Shown: piece by piece, positions 1 to 64,000 of the stretch
Position numbering within the stretch: the first letter of the stretch is position 1
Layout of the letters: every line of letters starts with the position of its first letter
DNA from: Haliotis rubra
Lineage: Eukaryota
DNA: 64,000 nt
Direction: 5' to 3'
NCBI RefSeq assembly: GCF_003918875.1
Contig: NW_025767224.1
Location: 620,001 to 684,000, forward strand
Program-made: the position numbers and the translations under genes
Notes under the pieces: model-generated
Database searches by the model: none
What the model was told of the DNA's origin: nothing
What the model saw: only the letters and a program-made list of their open reading frames with translations

Positions 1-196
1 AGCAACAATTCAGTTATATCCCCGCTGCAACATTACAGTGATATCATGGCTGTCTGTACTCAGCAACAATTCAGTTATATCCCCGCTGCAACATTACAGT
101 GATATCATGGCTGTCTGTACTCAGCAACAATTCAGTTATATCCCCGCTGCAACATTACAGTGATATCATGGCTGTCTGTACTCAGCAACAATTCAG
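1..196. repeat. 61-bp tandem repeat (>=3.2 copies, runs off the left edge)
   Basis: Unit agcaacaattcagttatatccccgctgcaacattacagtgatatcatggctgtctgtactc starts at 1, 62, 123 and 184. Confidence 0.95.
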
Positions 197-1641
197 TAAT
201 ATTCGGCGAACTGTACTCGGCAATTGTATAGTGGTCAAAAAGGTTTTCCCATGTATAGTGCGATGGTTTAAAGTCTCAAATTGAAATGTATCATTGTACC
301 AAGAATATTATCATGAAAATGCTTTTCGCCAGCTGCAATAACTATAATTTAATGTGTCAGTCAATATTACATTCACATCACAGTTCTCAATCAGTCAGTA
401 TGGACAATGATTCCCGTCATTAATGTAACAGGCTGTTACAGTTTTCAACACGTGAAGTTTAATTAAATAAAATTAAAAACATTTCTCGCACGTACCAGAA
501 TAATGAGTATTGTTATCAGCTCTGCCGAGTAAAGTCTTCAATATCTTGCACCAGCGTTGGTCTGATAATAAACTCTGAGGCAACGTTATTGTGGCAGTGT
601 GACGCAACTAAGCAGTGGTCGTTCGAATTGCACGAAATATACAAGGCTTATTCGAGAAATGTGGCGAGCAATGTTAACTCTAAAAGGCCAGACAACCAGA
701 TGTTTATAATTTCATCTCAATGCAAAAGCCAAGCTGTAACAAGTCCGACAAACCACGCCTCGGGGAAAACGATGGATCTGTCTTTTACCTCGCAGTGTGA
801 CGTTGCTCGCTGATAAAACATCAAAAGAAACATGTTTTGGCAAGGTTTTCAGCAAAACAATCAAGTTATAGACCGTCCACATAGTGACCTGTCATAGGAG
901 CGACCAAACGTGAAGTACAATGGATTCGAACCACGCACCACCCACACAGGTTTCAGCAAGCAATCCTTCCTGCCCGTATCTTGGGGGAACTTGAATGCCG
1001 AGACGAGATTTGAACGTTCAGCCATGTGCATCAATGTCACATATTCGCTTCTGAACGTGTAAACAAGTCATGCTTATGCACCTTTTGTGGAGTGGCTCAT
1101 TTGCATGTGCCAGGTGCGCTGTTCTTGATTGTTGCCATGCCGTGAAACATTTATTTTTTCATGTAATAACAAGGAAACGAAATAATGAAATAAACGAAGC
1201 GTGATAGCTGGACTATTTGTTAAATATAAATTGAATTTCCTCTCTTTCAAAACGAATACTTGTGGTGCAGGGTTTCGGTTTATGAATTTTGTTAGATTGA
1301 GTGAAAAAAGGCAGTCAATTCACATTTCTGAAATTTTGAGTCGGTAGATCATGACTTTCACAAGGCCGTATTACCATATGAAATTAATTATTCTGAGAGC
1401 CGCGCAACAGAAAAGAACTTCTTCTGCAACGTTGAGAGACGTTGTCGTGGTTGTCGTAAAGAATATAGCTTCCGGGTTTGATACATACAGTTAACAAACG
1501 GTAAATAAACGGAGATTGAAAATGTAAGGTCAAATCAAATGAAATGTTTCAAATCTACAAATCTATGTGCGCTCGACATTAAAGTAAGATTAATTCACAG
1601 TGAGCTTGCAGTTGAGCTTGCAGTTGATTGGCAGTGGTAAA

Positions 1642-1745
1642 GGGGCGGTGGGGTACCTTGGTTAAAGCGTTGGCTCGTCACGCCGAAGACCCGGGTTCGA
1701 TTCCCCACATGGGCACATGTTAAGCTCATTTCTGGCATATTGCGC
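1642..1745 (+). mobile_element. tRNA-Asp-derived SINE (family 1), 3'-truncated
   Basis: ggggcggtggggta..ggttaaagcgttggctcgtcacgccgaagacccgggttcgattcccc has an A/B box and resembles the tRNA-Asp(GTC) anticodon and T arms. Confidence 0.85.
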
Positions 1746-3299
1746 TCTAAAACTAAATCATCTCGGCGGCATGGTAAAGGCATACATAATTTATAAAACA
1801 ATCACAGGCCGAGAGCTGTCGACTGCAAGCTGGTTAAACGATATTCAGATACATGTATAAGGTTTTTGATCGATGGAGAATTACCGCATAAATATGCATA
1901 GTCCCCTTTCGTCAAATGAAGTCCTTGGTTGTGGGAGTCATTTCAAAGAGTCAAGATATCCTAAGATGCTCTATGAATAATTAAGGTTTTGTCAAGCAAA
2001 CCAATGGCTGACAGTCAAACACCTACCGCCGTCGCGTATGTTGACGTGCAGCCCTCGAGGACGGACATCCTACATGTGGGTATTCCTACAGACATAGTAA
2101 TTATTGGGACATAAATCCGTCTCACCCCTCTAACCGTAACCACCATCCTGTCCCTCCTCCACTTCCCCAATTCCTGGTCCAGACAATTAGTTTGTTTACT
2201 TATACATACACTATGCGTGCAAGAACCACATGTGCACATGAAGATTGCCAATTTCAGGAGTTTTTATCGATTTGTGTCTGTTATGCTCGCATCTTCTGAC
2301 AGACCTAATCGCTTGTACCGGGACGAACATATGCATGCAAAACTCCTTGCTGCAGGCGGATATAATCGACGTGGCATTTGATATGAGTACATGTCCTGAA
2401 TGAACAAGCGAAGCACAGTGGCTCGTTTATGGCATATATACTCACCCACGAACGCACGTACGCACATTCGCACGCGTAGGTGTACTAGATTATTTATTAT
2501 CATATATGCATGAACATGCACACATACACGAATGTAGGTGTGCAGATGCACAAACCAGACCTGTTATTTCCAGCCTAGCTAAATTATGCGTGTTTTATTC
2601 ACAAGTTTCCTGGAATATTTTGTAAACCCAGCCCGGGGTTCCTGAGAACAGATGTGACACTGAACGTGCACATCTCACAATGCCGTTGTGACTATAGTTT
2701 GGCATGAAATGCACGTGGACCCGGTTTTTTTGTAAATATCTCTTCATCCAATGACCAAATCGATCTCAAACTGTGCAAGTGGATGTTTTGTCAGACAACC
2801 TAATCACATTGTAAATCAAAGATTTTATGCATTTGTATTAAAGAATCTGTCTATGTTACTGTCAACAAAATAAACAGCAGAACGCAGACGGCTTGCAGAG
2901 GGAGGGAGCCAATGACCTGTAACAGCGGCAGTTTTGGGTCATAAAGGTCAACGTTCGTCAATGTAGGTCAGCTATGCTGATGACCCTGATGTCAAAAGAA
3001 TCTAACTTTGGATGCATGAAACTAGCATGAACATGTAAAACTTTTATTAACGAAGACAATATAATATAAATACGGGCTATAAATCGCCAACAACTGAAGG
3101 TAGATGACCATACTAGGAACCATGCGGACTTACATTACTTTTGCTACCTGCATGGACCCTAGTTGGATGTACACTATCCCTTCAGCAGCTGGCGATTGTA
3201 GGACAAGTTTAGCCAAAATTTAAATGAACAAATATACTACGTTTAAAAATCGGGTAAGCAAAAAGTGAACTGTGAAAGTTTTGGGACTTACGTACCCTT

Positions 3300-4272
3300 G
3301 TGGCATTACAGACGCGAGACTGTGACATTACAGATGCGAGACTGTGTCATTACAGACGCGAGACTGTGTCATTACAGACGCGAGACTGTGACATTACAGA
3401 CGCGAGACTGTGTCATTACAGACGCGAGACTGTGACATTACAGACGCGAGACTGTGACATTACAAACGCGAGACTGTGTCATTACAGACGCGAGACTGTG
3501 TCATTACAGACGCGAGACTGTGACATTACAGACGCGAGACTGTGACATTACAGACGCGAGACTGTGACATTACAGACGCTAGACTGTGACATTACAGACG
3601 CGAGACTGTGACATTACAGACGCGAGACTGTGACATTACAGACGCGAGACTGTGACATTACAGACGCGAGACTGTGACATTACAGACGCGAGACTGTGAC
3701 ATTACAAACGCGACTGTGACTGTGACATTACAGACGCGAGACTGTGACATTACAGACGCGAGACTGTGACATTACAGACGCGACTTGGGACTGTGACGCG
3801 CGAGACTGTGTCATTACATTACAGACGCGAGACTGTGTCATTACAGACGCGAGACTGTGTCATTACAGACGCGAGACTGTGACATTACAGACGCTAGACT
3901 GTGACATTACAGACGCGAGACTGTGACATTACAGACGCGAGACTGTGACATTACAGACGCGAGACTGTGACATTACAGACGCGAGACTGTGACATTACAG
4001 ACGCGAGACTGTGACACTACAAACGCGAGACTGTGTCATTACAAACGCGAGACTGTGACATTACAGACGCAGGACTGTGTCATTACAGACGCGAGACTGT
4101 GACATTACAGATGCGAGACTGTGTCATTACAGACGCGAGAGACTGTGTCATTATAGACGCGAGACTGTACAGACGCTAGACTGAGACTGTGACATTACAG
4201 ACGCGAGACTGTGACTATTACTGACGCGATTACAGACGCGAGACTGTGACATTACAGACTCGAGACTGTGTC
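3300..4272. repeat. 22-bp minisatellite (~44 copies)
   Basis: Unit cattacagacgcgagactgtg(a/t). Confidence 0.97.
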
Positions 4273-4772
4273 CATCTTGACACAAGAGCACTTTATTGGA
4301 CCACAGTGACATAAACGAGACCAATCTTGGGTTAACATGGTATAATCAGAATTAGTCTCCGTGCAAGATGACACAAGCGAGGCTAATGCTTCATACACAT
4401 TGACGCAAGCCAGACTAAGCACGGCTTAACATGACATTATTGGAATTAGTATCTGTGCAAGATGACAAGCGAGGATAATGCAAGATCCACATTGACGCAA
4501 GCGAAACAAAGTACGGGTCACCATGATATATAACTTAAATTAAAATTTATGAAACTGTCATGATGCCTTGCAAACCACACACATGAATGAGTCCTAACCA
4601 CGAAACATCCACACAACCCGTGTCATATTGTAACAGCATAACCTGCAAGTACTGAGAACAATTAACCGACAAGCAACAGATCATCAGTGAAATAACTCCT
4701 CGCATCAACTCCCGCATTGATCGTCAGCTGGTCGTTACTGACAACAGAAAAGTACATACAACTGATACTCAC

Positions 4773-4839
4773 AGTCAAACGCACGTTCGGAGTGCACACT
4801 GCCGTCCACGGCAATTAACACCGTCTTGTGTCCACTCAT
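4773..4839 (-). CDS. Universal stress protein gene A, coding exon 1 only (remaining exons probably left of the window)
   Basis: Minus strand reads ATG...MSGHKTVLIAVDGSVHSERAFD+T followed by a GTGAGT donor (phase 1). The motif and intron position are the same as exon 1 of the three complete paralogs. No matching exon 2 was found in 1-4772. Confidence 0.85.
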
Positions 4840-5757
4840 TGTATGCCCCAGGTGTCGGACCGTCCGAGACTCACAGCCAGGAATCAACACACAGATGCAA
4901 GGAAATCAGACCTTATGTCCTTGACCTTCAGAGACCTTGTGAAGGTTGAAGGTTGTGTGGACGTTAGAGCGGAAACTGATGATAGTGATATATTTGTGTG
5001 GCATACTGTCTCGGGAAGCTGTGAGGTTACGGTAGATGGTTCTGGAAAGTAATTATGTCGACATTGACCACACAGGTGTCCCCGGCCTGCGTTCTGCTGC
5101 TGGAAGCAGTTGCGTGACTGTCGTCGTATTTCTGGTGCAGTAGCTGGATCCAGTTTATCAGGTTAATCGAAAGACATTTACTACAACCACTGCAGGGTAG
5201 GACGAAATAACCCGGCTGCTGCCATTATGTTGTAATCACTCATGGTTTTGTATTGGTCACAGTGACCTCTTGAAATGACCAGGCGTGTAAGAATAAACGT
5301 GAGAGATTTCAAACATTTTAATATATTTATTGCATGCAAACAGTGCCCTCTCAAAGTATTCTGTCCAACTTGTGAGCCGATAGTGTAATGGTATTTTTCT
5401 AGATGAATTTATTATTTACTTGTTTTACTGAATTTCAATATTTTATTGATTTAATCGTATACCCAAGATAAGGCGATCTCCCTGACAGTCGCCTGTGTTA
5501 TAGGAGCCCCCGTTTCCACCATCCATGGGTCACTATTGTGTCTGAACTCAGGCCAGCAGTGTATGACAGCTGTATGTCTGAATCAATCAATCCAGCAATG
5601 ATAAGAGGATCGATCTCAGTGATAATTGTAAATGGAGAGTGGTGATTCACAAATAGCCAGATAATGCATTTTCACTGGGCTCCATAAGCTTGCAGAACTT
5701 CAGCCCCGGGGACTTGTATAGTGAAAAGTTATATATGCATTGAAAGTATGTGTAGAC

Positions 5758-5864
5758 TGACTGACTGACTGACTGAGTTTGGTTTTACGCCGCTTTTAGC
5801 AATATCCCAGCAACATCACGGCGGGGGACACCAGAAATGGGCTTCACACATTGTGCCCATGTGG
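5758..5864 (-). mobile_element. SINE family 1, 5'-truncated, 17-bp TSD
   Basis: TSD tgaaagtatgtgtagac at 5741-5757 and 5865-5881; (cagt)n tail. Confidence 0.9.
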
Positions 5865-6651
5865 TGAAAGTATGTGTAGACAGGCTGCACCCGCATATAT
5901 GCTCGTGAATGTAGAGATGTTGAACAATAACTCAATTATTTCCCCACCGCAAGCACTTTCAGGAATACACGATATATCTCAGCTTGGCCTCATACTTAAC
6001 AAACATTGCAGAGTAACCAAATACGGAACAAAACCCTTTCGATAATCATGAACAGTGACGGCAATGTCAAAGCCCAGTCTCCGATTCCAGCTACACCATA
6101 GCAGAAGGATAGCTGACACATAGTGATGATAATAGGTGTCCGATGAAGAGTATCCTGCGTCAGCGGTTGCACAGTCACAAACACACGCAAAGACAAGTTA
6201 ATTGTTCATCTGAAAACAACACAGGAACACAGGATACAAGTCAAAAATGGAACCCCATCAAATCAGGAAATGTCCAAATGACTAATTTATTTTTAAAGCT
6301 TTACTAAGGCCTCTCTTGAATGTTGTAAATCTCATGTAAAAAGTCCGAGAAATAGAGAACAATCCTCATTAATGCACACCCCACCCCAATAACCGCCAAA
6401 TGTGACGCCAAAGGGTTTTAAAGGGGAACAGAGTATAAATCATCCCAGATGTCATACAAGCCCGTGGATCATGTTACAAGTATGCATTCCTGCCGCCAAT
6501 TTGATTAAAATTTTATAAAAATGGCTTAATATCGATTTTTAAATATGAATATCAGGAAAACGGAAACAACGGAAGCTATAACTACAATTGATAACTTCAC
6601 GGGATGTCAGTAGAAAGAGTTTATTACAATTTTATGTATTTTGAAACCTGG

Positions 6652-6874
6652 GAAGATCCGGGTTAGAGTTTGTGTTGAGCAACCCAGGCCTGTCGTAAGA
6701 GGCGACTAACGGGATTACGAGGTCATGCTCGCTGGCTTTGTTGATGTATCATTGTATCCCAATTGCGTAGATCGTTGATCATAATGTCAATCACTGGATT
6801 GTCTGGTCCAGACTCGATGTCATACAAGCTGCCGTCATACGCCTGGTATATGTCGACGTAAAACAACAAAAAAC
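6652..6874 (+). mobile_element. SINE family 2 (no tRNA head), near full length
   Basis: gaagatccgggttaga..gcaaccc..gtcgtaagaggcgactaacgggat..atcactggattgtctggtccagactcgat..gacgtaaaacaacaa. Related pieces at 36455-36760(-), 51248-51366, 62380-62470 and 62871-63012. Confidence 0.8.
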
Positions 6875-9800
6875 AATTATGTGTTTTGACATCTTTTTGA
6901 TACCGTGAGCGTTGTCGGAGACATTTTCCCATTTATTGGTCTTCTATTGAATGTGTTAGATACGCAGAATACCTACAGTGGAACCCTTAAAGTCCGGACT
7001 CTGATAATCCTCATGGTTTCACGAAGAACAGTTCCGTCCAAGTCCGTTTCCTTGAATACAAACAAATACACCATAAACTATTCTTGAGAAAGGCTAGTGC
7101 GTGAGGCAAAAAAGTAGTCTGATTAAATGTGTATCCCAGCAATGAAGTCGAACAGCCTGTAGACGGGTGTCAGTCTTACAGTGAACGAGCCTCTGCAATA
7201 CCGCCACAAAACCCTAGTAGAGTGGACTTTACACATTCAGGTCGTAAAGATGATATATCCAAAGATATTTTAGTCGTTTTGAGAAGATTAATTTGTCAAT
7301 TGATATAATACATATTTCTGTCATTAATCAGAGACCATATAATAGAATATTATATGATCTCTGCATTAAGTCTTTCATTTATTAATAAAACTGATAATGA
7401 ATCAAAGAGGTGAAAAGCACTCGGTCGTGGTTTTGGTTATCGATCGTACTAAGATACCTGTAACCTGATCAGGGCCTCGTCATGTTGCGACCGCTCCCTG
7501 ACATACGGTATTTGTATCAGCTGCGAGGGCCTCTCGAGCGTGACAGGTGACCGCAGCTTAACCCCATAACCCATGAGGTCAAGGCCTATATTGTGGACTG
7601 TGTTTTGCACATATTATATACGCGACATCTTCAATCAAACATATCTTTTTGTGAAAAAGGTCGTGTCACGCGTCCTAATAAGCATTGTAAATGAGGTAGC
7701 GATTAAATTACAATATACATTATATAAATTATACACAACTAATATGAGAAGTTATAATATTGTTTCAAATTGCCAAATTAATATAACAGGGTAGCTGATG
7801 TGACAATAATTGCACATACTTCTCAGAAGTAGGGATATATTCTATATTTAATGGACATTGTTTCAAAAAGTCCCGACGTATCACAAAATTGAAATGATGA
7901 TATTAATTGAGGTTTTCTGATAGAAATATCGACATAAAAGTTACAGTATTTGCTGAAAATGTCAAAGGGACAGATAAATATGTGTGTCGTGGAAGCCTTG
8001 CTTTAAAACAATAACATAAATGACAATATAAATCGCTTTATTAATCTTGTAGCAATGTACTGAAATAATATCTTAAAGAAATGCAGCTTCAAGATTGCAT
8101 GTTTCGGCGAATATTTTAAACTTTATATGACAAATTCCTTGAAATAGAAAAGTATAAGGTTACACCAGGGTATAACACCTTCTGCCCATGAACAGCAAGG
8201 AATGGCAAATCAATTTCCGACATATTTGAACCCATATTTATGCTTCCATTATTAAAAAAACAACGGCCTAGTCAAATGAATACATATGTACTTCAGAGCA
8301 TATTAATGAGCGGCGCACAAGGACACACACAAGTAATTTGATGGAACAGACACACACACACAGGTGTACGCTACCAAAGCGCTTACAGAACAGTGACATG
8401 ACATTGAACGCATTTACAAAGAAGGCACTGAGTGGTGTTGAAAATACATTGAGGGGATGGAGGCGACACTCCTGGGGGATTGAGATGGTATAAACCTACA
8501 ATGGGTGCACTTGTATTAGTGTCCGGGCAAATGATACACTGGGGATGTGGTGGGAGGGGGTGGAGGGGGCAGATTGGGGAATGGCCGTGGGAAGGGAGGG
8601 GTTGGTGGAATGCATTTTAGAAAGGACTGTTTGAGTTCGGGCCTTGCCGTATTGTTTTACAGGAAGACCTACATACCAAATAAGAGCAGACTGAGATAAA
8701 TGTAGGGGGCAGTTCTTCATCAGCGCAATTTTGAACTGAGACAAACTTCTGGAATCAAAGTTCTTGAGACTGAACGAGTAGCGTTTAATTTTCGGCGGAT
8801 TCCCCAGAGAAAACGTAATGTACTGGAGGACCTGTTATCGGACTTGCAGTTATGAAGGAAAAGAGAGGTATTGATGTTGACAATAATGAACCAAATAGTA
8901 CCAACACTCACCATGTAGGGTACAACAACTGAAAACACCGAAGAATCACTGAAAGTCAGTATACTGGATATTGCTGGAATACTTTGCTTTTGTGAGTTCT
9001 TAGTTTTCTCCTCTTTTATTCTTCGTTTTGCACGAACACAGTTTTTGCCGTTTGACGAGCGGCGTGCGTGTAGCTGTTGAAGATGGATCAGTTCTTGTTT
9101 TCACACGATATCCCATGAACAAAAGCATAATATCACCGCAGTTGTACTGATGGATCATGTCCTTGAAACTGCGACAGTCCAAATTCTGACATAGTTGACA
9201 GGCGGGGTTGGCAGCTGTTCTCGTAGTCTGATGTTGGTGGCAGTTTCACTTTCGTTGTGTTGTGGACCCAGGATGGATGGATACCGACAGAGATCTGCTG
9301 AAAAGATTCCCTGCTGAGAGGTTCCGACCCAATATATCCCGGGTGTTTATGGTTGGGTTCAAATACAATAGTCTATCAGCGAGTCCACACTACTTTATTC
9401 GAGCTCCTGTTATACAATTACATAGAAGTACAGCCAACGGGGAGGCACCATCATACAGGCGATCGTCAGCCCCCCTGCCTAGCCACTGTCCGAGGGTCAA
9501 GTCCCTCTTACAATAAGCATTCGACGACTGACTGTCAGGTCGCCCTGTATGGTCAGCCTGCAGTAGCCACCCCCTCGATCTAAGGTTAATTACATGCAGC
9601 TGACCAACACATGGCTGTGCTGATGGTCATGATAATAAGCTGCTGTTAGTTCATTTACATTGACAGCACTGTGAAGATTTAGATGCACAACTTTAAGTTA
9701 ACTCATGGAATATACCAACATGTCTGTACTCATAGTTATCCCGCCATACCATCCTACATTTTAATCAACCATGTATTTTAACTACTTGAGCAGACTCGAG

Positions 9801-10017
9801 AAACCGGAAACAAAATGGATCGCTTCATGACGTTGGCGGACTCACTGACGGTACAAACTGATAACATTGTGCGTCTTCTTCATCTGATCTCCCGAATCTT
9901 GTTGGATGGAATACTGGACTGACCTGGGACATGTTACAGGGTAGTTGTCAGGTAACTTGTCAGTTTGGTATGGACAGTAGCATTGTCCTGACTCAATTAT
10001 GTACAGGTCGCTGTGAC

Positions 10018-10338
10018 CGCCTCTGTGGTGTAGTGGTTAGAGCGTCCGCCCGGAGAGCGTCATACCAAACGACGTTAAAATATGGTACTTGTTGGTCCCT
10101 GCCTGGCGCTCGGCATTAATGGGTAAACAAGGACTGGTCGGCTCGGAGTCAGTATAATGTGTCTGAGTGGGGTATCCATGCTTCACTGCGGCATGGTATC
10201 TCAGTGGGCTAGCACTATTAAACCAGCTTAAGTCTGGGCTAGTACAAGCAGCCGCACATACACAAACACACGCATGCACGTCGTCATATGAGCGAAAGAT
10301 TCTCAAGCACGACGTAAAAACCAATTTCACCTCACCTC
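10018..10338 (+). mobile_element. tRNA-derived SINE family 3 (MetaSINE-like core), 15-bp TSD
   Basis: TSD acaggtcgctgtgac at 10003-10017 and 10339-10353. A box gtggtgtagtggttagagcg; B box deleted; core tcataccaaa..aaaatatggtacttg..gcgctcggcattaa. The MetaSINE assignment is from recalled similarity only. Other copies at ~11385-11555(-), ~32110-32215(+) and 61412-61612(-). Confidence 0.85.
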
Positions 10339-10915
10339 ACAGGTCGCTGTGACAGAGTTAGGACATCTATGTGAAGCGTCTGTAAAATCCCCCTTCTTAA
10401 CACCGTGAACCATGCAATGATTAGTCAGTTTACAAAAAAAAAAGAAACAAAACAAAACTCCGTATTGTTAAATCTGAGAAAATATTTATTATATATACAT
10501 CAAAAGGACAGCATATAGTCGTAAGTCTCTAGACCATAACTAACAAATATAACACAAAGGTTAATGATTGCGGAGTCTGTATGGCAGTTAACCGATGGAT
10601 GTGCATAACAAAAATGGCACAACCAATAAATTCATGGTTATTTGTGTATGTTGCTGTTAACTGTTTTCAGGTATGGTGAGAAATTGTAAATTAAATGAAA
10701 TCATTGTTCAATGTTTTCCGGGAAACTACTAGTTTAGATTTAATGACCAGAAAAACTAACAATTACATTGACAGCACATGCGTGCTGGATTGTATAGATG
10801 TTTTGTACAAATTTACTAATCGATTTAAATTGTTCTTTACAACGTCTTGTTACTCATATGACCTCCGGCACGACAGAGAAACATACGGTGTGTATTTCTA
10901 TTCCACGAGATACGA

Positions 10916-11052
10916 TGGGGTGGCCTCACGGTCAAGGTGTTCACACCTTAGGCCTGGGTTCTACTCCGTGCATAGGTATTTTGTGTGAAATCCAGTTCTG
11001 TTTCATTCAGCTGTGGTGTTGCTGGAACATTGCAAAATCATACTCGCTCACT
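10916..11052 (+). mobile_element. SINE family 1, degenerate
   Basis: Diverged match to the family-1 head and the gctggaa..ttgc..aaatcatactcgctcac tail. Confidence 0.6.
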
Positions 11053-11878
11053 TAAGATATCTCAAACACTTGGAAAAAACCTGACCTTGGTTGTAACTTT
11101 AAGACGAATTACTGGTCATATAGGAACAAGATCGTAAATGTTTAGGTGGTTTGATGATGCCATTTGGAGCTCTTCAATAACGATTGTAATTGGTATGCTC
11201 ATTTGTCGTTAACTTCTGACACAGGCTTTGACTATGTCTCTTTGGTATGCATAGCCCTGTCGCGAACATTGGAGCAACGACGTATATACGTCTTTGATGT
11301 GACCAATCACCATCGCCATTACGAATGAAGCAGAAGCTGGAAACTGGCAATCAGTCATGTGTCTCTTTCAGGTAAGTTAAACAGGGATACCCCACTCGGA
11401 CACGTCATACTGGCTCCGCACCAGTCCCTTATCCTCTTAGGGTCGAGCGCCAAGGTAACAACAATCACCATGTTTAAACGTCTTTAAGTGTGACGTGGTC
11501 GGGTTCGAACCATCGACCTTCCGCTCTACAGGCAGACGCTCTGTCTACTGGACTGAAGTAGGAGACGAGCACAGATATTTGGAATTAGAAAGGTGCATAT
11601 ATAGTTGTTGTATTTGATTCAGTTTGTATACCATACCAGAATATATATCTTCTAACAAAATGGGTTAGCATGAGTTCAGACACTTTCTCAGAAAATAGTC
11701 AAAGGTGAATAGTGATATCTACAATATATAAATACACATAACATACAGGACATGTATAAATTATTCATAAACATAACGATATTCTCTGTTGTCTTGTGAA
11801 TGAGAGACGTGGCTTGAATAATGTTACGATGACATGAAGGTTCCCTGGATATGTAATGAAATCTAAATGTTCATCAAG

Positions 11879-14800
11879 TTATTTCCCCTTCTTGTCTTTG
11901 CAAACAAACACGGGAATGTGCGCGTGATGCACGATGTACTGACTCACGCTGCCTAGCAACGTCTGTCTCAGCTTGCTATGTCCACGGGTACCCGTCACGA
12001 TGCACTCAGCTTCCTCCTCCTCCGCCAGACGCACAATAGCGTTCCCGGGACTCTTGTCTGCCAGTCTCACCACCCGCCCGTGAATCTGAAAGACAAAGAC
12101 ACAGTTCGATTCTTTATGAAACGTGTATGTTGTGAAATGGATGCAGTGTTTTTCCTGTGATTTCACCCGTACAAACTTCCATGTACCAATTTGGTGCAGC
12201 CTCATTTTAAAAGGTGAAGTTGTTGCAATACCTGGTGATTGGCATTAAGTGGCTATTACAATGACTGGTCGGAGCGGAATACAGTTAATGTGTCTGCAGC
12301 ATGGTATCTTAGTTGGTGGCCACGGTAAAACCAGCATCGTCCGTTTGGCTCAAAAGCGGACCGATGAATTGCAATCTAACTCGAAAACTATTAAACATTT
12401 AGTACTCAATGAAACACTGATGATAATCAAAACATCAGACCAACTCTGTGATTTTTTTTTCAGAACTCATGTCATAAAAATAAAAAAGTTGTTTTACAAA
12501 CTATCATTAAAATCTTGACACAGTTCACTATTTGTTACGAGGGAGGGGTGCAAAGAGAGGAACAGCCAGGTGTGCAAAAAGGTTAATGAATCAATGACTT
12601 TGTCGGCACTTGTGCACGTGCTTCCCGTACAACTGGCTGTTTCCTTCCTTTGCAGTCCTCTCTCGTAACAAATAGTGAACTGTGTCAAAATTTTAATGAT
12701 AGATTGTTAAACAACTTTTTTATTTTTAGGTAAAAAATTCTGCCAAAAAATCACAGAGTTGGTCTGACGTTATGATAAGTGTTTCATGGAGTATTCTATG
12801 TTTAGTTTTTTCGAGTTAGATTGCAATTCATCGGTCCGATTTTCAGCCAAACGGACTATAGTACAATCACGCACATTCGCACGTGCATGCATATGGCGAT
12901 ATAAGTGCAATAATCTTGAACGAGAAGTTAGACACTAGTTCACTTCACCACGACATGGCCGGGACCAGCATTCAGCAATGTGCACGGATTATACAAAATG
13001 TATGATCTCAAATGATCATATTGAATAACCTTCTAAAAGTTAAATAATCCTAAACGATCATAGAAACAGTGAGCGAGTATGGTTTTACGCCGCTTTTAGC
13101 AATATTCCAGCAACATCACGGCGGGGGACACCAGAAATGGGCTTCATACATTGTATTCATGTGGGGAATCGAACACGGGTCTAAGGCGTGGCGAGCGAAC
13201 GCTTTAACCACATGGCTACCCCACCGCTCCATTTTAGAAACTGTCATGATAGTACATTACATAATTATCAGTCACAAGATTTGTAGTTAGCTTGTTTTTT
13301 AACGTTTTACTTCAGGGTTATTTGAGACACGTGAGAACGGTCGCATCTGTCTGATCCGCCTACCCCAGACTGCTCCAGACAGGTATTCAGGCTCGCGCAG
13401 ACGCTCTGTATATGATCCTCCTCTTTCCGGAACTGTTCGGCAATCTCCGTGGCGTCTGTGTGGAATGAAAACACTGAAAATAGAACAAGAAAATCGTTAG
13501 TCAACCCGACCTGTACACTGATTAAGAATAGGAATGTCCCTTCCTCGCCGAGTAGAACAGTTTGATTTGAATCAGAGAATACCACCTTGATGTAAGGAGC
13601 TTATATCGTGTGGGACTAGTCGGATACCAGCCAAGTCGGGAGTTGGCCATGATGGAGATTGGTCAACGTACGTCAACCCAGGGCTAATGAAAATATCTCT
13701 CTCGACCATAATCATCTTATGCTCGTAGTTCTTACACCGTTGTATTGAGCTGGCGACCGGCAGATATGGCTGCAGATTACATACATTACTGTAGTCAACG
13801 CTGCCCGAATATTTGGTTACAGTTCCTGTTCCGGTGGGTTCAGACACAACGTGGTAGGAACCGGATGTTGTGGGGGTAATGTCGCAGGTTCGGGTCTCTT
13901 ATTGTCCGAGACAAATATTAGGAGACGGAGTTGTTTTAAAAAGCTGTTTATTTGCCTGTAATTTGAAAAGACAACATCATGAAATGTTGATATCTGTCTG
14001 CCATCGTCCGAGGCTGACAGGTGACAATAGGTGAATTCAAATTGTCCTGACGTCACAGGCAAAAGCCCGTGAATTACCTGTGCGTCAGATACAGGTAGCG
14101 CGTACAACTTATTATTTGATACTTGAGCAGCAGCCGCAGGAGGGAATAAAGGAGAAATACAACTGCCGGCGACAGTAATGTTAACTTTTGGATGGCCATT
14201 ACTGATCACCCATCTCCATCAACCATTAACCAACAGCATCGCCAACATTGTCTCTCACCGTGACCTCCATCCAGCAACACCATTATAGTCGTCAGTACCG
14301 ATGGTGCAATCTGTATCGTACCGCTCTACGAGACTCACGATATAATGTATCGATTTACATACAATTCATTACATTGATGTGAAAACATATATATTTTTAT
14401 GTATGATAACAGAAACTGTCCCAGAACCAGTTTATGCAGGTTCCCTGGCGATTATAAACAACAGAATCTGCACAGTGCCAACAAGGTTATACGTTTCTCC
14501 ACCACAATATCCCATCTTTGCTCTTTGAAGGCTAAAAACAAACAATTTAGGATTGTGATTTACCAGCAACAAATGAGAGAATATGAAGAACTTTTGAAAT
14601 ATACTAACGAAAACAAGTAACGGGGCATAACAAAAATTGCATAAAATAAAAACATATTTGAAAAGTTATAAAAATAACAGTAAATAAACACGTAGCAAGG
14701 CGCTTTGCAGGAATTTGATGTCACGTATCGCGCGTGGTACGTGCACTTTGTACACAATGAACTTACTCACTTTTTGCATGTTTTTGACACCTGATATTGA

Positions 14801-17800
14801 AAATTGAAGAACGGTTGATTCTCTACCATGTCATGCCATGGCTTACAGAAAATCAGTGTCTCCGCGCTGTGGGCATGCTGGAGACTGGAATGGCCCAAAA
14901 TGAAGTGGCCAGACGCTTGAGTGTCCATCGAAACACAATTTCATCTCCATGGAAACGTTTTCGACATAATGGGAACAGATTTGCCTCTGACAGGCCGTTC
15001 ACGCGTGAGGTCACGTCAGAAAGACAACCACATTCGGCTGACCCATCTAAGGAATCGGTTCCAGACTGTCAGGGCCATTCCTGGCTTATGTCCAATCAGT
15101 TCCAAGACTGTACGGTACCGACATAGGGAGCACAACATCCGGCCCCGACGGCCTGCAATACGTCCAATTTTGCTCCAAGGTCACCGACAGGCACGTCTTG
15201 CCTGGTGCAGACAGCATCTACGGTACATCAGACAAGCTGTTTCGTTCACTGACGAGTCGAGATTTCATCTGGACAGCTCAGATGGTAGTGCAAGGGACAG
15301 CAAGGTGAACGGTATGCTGACGCGTGCGTTATTCAACGTCAACAGTTTGGTGGCGCGGCGTTATGTTATGGGGAATAATCACATCACACGGTCGGACACA
15401 ACTTGTTATTGTCAATGGCAATCTGACAGGTCTGGGATACAGGGATGAGATCTTTAGGCATCATGTGCAGCCGTTGATTCAATGACAGAGACGTCACTTC
15501 ACACTTCAGCAAGATAATGCCCGTCCACATGTTGCTCGTGTTGTGACAGATTTCCTGAGACAGCAGAACATTCCGGTACTCCTTGGCCAGCTGTTTCTCC
15601 GGACCTGTCCGCTATCGAGCACACTTGGGATGAAATGGAGCGACATTTACGTCAAGCCCAGAATCAGACATTGACGTTAGCTGATTTCGGACAAGCGTTG
15701 GTTCAGACATGGAACAACATTGGAACACGATACAGACCCAGTCGACAAATACACTGTGATATCATCTATCAAGACAGCAGAATTGGGAGTAGCTTGAATG
15801 ATGCACAGTGTCTTGTGTGCGTAAAGATAGGTACCCAGGTGGGGAATCGAACAGGGTCTTCGGCGTGACGAGCGAACCCTTTCACCACTGGGCCTTGTCT
15901 GGGAAATCTAAACAATCAAGCAGAATATGCTTGAATAAGAATGGGTTGTATAGTGAATACATTGGCGGATCCAGAGGGGGTTGGGGCAAACACCCCACCC
16001 ACACACCCCTATGGCAACCCCCCTTTCAAAATTCCTGGATCCGCCCATGGAATATAAGGCGTGTGAAACTGAGATAAACCGTGAATAATTCAGGTAATGG
16101 GGCGGGTGATCAATAATTCCTTCAAATTACACATTAACAAGAACTGATGCAGGCAGGCGTACAGCGAATGCTTAACATGGCAGCAGGGGGCGCATGGTCG
16201 TCATTTCTGCACATTATATATCTGTTGATCAGTATTTGACCTCTCTATGGCAACCATTGCCAGCACTCGATAGTGTAATGTGGCTGTAGGGACAGTCATA
16301 AATACATGTTAAGTCGCAGTCAGCAGCAAGAAGTGATTAAAGCTATGCTGTCTTGTCAGATGTCGAGTGATGGTGGAACAGTAAGCGTGATTTAGAGTTA
16401 TCTGCCCCTGGTGGTTTTTTTACGAAAATGGCAGGCTTGAAGTTACACAAGACAAGTATTTTCCAGCAGACTTCGATAGTAACGTTATTTTCTTAATCAA
16501 CGCAGACCTCAACAGATATTACATGTACATGTGCGCACAGGACCTGCAGCTATAAAATATAAATCATGACTAGCTGTTCCAGTGTTCCCGAGTACAGGAA
16601 CACACCAGTCCAAGTTCCGCACAAAACGCCACCGACTTGAACATGAACGGTCACATTAAGCATACGTCATCATGTTAAAAAACACATCACTACATATTAC
16701 TGGAGGGGGTTCATTTTCAATATACAAAAATCTGTTTCAAAATTATCCTACCAGAGTTGCCAGATGATTCAACCTGCCCTGATAGTTCTTACGAAAGCTG
16801 CTTGTTGAATGACAATTCGGTGAAAAAGTGTCTTAATCGATTGAGATGACAGCTTTTAGAAGACTGGCTGTAACTATATGTAAGACACAAGGGAGTGATC
16901 AACCCCTAAACAACATGTTTGAATATTTCACATTGATTATTCTTTGATCTTGTTTGGTCATGTACTAATTTCACAATTTAGTTTATAAATGCCGCTTTCT
17001 TGGTTCACCCCAACGGTTCAGTCTCGAAATCCCTTAGACACATTTTGTATCCGTCCCCACTGCACCACTACCACCTTCCTGTACACATCCGTTCCGTTGT
17101 ATAATGTTATACGTATCTTATGACATAATTGTACATGTCGTCATATGTATAAACGCATAACATAGTAGCATATATACACACAAATAATTTAGACATAATG
17201 CTGGACAAATTCTTGTTTCCGGTTTGTTTTTTCACATATATATCGTTACTTGATTTGAAACCTATGATTGGATACCATGAGAAAGTCCAAGAACATTAAA
17301 GTTATCACTTGTTGACATCACTTGATCGAGAATAACGAACCTCGATTTTGCCTTTCATATCAGTATTTTTTCGGTGAATATATTTCTGATATTTCTTCAG
17401 AGTGCAGATATTTGTTCAGTCATTCTAAACACGCGCTGGTTCTGCTTCTTCGGAAAATCCTCGACACATTCATTAGTAAATACAGTTCAATCACGAAATC
17501 GCCATTTTAGTTTTACGCCAACCCAAATGAGTTACACAAAACCTATTATACATTATTTACCACTGAGGATTATACATGTATTTTCAAATGCGAACATAAT
17601 AAATGAGGAATGCAAGATCTGAATTGAAATGCATACAGTTGAATGTTCTTTTGAACGGGCATAACATTAAATTGCCCAGTTCATAACACGAGGTCATTAA
17701 GCAGTCAGTCATCCAGCATAGCCGGCTATGCAGCGGCAAGTTGTGACTGCTGCTATGGAGAAACATTAATGAGACGTAAACACCTTACGAACTGTACTTA

Positions 17801-20800
17801 AAGTGCGACTTGCCATAGTGTGATATGATCCATGCTTAAAACTCTGTTTTTCATCAGCCTTTACTCTGTGGACATTTTAAGCAAATGCACTTGGTATACA
17901 GGCAATGAAATATGAAGCTAAACTGGAAATTCCTGCCTGATGCGTATGCCCAGTCACTTGGGGTACTTGTATTTATGCTTGGGACATGGACGTTCATAGC
18001 ACGACATTTAAGCGTTAAATTACCGGATTCTCAATTATATTACAACACCGCTGCATCGTTAAAACACTATATATATGGTCTTGTATTTTTCCACTGAAAT
18101 ACATACTGGGTGTCCCTGCTAGTATGGATTGCGTTCATGGCTGCTGATTAATATACCGATGCTGGAGTGCACTGATCCAACTTTTATTGAAGACTTTCTC
18201 CTGGTGTTCGAAAATCTCGCCCACAGCAGACATCGCTTCATCATCATTTGCAAATAATGTTCTTTTTCATGTTTGGGAAGAGGCCAGTTAGACTACCAGT
18301 TGTCGGAGTTATACTTGTGTGGAAGCCGTGATGGATGAGTCGGTTAGATCGCTGACTTTGTGTGCTGTCGGTTAGGTGGGCCATTCTGGGAGTTTGAGTT
18401 CGAATCCCTGGATGAATTAAACCTCCGAAACTACTAGAACTAGACCTGTAAGACAGACGTGAGGCCCCATCTATAACACATATCAATCATTTGACCACAA
18501 CCAGTCGGATACCATGCAGACCATTGTTTTACCTGAGCTTGCCGAAAAATAATCTCGGTATTTGTGAGAGTAAGTGAGTGAGTGAGTTGGGTTTTACGCC
18601 GCTTTTAGTAATATTCCATCAATATCACGGCGGGGGACACCAGAACTGGGCTTTACACATTGTACCCATGTGGGGAATCGAACCCGGGCGTTCAGCGTGA
18701 CGAGCGAACGCTTTAACCACTCCGCCCCCTCGGTATTTGTGAGGAGTGGACGGGAAGTAAGCAACACCAACACTGATGTGTTGGGACACATTGTGGAGTT
18801 AACTAACCGGTGCTTGCTAACTTATGTTGTACGCATGAAGCCATGAGGACACAGAAGACACCGTTATGTTCGGCCCTGATGTCAGGTGTGTGTCAACACG
18901 ATGAACGATGCGACGCCATAATATTAACGCTCGTTTATGTCATGTCATAGTGCTCTGTCGTATGTTCTGCGTGCGGCATGAGAGTCGCTTCTTGTGTCAC
19001 GATGCCGTGATCTCCACAGATCCTTACATTCCATTCCGCTCTGGCACTTGTAGAAGGACTACAGTTCTCATTACATGATAATGCAAGTGCCAGACCACAT
19101 ACTCCACTGAAAGAGTTGTTGTGATCTTAGATTAGACTTAATGTCATGAGGTAGATGGCGTTGTCTGTCTCACTATCCCTATAGTTCTATACAATATCAA
19201 ACAAGGCCAGGTTTTTCCACAGGTTCCATCTCACTTGGGCTCATTAGGTGACTGTTTCTGTCAAAAATACTAGTATATGTGTTCTGAATAAGCGATAGAC
19301 TAATTCTGGAGCAGCACAGACAGATGTCAGTTCAGCACTGTAAAGTCGGTGCTTATATCGTAAGTGGGGGAAATGGCGAACGTGCGAGGGGAAGGCAATT
19401 CTGGGAGAGTTACGCTTGACCCCCTCCCGAAACCACCGAGTGGTTGAATAGAAACCCAGAGTGTTTGGCCTTTTGCTTATCTGCAACACACATAACCAAC
19501 AGGAGGGACAGATAAACCGTAAGTAGGTTGTTATAGATAGTATTCATTTTCATTGTTTGAAGTTGATGGAGAACGTCTATCATCCCGGCAGAGAATTTTC
19601 ACGACACTCAGCTTCTTGCTCATGTTGAATCGTTATCACTGTATGGTGTGGCTAACGTCACCGTTTTTTCAAACATACCGCTTCAACAGGCTTACCAACA
19701 CAGACATCCTTAACATGTTCATATGCATATAATGAGAATATTTCATTGTTGTTGTTGTTTTAAAGAAGCTGTTGATAGACCATGAAGTGGTCAGAAGGTA
19801 TTTGTAACATATGAGTTGTAACCACGTCATGAACTTTGACCGGATAGATATAAGACTCACTCTGGAAAGTGCAATATGAATGTATCGTTACACGGTAGAG
19901 ATAGGAACATTGTCTCATTTGAACTTTGACCAGTGGAGCTATATGATAGCGGTAGGGGATTTATTACACTGACTGTCTCAATACAATAATATGTAATTAG
20001 TTATAGTATCATGTAGATATCTACTCACGTGGAGAGTGGAAGAAGTGACCGTACTCCGGACAGTAGCCAATCACTGCTTCGTACTCGTCATTTGTTGTGT
20101 GGAGGTTAGCCACGTACCCTGTAACAGAGGGATAACTCATGGTGATTGTTAATTACAGGTTCGCAACAGACAACAGAAGAATAAGGGATGTCATCAGTCA
20201 GTCGTCGTGGACACGTAGCTCCGAGCTCAACATAATCCATTTCACGACATGCGTCTCCCACTTAAGATCTGTTTACTATGTCGTTACTGCTTAGTTGAAG
20301 TCGAATGTAGCTATTGGCAACACACACATGCCAATATTACAGTTCACTGACTCCTGGATAAATGGAACATACCAACAGATACCTTGGTAGTGAATACTCA
20401 GAACTTATCAACAACGCACCTGTTCGCTTCACGTTCAGCACGCGCGACTTTCGACGAACGTTTATGTGAAACGTATCATGTTACCAAAAACTATGGTTTG
20501 CTTCGCCAAGTTAGATTACTGAACGTCATGATGGAGAATTGTAGACCTTGGCGTAAACAACAAACAAATACACATTGACCAGACAGTCGCATGGATTGCA
20601 GATCAAAAGTGCATAATTACGAGTATTATATATAACGTCATCGAGAGAATATCCAGATGCAACCATATGCAGGGACAGATTTGATTTGACGTGAAAGGGA
20701 AAGCAGCGCACGTGGTGACAATTGGTGGTCGAAATGAACATTGCAAAAAGTTATTATTTCCTACACCCGTTCTCTTCAAGGTCAATACATGTGTGACACG

Positions 20801-23800
20801 AGAAGAGGAAATAACATCACTAAGACTTTGTATCGTTCTTAAAAAGGTGTTTGAACTTCGATCGAAACAAAAAAATCTCAGTGAACATATAATCTTATCT
20901 ATTGATGTAGTAAGATATATATTCTCAGTGTGGTCCATATGCATGTTTTTGTCTGATCGTTTTACACATGTATTGTTGGCCTCGTGGCCATCTATGAATA
21001 ACATCCCTGGTATAATTCCAGGTAATGCCACATGGGATGTTGACGGAACCTATTTAACTGCACGTCTCATTATGGATGGAACATAGTATTATATGAACAT
21101 ATTCTGCCACGTACACGGACTTCTGGTATATTCTTCACTTCCGATGACCTTGACTACACGGTCAGTGACCTACGTCCACAGAGACAGCATCAGCCAATGT
21201 ATAATATATTTAATTACGCCCACTGGTCCGTCCTTGAGGCTGGCAAGTGTCAAGTGACTGTTAGGAACTACGGTCCTCGATTAGGATTCTGTTCTGAAGC
21301 ATTCTACAAATTGATTTGTGGCTGTCGTTCTCTCGCTTACTTGAATCAACGCCACGTATGTTTTCACTTTGCCGTGAATGTCGTCGTATGTTTCGATTGT
21401 GAGTAAAAACATTACGTAATTGATATGAATGCAGTGAAAACGATAATCTATGATTAGTTCCCAAGTGTAAATATTTGAACGCGACTGTTTGAAGTGTATC
21501 GTGAATCAAATGTAAGAAAAAGACAAAATTTCTGCTGTCGAAAGAATAAAAACGGCAAAGTTGAGTTATCACCGCAGTTCAGCAAAGCAAGTAATGGAAC
21601 TGGTGAACAAAACCTTGTGGTTACTGACGCATTACATCATTTATTTCTTGTTTTTAAAGGCAACAACTTCAAAACTTCAAGCTGTCTCTCTCGTAATTTA
21701 GCTTGGTGACAACTGGAAAAGTGACAGCTGGAAACAATGTAATCTGCTGCCACGGTAATCTCCAAACTCTCCGCCGAGAAGCTGTATCGCTAACAACCGT
21801 ATGACGTCATAATATGACGCATGCAGTTCGAATAGCTGTTTTGGGGTGCACTATGTACACATTTATTTTACTGACTTTCACTGCTTTATTTGAACTATTT
21901 TATACATTGCATCGCTTGCACACTCAACTTAAACATAATTAACAATTTCTAAAGCACTTTTAAGCTTGTCAGAATACGTTTCACTGATTTTCAAAATCCA
22001 GTTGAGAGGCAGACGCCATTTTGTTTACATATTAGTCAGTAGCGACCTTACCGATCTTCAAAATAAATCAAAATGATATTTTGTACATTTAATATGGCGG
22101 TAAGATGGATACGCTGTAAACTTCTCCCTCCGGTAATACGGTCTGATGTACGCCTCTTTGTAGCAGTGTTATCCCTCGCCTACCGGATCGGGGAACGCTA
22201 CAAAAAGGCGTACACCAGACCGTATTACCCTCGAGAGAAGCATACAACTTATATTATCTTGACCTATTAACTGCGTTCTTTTCCTTCTTTTGAGTTTTAC
22301 ATATTTGCGTCACAACACCTAATATTCGTGAGTGAGGTGTTAAACAACGCACATAAGTGATAGTACGATATTGCCTACATCTATAGCAGCTCAGTGTCCA
22401 CATGATTCCACAAAACTTATCATGAACATTATAAAAGTCTTTTGATATATTTTTACATTTTGTCAATTGGTCATCCATCCGCACATCATCCAATTCATTC
22501 ATTCATTCATTCAGTGTGTTCTGGATATCTGGAAATAGTGTATTTTGTCGATTGACATATGACGTCCTGTATTGTTGATTGTGACGCGCAGACAATCATA
22601 CTACTGGTAGCAATAAATAGGAAACTGCATTATTCCGCCACCCTTTACATCCATTACCCTCGACCTTCGGCTTCAAGTGACTTGTACATACACTATTCAA
22701 CAGCGAGATGAGCCCCCTAATCAATAGATGCACGGTTCCAATGTAATAAAGCCTGGAGAGGTCACCTGTTCCAATGTAATAAAGCCTGTAGAGGTAACCT
22801 GTTCTCTTCACATGAGATCAGAGGTGGTTATCATCAAGACTTGGGAAATGTTCTCCCTTCATCCAGGGACTTCAATGGCTGACAGCCAGTAAAAGCGCCA
22901 GAAGAATGCAGACGTATTCAACGTCAGTAACTTCCTGATTGTAATGACGATAATGGATTTCCCGAGACATTACTGTCGTTAAAAGATAGTATCACTGGAA
23001 TATATTGTCGGTCAACAGAAAGTATACACATCAAAAATGGATTACCCCCAAAACTAACAAATCTTATCAGATGGTTGATAGGATGACAATAGTCCCCGAC
23101 ATACCAACAACTTAAGGCTCCAAACTAAAATATCCGTATAAAATCCATCAACATAAAGGCGATTGTTTCATTTTCAGCTCACCACCAAACATACTTGCTA
23201 CATTTTCTTTTGCCTGGCAGTTTAGGAGTACATTATAAAATACCCGTCACTCCTGATGGGAATATGTATTCTTGTTGATCATTTACCTATAGAGTTTCAG
23301 TAATACATATAGTATGACCAGAAATTATTGAGAATTTTAGGAATATGTTTAATTGGATTTCTAGTATAAACAACCTTGACCAGCTATCAAGTGCTTGGTT
23401 TCATTCAAGAGAGACAACTCCGTTAATCCTTTTTCATTAGTTTGTGAAGAGTTATCCCCTTTGATTACTTGCTAGCAGACGACATTTTCAGTGATCCTCA
23501 GTATGGATGATTTAGAGAAGATGAAGTTGATTTTAGAGTATTATAACAAGGACATCAGATCAGCTAAAGTGATTTCAAGTAGAACAGGCATCCCTTTGTC
23601 CACTGTTTATCGTGTTTTGAAAAATATTGCAAATGGATATGGCATTGAGCACCAGGGAGGCGCAGGTAGGCCCAGAAAATTGACTGTCGGTGACAGGAGG
23701 CGGCTTGGTATTCTTGTTTCTAAAAACAAACGAAGGAGTTAAGAAAACTTCAGGCTGGATATGATTGATAGAGGAACTGTGGCTGTCTGTAAGGAGACAA

Positions 23801-26800
23801 TTAGAACTGAGCTGCATGCAATGGGTTGGCAGAAAAGTCGAAGAATTCCATCACCGATCATGAAACCAAAACAAAAGGAGCGAAGGTTGAACTGGTGCTT
23901 ACAGCATAGAAATTTTAACTGGGACAATGTGATTTTCTCAGATGAAAGTTCTGTGTGGCTGTTTCCTAATACACTGAAATTCTGGACCAAACAAACTGAA
24001 AAACCTTTGTATCAGCGCCCAAAGTACAGTCCGAAATTTAACATGTGGGGTGGCATATCTGTGTTAGGGGCAGCGCCCCTCTGTGTATTGAAGGGAATAT
24101 GAACAGTGAGCGGTACACAGATATTCTCGAGGGACATTTACTTCCATCTGCTCACGTGTTCTATGGAAATTTTTGGATTTTCCAGCAGGACAACGACCTA
24201 AAACATCGTTCAAAGCATTCACAGGCCTGGTTTCGGACCCAAAATATGACATTATTAGATTGGCCAAGCTATAGCCCTGACCTAAATCCAATAGAAAATG
24301 TTTGGGGACTTATGAAGGAAAGTGTCAATAAGAAAAATCTGACAAATATTGCTGAAATGAAAGAAGAGGTGGTCCGATATTGGGACAGCATGGACCACGA
24401 CTTTCTAACTTCTTTGATCAGTAGTATGCCCCGCCGCATTGAAGCCTGCATTGCTGCCCATGGTGACTTGACAAAATACTAACTGTTCACCTGTCTTTGA
24501 ATCTGGAGTTATGTTCTGCTAATATTCACATTTAATACGTGAGTACTGAGTGAATTTTTTTATAAAAATTACAATCTTTAAATCTTTTGAATGAGAGAGT
24601 GGGGGTTTGGGCACGAAAGCTGCACATACGTGGAAAATCGAACATGTGCCAAGTACAAGACGAGCAAACACTGTAACTGGCTGACCACCCACGTCTCAAC
24701 AATATACCAACACCTGGCACTGAGGGGTATTTATACAATTCTCAGTTACAGTATTATACAATATTTTTGTTCAGTTGCAATTAGTTGCAAACGTTTTCAC
24801 GCAGAACACCACAGGCGTTCGTCAGTCACGTAAACCGATGAAAATGTTGTATTTACTTCGGTTACCATGACAATTAGAACTTTCCATCCAGAGAAAAATT
24901 GTACATTCAACAGACCTTACCAGTTAATACATGGTACTCTGCGAAAGAACGATGTTTGAAGACATTGGATTACCTGAAACTCAAAGCGTTTGCAAATGGT
25001 TGATATTATACAGGAAAGTCAAGAACAGGCAGTAAATGTTAGATGTAATGTGGCCAAGAACTGAAGGACCAGCTATACTTGTAGTAGTTTTCTACACGCG
25101 GTCATGAATGAGATCTTGAAATATCAAAGGGCACTCCGGCGAGATTTTCTATGTATCTTTGATGTCTCGATAGATAATATGTAACCTGATACATGATACT
25201 GTATCTACCCAGTTTCATGGGGAACCTGAATATATTACTCAAAATCCAAGGGTAAATGATCGACACTTATAAGACATATCTTTCCCATCAGGCGCGACGA
25301 TCATTCATCTAAAGTACTTCTAACCTGCCGGGCAAAACATATGAAACAAACAAGATTGCTTCTCCGATGGTTCTGCATGTGATATTACACTGTAAGGCCT
25401 TCAGTGTTTCCACGACTGATTTTCCAAACACACCTGGTAATGTTTTAGTTAATTTAATTCTCATATCTTTATAAAATGGGTTAGGAATATTGAAATTTCT
25501 TCACATCGTTACCACCAGTTCCAGGAAATATAGCGTCAGGGGAACTTCAGACAAGTTATTTACGTTCTACAATTATGTTCAATACTGGTTAATTGTATGG
25601 ATGGCATTGGTAACATAATGTCCCTAGATCGGATATTGGGATCGCGTGTTTTACGAGGTTACGTACTGCCCGTGTACGTAAAGGGTGCATCAATCTAGGA
25701 CTACCGACGGGCTGAGTCGGAAATGTGCTCTGTGGCAATCCAGACAGATACAAAATTATAGCAAGCATGCTTAACACTTTTACATCGTCCTCAGATCAAT
25801 CAAAGCTAGGTGAAACAGCATCCATTTATCACCCAACAAGCTCGCTATAACGAGGATGTACAGAAAATGCGACTATGTTATCCATGTACAATTAACACAC
25901 TATATGTAGACAAAACGATACATTATCCACATGTCAGCAATCAGATGTCGACTTACAATGTTTTTATATTCGGTATGAGTCATGTATATTACAAGGAAAT
26001 GGCACAGCGAAATTTCAACTGCACAATTAAGCTACGGTTTATTCTTCGTGACGCTCTATATATAGCTGTATGTCATCCATCACAGGATACCCCTCCAAGG
26101 ACAGATGACGTCATGACAGCGCCATAAACACGTCTTTGCCGACAGCTTCACAGTTCTTTCGGTGTGAAGATTTTAAAACTTTAAACACTCTCGAACGCAA
26201 ATATGCCACACCCACGGAGGAGTAATTGTGATATGCGTATATGAAGGGATTATCTTAAAACGACCGGAATTCTCCAGAAGAATGTAATACTATTATTTTA
26301 CAAGCCTACGCAATGTTCATTTAAGAGAAGCTGTGGCGGCTAAATATAGACGAGTTGTAATAAGTTCTTCCTTATTCCGACTTACACCCACTGAAGTACA
26401 CAGGGTAGGAATTTATGCTTACAGTGCATTTTGTGAGGGGAACACGTGTTTTCGTCTATGAGCAAAACAGGAAAAGCTAACTCTAAATGTCAAGTTATGA
26501 GAACAGAAATTAGCGAGGGAAAAGAAAGACATTGGCATTGGAAATTGGCACATTGGCACAGAAGCAGCATTATTCGCTTTCTATCAAAATATAGAAAATG
26601 CGGCTTTTCCTATTTGTAGAGACAACAGTTCCACCAATATCTGCATCAACGTCATCTCAAATAGCCTGTGACGTCACGAACAATAGCAAACGATCTGTTC
26701 AAGTACTGGCACAATGCAATGACGAAGGAAGCTTCACAACCCAACATAATAGAACTCCCGGACAGTCGGCATGAGGTACACATCTACAGTGAAGTATTCT

Positions 26801-29800
26801 TAGAATGGCGGGATGGTTCCATGGACGATGTTACAGAATGTACGGAGTTTAAACAGTTCTTTAAATTTTAACACACTGGGTTTTTAAGCATAGCAGTTTG
26901 GGACATATGTTTTCCGATGATATTTGAAGAAAGCTCAAAGAAAATGTATATCGAAATTCATCGCCAACATCACACATGTCACAGATTATTTCATTTATGG
27001 GGGTTCACTTACTTAGTTCTAAAGGTAAACGACGACAAGAAGTTCTAAATAAGTGGAATTTAACAACCAAACAGAAAGGGATGGACATGGATGTTACAGA
27101 AGTTTCAAGCACAAGTTCAGTTCTGAATATGCGATTCCAAACTTTAAAGGAATTTGAAATCTCTGCTCGCTGTGGTTGAGCTGATATATCCTTTAATGTT
27201 AAGGGAATAATAGATTAAGGTACTTTGAGAGAGACAGCCTCGTAATGTAACCAGTAAAAGGTATAGTCAGTTTCAGTAAAAATGGCCTCCACGAAATGAA
27301 TTTTGAAGGCTATTGTTTATACAGACTTCGTTCTATAACATTGGATATAGAATTCTTGACAGCTTTCTTTGCTAAAAAAGAGTTGAGCCCAAAAACATAC
27401 CATATGCCAGATTTCCCAGCCGTATAAAAGAATTGGCTTTTTCCCTGACATGAAAGAGAGATTATTTGCATTTTATTGATAGGTCAAATATACAAGCTTC
27501 ACACAGTTCATTGCCTTCATATAATTAGGACAATGGAAGATCAGAAGCATTGATACAGCAGCACTAACAACACACTCAGTATAAAACACATGAATCACTT
27601 GGTGAGAATTTCTTGTTTCTGTCGGACTGATGAGCGGATTTTACGTTTAATATTCTTCATGTCAACCAGAACTTAATGGGTCCGTCAGCCGCAAACAATT
27701 TGAAGAACTCCTTATGGTAATAGTCTGGACTAGTTTGCCAGAATCAGTTCACTGGGATTCCGAGGGAGAATGCAGGATACGCCAATATGTGGAGTTCACT
27801 GTGTTAACTCTCAGCTTGGGCTGCTTTACCACAACCTCGCGAGCAAAGAACAAGTGTCCCAATCATATTATTTCCACCAATATTCCCCTTTTACGCCTAA
27901 TGGAACCTAGTACGGCAGATAAACCAGCTTGCATAAAAGCGAGCAGAGAGCCACGATCAACTTCGGCAGCTTATAATCTACACTGACATTCAATGGTTGT
28001 ACAGCTACAATCGCCCTGTGTTTCACAACAATCATTTATTCATATGGAAACAAGTCAACCAATAGACGGAATACAATTGAAAACACACTAAACACACACT
28101 TACCAACCTGATGTTAAATGGATTGCTGTTGAAAGCAACGTAAAACAAAACTCATTTTGTTTCTGGTAACCACTTCCACCTCCAGACACAATAGGACATT
28201 AAGGAAATTGGTATTGTAAGCTGGGGTTGTATAGCCAGCCTACAGTAATTTAAAAATAAACACAAAAGGCGTTAAAGAACATGTTGAAAACCATCGTTGT
28301 GTTCATGCTCAGGCTTAGAAGACCTCGAGGAACGTGTCTGAAGAGTTAGACAGTGGAAGAATGATTTCTCTGTGGTCAGTTCTGCATGGCCAACTGTCCA
28401 GGGTAATGGCGGACAGGAGATAGGAAGCCTGTATCATGTTATATTGCTGGCTGTCTACAGTTGTGTCCATGTCATTGTGTCATGGTGTGGGGATATTGAT
28501 CGTGTATCGACCACAGAATTAAGCATCTTTTCTGAAACAAGTTTCCATCCACCACTTAGGAAATGTTGGCCGTGCAGCTACTATGGTCCGAATCCCTTCA
28601 TCTGATGTTGTATTAGCAGTAATCCCGACTTCTCAGCGGAAATATAAAACTTGGGGTCCCCAAAGAAGTAGGTGAGGTGGGTCGAAATGAATTCTTGCTT
28701 AGTGTGCGTGTGCGATTGCGTGAGTGATTGATGAGTGAGTTTTTAGTTTTACGCGTCTTTAAGCAATATTCCAGCAATATCACGGCGGGGGACACCAGAA
28801 ATGGGCTTTACACATTGTACCCATGTGTGGAATCGAACCCAGGTGTTCAGCGTGACGAGCGAACGCTTTAACCATTAGGCTAGCCCCACCGCCCCTGTGC
28901 GTGATTGAGCAGGTCCGGGTTTATGCTGATTGTATAGCGGAGCCAACTGATATGCCAATATGAATAACCCAAACAGGCACAGTGTACTGACTTCAAACCA
29001 ATCAGGACTTGTTTTAGACCCTTACCGCCAATTGCCAGACAGGAAACAACGAGAACTATCTCTTAGCGTATTTCAGTACAACACAGGCCAAGCAGATACT
29101 CTTAAAGTAAATGAGCGAGTTGAGTTTTACGCCGCTTTTAGCAACATTCCAGTAATATCACGGCGGGAGACACCGGAAATAGGTTTCATGCACTGTACCC
29201 ATGTCGGGAATCGAACCGGGCCTTTGGTGTGACGAAAAAACGCTTTAACCACTGGGCTACCCTACATACCCTTACTCTTAAAGAGAAGTCATTGTGACCC
29301 TTAATGAATGAGCAGCAAATCAACCGCAGTACTCGCCACAATTGTTATGTAAAGGTTCCTGTCCATATTGCAGAGAAAGAATGTATTGTGATATAGTTAT
29401 GGATTACTGCAGTCACGGTGTGTGATCTCAAGGTATGACATAACGTTAAAACCAGGGATGTTTAATTAATAAACACACTACACTATCATCTCCATATCAC
29501 ACAGAAAAAAGAGACTTCACGAACAGAATGCTTCTAACCGTGACGACTCAATCCAATTCAATCAGGCTCGCAGTAAATCAGCATACAATCCGGCTCGCAG
29601 TAAATCAGCATACATGCAAGACAGAAGTCCAGAACAGACAATTCATCGATAAGCTGGCAAATAATAGGCTGTGTGGCCAACGTATTAACAAGATATATTG
29701 ATGGATTAGTTCACGCGCTATGTACCAAATCAAGCTGGACGACAATCGTTGTTAAAGGCCAGGGAGAGCATATACTGAATACTGCGCCTCGTTATATATC

Positions 29801-31359
29801 TGTGTACGTTCGTGTATATATAGGTGATCCTTTTCTCACTAGGGCTGACCTGTACCTCCCACGTGCTAGGTGCCCTTCTCACACAACATGTATATACCAG
29901 GCTTGTATCTCACCCGTGCAATAGTGAAATACACTTAGTGCATATATGTATACTATTCACACTTTGCTAGGGATCAAATCATTGATTCAACAGAAAACTA
30001 TGATGTGGGGTCTAATTTGGTTTAAATATTTAAGCTTATTGTAAGCAAGGATCGTAGGTTCCAGTATGTAACTGCATCTTGTGGATCCCATACCTGACAG
30101 GTGTTGTGTACTTGTCAATCACTAGTGCCATAATTTGCAAAATGGTTGATTGGCGCCATGAAAACCATTTTTATCGTGTACTCATGTATCAAGTGCATTA
30201 GGTGAGATTAAAGTGACTGTTTGCCTAAAGAGGGGTTACCATATCATTATTTATGCAGTTTTAAATGGATACACTTTCAAATTATAAATCTATGTATAAG
30301 TAAAGTTGGCAATTTTTGTGATCCTTAGCAAAGTGTGAGTAGTATATTTTCTATATATATGGTCTGCCCCCGTACAGGTGGTTTCCATCCTTTCATTTGA
30401 GGAAAATACTACAAATGCACTGCACCTGTGTTTTTCAAAGGCTATCTGGAGGTGGGGTAGAACAGTGGTTAGAGCGTTCGTTCGTCGCGCTGAAGACCCG
30501 GGTTCGATTCCCCACATGGGTCCATTGTGTGAGCCGATTTCTGGTGTCCCCCGCCGTGATATTGCTGGAATATTGCTAAAAGCGGTGCTAAACTAAACTC
30601 ACTCACTCAGGGCATATACTGCAGCCCTACACCGGGGACAGTACCCTCATCACTGTCAATCCCACCTCAGATCTGCCTGGGGAAGGTGATACAGTATCTA
30701 CTACACTCCTACATAAGGAGACCTTCTCGCACCAAAGGGGAGTTATGATTATCAACGATTGAATCAGTAACGGACTAATCTCATGAGGGAGTATGTTCTA
30801 TTTCAGTCCGGACATTATTCATAAACATATGTCAACACCAGGAAATAACCAGAAACAGATTCCATTACACTCATTATATGTACTACCACTGTGATTTCTT
30901 TTATTTGTCTGTATTATTTCGTGAAAGGCAAAACAGCTGCTAACCTTATATGAATGGATCACTGACAATAAGCGCGATAACACCAGGTGTTCGTGAGAAG
31001 GGTAAGGGTGTCCTGTTCTACCGGTAGCACCACCACACATATATTTTTCTTTAAAAAAGTAAGTGGTTGTTGGCTAACGCCGCAAAGCAATACTCTTGTG
31101 TCATCACACGCCTGCATCTTCCCGCTGGTCCGTGCAACAGGTTCCCAATGTAAACATAATTACCACATGAAGATAGGTAGACGAGACAGGTGTACACAGA
31201 CGTTCTGTTCGGGACGCATACTGCCCTAGACGTATATCGCACTAGACAGAACAGGTGAATTCAGACTAACATGTACTCACATTCAAACGCCCTCACCGAG
31301 TAATCGCTTCCATCCATAGCTATCACAACTCGCCGAGCTGGATGTGGGTGTGCCGCCAT
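11879..31359 (-). CDS. Universal stress protein gene B, 4 exons, 161 aa
   Basis: join(31359-31281, 20118-20029, 13473-13364, 12085-11879); all GT-AG, phases 1,1,0, 486 nt. Protein MAAHPHPARRVVIAMDGSDYSVRAFEWYVANLHTTNDEYEAVIGYCPEYGHFFHSPLFSFHTDATEIAEQFRKEEDHIQSVCASLNTCLEQSGIHGRVVRLADKSPGNAIVRLAEEEEAECIVTGTRGHSKLRQTLLGSVSQYIVHHAHIPVFVCKDKKGK. It has the USP N-terminal IAMDGS motif and G-2x-G-9x-GS. Confidence 0.9.
12337..12858. mobile_element. Long-TIR MITE/foldback element in USP-B intron 3, inserted into an older SINE
   Basis: ~240-bp arms (gtccgtttggct..cggaccgatgaattgcaatctaactcg / cgagttagattgcaattcatcggtccg..agccaaacggac) with a short spacer. SINE family-3 fragments lie on both sides. 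Confidence 0.85.
13069..13230 (-). mobile_element. SINE family 1, full length
   Basis: Complete head-to-tail match to the other copies. Confidence 0.9.
14600..15722 (+). mobile_element. Decayed Tc1-family DNA transposon in USP-B intron 2
   Basis: Frameshifted transposase from 14833 (MPWLTENQ..AVGMLETG, FTDESRF, LQQDNARPH, SPDLSAIEHTWD). The right end is not recognisable. Confidence 0.85.
15829..15895 (-). mobile_element. SINE family 1, head fragment
   Basis: gtggggaatcgaacagggtcttcggcgtgacgagcgaac. Confidence 0.75.
15960..16049. mobile_element. Small hAT-like MITE
   Basis: TIR cattggcggatccag / ctggatccgcccatg; no clean 8-bp TSD. Confidence 0.55.
18325..18412 (+). mobile_element. tRNA-like (Leu/Ser-type) Pol III head, probably a further SINE family
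   Basis: gccgtgatggatgagtcggttagatcgctgac...gagttcgaatccc (A and B boxes); does not close a proper cloverleaf. Confidence 0.5.
18569..18728 (-). mobile_element. SINE family 1 with 15-bp TSD
   Basis: TSD ctcggtatttgtgag at 18554-18568 and 18729-18743. Confidence 0.9.
22121..22240. repeat. Palindromic element (probable MITE)
   Basis: ggtaatacggtctgatgtacgcctctttgtagc ... gctacaaaaaggcgtacaccagaccgtattacc. Confidence 0.65.
23308..24745 (+). mobile_element. Tc1/DD34E transposon with a nearly intact transposase pseudogene, in USP-B intron 1
   Basis: Transposase 23503-24482 has an HTH region, FSDES, FQQDND-34aa-E (WPSYSPDLNPIENVW). It carries one in-frame TAA (23740-42) and one frameshift near 24080. 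The right TIR is only partly matched, so boundaries are approximate. Confidence 0.9.
28721..28895 (-). mobile_element. SINE family 1, full length
   Basis: Complete match to the family pattern. Confidence 0.9.
29108..29272 (-). mobile_element. SINE family 1 with 11-bp TSD
   Basis: TSD tactcttaaag at 29097-29107 and 29273-29283. Confidence 0.9.
30448..30609 (+). mobile_element. SINE family 1, full length
   Basis: A/B box head, body and (cact)n tail. Confidence 0.9.
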
Positions 31360-32391
31360 GTTTAACAGTGAATGTCGTCTGCTTCCTTCAAACTGACCTG
31401 AATAATCCACGATGCGATAACGCTCCAAAGAAGTTGGTCAACATGAACGAACGTCCGTGTACTGTCCGAGATTATAGTACTGCAGTCCGTGCAGGCCGAC
31501 GGTGGAGCCGGCAGTCTGTTGGGGAATGTTCGGTATCAAGGGATAGTGCCAGAGCAACTGAATGACTGAATTTGATTAACTGCCGGTATGCGTGGACGCT
31601 TATGTGGGGTAATCGTGTGTAAATATTCTCGCTCTCAGGTGATGTGCAGAATATGAATGTTATTATTGAAACGTTATCGGTGTCTGTCACGCGCATATCA
31701 CCAACTACATATATCACTCATCATTACTAACAGTTAAACACACACAAACACAAACACAAACACACACACAAACAAGCACACGCACGCACACACGCGCGTG
31801 CCTCACCGATGCAGATTGAAAGGAGTTCCGGCACAATTTGTAACAAGATCGATTTATTTTTCTAATTCAGATAGTTCTGGCATTTCAGCACTTCATACAT
31901 ACGATTTATTATTGCTCGCGACACCCAACAGATCGTAATGACACTTTCACGATGTTTAATCTCATCAATTGCAAAGGGAGTCTTGCAATAAACCCAGATA
32001 TGGTTATGCAATCATAATAATGATAATCAATATATGAATACACAACATTGCGTCCCGAAGTATAATCAGTGACAAATGCCTTCACAGTTTGATTGTAAGT
32101 ACACGACATGTACTGCTCCTTAGTCTAATGGATAGAGTGTCGCTGCGAAGGTTCGATCCCCAGCATAAAATATGGTACTTGTTGTTACGCCGCCTGACGT
32201 TTGGCCTTAAAGGCTAAAATGTGAAGATATGTTCACTGTGTAACAATGTTCCAAGTTAATAACACTGTACCGTTTCCTCTCTGTGTCAATGTTGGGATGA
32301 AGGCGGTAGGAAGAGGAGACTTTACAAGGTGGCTGAGCGCTAGGAATTCTTTCCGTACAACTCAGTTCCCCAGAACGTACTCAACTCTGTT

Positions 32392-34171
32392 GACTATGGT
32401 ATCATTTAGCAACCATTCGTAGTGAGACTCAGACTATGGTGCACTTTAGCAACCATTCGTAGTGAGACTCAGACTATGGTGCACGTTAGCAACCATTCGT
32501 AGTGAGACTCAGACTATGGTGCACTTTAGCAAGGATTCGTAGTGAGACTCAGACTATGGTGCACTTTAGCAACCATTCGTAGTGAGACTCAGACTATGGT
32601 GCACTTTAAGCAACCATTCGTAGTGAGACTCAGACTATGGTGCACTTTAGCAACCATTCGTAGTGAGACTCAGACTATGGTGCACTTTAGCAACCATTCG
32701 TAGTGAGACTCAGACTATGGTGCACTTTAGCAACCATTCGTAGTGAGACTCAGACTATGGTGCACTTTAGCAACCATTCGTAGTGAGACTCAGACTATGG
32801 TGCACTTTAGCAACCATTCGTAGTGAGACTCAGACTATGGTGCACTTTAGCAACCATTCGTAGTGAGACTCAGACTATGGTGCACTTTAGCAACCATTCG
32901 TAGTGAGACTCAGACTATGGTGTACTTTAGCAACCATTCGTAGTGAAACTCAGACTATGGTGTACTTTAGCAACCATTCGCAGTGAAACTCAGACTATGG
33001 TGCACTTTAGCAACCATTCGTAGTGAGACTCAGACTATGGTGCACTTTAGCAACCATTCGTAGTGAGACTCAGACTATGGTGCACTTTAGCAACCATTCG
33101 TAGTGAGACTCAGACTATGGTGCACTTTAGCAACCATTCGTAGTGAAACTCAGACTATGGTGTACTTTAGCAACCATTCGCAGTGAAACTCAGACTATGG
33201 TGTACTTTAGCAACCATTCGTAGTGAACCTCAGACTATTGTGCATTTTAGCAACCATTCGTAGTGAAACTCAGACTATGGTGCACTTTAGCAACCATTCG
33301 CAGTGAAACTCAGACTATGGTGTACTTTAGCAACCATTCGCAGTGAAACTCAGACTATGGTGCACTTTAGCAACCATTCGTAGTGAGACTCAGACTATGG
33401 TGTGCACTTTAGCAACCATTCGTAGTGAGACTCAGACTATGGTGCACTTTAGCAACCATTCGTAGTGAGACTCAGACTATGGTGCACTTTAGCAACCATT
33501 CGTAGTGAGACTCAGACTATGGTGCACGTTAGCAACCATTCGTAGTGAGACTCAGACTATGGTGCACTTTTAGCAACCATTCGTAGTGAAACTCAGACTA
33601 TGGTGTACTTTAGCAACCATTCGCAGTGAAACTCAGACTATGGTGTACTTTAGCAACCATTCGTAGTGAACCTCAGACTATTGTGCATTTTAGCAACCAT
33701 TCGTAGTGAAACTCAGACTATGGTGCACTTTAGCAACCATTCGCAGTGAAACTCAGACTATGGTGTACTTTAGCAACCATTCGCAGTGAAACTCAGACTA
33801 TGGTGCACTTTAGCAACCATTCGTAGTGAGACTCAGACTATGGTGCACTTTAGCAACCATTCGTAGTGAGACTCAGACTATGGTGCACTTTAGCAACCAT
33901 TCGTAGTGAGACTCAGACTATGGTGCACTTTAGCAACCATTCGTAGTGAGACTCAGACTATGGTGCACTTTAGCAACCATTCGTAGTGAAACTCAGACTA
34001 TGGTGCACTTGAGCAACCATTCGCAGTGAAACTCAGACTATGGTGCACCTTAGCAACCATTCGTAGTGAACCTCAGACTATGGTGCACTTTAGCAACCAT
34101 TCGTAGTGAGACTCAGACTATGGTGCACTTTAGCAACCATTCGTAGTGAAACTCAGACTATGGTGCACTTT
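32392..34171. repeat. 40-bp minisatellite (~44 copies) between USP-C and USP-B
   Basis: Unit gactatggtgcactttagcaaccattcgtagtgagactca. Confidence 0.97.
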
Positions 34172-34916
34172 ATTTTTATCCGCAGTCATAACCGAGTAGA
34201 GCTGTGATGATCATCGGGTCATGATGACGTCGCTTGTCTAATGTAATTATGCGTGTGTAGATTCTTCGAACAGAGAACAATAACCTTGGAGATAGATTTA
34301 CATTTATTATGACATAAGACCTACAAAGCCGTGGTCTGACCGGTTAACCATCGTTATGTTGGAAACATTCATTGAACTGTTGAAGAAACAACATACGGGC
34401 GGACAGACGATGTAACAACAATGTAAACACATTGAGGGATAAGGGACATTTGTGCATTTAATCAGGTGGGTGCACCCTTGGTCATTGCTGATACTGTTGT
34501 ATGTTGCTGTTGCTGGTACATGTTGCTGACACTGCTGCACATGTAAACTTTGTGTTGGTGACGTTGTTGTACGATGCCGACCCCGACAACTGTTGCCAAG
34601 GCCGGCGTATGTTATGACGATGTATTGCCGTCACTGTAGTGTATTGCTTAAACGCTACTATGTGTTGCTGACACTGTATATCCAGCTTACACTGTTGGAT
34701 ATCGCTGACGTAGTTGCATGTTACTGACGTCGTTGGATGTTGCAGACGCTCCTGTATGCTTAAGATATGTATATGCTGGCACTGTAGTTAATTACTGACG
34801 GTAAGATATATTTGACTGTTTCATGTTGCAGACGTTGTTGTATGTTGCTGACGTTGTTGTATATTGTCACCGTTGTAGGCGCTGACGCAATTGTATAATG
34901 ATATCCCTGACGCAGT

Positions 34917-37900
34917 CTATTGCTTCTCCTCTGTCCCGTCGTGTGGTTTCTTACAGATGAGCACTGGTACGTTTGAGTGGTGTATGATGTAGTCACTGAC
35001 GCTGCCGAGAAGTGTCCTCCTGACCTTGCCTTGACCTCTCGTGCCGGTCACTATGACGTCCACGTGCTCCGCTAATGCCGCCTTTACGATGGCGTGCCCT
35101 GCGTCGCCCGTCAGACGGAGAATACGGCCCTTGATCTGGGGAAAAAGTCCAAATCATAAAGAAATGGGCCTTTTGAGGTAAACCAGTATATGTGACGGGA
35201 CATCTTAAAGGGAGTTTGTCAGGTCATGCAAGGAGGTGTCAAATCGGATGTTATGGTCAGATATTAATGAGATTGCGTCAATCACTCAGAGGGAAGGCGT
35301 ACTGAACTCTAAATATGTTGTTAAACTAGAATAATGAGTGTTATTCTGTTGCGTAGATAACTATTCCAGGTTATTCATATTGGGGTCGAGTTATTTACAT
35401 ATATTCCAGCTATGATGTCAGCTACTTTGGTGAAACCCACTTGCCCGGCTATGATGCTGACAAACCTAAAAACACAATTGGGGTGGACAGGGATTGTCAT
35501 TCTCATCGTACGCAACCAAGACAGCTTGGCCACTCATGCCTCCGTCGGACGAAGACAAACATTGTCGTTGATCAATGCATGTTAAACCAAGCCAAACTGA
35601 GCAGAACGCAATGACTGAAGAATGGCGGTTTCCACGCAACGATTTCAAGATAACCGACTTGACAAATTTACTACGAATAATTTCGAGTTTAAACGACATC
35701 AACTTTGGAAAGTGTTCCGTTTTTCATCCGAATGATAATAATGTACTACAGAAAATGATGCAACTGTTACATTAGATCCTGACAACGCCACAAAACCCGA
35801 TTGAAATAGTTGTTCAAGATTGCAGATGTTACAGGTTGTGTCGTGTCTAAGCATACGAATTTAAAACAAACACAAAAAACACATTTATCAAGGTTTGACG
35901 AATAACATTTGTATCTTAAGTCGGTAAAGCAGTCAACATGCTTTATGGAATAAGAGCCACGCACAAACAAGACTTCCTTACATTCGGTGCGCTTAACTTG
36001 ACGAAATATTATCAGTGTCAAACCAGTTAAATTTGTAATGTTGTAATTTGAAATCCCTGTCGTTTGTTCAATACATATAGTGTATATAACTACATCATAT
36101 ACAATCAGTTACCCCTGGAAGCAGCCATTTTGCAGTCATTGTCTCGTTTTGGTCATGACCAGTGAGCTACAGTACCCAGAAATACCGAACGTCGATAGGG
36201 GGGAATTGTGAATAGAAAGGGAGACTACTCTAGCGAACTTATTTAAGTGTGAGCGTGTGTGAGAGCCCACCCCGGATCCTGCGAGTTTCTCCTTCAGCTT
36301 GGCGATGATGATGTTGATCTGCTGCTCCTCCTTCTTTATCAGCTGCGCCACCAGGGACGGGTCGCTGGACATCACAGCTGCAACAGACCACGGCGTCACG
36401 ACAAGAGTTCAACTCATTTGCTTACAAGAGTTTACAAACATTCACATGCATATGTTTGTTTGTTTGTGGAGTAACGCCGCACCCAACAATATTCCTGGGT
36501 GCCGTTGTACAAAACAACCTTAGCACTAAGACTAAGTCTATGTTAAGATATGGGAGTTACGGTCACTCTAGTGCTAAGACTACCTTAAGTCTATGTTAAG
36601 ATATGGGAGTTACGGTCAACTCAGTGCTAAGACTAAGTCTATGTTAAGATATGGGAGTTACGGTCACCCTAGTGCTAAGATCGCTCTGTACAACGGCACC
36701 CAGCTATATAGCGGCGGTCTGGAATACAGTCTGGACCAGACAATCCAGTGATCAACATCGTAAGCGGTGTTGATTACGTGAATATGTGGACATGTGTACT
36801 GTGACAATGTAAGCACACTGTGAAACCTTCTCACAACAATGTCGTACCGGTGCTGGTAGTAATTGTTAAGGTAACTGTAATTGCTTACCTAAGTATATGT
36901 TTGTACTGATATTTAAAAATCATCATCGAGCGCACAACTCTACACACTGAGTTGAATAAACAGGGCTACTGAGTAAACCTTATCCCGGGAACGGTGGTAG
37001 TCATAGCAACATCACAGTGGATGGGATAATTTGGGAGTCGTAAATGATATAGAAACAGGCCTGAACGGTTGTTCCAAAAATATGACAAAGAAGCTACATA
37101 AACGTGACGGTGTTCTTGTCGTAGGAATAGAACAGTGCACTTAGTACGGCAGTCATAGAAACAAGATAATGTGCTAACGGTAATCATAGAAACGTGGCAC
37201 TGGTGTATGCCGCAGGTTTTTTTGTGTTCTTTAAGAGAAGCAACGTGGAGAATATGGCTGTCTACGAACCAGGGTCCCGTTCCTCAAAGCGATCGTAGCG
37301 CTACGACAGTCGTAAGTCTATGTTAAAGTATGGGAGTTACGATCACCTTAGCGCTACGATCGCTTTGTGAAATGGGACCCTCTACAGTAGAAAACAAACA
37401 CCATTGTCGTAGAAACAATGGAGAATTGCTAACGGTAACAGATAACATTACTTTCGAACATCGTTGTGTCAAACTTTGATGAGTCGAACTTACGGTTTAA
37501 TCGAAATTTCTTATACCTGCTTATACCGTATGTTGTACTCATTTTACCGTTATGTCAAACCTCAGATAACACAAAATATTTACCTCGGTCCCTTTAACCT
37601 CGGCACAACGGTGTATTCCAGTCACTATATGTCACTTTGCATCCTCGATAATCGAGGGTAATATATGTCCGTTCTTGCCATAAATACCCTGGATCCATTC
37701 GATACCGTTATAGTGCAAACTATTTCAAAACGTTCTTTAAAACTTCATTATTCAAAATACTTAATTGTTTCAGTTCATGTCCAGAGTGCAAAGTTCGGTG
37801 TATTCAGTCTTATCATAAACCCCACTCCGGGCAGGACCCTTGAATGCAATCTGTAAATTTCAGTTATTACCTCCTTACGTCGGCGGATCTTACAACATGC

Positions 37901-40258
37901 CGTAATATCTCTATCTATAAAACCTGACATAGGATCAGTCAGAAGGACGGTCTCCTGTCAAGGAGAAGGGCCCAGATCATCGTTCGGCTAGTCGTGGCGT
38001 TGACCAAGGCCGTGGACTCACCAACGACTACGTCGACGATGGAGAATCGCCGTCAGACTTCTGCATTTGTGTAAAGGACAGAACGGGTCTCCTCACCGGG
38101 AACATTGGCTACTCGGTCCCGTGCGTTCTGTCACGTTATTACCATGTGCCATTTCGATCACTAGTCCCCTAACCATACTAAACACAGCTGCTGTCGATAC
38201 CAACTCCACACCTTTTGCCTTCCGTCCGTTATCCACCATCCCCAGCTACCAGCCGAGAGCACCAAAAACTAACACCCTTGGACAGAACCATACCTGTAGC
38301 TTTGGTCTTGAAAGATGTTACGTCAATATGCAATCAAACCGATTTCAAGCTTTTCACAATAAAGGTCATCCTCGGTACTCACGGGAATGTGTCAGTGCGC
38401 TGTAGTCCGGGCAGTGAACTATGATCACCTCATTGTCTGGCCTGTGGACAGTATCCATGTACCCTGAAGCAAGTAAAGTTATTGAATGCACACGTTTAAC
38501 CACAAAGTCATCATTTACTCACGATGCCACTGTTCATGGCGTCATGCGGGCAGTGGGGTAGCGTAGTGGTTAAAGCGTTCGCTCGTCACGCCGAAGACCC
38601 GGGTTCGATTCCCCACATGGATGCAGTGTGTGAAGCCCATTTCTGGTGTCCCCCGCCGTGATATTGCTGGAATATTGCTAAAAGCAGCGTCAAACCATAG
38701 TTTTACTCACTTACTCACTCACTCACCCACTGATGACGTGCGCATTTAAAGCAGAATGTGGGAGTCGAAACATGGAAAACTACTCACTATGTCTTGGAAG
38801 AAGTTACGTAGCGACAGAGACACGGGGAGGGTAACGTATGTCAGGTAATACATGTATATACAGAAAGGAAATATGAAGTTCAGCCTCACCAACAGGTGTT
38901 TGAAGGCGACTTTGAAAGATTTTAATCTAGTCACCCACGTTTAAGGGTTGTAGGGCTGTATATGAGGTGGTTGGGTACTCTTGTGTTCAAAACGTTCGCT
39001 CGTCAAGCCCAAGGGTACAATGTGTAAAGCCCATTTATGTAGTCTACAGTCGTATAGCTGTAATATCGCTAATATTGTGTAAAACCTCACTCACTTTATC
39101 ACAACTCACACTATGCTTTACTTTACCAAAGGGACATCTTGGTTATTGGTGTTTATTGTCACAGTCAGCAGTACGGTATGGTATTTCATAGCGACATGTA
39201 AATAATCAAGTCTGCCATAGTCAAACCAATGGTTGATGTCATGAACACATTGACACATCCCTGGGGGTCAGCTACACACACTCGGCCACTTCACGGACCC
39301 ATTACATCCACATTAAAGACTCATGTCTTACCCATAGGCTGCTTAGCTATACATTCCCAAATCCTCAACCCTGATTCACTGTTGGGCGTTAACTTCGTTT
39401 CCTATATATATATATTATCCCCTATGTAAGTAAATGCTTCTCAGTTTCCATAGGCATTCAACGGAATCTCTTCACCTCGTATCCATTTATTTCCAGCTAT
39501 TTCCAGTTAATTGAAATAAGGCTTCCAAATCACCTGTTCCGTTGCTCAAGTAATCGCCTTAGTAACAGGAAGCGACTTCACATGCGCACCTAATTATAAA
39601 GTGCATTATCAGCATTACCGCGACCAGTATCTCTGCACGTGACGGGCGATAATGGGTCAGTTCACACGGCCTGTGGTTCAAAATGGCTTCCACATGGCGC
39701 TCAGCACGTATCAATACATAGTGAGGTCAGGAACTTGATCAATTATTATCGATCAAATAAATGATGTAGGGAAATATTATGACACATTATACATTGTAGT
39801 CGCCATCACTCTGTTGATGAGGCCATGTATATATGTGATATCTGTGCATGTTAACGCCAGTAATGCACGATAACGGTATTAGTGTAAACAACATGCTTAT
39901 CAACATCATGAAATAGATCGGTGTGTATTCCCAACATCTGTAACGGCAAATCTCTCTTCCAGCCCGATATATTACATTATCATGCCTCTTGATTTACCTA
40001 GATGTTTAAACCATGGATCTAAAAATACATTTCGATGGCAATAATGCGCTGGTTTTCTCGGAGGAACAAATACAAATAAAAACGACGATCAAACCGGCTC
40101 TTGTAAAAACGTGCTAAACGCGTTCCAACTACCTGGTGTGTGTCTAGATAAGCTGGTGGAATATCTTGTTATTGGGTTTACTTACAGTCGAAGGCGTACA
40201 CGGAGTGGTCGCTCCCGTCCATCGCCACCAAAACCTTCCTGTGTTCCTTTGCCGACAT
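34917..40258 (-). CDS. Universal stress protein gene C, 4 exons, 159 aa
   Basis: join(40258-40186, 38463-38383, 36377-36271, 35135-34917); GT-AG, phases 1,1,0, 480 nt. Protein MSAKEHRKVLVAMDGSDHSVYAFDWYMDTVHRPDNEVIIVHCPDYSALTHSPVMSSDPSLVAQLIKKEEQQINIIIAKLKEKLAGSGIKGRILRLTGDAGHAIVKAALAEHVDVIVTGTRGQGKVRRTLLGSVSDYIIHHSNVPVLICKKPHDGTEEKQ. Confidence 0.93.
36497..36701. mobile_element. PIF/Harbinger-like MITE with internal triplication, inserted in a SINE
   Basis: TIR gggtgccgttgtaca / tgtacaacggcaccc. The core agtctatgttaagatatgggagttacggtca is repeated 3x. It interrupts a family-2 SINE tail (36455-36760, minus). Superfamily is inferred from the GGG termini. Confidence 0.75.
37272..37380. mobile_element. 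MITE of the same family as 36497-36701
   Basis: TIR gggtcccgtt..caaagcgatcgtagcgcta / tagcgctacgatcgctttg..aatgggaccc, with the same agtctatgttaa..atgggagttacg core. Confidence 0.75.
38548..38725 (+). mobile_element. SINE family 1, full length
   Basis: A/B box head, body and (cact)n tail. A second degenerate copy lies at ~38963-39095. Confidence 0.9.
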
Positions 40259-42233
40259 CTTGTCGTAGATCACGTGGCCCGACGTACGTAGAGGGTACGA
40301 CTTGTGGAGAGCTACTTCAGCGGTCAAGATAACGTGGTGCAGATGGTGTAGCGAGGTACAATGAGCGTGGCTTTGTTAACTTCTCCCTCGAACGTTGTGT
40401 GAGTGGATGAGTGCCTGAGTTGATGTGTGAATGAGGCTCGCGTTGCTTTAAGAGATAATCTGGACAGGTTAAGGGGGGACTTCACCGAGGGTAAGGGAGT
40501 AAATCGAGTTTGATGTCATTTTCCTCAGTGATGCGCTGACTGACCAAACATTTTTACATCGCTTGTTCTGAAGCCGTAAATCTTACCTTTCCGAGTTAGA
40601 TGAACATGCCTAGAGGAAATACTACTTAGCATTGAGTGAATGTTGTATAGTACAGCACTGTGCATGTTTCCAACCATATGACGGCGGCCTGTAAATAGAC
40701 TTTCTAGTGATTGATGTCATGAGCACCGATTGAGAGTACGATTGCATCTGGCATCCGAGTTATCCAACCTGACAACACAATCCATTGCGTCCATCCCTGC
40801 GACCAGCTAGGCTTTTTCAGACACATTCTATTCCCGGTCCCTACGACCTGTTCCAATATGACAATTGGCTACATGCAACTTGTATAATTGTTGTATCATT
40901 GTGCATATTGTATCATGGATTATATGTGCTGTGTTAAACAGCACTTGATAGATTTCCTCTTTACGGTCAGTATTATGGCGCCAAAGTAGAAATAGCTTCA
41001 TCCGCCACATCTACTTCCGGTTCGCTTACTTGACTGTGTCGTCCGAATGGCAAATGTGCAGCGTCAAACTGCAACAGTACTATGGTGGATCAGCTATCAT
41101 GCTTGAGCACATTGTCACTACGAAACTTTGCGTCAGTCTAGAAAGGGTTGGTCAATACAATCCAGCACCTATCGGATCAGCCATTTTTCAAAGCATCCCA
41201 AAATTGTTTGTCAAACAAACAAAATCATTGTGTCCTCGTGAAAACATGGTCATGGCCTCGAACAAACATCGTGTTTGTCCCGCAGATATAGATGCAGAAC
41301 CATGACCATGACGACCATGATGACCATTTCACTGACCTTTATTGATCTATTTTATTGAAGGTCATTGCACCCAAGGTCACCCTGCGCCTCTCGAGTTATT
41401 GTGAAGATGTATATGTCCTACATGGTGAATGTCAAGGACGTTCCAATGGACTATTTTGCATAAAAATCAAATATGATGTCTCTAGGCTGAATTTAAAACA
41501 TGTGGCATATGTTATTCATTCGTATTATCCTCTTACTTTAATGCACGCATTAAGACTTAAATGGTACATGCGTGAAAGTGGCAAACGTTTTTTTAATTCA
41601 CTCTGACCTTGAACTTCTTCGTAGGTAACTCATGACTATAGTGTGTACAAAGCTTTATTAAATCCTCCTTCAATTTGGCGGTATACAAACCAACCTTAGG
41701 TATGACCATTAACCTAGACACGACATATGAGTGTGTCACAATTCTTCAAGCTGTAATGAAGATTCCTCTAAGACCAGGACAGCCTGGTTTCAAAGTAAAA
41801 AAACTTACAATATCACCATTTACATAGGGCAGCCTGTATGTTCAAACTACCATGTTGCACACAACAAAGTGATAGTTTGCCACAAAGTCCCTCTTTCAAT
41901 ACGAACTGACCATTGTGAGTCTCGGTTTCAGAGAAGAGTTCCTGGATTCAGTCTTTCAGTTAGGTGGTGATGTCATCCATGTTCAAGGGAGGCAATTCAA
42001 ACAAGGTCTTATTTGTCCAGTTTCTGATTAACACTTGTTACAATCACCGAGTTTCAGTCGCCAATGTCCACCTGGACTCGTTCTGCCATGTTAAGGTCGA
42101 CGTTCCCACACGGTCTAATTCACCCAGTGCCAGCTGAACTCTGTCATCTAAATTAATTTATCATGTATAAATTCTCGAGGGGTCAGTACACGTTGTTCTT
42201 GCGATCGAGGTTTTATCAACTGTTTTAGCCGAA

Positions 42234-42390
42234 ATGAGTATGATTTTACGCCGCTTTTAGCAATATTCCAGCAATATCGCGGCGGGGGACACCAGAAATG
42301 GGCTTCACACAGTGTACCCATGTGGGGAATCGAACACGGGTCTTCGGCATGAGAAGCGAACGCTGTAACCACTACGCTACCCCACTACCT
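42234..42390 (-). mobile_element. SINE family 1, full length
   Basis: Imperfect TSD ctgtttt/gagccg on both sides. Confidence 0.9.
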
Positions 42391-42771
42391 CTGTTTGAGC
42401 CGGAGACTAAGCGTGGTGGTAACAAAGTACCAGACTTGTCATCTCCGTCGTAGTGATCGGATATACTGGTCAAATCATGTCAAAATGTATTAATTATTTA
42501 ATCATTACGACCATTACGATTTCACATATATCTCATTTATTTCCAGTTAATACATTGTTTTACGAAGAAATCATCACCATAAAACACTCAATAAAATCAT
42601 ATAAAAGCAAAAAGCATTCGGTTTCTCCCTGAGCCACTTTCCACAAAGTTAAGTCAGAGCTTGTTAGCTGCATGTTAAACATATTGGAGTTTGCTGGAAT
42701 CGCACTGAGGGACTGAACCCAACTCACGATCGCCACTGGAAGGGGATGTCTGTTGCGTCACGGATACAATT

Positions 42772-43018
42772 GTGTGAAGCTGGTCTAAAGAGGAAATGGC
42801 GTGAAGCTGGTCTAACGAGGAAATGGTGTGAAGCTGGTCTAAAGAGGAAATGGTGTGAAGCTGGTCTAAAGAGGAAATGGTGTGAAGCTGGTCTAAAGAG
42901 GAAATGGTGTGAAGCTGGTCTAACGAGGAAATGGTGTGAAGCTGGTCTAAAGAGGAAATGGTGTGAAGCTGGTCTAACGAGGAAATGGTGTGAAGCTGGT
43001 CTAAAGAGGAAATGGTGT
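42772..43018. repeat. 27-bp minisatellite (~9 copies)
   Basis: Unit gtgtgaagctggtctaa(a/c)gaggaaatg. Confidence 0.95.
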
Positions 43019-44237
43019 TGACCAGTGACGCATCATAATCAGGCTGAATGCTTTGTTTGTTTGTTTGTTGTCCAGGATCAAAGGGTTCTGGTAACGCCTG
43101 TCAAAGACAACCCTGTACAGCGAAGTACGGCGCACTAGACGAACATTTGTAGCGAGTAATAATCGTGAATATGTATTCACTATCATACACAAGAAATGAG
43201 TATTTCGTACTGAAAAATGAGATACATGTCTTATGGGACTTGAAATTCTAAGAATACATGAATACTGATTGTTAGTATGTGAGGCTAAATGAAACCTATT
43301 CTAATCATAAGAGGTTCACTGACTTGATTGGTATCGTGTCACCGTATCCTGGTGATATGGGATGCTGCTCATTATATCAGTCACTAGATTGTCAAGTTCA
43401 GACGAAACCATTTCAATACATTCGTCATAAAGCTTGAAAATTGGTGAGTTTGGTGTTGAACAAGACATCCAGTCAAGCAATAGAACCAGTAAAACAATAC
43501 GAGGGTATTCTTACCAGCACAACACATGTATGAAGTATCTTTTAACTAACATGACAATGTTTACACTTCTGCATGTCGCATTATGTGAGATGGAAGTGTT
43601 GCAGGACGCTAACGGTTTGGTAAACCGAAAGCAATAATGAGGTCGAACCTGAGGCTAAAAGACACAATCATAGAATTCTGGCTACCCAAGGGACGCAACT
43701 CTTCAAACTCCGACTGGACTTTTCTCTTTTAATACGTTTCTTATAAACAGGCCAGTGGGCCATCGTACCCCTTAAAGAAGAGGTGAATATAGGAGAGTGT
43801 CAAACTAATCATACGTGATTAGTGTCCGCAAGGTCATGAATTTCTTTAATACGAGTAAGGGAGGTTCTGCTATTGTACTGGAGTGAGTCGCTTCTCTTCT
43901 GGAAATATTCTAGTATTCAAAATGGCGGTGGACACAAGACATTGGTCTTTACATATCATGTGGAGTATGATCCATTAAGCACGAGAAACCTCGACACGAT
44001 TTTGTAACATGCAAGCAACACAAATGAATATTAGTTTTACTGTTTGTTTACTATTGTCGACACCCCGAAGAGACCAGTGACGCCATCACAGCCTCCAATG
44101 TCCATGATGTCCATGATGTCCTCGGTGTCTGGACTACTGATGTCCCCTGGACTCTTCTTCCCAAAAGATTGATGACGTCCTCCCAACAAGGCATCGAAGG
44201 CGATCCTCATCACCAAGACACTTTTGTTGTTCTTCAA

Positions 44238-47200
44238 TCACACTTGCTGTTGCTGTTCCTTGGGCCTCTGACAAACAACGACGGGCACGTGTGAGTGATG
44301 TACGATGTAGTCGCTAACGCTGCCGAGTATCTTCCTACTCATCATGCCGCGTCCGCGCGTTCCCGTGACGACGTAATCAACCTCTTCTTCCTCCGCTGCC
44401 TTCACCAGAGACGAACCAGGATGACCATTCAGGCGCAGAATACGACCCGGTACCTACATGCATAGACTGACTTAGTCCCACAAATAACGTCAATATATTC
44501 TTTAAAATATGTTTATAAAAATGCATAAATATTACATAAAAGTCCAAAACAATTCTAAGATCTGAGGCAATATAGGCTTGCACAGTAATTCTGGAGTTGG
44601 ACTTCTTTCTGCATTCAAACTATGGGCTACAAAGCTATAATGCAAGCCCATATCTTAAAGTCACTTATAATGTATGGACCCCTTACAGCATCTGATCTAT
44701 GTCGTAACATTATCTATAGGAGATGTCTGTCAGTTAGATGTCATTCTGAATCGCGGAATTTACCAAACTGCACAAATCATTTTGTCAGCGAAATATACTA
44801 AGCAGCAAATTTTCCTTCGCAGAAACGTATAACTGTAAACACATTTAATGTTTTGATTGTATATGTTGGACACCATCTCCAACTTTACGTGAGCAAAGAC
44901 ATTCCTTCCCAAACTCAGAATTGAACCCAGGAAATGGTCTCAAAAACGCAACCTGACCTCGGAGATGGTACGGTGTTCTCCATGTTTTTCATGCAACTCA
45001 TGCTGCACGTGCTGTTCACAAGGTCCAGCCCTATAAATTGCCCCCCTAAACCTGGTTGAAACAATCACATTACAACGTCAGCAGGATGCCCCTTCTCACG
45101 ACAGCTCAGAGGAACCGGGCGTTAGGAAGAATTGAAGCTGGCCACACTGCACAAGCTGTTGCCAATCACTTCCAGGACAACGTTCTACAGGCTGCAGCAA
45201 CCTTTCTGGGCCATCAACACCACAATGATCGCCCCGTACTGGCAGACCAAAACAAGACCGCCATGTTGTGCGACAGCATGTACAGAATCCCTTTATGCAG
45301 GCATCCGAAACAGCACGACAGACAGGGGGAACACACGGAAGACCAATCAGTACTGATACAGTACGCCGACGTCTTAACAGCGGGAACCGCCATTGCCGTA
45401 GACCTTACCGTGGACCTATCCTCACCCTCGTCCTCGGAGTAAACGTCTACAGTTTGCCCTACAACACCAAAAACTGGCGATTCAGGCAGTGGAGAACTGT
45501 TCTTTTAACAGATGAGAGTCGGTACTGCGTATCAACGGCAGAACAATAATATGGCGACGACGTGGCCAGCACAACTCAGACCAATGTTGTATGGAAAGAG
45601 ACTCATGGGGAAGTGCAAGCATCATGGTAAGCGATGGAATAGGCCTGAACCAGAAAGTGGGTCCTGTGGCGTTCCAAAACCTTGGTCCAGGGAGACGAGG
45701 CGGCATCACAGCGGTGCGCTACGTCGACCCATCTCTCACACCCAACGTCATACCAAATTTCGCACGTCAGCGGAACAATATTTTCCAGCATGATAACGCT
45801 CGGGACCATACTGCCAGAGATACACGGGACTTCCTGCAGCAGAACGGTGTCAACATTATGTAGTGGCCAGGCCTAAGTCCTGATTTAAACCCAATTGAAC
45901 ATCTTTGGGTTGAAATACAGAGGAGACTGAATAATGTCATACCAAGGCCAATCACAGCCGATTTATTTCGCCAGGTTTTTGTCCGCGTGTGGTTCCATGT
46001 GCCAATGGCCTTCATCGATCGATTGGTGCCTTCCATGCTTAGACGCTGTGCTGCAGTTATTGGTCGCACTAGATACTGAACTCAAGGGTCTGAATGGACT
46101 GCAAACGTACACGTAATGTCTTGAAATTGTGCTGAGTTATTCATTGATGTGCCAAGATATTGCACACAAAAACAATTTTTGATCCGCTTATTATGTCAAT
46201 TTCTGTAATGATTTAATTACAGTGCCTATCTAATTTTGAATTCGTACTGGCGTTTGGGGTTTTTTTGCTGCTGAGTATACATGCCTGCCCCCAAAAGCAT
46301 TGCAATAAATACAACATTACTTGGTTTCTGGTTTACCTCCACACTGAACAATATTCCATACCTCTTGTGATGTACTCATACTTATCTATACATTTAATAA
46401 CTAACACAATGCATTAAATAAACTAAAGCATTTATATGCATTACGATTGGAACTTTGGAAATACAGTATTCGAACAAAGCTCGTGACATAGTAGCCGCGT
46501 GACTTATCTTACCCCGGTTTTAGTCAGCCTCTCCCGCAGTTTGTCGACAATGACGCCGATTTTGACAGCCTCTTCTCGAACGAGCTCGGCAACCAGGGAC
46601 GGATCGCCACTGATACCGGCTGAAGATGAAGATGGGCAATATGTTATGGTTACATACGTAGTCATTTGACTATTCAGAAATAAACACTAAATTATCTCTA
46701 GGAATGGATTCCGGGCGCACTCTAATAAACCTAAGCTTGAGGGTCTTTCCAAGCGTACTGCTGAAATATTGCTAAAATTGACGAAAACCCTAATCCACAA
46801 TAAAGGCTCTAATTGTTATTCAGTTATGGGTAATAAAAATTCGTTGGATTGATTGTGGACCTTTGTTACTCACGCGTGTGATAGATGGCGCTGTAGTCGG
46901 GACAATGCGCCACCACTACGTCATTCCCCATCCGGTGAAGCCTGTCCATGTACCCTGCAAATATACTTCAAGGTAAACACGTTATGGTGGTACAAGAGTG
47001 AGAGAGTGAGTATGGTTTTACGCTGCTTGTAGTTACATCACAACCAGTGGGCTTCACACAATGTACGCATGTGGGGAACGAACACTCTGACCACTACGCT
47101 GCACCGCCGCCCCAGGTGGTACAAGAAAAAGTATACAGATGCACACGTGGTCCTCTGTCACGCAATCAGGTGCGTAGCAAGCCAATGTTTTCGTGTAAGC

Positions 47201-50200
47201 CCCATAGGTTGAAAAGCTTTATATTTAGATAATTTTGAGGGCTTGCCCAACCTTTTCATCAACAATCATGTGTAGCCCGGATCTGTTTTTCATAATGGTA
47301 GCTACGCCCCTGACAATCTCTGTGTCATCCTCGATAATCTCTCGGGCATTCGTTCCGATAAATCACTAGTACCCTAGATGCATCTACGGTAATTTAGTTA
47401 CCTCCCTTTGCTTGCTTTTTATCTAATCAGGTGTCTTCGTGGGAAAGTTGAGCGTACCAATCACAACTCACTTCCGTTTCTTCGGTAAACAGTTGTTAAG
47501 AGGTTGGAGTTATTGCCTATATATTTGAAGGTTTCTGACATGTCAATTTATCAGTATGATTTTCCCAATAAATCTGATTCGCACAGCGATCAAACCTTCG
47601 CGGATGCGGCCGCAATCTTTGTTGACACTGGCAAGCTCGATTGTAACGGCTTAATCTGATTGACTACTGTGAGAAGGCGGAGCCAGCAAAGGGAGTAATA
47701 AAAAAATATCGGGCCGAGCCGTAGATGCATCCAGGGTATACCAGGTATACCCCGAAGATTATCGAGGATGCCTCTGTGTTGATGGTAAAGCTGTTGTGGA
47801 GGTTGTTTCATTTATATCATGGCGTATCAGCTTAATTAATGTGGGAAGAAAAACAGTGGGTGTTTATCCCGTAAGGGGATCAAACCAAGCTGCATACCAG
47901 GATTCGACCCCACTGTGAACAATGTAAAGTGCAAAGCAGCCACCAATCAGCCACAGCGGATGAATGATTGTTCTCATACTTATCAGGTTCTTTCATGAGT
48001 TTCCGGTAAAAATAATATTTAATACCAATCGTTATATTGCGAAAGACATTCAGAGATAAACTGAACTTAAAAATGAACTGTAAAGTCGACATAAAATTTT
48101 GGCAACGTATTGTTATCAATCTGTGACGTTTCATCCTATTGCACGACGAAGCATTGCTTAGAATGAACAAGTAGAATCGACAAAACAAACGCAGGAAAAA
48201 GTGAAAACTGTTATATTATTCATGATCTTTCATCCTTAAGATTAAATATAACTAAATTCTTTAACGCTGTACTCAATTTCTCATAAATACCACACGAAAG
48301 GTAAATGGGCTTCTCCACATCAAACCAGTGGTGAAGGTCTCAAGCTTTTACTGGCGATACCAGTTCGACAAGATACACAGAATACCATAGGTGTACGCTA
48401 GTACCATAGGACATGTAAACACACACACCACACACGTGACCTGCTAGGCAAGGCACTAACGTTCCACGAAGCAATTTATGCGTCACCACAGCCTGAGTCT
48501 ATTAAGGATGGGAGCTCCGGAGACCACGTCGCTGGGATGACTTTGTGAATCGTATCCCAGTACAGATATACCACAACAAACATTGGAATGAAAACATGTC
48601 TGGAATTGAGGGAACGCTATACCGGGGATAACCTGTCGCTCTATTTAAAAGAGAGTGAAATATATAACTGACATATATGTTGATACGTTAACTGACAGAA
48701 TCCATACGTCTACCAGTCTTCTGATTGTGAGAGAAGTGCTATCGACGAAGAGGAATTCCTCGTGTGAGAGTACAATATACCACTGTCAACACTAACAGAA
48801 ACCTGCATGTTCCAAATATATATATTGCACATGCTCTGTTGCAAAAGCAATTTATCCAAAATGCCAGTCTCTGTAATCAACCTGCCCCTAAATCACCAGC
48901 AGCCTGTACATATTCCGCATTTCATTGTAGCTGTTATTGACTCGTTAGCACGAGAGCCTTTCAACAAGAATTACCCATCAATTACACATTGATATATTCG
49001 ATCGCGGTAACAGATTAGCAGGATCGATCGCACTGTGCTGAGATATTATCCCACGTTTTTCCTGGGGCCTTATTGAATCACTTCAGCGGCTTCACACATT
49101 CACTAGAACACATATCAACATGATTAAAATTGACACTCTGGTTAACATTGTACAACTGTGGTGTTGCAGGCGTTGTGTCTCGCCGATGATGTTGTGCACG
49201 GGCGTTCTATGAATACCTCAGTTCAGCAGTTCTACATACTCGCCGATCATGTTGTGCACGGGCGTTCTATGAATACCTCAGTTCAGCAGTTCTACATACT
49301 CGCCGATCATGTTGTGCACGGGCGTTCTATGAATACCTCAGTTCAGCAGTTCTACATACTCGCCGATCATGTTGTGCACGGGCGTTCTATGAATACCTCA
49401 GTTCAGCAGTTCTACATACTCGCCGATCATGTTGTGCACGGGCGTTCTATGAATACCTCAGTTCAGCAGTTCTACATACTCGCCGATCATGTTGTGCACG
49501 GGCGTTCTATGAATACCTCAGTTCAGCAGTTCTACACACCAGTTCATTACATATCGGAATTTCCAGTGAGCTGTGAAGTTATGTATTACGTACAAAACTG
49601 AACCGTATCTTAATAGTAGCAAGTTTATATATAGTATTTTATGAAAATTGCAAACCATCACCCCTGAGTAAGCTCCCCTTACATACACACGCACAACATG
49701 CATCACACACATAAGCTACACGCCACCCACCAAGAAAATATACACTAAGCAAAAGACATACTATCGCATACATACTCCCACATACACATCTAAATATGTT
49801 CTCCGTACANNNNNNNNNNNNNNNNNNNNNNNNNNNNNNNNNNNNNNNNNNNNNNNNNNNNNNNNNNNNNNNNNNNNNNNNNNNNNNNNNNNNNNNNNNN
49901 NNNNNNNNNNNNNNNNNNNNNNNNNNNNNNNNNNNNNNNNNNNNNNNNNNNNNNNNNNNNNNNNNNNNNNNNNNNNNNNNNNNNNNNNNNNNNNNNNNNN
50001 NNNNNNNNNNNNNNNNNNNNNNNNNNNNNNNNNNNNNTACATATAAACGGTAACCACACAAGATATCACACTGCTGACTGTCAGGTTCCCTGTACACAAG
50101 TATCGTGAGATGTCGATGTACATAAGACTTACTAAGAGGCACAATGTTAACAAGCTGTATTAATCCAACCGTAGACGATAGACAAGCGACTGCTATCGAG

Positions 50201-50367
50201 AAGCCGCCCTCCTGTCATGTTGATGCTAGCATCATGTCAGTGTCGCTGCACTCCAATATACGGCCAGAGTGGTAACTAACCTACAGGTACTTACAGTCAA
50301 ATGCGTAGTTGGAATGGTCGCTGCCATCCATGGCTATCAGAACTTTACAACAGTGCTCGGCCGACAT
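44238..50367 (-). CDS. Universal stress protein gene D, 4 exons, 158 aa
   Basis: join(50367-50295, 46954-46874, 46619-46513, 44453-44238); GT-AG, phases 1,1,0, 477 nt; intron 1 spans an N gap. Protein MSAEHCCKVLIAMDGSDHSNYAFDWYMDRLHRMGNDVVVAHCPDYSAIYHTPGISGDPSLVAELVREEAVKIGVIVDKLRERLTKTGVPGRILRLNGHPGSSLVKAAEEEEVDYVVTGTRGRGMMSRKILGSVSDYIVHHSHVPVVVCQRPKEQQQQV. Confidence 0.92.
44794..46279 (+). mobile_element. Decayed Tc1/DD34E transposon with both TIRs, in USP-D intron 3
   Basis: Termini tatactaagcagcaaa / tttgctgctgagtata with flanking TA. Broken transposase 45086-~46079 (MPLLTTAQRNRALG, LTDESRY, FQHDNAR-34-E in SPDLNPIEHLW). Confidence 0.9.
46998..47114 (-). mobile_element. SINE family 1, internally deleted, 12-bp TSD
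   Basis: TSD ggtggtacaaga at 46986-46997 and 47115-47126. Confidence 0.8.
49178..49536. repeat. 60-bp tandem repeat (6 near-identical copies) in USP-D intron 1
   Basis: Unit cgccgatcatgttgtgcacgggcgttctatgaatacctcagttcagcagttctacatact. Confidence 0.95.
49810..50037. other. Assembly gap (N run)
   Basis: 228 Ns. Confidence 1.
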
Positions 50368-53315
50368 TTTCCGAGTGTATATCACGTGAGAGTCGACGAG
50401 GTTGAATGGACCGACTTTGAGGGCCGACCATGCGGGGGCAGGTCACGTGATCTGTCATCAGAGGTTGACAGGGAAGGTTGTAACAACAAGATGAATGAAG
50501 GGAAACGAAAATTTATTCATAGATCCCCTTTGGGGGAAACAGCCTTCTGTTGTAATCAGGGTATATGTAGTTTATGATACTCCTGCAGAATCACCAGAAC
50601 TGATAAAGTACATCAAGCAACGGCCGTGACTGTGGGCAAAGTGGGAGTAGGCTATGTATATAGGGGAGGCTGTCAGTACGTCACCGGTGAGTAAACGATG
50701 CCACATTTCCGGGAAATTTCTCTGCCAATATGTCTTCTGTGACGTCTACATTGGCCGACATTATACTGCGTTCACAATAACACACCGGCTCTTCTCGTTA
50801 TGATGTCAACATGAATGGTTTCATCTTATTGCGTCTGTAAGTAAAAAAGTTTATGGGAATATCTCAACTGGGTCATATACTCTGAACAAGCAGAGTGACA
50901 AGCAAGCTGACTGACAGCACGGAGTGGTGAGAGGGAGAACTTACTGAGACTATTCATGTTTAACTGTATGTTTTCTGAATATTTTATGTCTGTTTCAGTT
51001 GCTAATCCCAGTTGTCACACGGGAACATCATATTGAAAACGTGGGTCACCTCTTAACAAATAAACATTGGACATATTTGTTGACCAACAAACCTGTGTAA
51101 TAAATAACGTTGCTTTATGAAGTTTAGGAACAAAGATTGGTTGTTCACCGAATGAAATAAAAATCTATGAAGTTTAAATTTATGCTCGTGGACGTACAAC
51201 GGTTAAGAATTAATTTTTCAAGAATAAATTACCATTCATTCGTTTCTGTCCCAACTGCCTAGATCGATGTTATAATGTCAGTCACTGCATTGTCTGGTCC
51301 AGACTCCATTATTTACATGTCATATAGCTGGAATATTGCGATGTGCAGTGTTAAATATAAGCAAACAGACTAAACAATAGAGACAACAGAAGCTGGTAGG
51401 CCCACATTTCGGGTAGCCCTAACTCATTAAACACTGAAAGCTTTGCTAGTTGTTGTTGCTTGCAGTGTTTTAGAGGTCGCCTTCTGCAATTGCAAATATC
51501 GGCTTACCTCCTCCTTTCTGTGACCACGGGTGTGCTAAGTTGTAGGTACACATATCAATAGGGAGTTTTAGTATTTAAATACTAAAAGTAAACAAGACTT
51601 CTATGTTAGTAATGTTATCATTTAATGTTTGATTTTTAGAAATTGAAAAACAGCAACAATATTTGGCTGTTCTATTTATCAACGTTCCAGAGACCATCTT
51701 TCAGAAATAGATTTTGGCCTTCTCAATTGGATCTCTTCCCTTTTAGCAGTTCTGTGACAGATACCGGATTTGATTGCAATTCTTGTTTTAATTGAGTGGG
51801 GTCTGGGGCATGGTCTCGACATTACAGTAAGAGCAAGCAACCTATGCAGGTTTATGTCAAGATTTCCTTTCATATGAGTCTAGCATTACTCACATGTATA
51901 TGAATATTTTTCTCTCACAAAACATGTATAAATGTGATATTTGTCACAAATGGGAGCTCTCAAACAGAATTTGAAAATGATTTAGAGCTGTAGTTTGTGT
52001 TTATAAATATAACCCAGTCATGTACAGCCACGTATTGGCGGTTGTTGTGTTAGCAGGAACTGATTTAAGCTTGTATACACAATACCCTTTTCCTCACAGT
52101 GTCGTATATCCATTAGTCAGTCATTGTTGGGAGAACAAAACATGAAACTCTGGAAATGTCTCCTTTCCTCGATAGATTGTGATCCTGCGTGAAGTAGGTC
52201 CCCAGCAACCCTTGCTTTCTTCCTCGTACGGGGTCGGGCACAGAAAATGTCTCGAGTAACCCTTGGTTGTCTCCCAGCTGCGAGTCAGGATTGATCACAG
52301 TAACCTATGCCAGTCGCAAACAGCGACAAAACTGATCGGGTGGTCAGTTTCCTTGACGTCGATGGACCCTACGGGATGGACGTTTCTCATAATTATAATC
52401 ACTGGTTTGCCTGGTTCAAACACGATTTACAGGATGAGAACATATACATTTAAGCTCACCTGTCTGAAAGGCTAGTGGGTTTATGACCCACGTTTCCGGC
52501 GAGGAGAGCGCCTGTACATACCTGCTACTCAGAACCACCTGACCAAGGCTGAAACTACACATGCTAGTTCCTTACAATGTTCCTGATTGTGTTCCAGAAG
52601 TTCGTTCCCGATTTTGCACAAGGCAGTTGCGACCTGTATTTGGCTATTCAAGTTTTTACTGTAATCATGACATTTTGTTGGGGGTTGGGGGGTGGGGGTG
52701 TTATTTGTTATGAGACCAGACACATAGTTTCAACTTTGCTTTTGTGATATTTTAGAATTTGACCTTGATCTGGCCTTTGCACCATTTTACCGTGCTCTTA
52801 AATTGGGTAAAAAATATTGTTTACGTTTTGCAAAACACAGCATGCAGCGTTACTTGTGTCTTTCCTTTGTGAGTTTTTCAGAAAATGCTGACAGCAACCT
52901 TCGTTAAGTGTCTGGTTTTGATGGCATTTTAAACTGTTTCCGCCATATCCCGACTAGCTACTTGCCCTGGCACTATGTTTCTGTTGCTCAAACATATATG
53001 AGGCACATATTAACACTGGTTTTCGCCACAAGTATAACCTTTGAATTACAATTATGAACAGCGGGCCACGCCGTACATTGGACTCGTCGCCTGACAAAAC
53101 TTCTCTAGGGGCGGTGCGTATCTCACTTATATGTCCTAGGAGGTTTCCTGTTAAAGTCACATGTTTCGAATGACCAGGAAACTGATACTGATTAAAATAG
53201 AACTAGTCAGATATATTCGCACACTAGTCACCGCCTACTGGCCACTGGGTTCCAAATAACGAGAGAAAAGGACGAAGTTTTCTGGATATTTCATAACAAA
53301 GGTCAGTAATGTTTG

Positions 53316-53677
53316 TGTAGCGGCCATAAAATTTCCGAGTCCCGTGCTGGGATTCGAACCACGGACCTTCTGATCCGAAGTCGGACGCCTTGTCCACATA
53401 ACCAAGTTAACCCCGTCAGCAAGCTGACAATGTAAGGATGTCATCTGTGGGATGACTCCACGCCCTGCTTACTCCCCGTCATCCGAAGTTAGGTACTGAC
53501 ACTTATTTTGCTCAAATTTGATATGAACGTGCTCTTTGTGTAGCACATTTCCGAGTCCCGTGCCAACCTTCTTATCCGAAGTCGGACGCCTTGTCCACAT
53601 GACCAAAGACGTTAACCCCGTCAGCAAGCTGACAATGTAAGGATGTCATCTGTGGGATGACTCTACGCCCTGTTACA
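53316..53677 (-). mobile_element. TRIM-like mini LTR element with tRNA-Arg(TCG)-derived sequence inside both LTRs
   Basis: Direct repeats at 53539-53677 and 53316-~53472 (TGTAAC...GCTACA on the minus strand). The 66-bp internal region ends in purine-rich GATGACGGGGAG. TTTG flanks both ends. The repeats contain GGCGTCCGACTTCGGATCAGAAGG..GGTTCGAATCCC (B box deleted in the 53539-53677 copy). Confidence 0.65.
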
Positions 53678-53862
53678 TTTGCAAAACGTATCCCCCCGAG
53701 AAACAAGGGTATCTTCTGACTATCTATTCGTGGGTATGGGTGCTGTAAGCTGTGAAGTCATATGTATCTCCTGCACTGCATATAATGTGACATCAACTGG
53801 TCGCAAATACATAGCAATGATAAACTTATGAAGATTTGCAGCTACACTCAACCACCGATTTG

Positions 53863-54092
53863 TCGAACGTATAGTTGTCTCCGACTAAAAGCTAGGTCCC
53901 TGTGTATTCCTTATTTAGGCATCCCGTTACGGTTGTGTCGAGCGTATGGTTGTCTCGAACTAAAAGCTATGTCCTGTATATTCCTTATTTAGGCATCCCG
54001 TTACGGTTGTGTCGAGCGTATGGTTGTCTCGAACTAAAAGCTATGTCCCTGTGTATTCCTTATTTAGCCATCACGTTACGGTTGTGTCGAAC
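53863..54092. repeat. ~75-bp tandem repeat (~3 copies)
   Basis: ctaaaagcta..tattccttatttag..gttacggttgtgtcga starts at 53885, 53960 and 54034. Confidence 0.85.
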
Positions 54093-54373
54093 CTCGGAAA
54101 ACTCGAAGCATCTGCCTAAGTCCCTTCAACTTCGACACAGCGGTGTTCGACTGTAGTTGGTGGGTAAGACAATTAACTCTGTCATCCCGGAGCACCGAAA
54201 TTACGTGTAATATAGATGCAAAAACTGAGACATGTATATACTGTTTTAACAGCAATTAGTTTCCCTCTAAGCTGCGTCAAACTGTTGTGATAAAGGTATT
54301 CATTTCGTCTTATGGTATTCTCAAAGCGGAACACGGTGAAAAACGAACTTTTAGGCGAAAAGAGCCCAAGAGC

Positions 54374-55945
54374 TACGGAAGCGTAGGAGGGCCACCGTGA
54401 ATTTTTTTGGGGGGTCACTATCTCCTACGTAGGACTTAGTATCTCCTACGTAGGACATACTATCTCCTACGTAGTACTTAGTATCTCCTACGTAGGACTT
54501 AGTATCTCCTACGTAGGACTTTAGTATCTCCTACGTAGGACTTACTATCTCCTACGTAGGACTTTAGTATCTCCTACGTAGGACTTACTATCTCCTACGT
54601 AGGACTTAATATATCCTTTTTAAGGATGGTTATTAAGTTGAGAAATGTTTGGCTATGCAGGACGTTAGATAGTCGAAATGTGAGTCAGTGAATATTCATG
54701 ACACTGACGCAGTGTTACTGTACAGTGTTATTGTGTGTGTATTACGTTAGGGTGACGTGGACCCTGTTCTAATTGCAGTTATGGAGGTTTGGGTATGGTT
54801 ATGTTTAATCTATCATACATACATCTATTCACACACACAAACAGACACACACACACACACACACACACACAGGGGTGGGTGGGATGGTTGGGATGAGGTT
54901 GTGATATGAAACGTGGGTTATAACACGACCTCCGCAAGTTGTTGCTTGTCTTTATAGGGCTAGGTTGGATCGGATGCAACGCTCGTTTGCGGTTTTATTC
55001 GTAATTGTTTACAGGTTGACTTGACTGGGGTGGACAAGTGTTGAGTGCGGCGTAAAACAATACGAAATTATAAAAGGCAAAGAATTGTCATTATAGTTAT
55101 TTGTATAAATATAAGGGGATGCGTGCACATAGATTGCCACCTATAGTCTAAGACACGTCTGTACACGCAAATTATGATTCATGTGCAACGACCTCTGAAA
55201 TATCCAATGCATAATAGTAAAGTGTAACAAAGTGCAACATATAACAGTAAACTAACTGCAACGCGTAATAGTAGAGCAAACTGAACGCAAGGCAGTAAAG
55301 TATAACAGTCGGTCCAAAACCGTACTAATGTGCAACAATTAGTTGAACACATGACTCTAATAGTGAAGGAAACAGTAGACTCTAATAGTAAATTGAAACA
55401 CATGATAGTAGACTCTAACAGTAAATGAAACACATAACTGTAGACTCTAATAGTGAATGAAACGAATGACTGTAGACTCTTACAGTGACTGAAACAGTGA
55501 AACAGGAGATTGTGTGCGTGTCTGGGGCTTTAAGTCGGCCGTTTCAGATTAATCCATATAAACGTATATCGATCATCTCCTACAGGAAATTTTAAGTACT
55601 ACGTAGGAGATACTAAGTCCTACGTAGGAGATACTATGTCCTACGTAGGAGATACTAAGTCCTACGTAGGAGATACTATGGCCTACGTAGGAGATACTAA
55701 GTCCTACGTAGGAGATACCCACTTAGGTGATACTAACTCCTACGTAGGAGATACTAAGTCCTACGTAGGAGATACTAACTCCTACGTAGGAGATACTATG
55801 TCCTACGTAGGAGATACTAAGTCCTACGTAGGAGATATTAAGTCCTACGTAGGCGATACTAAGTCCTACGTAGGAGATATTAAGTACTACGTAGGAGATA
55901 GTAAGACCAAAAAATATTTCACCGTGGCCCTACTACGCTTCCGTA
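54374..55945. mobile_element. Non-autonomous foldback DNA transposon with TIRs and subterminal 21-bp minisatellite arrays
   Basis: Termini TACGGAAGCGTAG..GGGCCAC.GTGAA / TTCAC.GTGGCCC..CTACGCTTCCGTA. Flanking duplication CAAGAGC at 54367-73 and 55946-52. Inverted arrays of ctacgtaggagatactaagtc at ~54418-54610 and ~55597-55900. Confidence 0.85.
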
Positions 55946-56575
55946 CAAGAGCTGATCAAGAAATAAACTGAATTATTTTAGTGTGAGACATCTTTTCAGC
56001 ACCTCCTCTTACCGCTACGGGAGATATATTACTTTGTTTTCTACTTGGTGGTCGCCCTACTCAGTGTACGAAGGACCTCGACTATGAAACATGGGCAATG
56101 TGCATAAGCCGAATATGCAGAACTATTAAGTTGTGGTAACGATATTTCTATGAATGTGTATAATTTCTGACATGTGTAAATACCATACACATAATACCAT
56201 ATGTGTATATTCATGTAATACCATATTGATTTACTTGTTGTAATGTACTTGTGAACGTTATATTTATATTCATATGCTATGGAGGAAATAAAGTATATCT
56301 ATCTATCTATCTATAATATACTTAGTTTAGGCACTTGGCTCTTCCGAGATGAAAATTATACCGGTGTGATTAGGTATGTGTTTCTCATCGCCAGGCCGTC
56401 TATGGTTTGGCCGCCGACCCGCCGAAACAATTTCTAAAAGAAAGAACCTACTATTCGTTTGTTTTGTATATCTGGCTAATTAAAACCTGGAACTTGTAAT
56501 ACCACGTGTCACGTCGTGTAATAATATACATCAGCTGTTACAACCCTGCCTTCATTGTCATCCACAGATTCCAGA

Positions 56576-57592
56576 ATGGGGTATTCCTCCACACCGACGT
56601 TGTCGTGGACATTCTGTGTGACGGTATGTTTCTGTGTATTGACCAACACAGACGGGATGAGTGTCTGGCGTAGCAGGTCAGACGCATTGACTAACGGGAA
56701 ACATGGCTCATTCTGCTTCCGGCACATCTGTGAGTGTTCGGGGCCATTGGCTAACTGTGGGTTTGGTCACCTGACTTTTATTCCAAGCTTGTGGGACAAC
56801 ATTACTCAGCTGAACTTCACAGACAACAGCTTGCATCGGATATCGAGGGCTACGTTCGCCAACATCACACATTTGAAACTGGATTTCCTGTCTCTTGCGT
56901 GGAACAAAATAAGGAACATTTCTGATGACGCTTTATCTGTACTGGTTGAGCTTAAACACTTGGACCTCACCGGAAATGATCTTCTTACCACGACAGATCT
57001 AGCGACGGCTTTTCATGGTCTCGATAATACACCTCTCCAAAGTCTGACATTACGTGCTATGAAGTTGAAGCATATACCAGTGGACATGTTTCATGGGATG
57101 AGGAATAACACACTCAAATATCTTGTCCTAGAGAGAAACCATCTACAGGAATATAACCAAGAACCGTTTTCAGTACTCAGGAATATACGTGTTATAGAAT
57201 TAGGGGGTAACAACATACGGTCATTGAAGTGGGGCCATTCTCCCCATCTGAGCAGTCTATCGCTTCCTGGCAACAGAATCACAGAGGTTCCATCCTTCTG
57301 TGGTTTCAACTCAAGCTTTTATCCCATGTTAAAGAGACTTGCTCTAGAACACAACCTTTTAACGGACATGAGGCCACACATGTTCAGATGTTTACCACAC
57401 ATCAACGTTTTGGGACTCAATGATAACCCTATAGAAGGGATTGAAACTAACACCTTTTCAGAATTATCCACACTCAAAACTATCTTTCTACAAAATCTTA
57501 AAGGATCAACATTTTTCATCAAGAATTATGCGTTCAATAATAGTAACATCCAACGCATCAGTATGAAAGGTACTCGGATTGTATACCGCTAA
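56576..57592 (+). CDS. Leucine-rich-repeat protein, Toll-like-receptor-type ectodomain, truncated (no LRRCT/TM/TIR); possible pseudogene
   Basis: Intronless ORF with a likely ATG at 56576. It has a hydrophobic signal-like N-terminus, a Cys cap (CFRHICECSGPLANC) and about 10 LxxLxLxxN repeats. It ends abruptly mid-LRR, where AT-rich non-coding sequence begins. Confidence 0.8.
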   Translation: MGYSSTPTLSWTFCVTVCFCVLTNTDGMSVWRSRSDALTNGKHGSFCFRHICECSGPLANCGFGHLTFIPSLWDNITQLNFTDNSLHRISRATFANITHLKLDFLSLAWNKIRNISDDALSVLVELKHLDLTGNDLLTTTDLATAFHGLDNTPLQSLTLRAMKLKHIPVDMFHGMRNNTLKYLVLERNHLQEYNQEPFSVLRNIRVIELGGNNIRSLKWGHSPHLSSLSLPGNRITEVPSFCGFNSSFYPMLKRLALEHNLLTDMRPHMFRCLPHINVLGLNDNPIEGIETNTFSELSTLKTIFLQNLKGSTFFIKNYAFNNSNIQRISMKGTRIVYR

Positions 57593-58168
57593 AAATGAAT
57601 CAATATCGAATGCATTTCTTAACAATATACTGTTCCGTACATCATCCAAAATAGAAGGAATGTTGCAAATTTCATATTTCGCGCCCATTAGCAAACAGTC
57701 AAAATCTTACAGTATATTATATTTTCCACCAATCGGATGGCCCAAATCAGTTTCTGCGGATATGCTCAGATCACTTGAAAGTCAAGGCCATCTATGGCGG
57801 ACAAGTGGTTTTGTAGAAAATGCCTGCTTACTGTCGAGGAAATGATTTGTAGATGTTGCAATACGTTTTTAGACCCTTGGAAGGCCGCTGCCGATCGAAT
57901 CTAGCCCTACACAGGTGCTGTCAACGTGGCTGGAATTAATTGGTCATGATTCAAATACATATTTAACTACGAATAGAAAGAAGTTTTGATTTTCTAACTT
58001 GATGAAAACAAATCATAATCTCATTAATTCAAACAGACTTTAGCCCGTGACTTCACGATTTTTTATAATGGCGGCGCCCTGTCGCGAACTTCCGCCAGTC
58101 TGAGAATAAATGCTATTTAGGTTTGTTTTCACCGAGTTACAAAATCAAACTACTTTCTACTGGTAGTA

Positions 58169-58334
58169 GGGGCGGTGGGGTAGCCTAGTGGTTAAAGCGT
58201 TGGCTCGTCACGCCGAAGACCCGGGTTCGAATCCCCACATGTGTACATTGTGTGAAGCCTATTTCTGGTGTCCCCCGTCGTGATGTTGCTGGAATATTGC
58301 TAAAAGCGGCGTAAAACCAATCTCAGTCAGTCAG
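58169..58334 (+). mobile_element. SINE family 1 with 13-bp TSD, in the left arm of the large palindrome
   Basis: TSD tctactggtagta at 58156-68 and 58335-47. The right arm shows the empty site (tactaccagtaga near 59474). Confidence 0.92.
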
Positions 58335-59053
58335 TCTACTGGTAGTAAAATAGGTATTTGATTGATGGCCAATAGGACTTTGCATGACATAGCTTATAAC
58401 AATTTCCCTCGTGGAAGCGAGGTGGGTGTGAATATTATACTACTTACAATATTATTGTCACTTCGACCACAACCTCGCTTCCGAGGAAGAAATCGTTATG
58501 TTACAAGTTGTGTCATGGAAAATCTTTTTGGTCATCAGTAATATACATATTTTACTGCAACTAGTAAGTATTTTTGATTCTTTAACTTCCGTGAAGCGAT
58601 CTGAACACAAGTAAGATATCGTTCCAGGCTGCAGTGCTCTGGCGACAGAGTTCCGTAACCTCCCTGTGGTTTCGTTGGCGGGCGAGAGTGAAGCAGGCGA
58701 CTTTTTAGCAACTTTAATTGCTCGGTATTAATTAACGACAAGTTTTTTAAAGAACCACTAAACTTTGTTTTTTGTTACTCTTTTAACCATTACATATGAA
58801 AGATTTGTGGTTAGTCTTATGCGAAACACCAAATTTATTCTTTAAAAACTTGTGGTTAATTAATACCAAGCGATTAAAAGTGGCCAAAAAGTCGCCTGCT
58901 TCCTCTCGCCCGCCAACGAAACCACAGACAGGTTACGTAACTCTGTCGCCAGAGCACTGCAGTGACGTCATATGAGGAACGATTTTCAGTTAGTTGTATA
59001 GAAAATGTGTAGCACGCTCATCATTTTGATGATTTCTCGACATCAACGACGAC

Positions 59054-59230
59054 ATGCCGAATCGTTGCTTTGTCGTCAGTTGCTCCTAGGGGTCGGGCGA
59101 TGGTGTCCCCATGTACAGATTTCCACAGGACCCCGCAGTTCGTGCTAAATGGGTTATGTTTGTGAGTGCGAAGCGAGCGTTGTGGAAGCCTTAAACGATA
59201 TCTTACTTGTGTTCAGATCGCTTCACGGAA
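59054..59230 (+). pseudogene. THAP zinc-finger domain remnant (transposon-derived)
   Basis: In-frame MPNRCFVVSCS*GSGDGVPMYRFPQDPAVRAKWVMFVSAKRALWKP*TISYLCSDRFTE matches the THAP pattern C-x4-C..FP..W..W-x-P..LCSxHF. It has two stops and an H>R change. Confidence 0.75.
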
Positions 59231-61348
59231 GTTAAAGAATCAAAACTACTTACTAGTTGTAGTAAAATATGCATATGATTGATGACCATAAAGATTTTCT
59301 ATGACACAACTTGTAACATAACGATTTCTTCCTCGAAGTGAGGTTGTGGTCGAAGTAACAATAATATTGTAAGTAGTATTATATTGACACCCACCTCGCT
59401 GCCAGGAGAGAAATTGTTATGATATACGCTATGTCATGCAAAATCCTATTGGCCATCAATAAAATACATATTTTACTACCAGTAGAAAGTAGTTTGATTT
59501 TGTAACTCGGTGAAAACAAACCTAAATAGCATTTATCCTCAGACTGGCGGATGTTCCCGACAGGGCGCCGCCATTTTAAAACTAAAAAAATCTGTTAGAA
59601 TTAATGAGATTATAGTTTGTTTTCATCAAGTTAGAAAATCAAGACTACTTTCTACTCGTTGTTAAATATGTATTGGAATCATAACCAAACGGATTTTGCA
59701 TGACACAACTTATAACATAACGATTTCTTCCACGGAAGCGAGGTGGGGGTCGAAGTCACAATACTGCGCGATAAATTTCTTGTTACATTCCCATGGTTAA
59801 TGTCCACTCACCAGTATGTAGATACTAGTCAATGTGCGTCTTTAAATTTGGTCTTATAATCCTAATTAGTTTATTATCATACTTGTATGCATTTTGAAAC
59901 TAAATAAAAAGCAGACGATCTGCTGATACTTATAGTGAATTTATAACAGAACTGTAATATCTAGACATTTTATAGTTTGCCAATGTGAATCATAATTCGC
60001 ACACACACCCTAGTGCATGTTGTCTGTCTCATTACACTTCACGGCGAAAACAATGATTCTGTTGAATGCTACGACAAATGAATAAAAACAAAATGCAAAT
60101 ATTAAAATTAAAACAGATTAAAGTTATAGGAACAATATCAGGCCATTACCTTGTTCGAGGAATGTATCCATCAATATCCACAAAACTGTTCCAAATGATG
60201 TGTCTTTTAACAGTTTAATATACGAAAAAGTGATAAATCTTTTCAGGTATTGGTGTATAGTCTCATTGGTCACCCAAGATAGCACACCTGGCAACTAATT
60301 GCATAATGTCCGCCTTTCTTTAAAAACAGTAATTTAGTTAGCCAATAATGGGCAATCAATCAATGCATTGCCGGTTAATCCTTTGAAAGAAGGACGTTGT
60401 TTACACGACAGTGTATTCAGTATAGATTAGTAAATCTACATACATAAACACTACCTTTTGACAATTCCGCTGTGTAAGATAAAAGTAATTAATCAATCAG
60501 CGTGTTATCGGTTAATCCTTTGATCGATGTTTATAATGTTGAATATTTACTCCAGACACAAGAAATGCCAAATGGGAACCTTTGTCGGGTAATTTAAGTG
60601 TGTTACCACTAATTATACCTGTTATAAATTCATTAACTGACCATCAAGTGAATGATGACAAATAACATGTGTAGTATTAATTGCTGTATTGCATGTGAAA
60701 ATGTGCTTATTGCATGGAATGGGCCGACACTGTTTTGAGAATACAAACAGATTTTTTACATGACATGATTAAATATCGAGGTAAAAAAACACAGAAATGG
60801 GATCAATTTAGATCAGTCATTATACAAATAGGGCCTAAGGACACCAATCGATTTTGACAGAATCGTCTATGAAAACAAGTTGTAACTCGGAAACTAGGCA
60901 AAGCAGGAGACAAAATTAAATGACAGTAGATTGTGAGAACATATAGCTTTCATTTTCCACAACAATTGTCACGATTTCAGGTTTATACAAGCCTGTAAAC
61001 AAGATAATTTAACCCCTAAAATGTAGATGAATTCTGCACAGGCCCTCCAAGCTATTCCTCATATGACGTCACAGAGGCGCGCCGCTCTGATTGGTTGAAA
61101 TTTCGTTCGCGGGTGAGAATTGTGCACTGTTGTCAAAAAGGTCGATTTAAGTCAATTAAAGGTCGAAATGAGTAGTTTTAATGACGGGGTTTCATTTATA
61201 ACGATGCGAGTTAGTGATTTAAGTATTTTTACCCCCTAGGGTTTATGTGACCTTTAAGAACGAATTTGGTGTTCCGCTTACGACTAATCACACCCCTTCC
61301 ATATGTTATGGTTAAAAGAGTACAAAAAACAAAAGTTTATTCGTTCTT

Positions 61349-61612
61349 TAAGTCTGGGCTAGGCCAAGCAGCCACACATACACAAGCATGTACATCGTCC
61401 TATGAGCGACACGTTTTATAGTGCAACTCACTGAGATACCATGCCGCAATTAAACATGAATACCCCACTCAGTCACATTACACTGACTCCGAACCGACCA
61501 GTCCTTGTTTTACCAAACAATGCCGAGCGCCAGACAGGGACCAACAAGTACCATATTTTAACGTCTTTTAGTACGACGCGGTCGGGGATCGAGCCCGCGA
61601 CCTTCCGCTCTC
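61349..61612 (-). mobile_element. SINE family 3 with an inverted 3' segment
   Basis: 61412-61612 is the 5' part on the minus strand. 61349-61411 is the next part of the family sequence, but on the plus strand. Confidence 0.75.
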
Positions 61613-61689
61613 GTAATACGACGAACCAGTTAGGATCCAATAAGTAGCTCCTAAGAGATCATTTACTATTAGCAGTTAAGACACCAAAT

Positions 61690-62200
61690 TAGAAACAAAT
61701 TGGTGAATGTGGCCATAAGCTGGGTTACCAAAGTAAGAAACATTTTATGCTCTAATGTATTAATGTATGTATGGGCAAATCAAGGGGTACAAAATATAAA
61801 CTTATTTCTCCAAGAATTTAAACAAAGAATGAGAGATCTATTCATATCAGATTGGTTTAATTCAATCCATAACTAACTACAAAACTACAAATTGTTTAAG
61901 TATAGATTTGAAACTGAAGAGTATATAAACTCATTACAAATAAATAGGTTTTGTCAAACTGTCGTTGTGTGCAATTGAAATAGAAACTGGTAGGATGAAC
62001 GGTGTTGAGAGCAAAGACTGTGTAAATTATGGAAATCGGGAAATATAGAGGATGAATACCACTTTCTTTTGGGTTGTAGATCATTTTCAAACATTAGAAA
62101 ACAATATATCAATGTCACAACAATTTCTATACATCAGTTTGTTTACCTAATGTCAAACAAAAATGAAAGCACTATTAAAAATGTTTCAATGCATTTAACA
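61690..62200 (+). mobile_element. Decayed 3' fragment of a non-LTR retrotransposon (RTE-X/CR1-group-like ORF2 C-terminus)
   Basis: Frameshifted peptides SWVTKVRNILCSNVLMYVWANQG..FLQEFKQRMRDLFISDW and IEIETGR..QRLCKLWKSGNIEDEYHFLLGCRSFSNIRKQYI. Confidence 0.75.
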
Positions 62201-62379
62201 TCATGCCATGAATTATAGAACTTCTATATTATTACCACACACGTGGATTATTGTATCAATATATTACCCCACATATGAATATGCATATTTTACGCATGTG
62301 AAATGCTATCATATTGTCTATGTAATCTATGTTGTAATAGGCCGTTGGCCTAAATATCAACTGAAATAAAGAAACAAAC

Positions 62380-62470
62380 TGATCACTGGATTGTCTGATC
62401 CAGACTTGATTATTTTCAGACCGCCGCCATATAACCAGAATATTGCTGCGTGCCGCATTAAACAACAAAC
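62380..62470 (+). mobile_element. SINE family 2, 3' part
   Basis: tgatcactggattgtctgatccagac..gaatattgctg..ttaaacaacaaac. Confidence 0.75.
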
Positions 62471-62870
62471 GAACACAGTTCGACACAACGGTGTTCGGCT
62501 GTAGCAAAGTTTTAAATTGTAGGAGCAGGTTTAATACTTCCACCTTTCTCCCTGCCACGTAGGCCCTGCTGTGGCTGTTGTCTGGTTTGATTCTTCCTCG
62601 CTCGTCTTTGGCTCTGAAACAAAAAAGGGGAAGCTGCAGATGAGGCATTCCTGCCATGTACGGGCCAATATTGAAGGCGTGGAGGAGTAGATTTGTCTTT
62701 TCATCCTCGGGATTTGTCTCGTGAAAGCAACAAGAGTCGTTTATATATGGACATTCTGTATTCTGTGATTACAGTGACTGCCATACATCTTCATTAGAAT
62801 GTGCTGCTGTTCGGAAACGATTGTTTTTAACTTTGTATATATTTTCTGAAAAGATGAACCGCGTAATGTT

Positions 62871-63012
62871 TGAAGATCCGAGTTAGAATTGGTCTTCAGC
62901 AACCAATGCTTGTAAGATGCGACTAACGGGATTGGGCGGCCATGCTCACTGACATGGATAATACATGTCATCGTATCTTAGTTGTGTAGATATCGATGCC
63001 CATGCTGTTGAT
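62871..63012 (+). mobile_element. SINE family 2, 5' part
   Basis: tgaagatccgagttagaattggtcttcagcaacc..gcgactaacgggat matches 6652ff. Confidence 0.8.
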
Positions 63013-63527
63013 AGACTAATATTCCCATAATATCTAGTATGTCCAACGAAATCACCTTGTTGATGACCGCTGGATTAGCCTACCGCCTCTAATTCCTTCT
63101 TCAATTGTTTCTTCATTGTCACCAAAGCTTCGAGTGGAATTACAACATTGCAAATAAATATACCAACGTGAATGTCATTAAGGAAAACCAAGTTCTATGA
63201 ATAGTCATTCAGTGAATGCCATTCACGTGATTTAGTAATTGGCTGGCGTGAGTGCCTTTGAATGTCGCGCTGAGACAAATATATCCAAGAAAGCCCACGC
63301 TAGAGTCTAGAAAATGTGGCAAGTCTAGATTGCCACAGCTTCTGAAAATGGAGAAAGTCTCAGGGCTCCTTTTCATTATAGTTTATTCTTTTTACTATGA
63401 GCTTTTTTTCTGTAAAATATGTTCATTTCAGAGACTAGTTGTTAGTCTAACTGCATATATGCAGAGTAAGATATTGAAGTGATAATCCTCTACAAATCTT
63501 TATATGGAATGGCTGGAATGTACATAC

Positions 63528-63691
63528 CTGGTGAGACTGTAGCCTGATTCCCAGGGGATGACACCCCCCTGACTGTGTTGTTTACGCACTGCCGTTTGCA
63601 TGCAATGAGTAAGTAACAAAATAGAATCAGACAGGAAAATGCAATCCCCACATACTTCATGATAATCCCGATGTTGATGCTTGACGAGGAT
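63528..63691 (-). CDS. Candidate exon encoding a transmembrane or signal-anchor segment of an unidentified gene
   Basis: Polypyrimidine-TAG acceptor and CAG/GTATGT donor flank an open frame ...IIMKYVGIAFSCLILFCYLLIACKRQC... A possible downstream acceptor (ttttttgtttcag) lies near 62612. No family recognised. Confidence 0.3.
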
Positions 63692-64000
63692 CTACAAGGG
63701 AATAAAATAGTCTGATGTGTAAAAGAAACTAAACTGATGCTCCGAGAAACAAGTGAAAAAACAAAACATTCAGGCGCGAAGCAAGCCATTTTTTTCGTCT
63801 AAGCCCGATAGGTTACAAAGCTTCATAGTTATGCTAAACGTCATTAGTGAAGGGTCACCTATATAATTTGATGATTTAATTTACAGCAGTTTTCATCAAT
63901 GTTGATAATGGCTTTGTAGTCTCCTAGCCATTAATTAACATTGCACTAGACCTTACTTTGTCGCATGCTCTCCTAGCCATTGATTAACATTGCACTAGAC

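What the first reader, a model, noticed from the sequence alone, without database searches (positions are those of the whole stretch)
4773..50367. Hidden tandem cluster of at least four spliced universal stress protein genes
Seen: four co-oriented minus-strand paralogs with the same exon-1 junction (splitting the Trp codon). The three complete ones share phases 1,1,0 and an intact G-2x-G-9x-GS motif. C and D are closest to each other and B is more divergent. Established: USP domains are best known in bacteria and plants and are patchily distributed in animals (retained and expanded in cnidarians and lophotrochozoans, lost in many others); this motif marks the ATP-binding subtype. Inference: an old local expansion forming a diversified stress-response locus whose function in animals is poorly characterised.
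Basis: partly seen in the sequence, partly recalled or inferred. Interest (0 to 1): 0.7.

Follow-up and report, generated by a model that had tools for sequence, protein, structure and literature searches.

The report
Abalone universal stress protein gene cluster
The window holds a real tandem row of four spliced universal stress protein genes of the blacklip abalone, but three of them are already annotated with exactly these gene models in the public RefSeq annotation, so the finding is correct and ordinary.

Summary
Four minus-strand genes (A-D) each have four coding exons, GT-AG introns and phases 1,1,0. In all four, the first intron splits a Trp codon (T|GG). B, C and D lie wholly in the window. 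A has only exon 1 in it, and I completed A from the 10 kb to the left (151 aa). All four last exons pass the Pfam Usp cut-off. B, C and D keep G-2x-G-9x-GS, while A has GH at that place.

The genome is Haliotis rubra. My joined models of B, C and D are identical to RefSeq proteins XP_046542589.1, XP_046542590.1 and XP_046542601.1 on this contig. Orthologues exist in three other abalones. So nothing is hidden.

The N gap lies in intron 1 of D. Orthologues from other assemblies carry the same exon 1-exon 2 join, and RNA-like contigs end exactly at the borders of D exon 3.

Trees show that B, C and D form one old gastropod lineage, which fits local duplication. A is a distant, fast-evolving member whose nearest kin lies on another contig. 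The Trp-splitting junction is family-wide (at least 26 USP last exons in several clusters). The ATP-binding and stress roles are inferred, not shown. Interest is low.

The parts
4773..4839 (-). Gene A, coding exon 1 (ATG at 4839; ends in T of a split Trp codon). Exons 2-4 lie left of the window at L001:3026-3118, 1761-1858, 1235-1432 (genome C2334:613026-613118, 611761-611858, 611235-611432).
   Evidence: Pfam Usp on the last exon 43.4 bits; motif reads G-2x-G-9x-GH
11879..12085 (-). Gene B exon 4 with stop codon; ATP motif GTRGHSKLRQTLLGS at 11948-11992
   Evidence: (64.3 bits)
13364..13473 (-). Gene B exon 3 (long helix; substitution hot spot between abalone clades)
20029..20118 (-). Gene B exon 2
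31281..31359 (-). Gene B exon 1 (ATG at 31359). The whole joined model is identical to XP_046542589.1 (P0130).
   Evidence: 86.4 bits, profile 3-141
34917..35135 (-). Gene C exon 4 with stop codon; ATP motif GTRGQGKVRRTLLGS at 35001-35045
   Evidence: (61.7 bits)
36271..36377 (-). Gene C exon 3
38383..38463 (-). Gene C exon 2
40186..40258 (-). Gene C exon 1 (ATG at 40258). The whole joined model is identical to XP_046542590.1 (P0010).
   Evidence: 104 bits; fold model pLDDT 86.6, best match 1MJH
44238..44453 (-). Gene D exon 4 with stop codon; ATP motif GTRGRGMMSRKILGS at 44319-44363
   Evidence: (62.6 bits)
46513..46619 (-). Gene D exon 3; both borders are used in RNA-like contigs of runs X1-X3
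   Evidence: records 8, 15, 24 match 46510-46619 with 0 mismatches
46874..46954 (-). Gene D exon 2 (Met27 in it is the start of RefSeq isoform X2, XP_046542602.1)
49810..50037 (.). Assembly gap (228 N) inside D intron 1; not filled and not looked up
50295..50367 (-). Gene D exon 1 (ATG at 50367), on the far side of the gap. The whole joined model is identical to XP_046542601.1 (P0018).
   Evidence: 94.9 bits
40269..40276 (-). CACGTGAT, 18 nt before the ATG of C; the same 8-mer sits 21 nt before the ATG of D at 50381-50388
   Evidence: function untested

Best explanation
This is a tandem array of four co-oriented, single-domain universal stress protein (PF00582) genes on a 3.12 Mb contig of the blacklip abalone Haliotis rubra. 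Each gene has four coding exons. Exon 1 encodes strand 1 with the D-G-S loop, exon 2 strand 2, exon 3 the long helix, and exon 4 strands 3-5 with the nucleotide-binding loop. B, C and D arose by old local duplications. B split from the C/D ancestor before Haliotis and Gigantopelta diverged, and C split from D before the living Haliotis species diverged. A is a distant, fast-evolving family member that lies beside them. Shown here: the gene structures, the domain, the motif, the fold of C, identity to RefSeq models, orthologues in other abalones, and spliced transcripts of D. Inferred from the family: B, C and D make small cytosolic alpha/beta proteins that pair as dimers and bind ATP or AMP without a catalytic role, acting as nucleotide-dependent switches in stress physiology. 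A, with GH in place of GS, may bind nucleotide weakly or not at all.
For: The window is G000:C2334:620001-684000, and four Usp last exons lie on that contig. All four genes have complete ORFs with GT-AG introns and phases 1,1,0. Pfam Usp matches exon by exon and over the full length of the identical public proteins: 86.4, 104 and 94.9 bits over profile 3-141. Models B, C and D are identical to H. rubra RefSeq proteins on a contig of 3,124,254 bases. Orthologues exist in H. rufescens, H. asinina and H. cracherodii, and within each species they lie on a single contig. The motif aligns column for column with the G-S-H-G...G-S loop of MJ0577. The AlphaFold model of C has pLDDT 86.6, and its best solved match is 1MJH (TM 0.71/0.78), followed by other nucleotide-bound USPs. 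In the tree of 131 mollusc USPs the B/C/D clade has support 88, B+Gigantopelta 99 and the gastropod-wide C/D clade 95. Runs X1-X3 lack the unique intron DNA but hold contigs that stop exactly at the borders of D exon 3.
Against: No binding, dimer or stress-induction data exist for these proteins. The only expression evidence is for D, from runs whose RNA nature the tool only guesses. C and D as sisters has weak support (57 full length, 89/78 last exon). A was not found in any protein list, so neither its annotation nor its expression is known. Its long branch (1.55) and altered motif could mean decay. The true length and content of D intron 1 are unknown because of the gap.
Confidence: 0.88

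Rival explanations
1. One or more copies, above all A, are decaying or non-functional duplicates rather than working genes.
For: A has the longest branch in both trees (0.88, 1.55). It has a weaker Pfam score (43.4 bits) and GH instead of GS in the nucleotide loop. A decayed Usp last exon does exist in another cluster, at C2173:246475-246631.
Against: A keeps a complete 151-aa ORF, four canonical splice-site pairs and the family phases 1,1,0. B, C and D are conserved among four abalone species.
Confidence: 0.12
2. The genes are bacterial contamination or a recent horizontal transfer, as the RefSeq names (TeaD-like, YxiE-like, Sll1388-like) might suggest.
For: The nearest solved structures and the name-giving SwissProt proteins are all bacterial or archaeal.
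Against: Each gene has three spliceosomal introns at conserved positions. They sit in a 3.1 Mb animal contig among transposon remnants and an LRR gene. There are over a hundred mollusc homologues and clear gastropod orthologues.
Confidence: 0.01
3. D is a chimera made by scaffolding: exon 1 beyond the N gap belongs to another gene or haplotype, and the true D starts at Met27 in exon 2 (RefSeq isoform X2).
For: A 228-N gap separates exon 1 from exons 2-4. RefSeq also lists a 132-aa isoform X2 that lacks exon 1. The exon 1-exon 2 joint itself was not printed by read laying.
Against: Orthologues from the independent assemblies of H. asinina and H. rufescens join a 23/24 and a 22/24 identical exon 1 to the same exon 2. 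The phase and the split Trp codon fit as in eight other family genes. The 1975-nt contig of run X2 leaves 146 nt beyond exon 3, which equals exon 2 (81) plus 65 nt. That run also covers about 74 nt in the bin that holds exon 1.
Confidence: 0.04

Closest known systems
RefSeq gene models of Haliotis rubra: XP_046542589.1 (TeaD-like), XP_046542590.1 (YxiE-like), XP_046542601.1 and XP_046542602.1 (YxiE-like X1, Slr1101-like X2)
   Same: Residue-for-residue identical to my joined models of B, C and D, and to D residues 27-158. They lie on a contig of the same length as the window's contig.
   Different: Nothing differs for B, C and D. Whether A is also annotated could not be checked, because its joined model has no reference.
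MJ0577 of Methanocaldococcus jannaschii (PDB 1MJH), the ATP-binding type of USP
   Same: The five-stranded parallel sheet fold is shared: it is the best Foldseek match to the model of C, with TM 0.71/0.78. G-2x-G-9x-GS aligns with the ATP loop of MJ0577. The motif and the ATP-switch idea are as reviewed in PMC10003552.
   Different: Identity is only about 27%. The abalone genes are spliced animal genes, and no ligand has been measured. A lacks the final Ser/Thr.
Tandem USP clusters of flatworms (PMC5793430)
   Same: It is a lophotrochozoan USP family in which about half of the genes sit in clusters made by tandem duplication, with degeneration of the ATP motif in some paralogues.
   Different: Flatworm USP genes are intronless or have one intron near residue 75 and spread largely by retrotransposition. 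The abalone genes keep three introns (phases 1,1,0). That paper found no orthology between mollusc and flatworm USPs.
Cnidarian USPs (Foret et al. 2011, Mol Biol Evol 28:153, as cited in PMC5793430)
   Same: It is an animal USP family with many paralogues and an uneven distribution among phyla.
   Different: In Hydra 22 of 24 genes are intronless. The paper itself is not held in the library, so its statements on distribution rest on the citing papers and on my own knowledge.

Membership tests
Universal stress protein family (Pfam PF00582) | Profile match above the curated cut-off (24 bits) | tested here: met
   Last exons: B 64.3, C 61.7, D 62.6, A 43.4 bits. Full-length public proteins identical to B, C, D: 86.4, 104, 94.9 bits over profile 3-141/141.
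Universal stress protein family (Pfam PF00582) | Alpha/beta fold with a five-stranded parallel sheet like MJ0577 | tested here: met
   Tested for C only. AlphaFold2 model: pLDDT 86.6, pTM 0.81, order E-H-E-H-H-E-H-E-H-E. Top Foldseek matches are 1MJH, 1WJG, 3TNJ, 2GM3, 5AHW and 3HGM.
ATP-binding (MJ0577-like) USP subtype | G-2x-G-9x-G(S/T) loop | tested here: met
   Met in B, C and D, aligned to the MJ0577 loop. A reads G-S-R-G, then nine residues, then G-H, so A does not meet it.
ATP-binding (MJ0577-like) USP subtype | Measured binding of ATP or AMP; dimer in solution | not testable with these tools
   No biochemical data. Inferred from motif and fold only.
Stress-response genes | Induction by heat, hypoxia, oxidative or other stress | not tested
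It shows presence of spliced D contigs, not regulation.
Locally duplicated tandem gene cluster | Members are each other's closest kin within the genome | tested here: inconclusive
   B, C and D form a clade that excludes the two other H. rubra paralogues in that protein set, those of C1358 and C2173 (SH-aLRT 88). A does not join them: its last exon pairs with C2143:293k (95/82), and the four window genes are one group in 0% of bootstrap trees.

The most novel reading that the evidence does not exclude
Two details may hold something new. (1) Gene A may be a neofunctionalised animal USP that has given up the canonical nucleotide loop (GS to GH) while keeping an intact spliced ORF. (2) C and D keep an identical CACGTGAT (E-box / MiT-TFE / HIF-like core) about 20 nt before their start codons despite only 57% protein identity. 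That could tie this pair to one defined bHLH stress pathway in molluscs.
Probability: 0.15. Interest if true: 0.3.

Novelty: already known. Interest (0 to 1): 0.12.

Why it matters
It matters little beyond bookkeeping. For abalone biology, the cluster gives a clean set of old paralogues on which the unknown role of animal USPs could be tested: three with the nucleotide loop and one without. No paper found here describes abalone USP genes.

Tried and rejected
Synteny therefore rests on shared contig lengths in the protein tables.

The first two word searches found only B's relatives. The third, seeded with the Patella protein P0006, found the RefSeq proteins of C and D.

Exons 1-3 taken singly are too short for Pfam: there were no hits, or only 14-15 bits at profile positions 3-20. 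The joined models were not sent to any search tool. For B, C and D the identical public proteins were used by id instead. For A, which has no reference, the joined step was left out.

Read laying did not print the exon joints of D, because the listed rows were taken up by repeat-derived joints of the DNA run X5. The exon 1-exon 2 join is therefore inferred from contig arithmetic and orthologues, not read directly.

I looked for a second copy of B exon 3 that might explain its divergence from H. rufescens. There is none in the window or the genome.

Heat-shock, CCAAT, TATA, ARE and MRE patterns before the start codons showed nothing consistent.

The Foret 2011 paper is not held. The large protein search (search of protein representatives) was not used, because the family assignment was not open. 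The N gap was neither filled nor looked up.
Full report
WHAT IS THERE. The window is G000:C2334:620001-684000 of a 1.378 Gb assembly in 2,855 contigs. It has one run of N, at 49810-50037. A six-frame search of the whole genome with Pfam PF00582 found 26 last exons above the cut-off. Four lie on this contig, all on the minus strand. Three are in the window (11897-12076, 34950-35129, 44271-44441) and one is 8.6 kb to the left of it.

GENE MODELS. I seeded with a public abalone protein (P0001) and then read the splice sites directly. This gave three complete genes:
- B: 31281-31359 | 20029-20118 | 13364-13473 | 11879-12085, 161 aa.
- C: 40186-40258 | 38383-38463 | 36271-36377 | 34917-35135, 159 aa.
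- D: 50295-50367 | 46874-46954 | 46513-46619 | 44238-44453, 158 aa.

Gene A starts at 4839, and its exon 1 ends at 4773. After fetching the 10 kb to the left (L001), I found its other exons at L001:3026-3118, 1761-1858 and 1235-1432, giving a 151-aa ORF. All twelve introns are GT..AG and the phases are 1,1,0 in all four genes. Exon 1 always ends in T and exon 2 always begins with GG, so a Trp codon is split. A search with all four models found no further USP exon or fragment in the window.

FAMILY. The last exons score 64.3 (B), 61.7 (C), 62.6 (D) and 43.4 (A) bits against PF00582, whose cut-off is 24. The first exons of C and A touch profile positions 3-20 weakly, and the other short exons give nothing. 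I sent no typed joined protein to any search tool. The joined step became possible by reference only, once public proteins identical to the models had been found. Those proteins score 86.4, 104 and 94.9 bits over profile 3-141/141. For A the joined step was left out.

B, C and D carry G-2x-G-9x-GS (window 11948-11992, 35001-35045 and 44319-44363). This stretch aligns column for column with the ATP loop of MJ0577. A has G-S-R-G, nine residues, then G-H. An AlphaFold2 model of C built on 38 aligned homologues (pLDDT 86.6, pTM 0.81) has the USP strand-helix order. Its best solved match is 1MJH (TM 0.71/0.78), followed by other USPs solved with AMP, ATP or cAMP. By sequence the nearest solved chains are 3LOQ, TeaD 3HGM, 1MJH and 1WJG.

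THE GAP. The 228 N lie in intron 1 of D, between exon 1 (50295-50367) and exon 2 (46874-46954). No coding base is missing, and the frame closes across the intron as it does in the paralogues. Three independent lines bear on continuity:
- RefSeq isoform X1 of this assembly equals my joined model.
- The D orthologues of H. asinina and H. rufescens, from other assemblies, join an exon 1 that is 23/24 and 22/24 identical to the same exon 2.
- In runs X1-X3 (small runs that the tool guesses to be RNA), depth is zero over the unique intron DNA at 47801-49800, where the DNA run X5 mostly has 50-75. Yet contigs of 217, 1975 and 800 nt match 46510-46619 with no mismatch. That stretch is D exon 3 plus three bases (GTA) shared by the donor and the start of exon 4.

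The 1975-nt contig leaves 146 nt on the 5' side, which equals exon 2 (81 nt) plus 65 nt. The same run covers about 74 nt in the bin that holds exon 1. The joint rows themselves were not printed, so the exon 1-exon 2 join in RNA is inferred. The length and content of the intron stay unknown.

IDENTITY OF THE GENOME AND PRIOR ANNOTATION. A word search seeded with a Patella USP returned H. rubra proteins from a contig of 3,124,254 bases. That is the length of C2334. My models C and D are identical to P0010 and P0018. Model B is identical to P0130, and D residues 27-158 are identical to P0135. Their accessions are XP_046542590.1, XP_046542601.1, XP_046542589.1 and XP_046542602.1.

Orthologues of B and C are listed for H. 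rufescens, H. asinina and H. cracherodii, and of D for H. rufescens and H. asinina. Within each species they are on one contig. The cluster is therefore not hidden: three of its four genes are in the public annotation with exactly these structures.

HISTORY. Pairwise identities are C-D 57%, B-C 45%, B-D 42% and A-others 32-35%. In a tree of 131 mollusc USPs (quick IQ-TREE, SH-aLRT):
- Haliotis C and D are sisters (57, weak) inside a clade that holds all major gastropod groups (95).
- B groups with a Gigantopelta protein (99).
- The B clade is sister to the C/D clade (88).
- The two other H. rubra paralogues in that protein set (P0045 of C1358, P0054 of C2173) fall outside.

This fits two old local duplications. 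B split from C/D before Haliotis and Gigantopelta parted, and C split from D before the living abalones parted.

A is different. It has a branch length of 1.55 and no close kin in that set. In a tree of the last exons of 26 genomic copies, A pairs with C2143:293k (95/82), and the four window genes never form one group in bootstrap trees. That tree has only 70 columns, so most of its deep nodes are open.

The Trp-splitting junction is not a mark of this locus. Four genes of the C2173 cluster show the same T|GT...AG|GG, and the C2143 gene has the matching exon 2 head (AG|GG before TAT). The genome holds several such clusters: C2173, C1358, C1035, C2522, C2709 and the near-identical copies on C393, C150 and C235.

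HOW IT LIKELY WORKS. Shown: four spliced genes for single-domain USPs, the domain, the motif, the fold of one of them, conservation among abalones, and spliced contigs of D. Inferred from what is established for the family (MJ0577 binds ATP without being an ATPase; other USPs bind AMP or cAMP; many act as dimers and as nucleotide-dependent switches; reviewed in PMC10003552): B, C and D are small cytosolic nucleotide-binding proteins with a regulatory role under stress. A may have lost or changed nucleotide binding. Nothing here measures binding, partners or induction.

LITERATURE. Tandem clusters of USP genes are described in flatworms, together with decay of the ATP motif in some paralogues. 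That paper took mollusc USPs from public sets by PF00582 and cites Foret et al. 2011 for the uneven distribution in animals and the mostly intronless Hydra genes (PMC5793430). An oyster genome paper counts the USP domain among stress-related families (PMC6289776). Eight held papers mention both 'universal stress protein' and 'abalone', and none treats abalone USP genes. Foret et al. is not held.

VERDICT. The novelty class is 'already known' and interest is low. Earlier notes of this scan on the same window (a small LTR element at 53316-53677) and just beyond it (an IAP gene) do not bear on the USP genes. A word search of the scan's notes found no earlier USP finding.

Noticed in passing
window 13364-13473 (B exon 3): Eight of the ten residue differences between B of H. 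rubra and B of H. rufescens fall in the 37 residues of exon 3 (Fisher p 1.3e-4). H. cracherodii shows the same eight, while H. asinina has three. C and D show no such clustering. No second copy of the exon exists in the genome.
   Followed up: partly
window 40269-40276 and 50381-50388, minus strand: C and D share CACGTGAT (11 of 12 bases with its flank, CACGTGAT-TAC) 18 and 21 nt before their ATG. A, B and three genes of the C2173 cluster lack it. It could be a kept bHLH (E-box / MiT-TFE / HIF-like) site or part of the 5' UTR.
   Followed up: partly
L001:1235-1432 (genome C2334:611235-611432), minus strand: The last exon of gene A has GH instead of GS at the end of the nucleotide loop and sits on a very long branch. 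Its nearest kin by last exon is on contig C2143 at about 293 kb, which keeps GS.
   Followed up: partly
window 46874-46954: RefSeq isoform X2 of D (132 aa) starts at Met27 in exon 2, so it lacks strand 1 and the D-G-S loop. An alternative 5' exon must exist somewhere upstream. It was not located.
   Followed up: no
window 32392-34172; also 3299-4229, 42768-43018, 49179-49536: There are minisatellites between and inside the genes: a 40-bp unit x 44 between B and C, a 22-bp unit x 42 in A intron 1, a 27-bp unit x 9 downstream of the D stop codon (between C and D), and a 60-bp unit x 6 next to the N gap. A contig of DNA run X5 skips 240 bases (four units) of the last array, which suggests a copy-number difference between animals.
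   Followed up: no
window 56555-57592, plus strand: An open frame of 345 aa is made of leucine-rich repeats (LRR_8, 127 bits). It is a separate gene on the other strand, upstream of D.
   Followed up: no
window 14921-15448, plus strand (B intron 2): This is a remnant of a Tc3/mariner-type transposase (HTH_Tnp_Tc3_2, 31.8 bits). B's long introns (11.2 and 6.6 kb) and D's introns carry repeats that draw very high depth in DNA run X5.
   Followed up: no
G000 contigs C393, C150, C235 (L010-L014); C1358 (L006, L007); C1035 (L017, L018): Five USP last exons on three short contigs are nearly identical to each other, and two further pairs are identical or nearly so. These are either very recent duplicates or uncollapsed haplotypes, so the count of 26 copies is not a clean gene number.
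   Followed up: no
G000:C2173:246475-246631 (L030): A decayed USP last exon (loop reads TGTRN..., with a frame break) lies inside the C2173 cluster, which has four intact genes on the plus strand. It is a likely pseudogene.
   Followed up: partly

What the first reader, a model, noticed from the sequence alone, without database searches (positions are those of the whole stretch)
53316..53677. Miniature LTR element whose LTRs carry a tRNA-Arg(TCG)-derived Pol III promoter
Seen: two ~140-155 bp direct repeats with outer TGT...ACA ends, a 66-bp internal region ending in a purine-rich tract and a 4-bp flanking duplication (TTTG). The repeats contain a stretch matching the tRNA-Arg(TCG) anticodon arm, and one copy also retains the T arm/B box. 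Established: some non-autonomous LTR elements (Cassandra with 5S; Helenus/Ajax types) embed Pol III small-RNA sequences in their LTRs. Inference: a SINE/TRIM hybrid that may be an undescribed family mobilised by a Gypsy-type partner. Caveats: no clear TGG primer-binding site, and TTTG also precedes the right-hand repeat, so a solo LTR plus local duplication is possible.
Basis: partly seen in the sequence, partly recalled or inferred. Interest (0 to 1): 0.7.

Follow-up and report, generated by a model that had tools for sequence, protein, structure and literature searches.

The report
Abalone tRNA-promoter mini-retrotransposon capturing mRNA
This is a damaged copy of a widespread 428-base jumping element of an abalone-like snail, whose end repeats carry a piece of an arginine tRNA gene that likely acts as its promoter; sister copies are fused to larger retrotransposons that likely move it, and one brackets a complete spliced copy of a host gene between inverted repeats.

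Summary
Confirmed as a real miniature LTR retrotransposon (TRIM). It reads on the minus strand and is a decayed copy (primer site and 5'-LTR B box lost) of a dispersed family (1406 candidates). Typical copies: 161-bp LTRs, 106-bp interior, 18-nt primer site matching host tRNA-Lys(CTT), purine tract, exact 4-bp target duplication in 22 of 28 loci, solo LTRs, tandem arrays. The LTR matches host tRNA-Arg(TCG) at 42 of 59 positions but has no acceptor stem. It meets every sequence criterion of Helenus (Kojima 2024), so it is a new member of a known kind; no gastropod host and no matching sequence were found in that paper. Pol III transcription is untested and the A box is degenerate. The added value lies in sister loci: fusions with two Gypsy families bounded by 4-bp duplications point to the likely mobilising partners; one insertion is an LTR plus a copy of almost the whole tRNA-Lys primer; and one 2.33-kb insertion holds a spliced, open-frame LMO4 cDNA between inverted LTRs joined at their primer sites, a layout that suggests priming by plus-strand strong-stop DNA.

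The parts
53312..53315 (.). 4-bp target-site duplication, left copy (TTTG)
53316..53469 (-). 3' LTR (154 bp; 151 identities, 3 mismatches, 7 gap columns against real copy L004); first three bases lost
53328..53331 (-). run of four T after the tRNA-like part, the only one in this copy; candidate Pol III terminator
   Evidence: function inferred
53346..53404 (-). tRNA-derived stretch (tRNA positions 8 to about 66): A box 53394-53404 (degenerate), anticodon arm with TCG 53369-53385, B box 53350-53360; no acceptor stem
   Evidence: 41 of 59 identical to the host tRNA-Arg(TCG) gene; Rfam 15.5 bits
53470..53480 (-). polypurine tract directly before the 3' LTR
53470..53538 (-). internal region, 69 bp (106 bp in most sister copies); primer-binding site lost except a short remnant at 53535-53538, plus a further deletion of about 20 bp
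53539..53677 (-). 5' LTR (139 bp); A box 53595-53605 and anticodon arm kept, T arm/B box and the T run lost by short deletions
53678..53681 (.). 4-bp target-site duplication, right copy (TTTG)

Best explanation
[quoted passage not shown] Shown: family anatomy, 4-bp duplications, solo LTRs, arrays, primer-site match, and a tRNA-Lys copy joined to an LTR. Inferred working cycle: Pol III starts near LTR position 65 of the 5' LTR, some transcripts read through the single T4 run and stop at the same run in the 3' LTR, giving an RNA of about 350 nt whose repeated end (about 85 nt) is the tRNA-like part; Gypsy RT and integrase do the rest. The most likely partner is 'family 2' (about 60%), with 'family 4' also sharing particles. 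The plus-strand intermediate (LTR plus primer-site tail) is inferred to mis-prime now and then on other packaged nucleic acids, which gives the Gypsy fusions and the inverted-LTR LMO4 retrocopy. The window copy has lost the primer site and the 5' B box and is predicted to be immobile.
For: Anatomy of 28 distinct loci: LTR 161 bp, interior mostly 105-108 bp, exact 4-bp duplication in 22, 5-bp in 1; first 11 primer-site bases exact in 16, all 18 in 10 (my count); three-LTR arrays in 2. Three of three LTR-only hits are solo LTRs with 4-bp duplications. Primer site equals the reverse complement of the host tRNA-Lys(CTT) 3' end plus CCA, 18 of 18. L062 is an LTR followed by a copy of nearly all of tRNA-Lys (65 of 76) inside an ATGG duplication. 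LTR positions 73-131 match host tRNA-Arg(TCG) at 42 of 59, tRNA-Lys at 30 of 59; B box matches; one T4 run per LTR. Family 2 (PNMA Gag, RT, RNase H, integrase) has the same 18-nt primer site, 12 of 15 matching bases at the LTR start, 9 of 12 in the purine tract, 4-bp duplications at 3 solo LTRs, and one head-to-head fusion with the TRIM LTR inside a GATT duplication (L099). Family 4 (same domains) forms two independent fusions with CTAT and ATAA duplications (L033, L135). Both window LTRs share a variant absent from the other 29 loci, as expected from one round of reverse transcription.
Against: No direct evidence of Pol III transcription. The A box departs from the TRGCY motif that Kojima reports for most Helenus (it reads TGGTC), and the first T4 run lies before the primer site, so read-through must be assumed. 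The partner is not unique: family 1 (Gypsy) shares the LTR-end, 1-nt spacer and 18-nt primer site exactly (23 of 23) but matches the other termini poorly (5-6 of 12-15) and gave no fusion in what was fetched; family 4 uses a different primer site yet fuses twice. Similarity of the TRIM interior to the family-1 leader is marginal (22, 93 and 30 of 1000 shuffles reach it). Five of 28 loci lack a duplication at the TRIM ends (two of them are the longer fusions). Loci were the best-scoring hits, not a random sample.
Confidence: 0.85

Rival explanations
1. Same TRIM, but transcribed by Pol II (own U3 or host read-through); the tRNA-like stretch is a passive relic of an old SINE insertion into the LTR.
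For: A box degenerate at two consensus positions; a T4 run sits upstream of the primer site; no transcript start was seen.
Against: B box intact and A-B spacing equal to the tRNA gene without gaps; the LTR has only 65 bp upstream of the tRNA part and 11 bp after the T run; the same layout (tRNA part, then a T run near the LTR end) recurs in Helenus sequences of the Kojima supplement that I saw.
Confidence: 0.1
2. Solo LTR or tRNA pseudogene/SINE plus a local tandem duplication.
For: TTTG also precedes the right repeat; no primer site in this copy.
Against: The interior aligns with the family interior including the purine tract and a primer-site remnant; 27 other distinct loci have the same LTR-interior-LTR order with different duplications.
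Confidence: 0.01
3. For the LMO4 unit: an ordinary LINE-made processed pseudogene later hit by TRIM insertions or rearranged, or an assembly chimera, rather than one LTR-type insertion primed by plus-strand DNA.
For: Single case; outer duplication is 3 of 4 (CAGG/TAGG); cDNA differs 1-4% from the parent exons while the three LTRs differ by at most 2 positions; no listed contig bridges an LTR-cDNA junction in four public runs.
Against: Both junctions fall at the end of an 11-12-nt primer-site tail, not at LTR ends; no poly(A); the 3' junction is in register with a primer-like site in the parent 3' UTR (8 of 11; 3 of 1489 positions score as high; the only GGGCGCC in 1.5 kb); all three LTRs share a variant absent from the other 29 loci; contigs of three runs join the two flanks directly, skipping 2334 bp; three introns are precisely absent.
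Confidence: 0.2

Closest known systems
Helenus / TRIMp3 (Kojima 2024, PMC10886601), especially bivalve and nemertean families such as Helenus-3_CGi, Helenus-1_PiNo, Helenus-1_LiLo
   Same: Under 1 kb, non-coding, tRNA-like stretch in sense orientation in each LTR followed by a T run, primer site for tRNA-Lys(CTT) one base after the 5' LTR, purine tract ending GGGGGAGTA, 4-bp duplications, solo LTRs, tandem arrays, Gypsy as inferred partner.
   Different: Host is a gastropod by protein hit; the paper's host table and supplement name no gastropod. LTR stretch is Arg(TCG)-like; the paper's animal alignments use Lys and Val tRNAs and its predicted bivalve tRNAs are Thr. Short words from this LTR gave no hit in Data S1. 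Partner evidence here is physical fusion, in the paper only primer-site likeness for animals.
Cassandra and Ajax (5S-derived TRIMp3)
   Same: Pol III small-RNA sequence inside a TRIM LTR; Cassandra is transcribed from its 5S part of the 5' LTR to the 5S part of the 3' LTR (as stated in PMC10886601), the model used here.
   Different: 5S rather than tRNA origin; Ajax has 5-bp duplications and a Leu primer.
LTR-mediated retroposition of mRNA (Tan et al. 2016, PMC5131818)
   Same: Spliced host mRNA flanked by LTR-element sequence, short similarity at the junctions, no LINE hallmarks.
   Different: There the mRNA replaces part of the element interior through two template switches and is often partial; the words inverted, orientation, opposite, strong-stop and primer binding do not occur in its text. 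Here the LTRs face each other, both joints are at primer-site tails, the carrier is a non-coding TRIM and the whole coding sequence is kept.
biv-TRIM of bivalves (Satovic et al. 2019, PMC6934838)
   Same: Molluscan TRIM with solo repeats and tandem arrays (passages).
   Different: No canonical primer site there; tRNA likeness reported only in the interior; no gastropods mentioned.

Membership tests
Helenus (TRIMp3) | TRIM: two LTRs, under 1000 bp, no coding capacity | tested here: met
   428 bp, LTR 161 + interior 106 + LTR 161; window copy 362 bp
Helenus (TRIMp3) | tRNA-derived sequence inside the LTR | tested here: met
   42 of 59 ungapped to host tRNA-Arg(TCG); Rfam tRNA positions 8-63 in both LTRs of L004, 18.6 bits, below gathering
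Helenus (TRIMp3) | Box B GGTTC kept | tested here: met
   present in family LTRs and in the window 3' LTR; deleted in the window 5' LTR
Helenus (TRIMp3) | Box A motifs TRGCY and YGG (most, not all, families) | tested here: inconclusive
   reads TGGTC...TGG: YGG met, TRGCY missed at one base
Helenus (TRIMp3) | Primer site complementary to a tRNA 3' end, different from the LTR tRNA part | tested here: met
   18 of 18 to host tRNA-Lys(CTT)+CCA; met by the family, lost in the window copy
Helenus (TRIMp3) | Polypurine tract before the 3' LTR | tested here: met
Helenus (TRIMp3) | 4-bp target duplication (animal families) | tested here: met
   22 of 28 loci, 3 of 3 solo LTRs
Helenus (TRIMp3) | Not a functional tRNA gene | tested here: met
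   ARAGORN: none in 28 loci scanned; no acceptor stem
Helenus (TRIMp3) | Transcription by Pol III (also unproven for published Helenus) | not testable with these tools
   read lay uninformative
A named Helenus family or Repbase/Dfam entry | Sequence identity to a published consensus | tested here: inconclusive
   word searches of Data S1 gave no LTR match, but lines are wrapped, no alignment was run, and Repbase/Dfam are not available
Cassandra / Ajax | 5S rRNA-derived LTR sequence | tested here: not met
   Rfam scans of the element give only tRNA
tRNA-derived SINE | Single head-to-tail unit with simple-repeat tail, no paired LTRs, primer site or purine tract | tested here: not met
Gypsy superfamily (candidate partners, families 1, 2, 4) | Gag, then RT, RNase H, integrase in that order between LTRs | tested here: met
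   Pfam PNMA, RVT_1, RT_RNaseH, Integrase_H2C2, rve in that order

The most novel reading that the evidence does not exclude
The LTR-plus-primer-site plus strand of this Pol III TRIM acts as a free primer inside Gypsy particles: it primes cDNA synthesis on host mRNAs at tRNA-like sites and on other elements' DNA, and two such primers make an integrable DNA with inverted LTRs. This is a second, undescribed route to full-length retrogenes, driven by a non-coding element, and its by-products record which autonomous elements carry a TRIMp3.
Probability: 0.4. Interest if true: 0.72.

Novelty: new member of a known kind. Interest (0 to 1): 0.5.

Why it matters
The element extends Helenus to gastropods and adds an Arg(TCG)-derived LTR, which fits repeated independent origins of tRNA-bearing TRIMs. 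More useful: Kojima 2024 states that it is not known how TRIMs depend on their autonomous partners and that none is identified for Cassandra. Here, fusion products bounded by target duplications name the Gypsy families that shared a particle with the TRIM, which makes that question testable from genome sequence alone. The LMO4 unit shows that a 428-bp non-coding element can carry a whole spliced transcription-factor reading frame to a new site, in a layout that the standard template-switch model does not predict.

Tried and rejected
Three pattern searches for the host tRNA-Arg gene failed because the patterns were too strict; a looser one found 102 matches. A 7-kb Rfam scan round the locus gave only weak hits, mostly microRNA models on neighbouring satellites. 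Expression: no RNA holder on record was listed; three small-RNA runs of another organism label gave 0, 10 and 6 reads on both strands of the tRNA-like part, and one run only guessed to be RNA covers 27 of 29 bins; none of this is used for or against transcription. Presence of the LMO4 unit in other animals could not be told from contigs. The idea that the locus L003 tail was a Gypsy interior was wrong (it is LMO4 cDNA). The T at primer-site position 6 in both LMO4 junctions is not explained by a tRNA variant: all 97 tRNA-Lys pattern hits have the standard base. Selection on the retrocopy is not supported: 6 synonymous and 6 replacement changes, one synonymous at an exon edge. Target duplications of family 1 could not be fixed. 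The second LTR-like piece in L063/L100 matched nothing among fetched loci. Two chimera searches (3 and 9 matches) are built to miss many cases, so they give no frequency. Earlier findings of the scan: nothing. Literature: searches (listings only) showed no abalone TRIMp3 and no inverted-LTR, primer-site-joined retrocopy; older yeast and retrovirus papers outside the library could hold such cases.

Full report
Observation. Exact limits are 53316-53469 and 53539-53677 with a 69-bp interior; the repeats align with 127 identities, 5 mismatches and 30 gap columns. The element reads on the minus strand: the right repeat is the 5' LTR, the purine tract (53470-53480) abuts the left repeat, and the tRNA-like stretch (53346-53404) is in sense orientation. 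Rfam aligns it to tRNA positions 8-63 with a TCG anticodon but at 15.5 bits, under the gathering score; ARAGORN calls nothing.

The family. A search of the own genome (1.38 Gb) gave 1406 candidates, of which 40 were scored, with 48 matches; the best 30 loci are 28 distinct places. Measured against one real copy (L004), the LTR is 161 bp, the interior mostly 105-108 bp and the whole 428 bp. An exact 4-bp duplication flanks 22 of 28, a 5-bp one 1 of 28, none 5 of 28; the chance per locus is about 0.4%. LTR pairs without large gaps differ at 0-10 of 161 positions, so insertions are fairly young. Two loci are three-LTR arrays. Of 12 partial hits fetched, 3 are solo LTRs, each with a 4-bp duplication; the others are truncated, internally deleted or fused. 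One base after the 5' LTR comes a primer site: first 11 bases exact in 16 of 28 loci, all 18 in 10 of 28 (my count). It is the 18-of-18 complement of the host tRNA-Lys(CTT) end plus CCA (97 pattern matches; ARAGORN). The window copy has lost this site, the B box and T run of its 5' LTR, about 20 interior bases and the first three bases of the 3' LTR. The inner TTTG aligns with a primer-site remnant, or may have been copied from the outer junction during repair (inference). Both its LTRs share a variant found in none of the other 29 loci. The solo-LTR-plus-duplication caveat is therefore rejected.

The tRNA part. LTR positions 73-131 match the host tRNA-Arg(TCG) gene at 42 of 59 without gaps (41 of 59 for the window copy) and tRNA-Lys at 30 of 59; other isotypes were not tested. 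The acceptor stem is absent and no tRNA is called in 28 loci scanned, so it is not a working tRNA. The B box is intact, the A box departs from the usual motif, and each LTR has a single T4 run just after the tRNA part. By analogy with Cassandra as described in PMC10886601, I infer Pol III initiation near LTR position 65, partial read-through of the first T run and termination at the second. This is untested; the read lays were uninformative.

Host. The captured LMO4 protein is 97% identical to a Haliotis protein, next 76% to Gigantopelta, so the host is very likely an abalone (gastropod). Near-identical element sequence is held by runs of five coded organisms at half of the words or more.

Partners. 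Searching for the same primer site behind other LTR ends gave 19 matches, 18 of them one Gypsy family (family 1: PNMA Gag, RT, RNase H, integrase). Two searches for TRIM LTRs followed by foreign sequence (3 and 9 matches) and follow-up of odd flanks exposed fusions. L099 joins a TRIM LTR head to head, through the primer sites, to the LTR end of Gypsy family 2, inside a GATT duplication. Family 2 has the same 18-nt primer site, 12 of 15 matching bases at the LTR start, 9 of 12 in the purine tract and 4-bp duplications at 3 solo LTRs. L033 is a whole TRIM plus 11 primer-site bases plus the last 650 bp or so of a family-4 LTR inside CTAT; L135 has a family-4 LTR as its 5' LTR, then TRIM interior and 3' LTR, inside ATAA. 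Family 4 has a different primer site but 10 of 15 matching bases at the LTR end. Family 1 matches only at the LTR-end/primer junction (23 of 23). I infer co-packaging with families 2 and 4 and rank family 2 as the main partner (about 60%). L062 is an LTR followed by a 65-of-76 copy of tRNA-Lys inside ATGG, direct support for that tRNA being the primer.

The LMO4 unit. In L031 a whole TRIM is followed by a second primer-site tail of 11-12 bases, 1.72 kb of cDNA, the same tail in reverse and an inverted LTR. The cDNA matches four exons spread over 64 kb on another contig at 96-99%, without the three introns, and keeps a 187-codon frame with two LIM domains; there is no poly(A). The outer ends are TGTAG...CTACA with CAGG/TAGG flanks, and contigs of three public runs join the flanks directly across 2334 bp (the site is a high-copy repeat, so these need not be the same locus). 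The three LTRs differ by at most two positions and share a private variant. The 3' joint is in register with a primer-like site in the parent 3' UTR (8 of 11); the 5' joint has 2 bases of overlap. Inferred route: a plus-strand strong-stop DNA primed reverse transcription on the mRNA, a full-length plus strand with its tRNA-copied tail primed the second strand, and the product, with two LTR-start ends, was integrated. Against: one case, a 3-of-4 duplication, no independent read across the joints, and an unexplained T in both tails. Six synonymous and six replacement changes give no sign of selection.

Comparison. I read the whole text of Kojima 2024 (PMC10886601), parts 1 and 11 of 11 of its supplement and word searches of the rest; parts 2-10 were not read and no alignment to Data S1 was run. 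The family meets the Helenus definition (TRIM under 1 kb, tRNA-derived LTR, primer site, purine tract, 4-bp duplication) and resembles the bivalve and nemertean families in primer site and purine tract. No gastropod is listed and no LTR word matched. For Tan 2016 (PMC5131818) and Satovic 2019 (PMC6934838) I saw passages only. Seven literature searches, seen as listings, showed no abalone TRIMp3 and no inverted-LTR retrocopy joined at primer sites; Repbase, Dfam and most subscription papers were out of reach.

Verdict. Observation confirmed, interpretation supported. The element is a new member of a known kind (Helenus). Interest is raised by the fusion products, which make the partner question testable, and by the inverted-LTR LMO4 retrocopy. 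Interest 0.5; most novel reading 0.4 likely, 0.72 if true.

Noticed in passing
L031:7564-9893 (G000:C2489:1475563-1477892): 2.33-kb insertion: whole TRIM, primer-site tail, spliced LMO4-like cDNA with an open 187-codon frame, primer-site tail, inverted LTR; parent gene has 4 exons over 64 kb on G000:C2183:347966-412082. It sits in a very high-copy repeat.
   Followed up: yes
L062 / L149:3058 onward (G000:C2245:1273057): LTR plus a copy of nearly the whole tRNA-Lys(CTT) inside an ATGG duplication; the sequence after it reads like a 2-aminoethylphosphonate transaminase (label from recall, not searched).
   Followed up: partly
L099 (G000:C2210:946007-946700) and L100 (G000:C2279:617650 onward): TRIM LTR joined head to head, through the primer sites, with another LTR: family 2 in L099 (with a further inversion at its outer end), an unidentified one in L100.
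   Followed up: partly
L033:78-1138 and L135: Two independent TRIM/family-4 Gypsy fusions, each in a 4-bp duplication; the L033 one lies in a 51-bp satellite and is itself duplicated 6.1 kb away.
   Followed up: yes
L058, L047, L105 (G000:C2098, C692, C2196): tRNA-Lys(CTT) and tRNA-Arg(TCG) genes lie in long tandem arrays with about 300-bp spacing (dozens of copies each).
   Followed up: partly
L030, L063, L064, L067, L031: A C-to-T change at primer-site position 6 recurs at unrelated loci although it is not a CpG site and no matching tRNA gene was found; unexplained.
   Followed up: partly
L002, L006, L015, L016, L017: A subgroup shares a two-base variant at primer-site positions 12-13, suggesting more than one source copy.
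   Followed up: no
window 56525-57592 (+) and about 52330-52590 (+): Leucine-rich-repeat reading frame of Toll-like-receptor type (Pfam LRR_8) and, upstream of the element, broken frames that look like a TIR-domain end (recall, not searched): the element may lie in a receptor gene cluster.
   Followed up: partly
window 11494-11548: Weak second tRNA-like stretch (73% over 55 bp to the LTR), probably a tRNA-derived SINE head on the minus strand.
   Followed up: no
window 14921-15448, 24042-24482, 45050-45442: Tc1-like transposase remnants (Pfam HTH_Tnp_Tc3_2 and DDE_3 for the first two).
   Followed up: partly
window 53861-54090, 54417-54617, 55593-55905: 74-bp tandem repeat and palindromic 21-bp satellites next to the element; they cause the spurious microRNA hits.
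   Followed up: no
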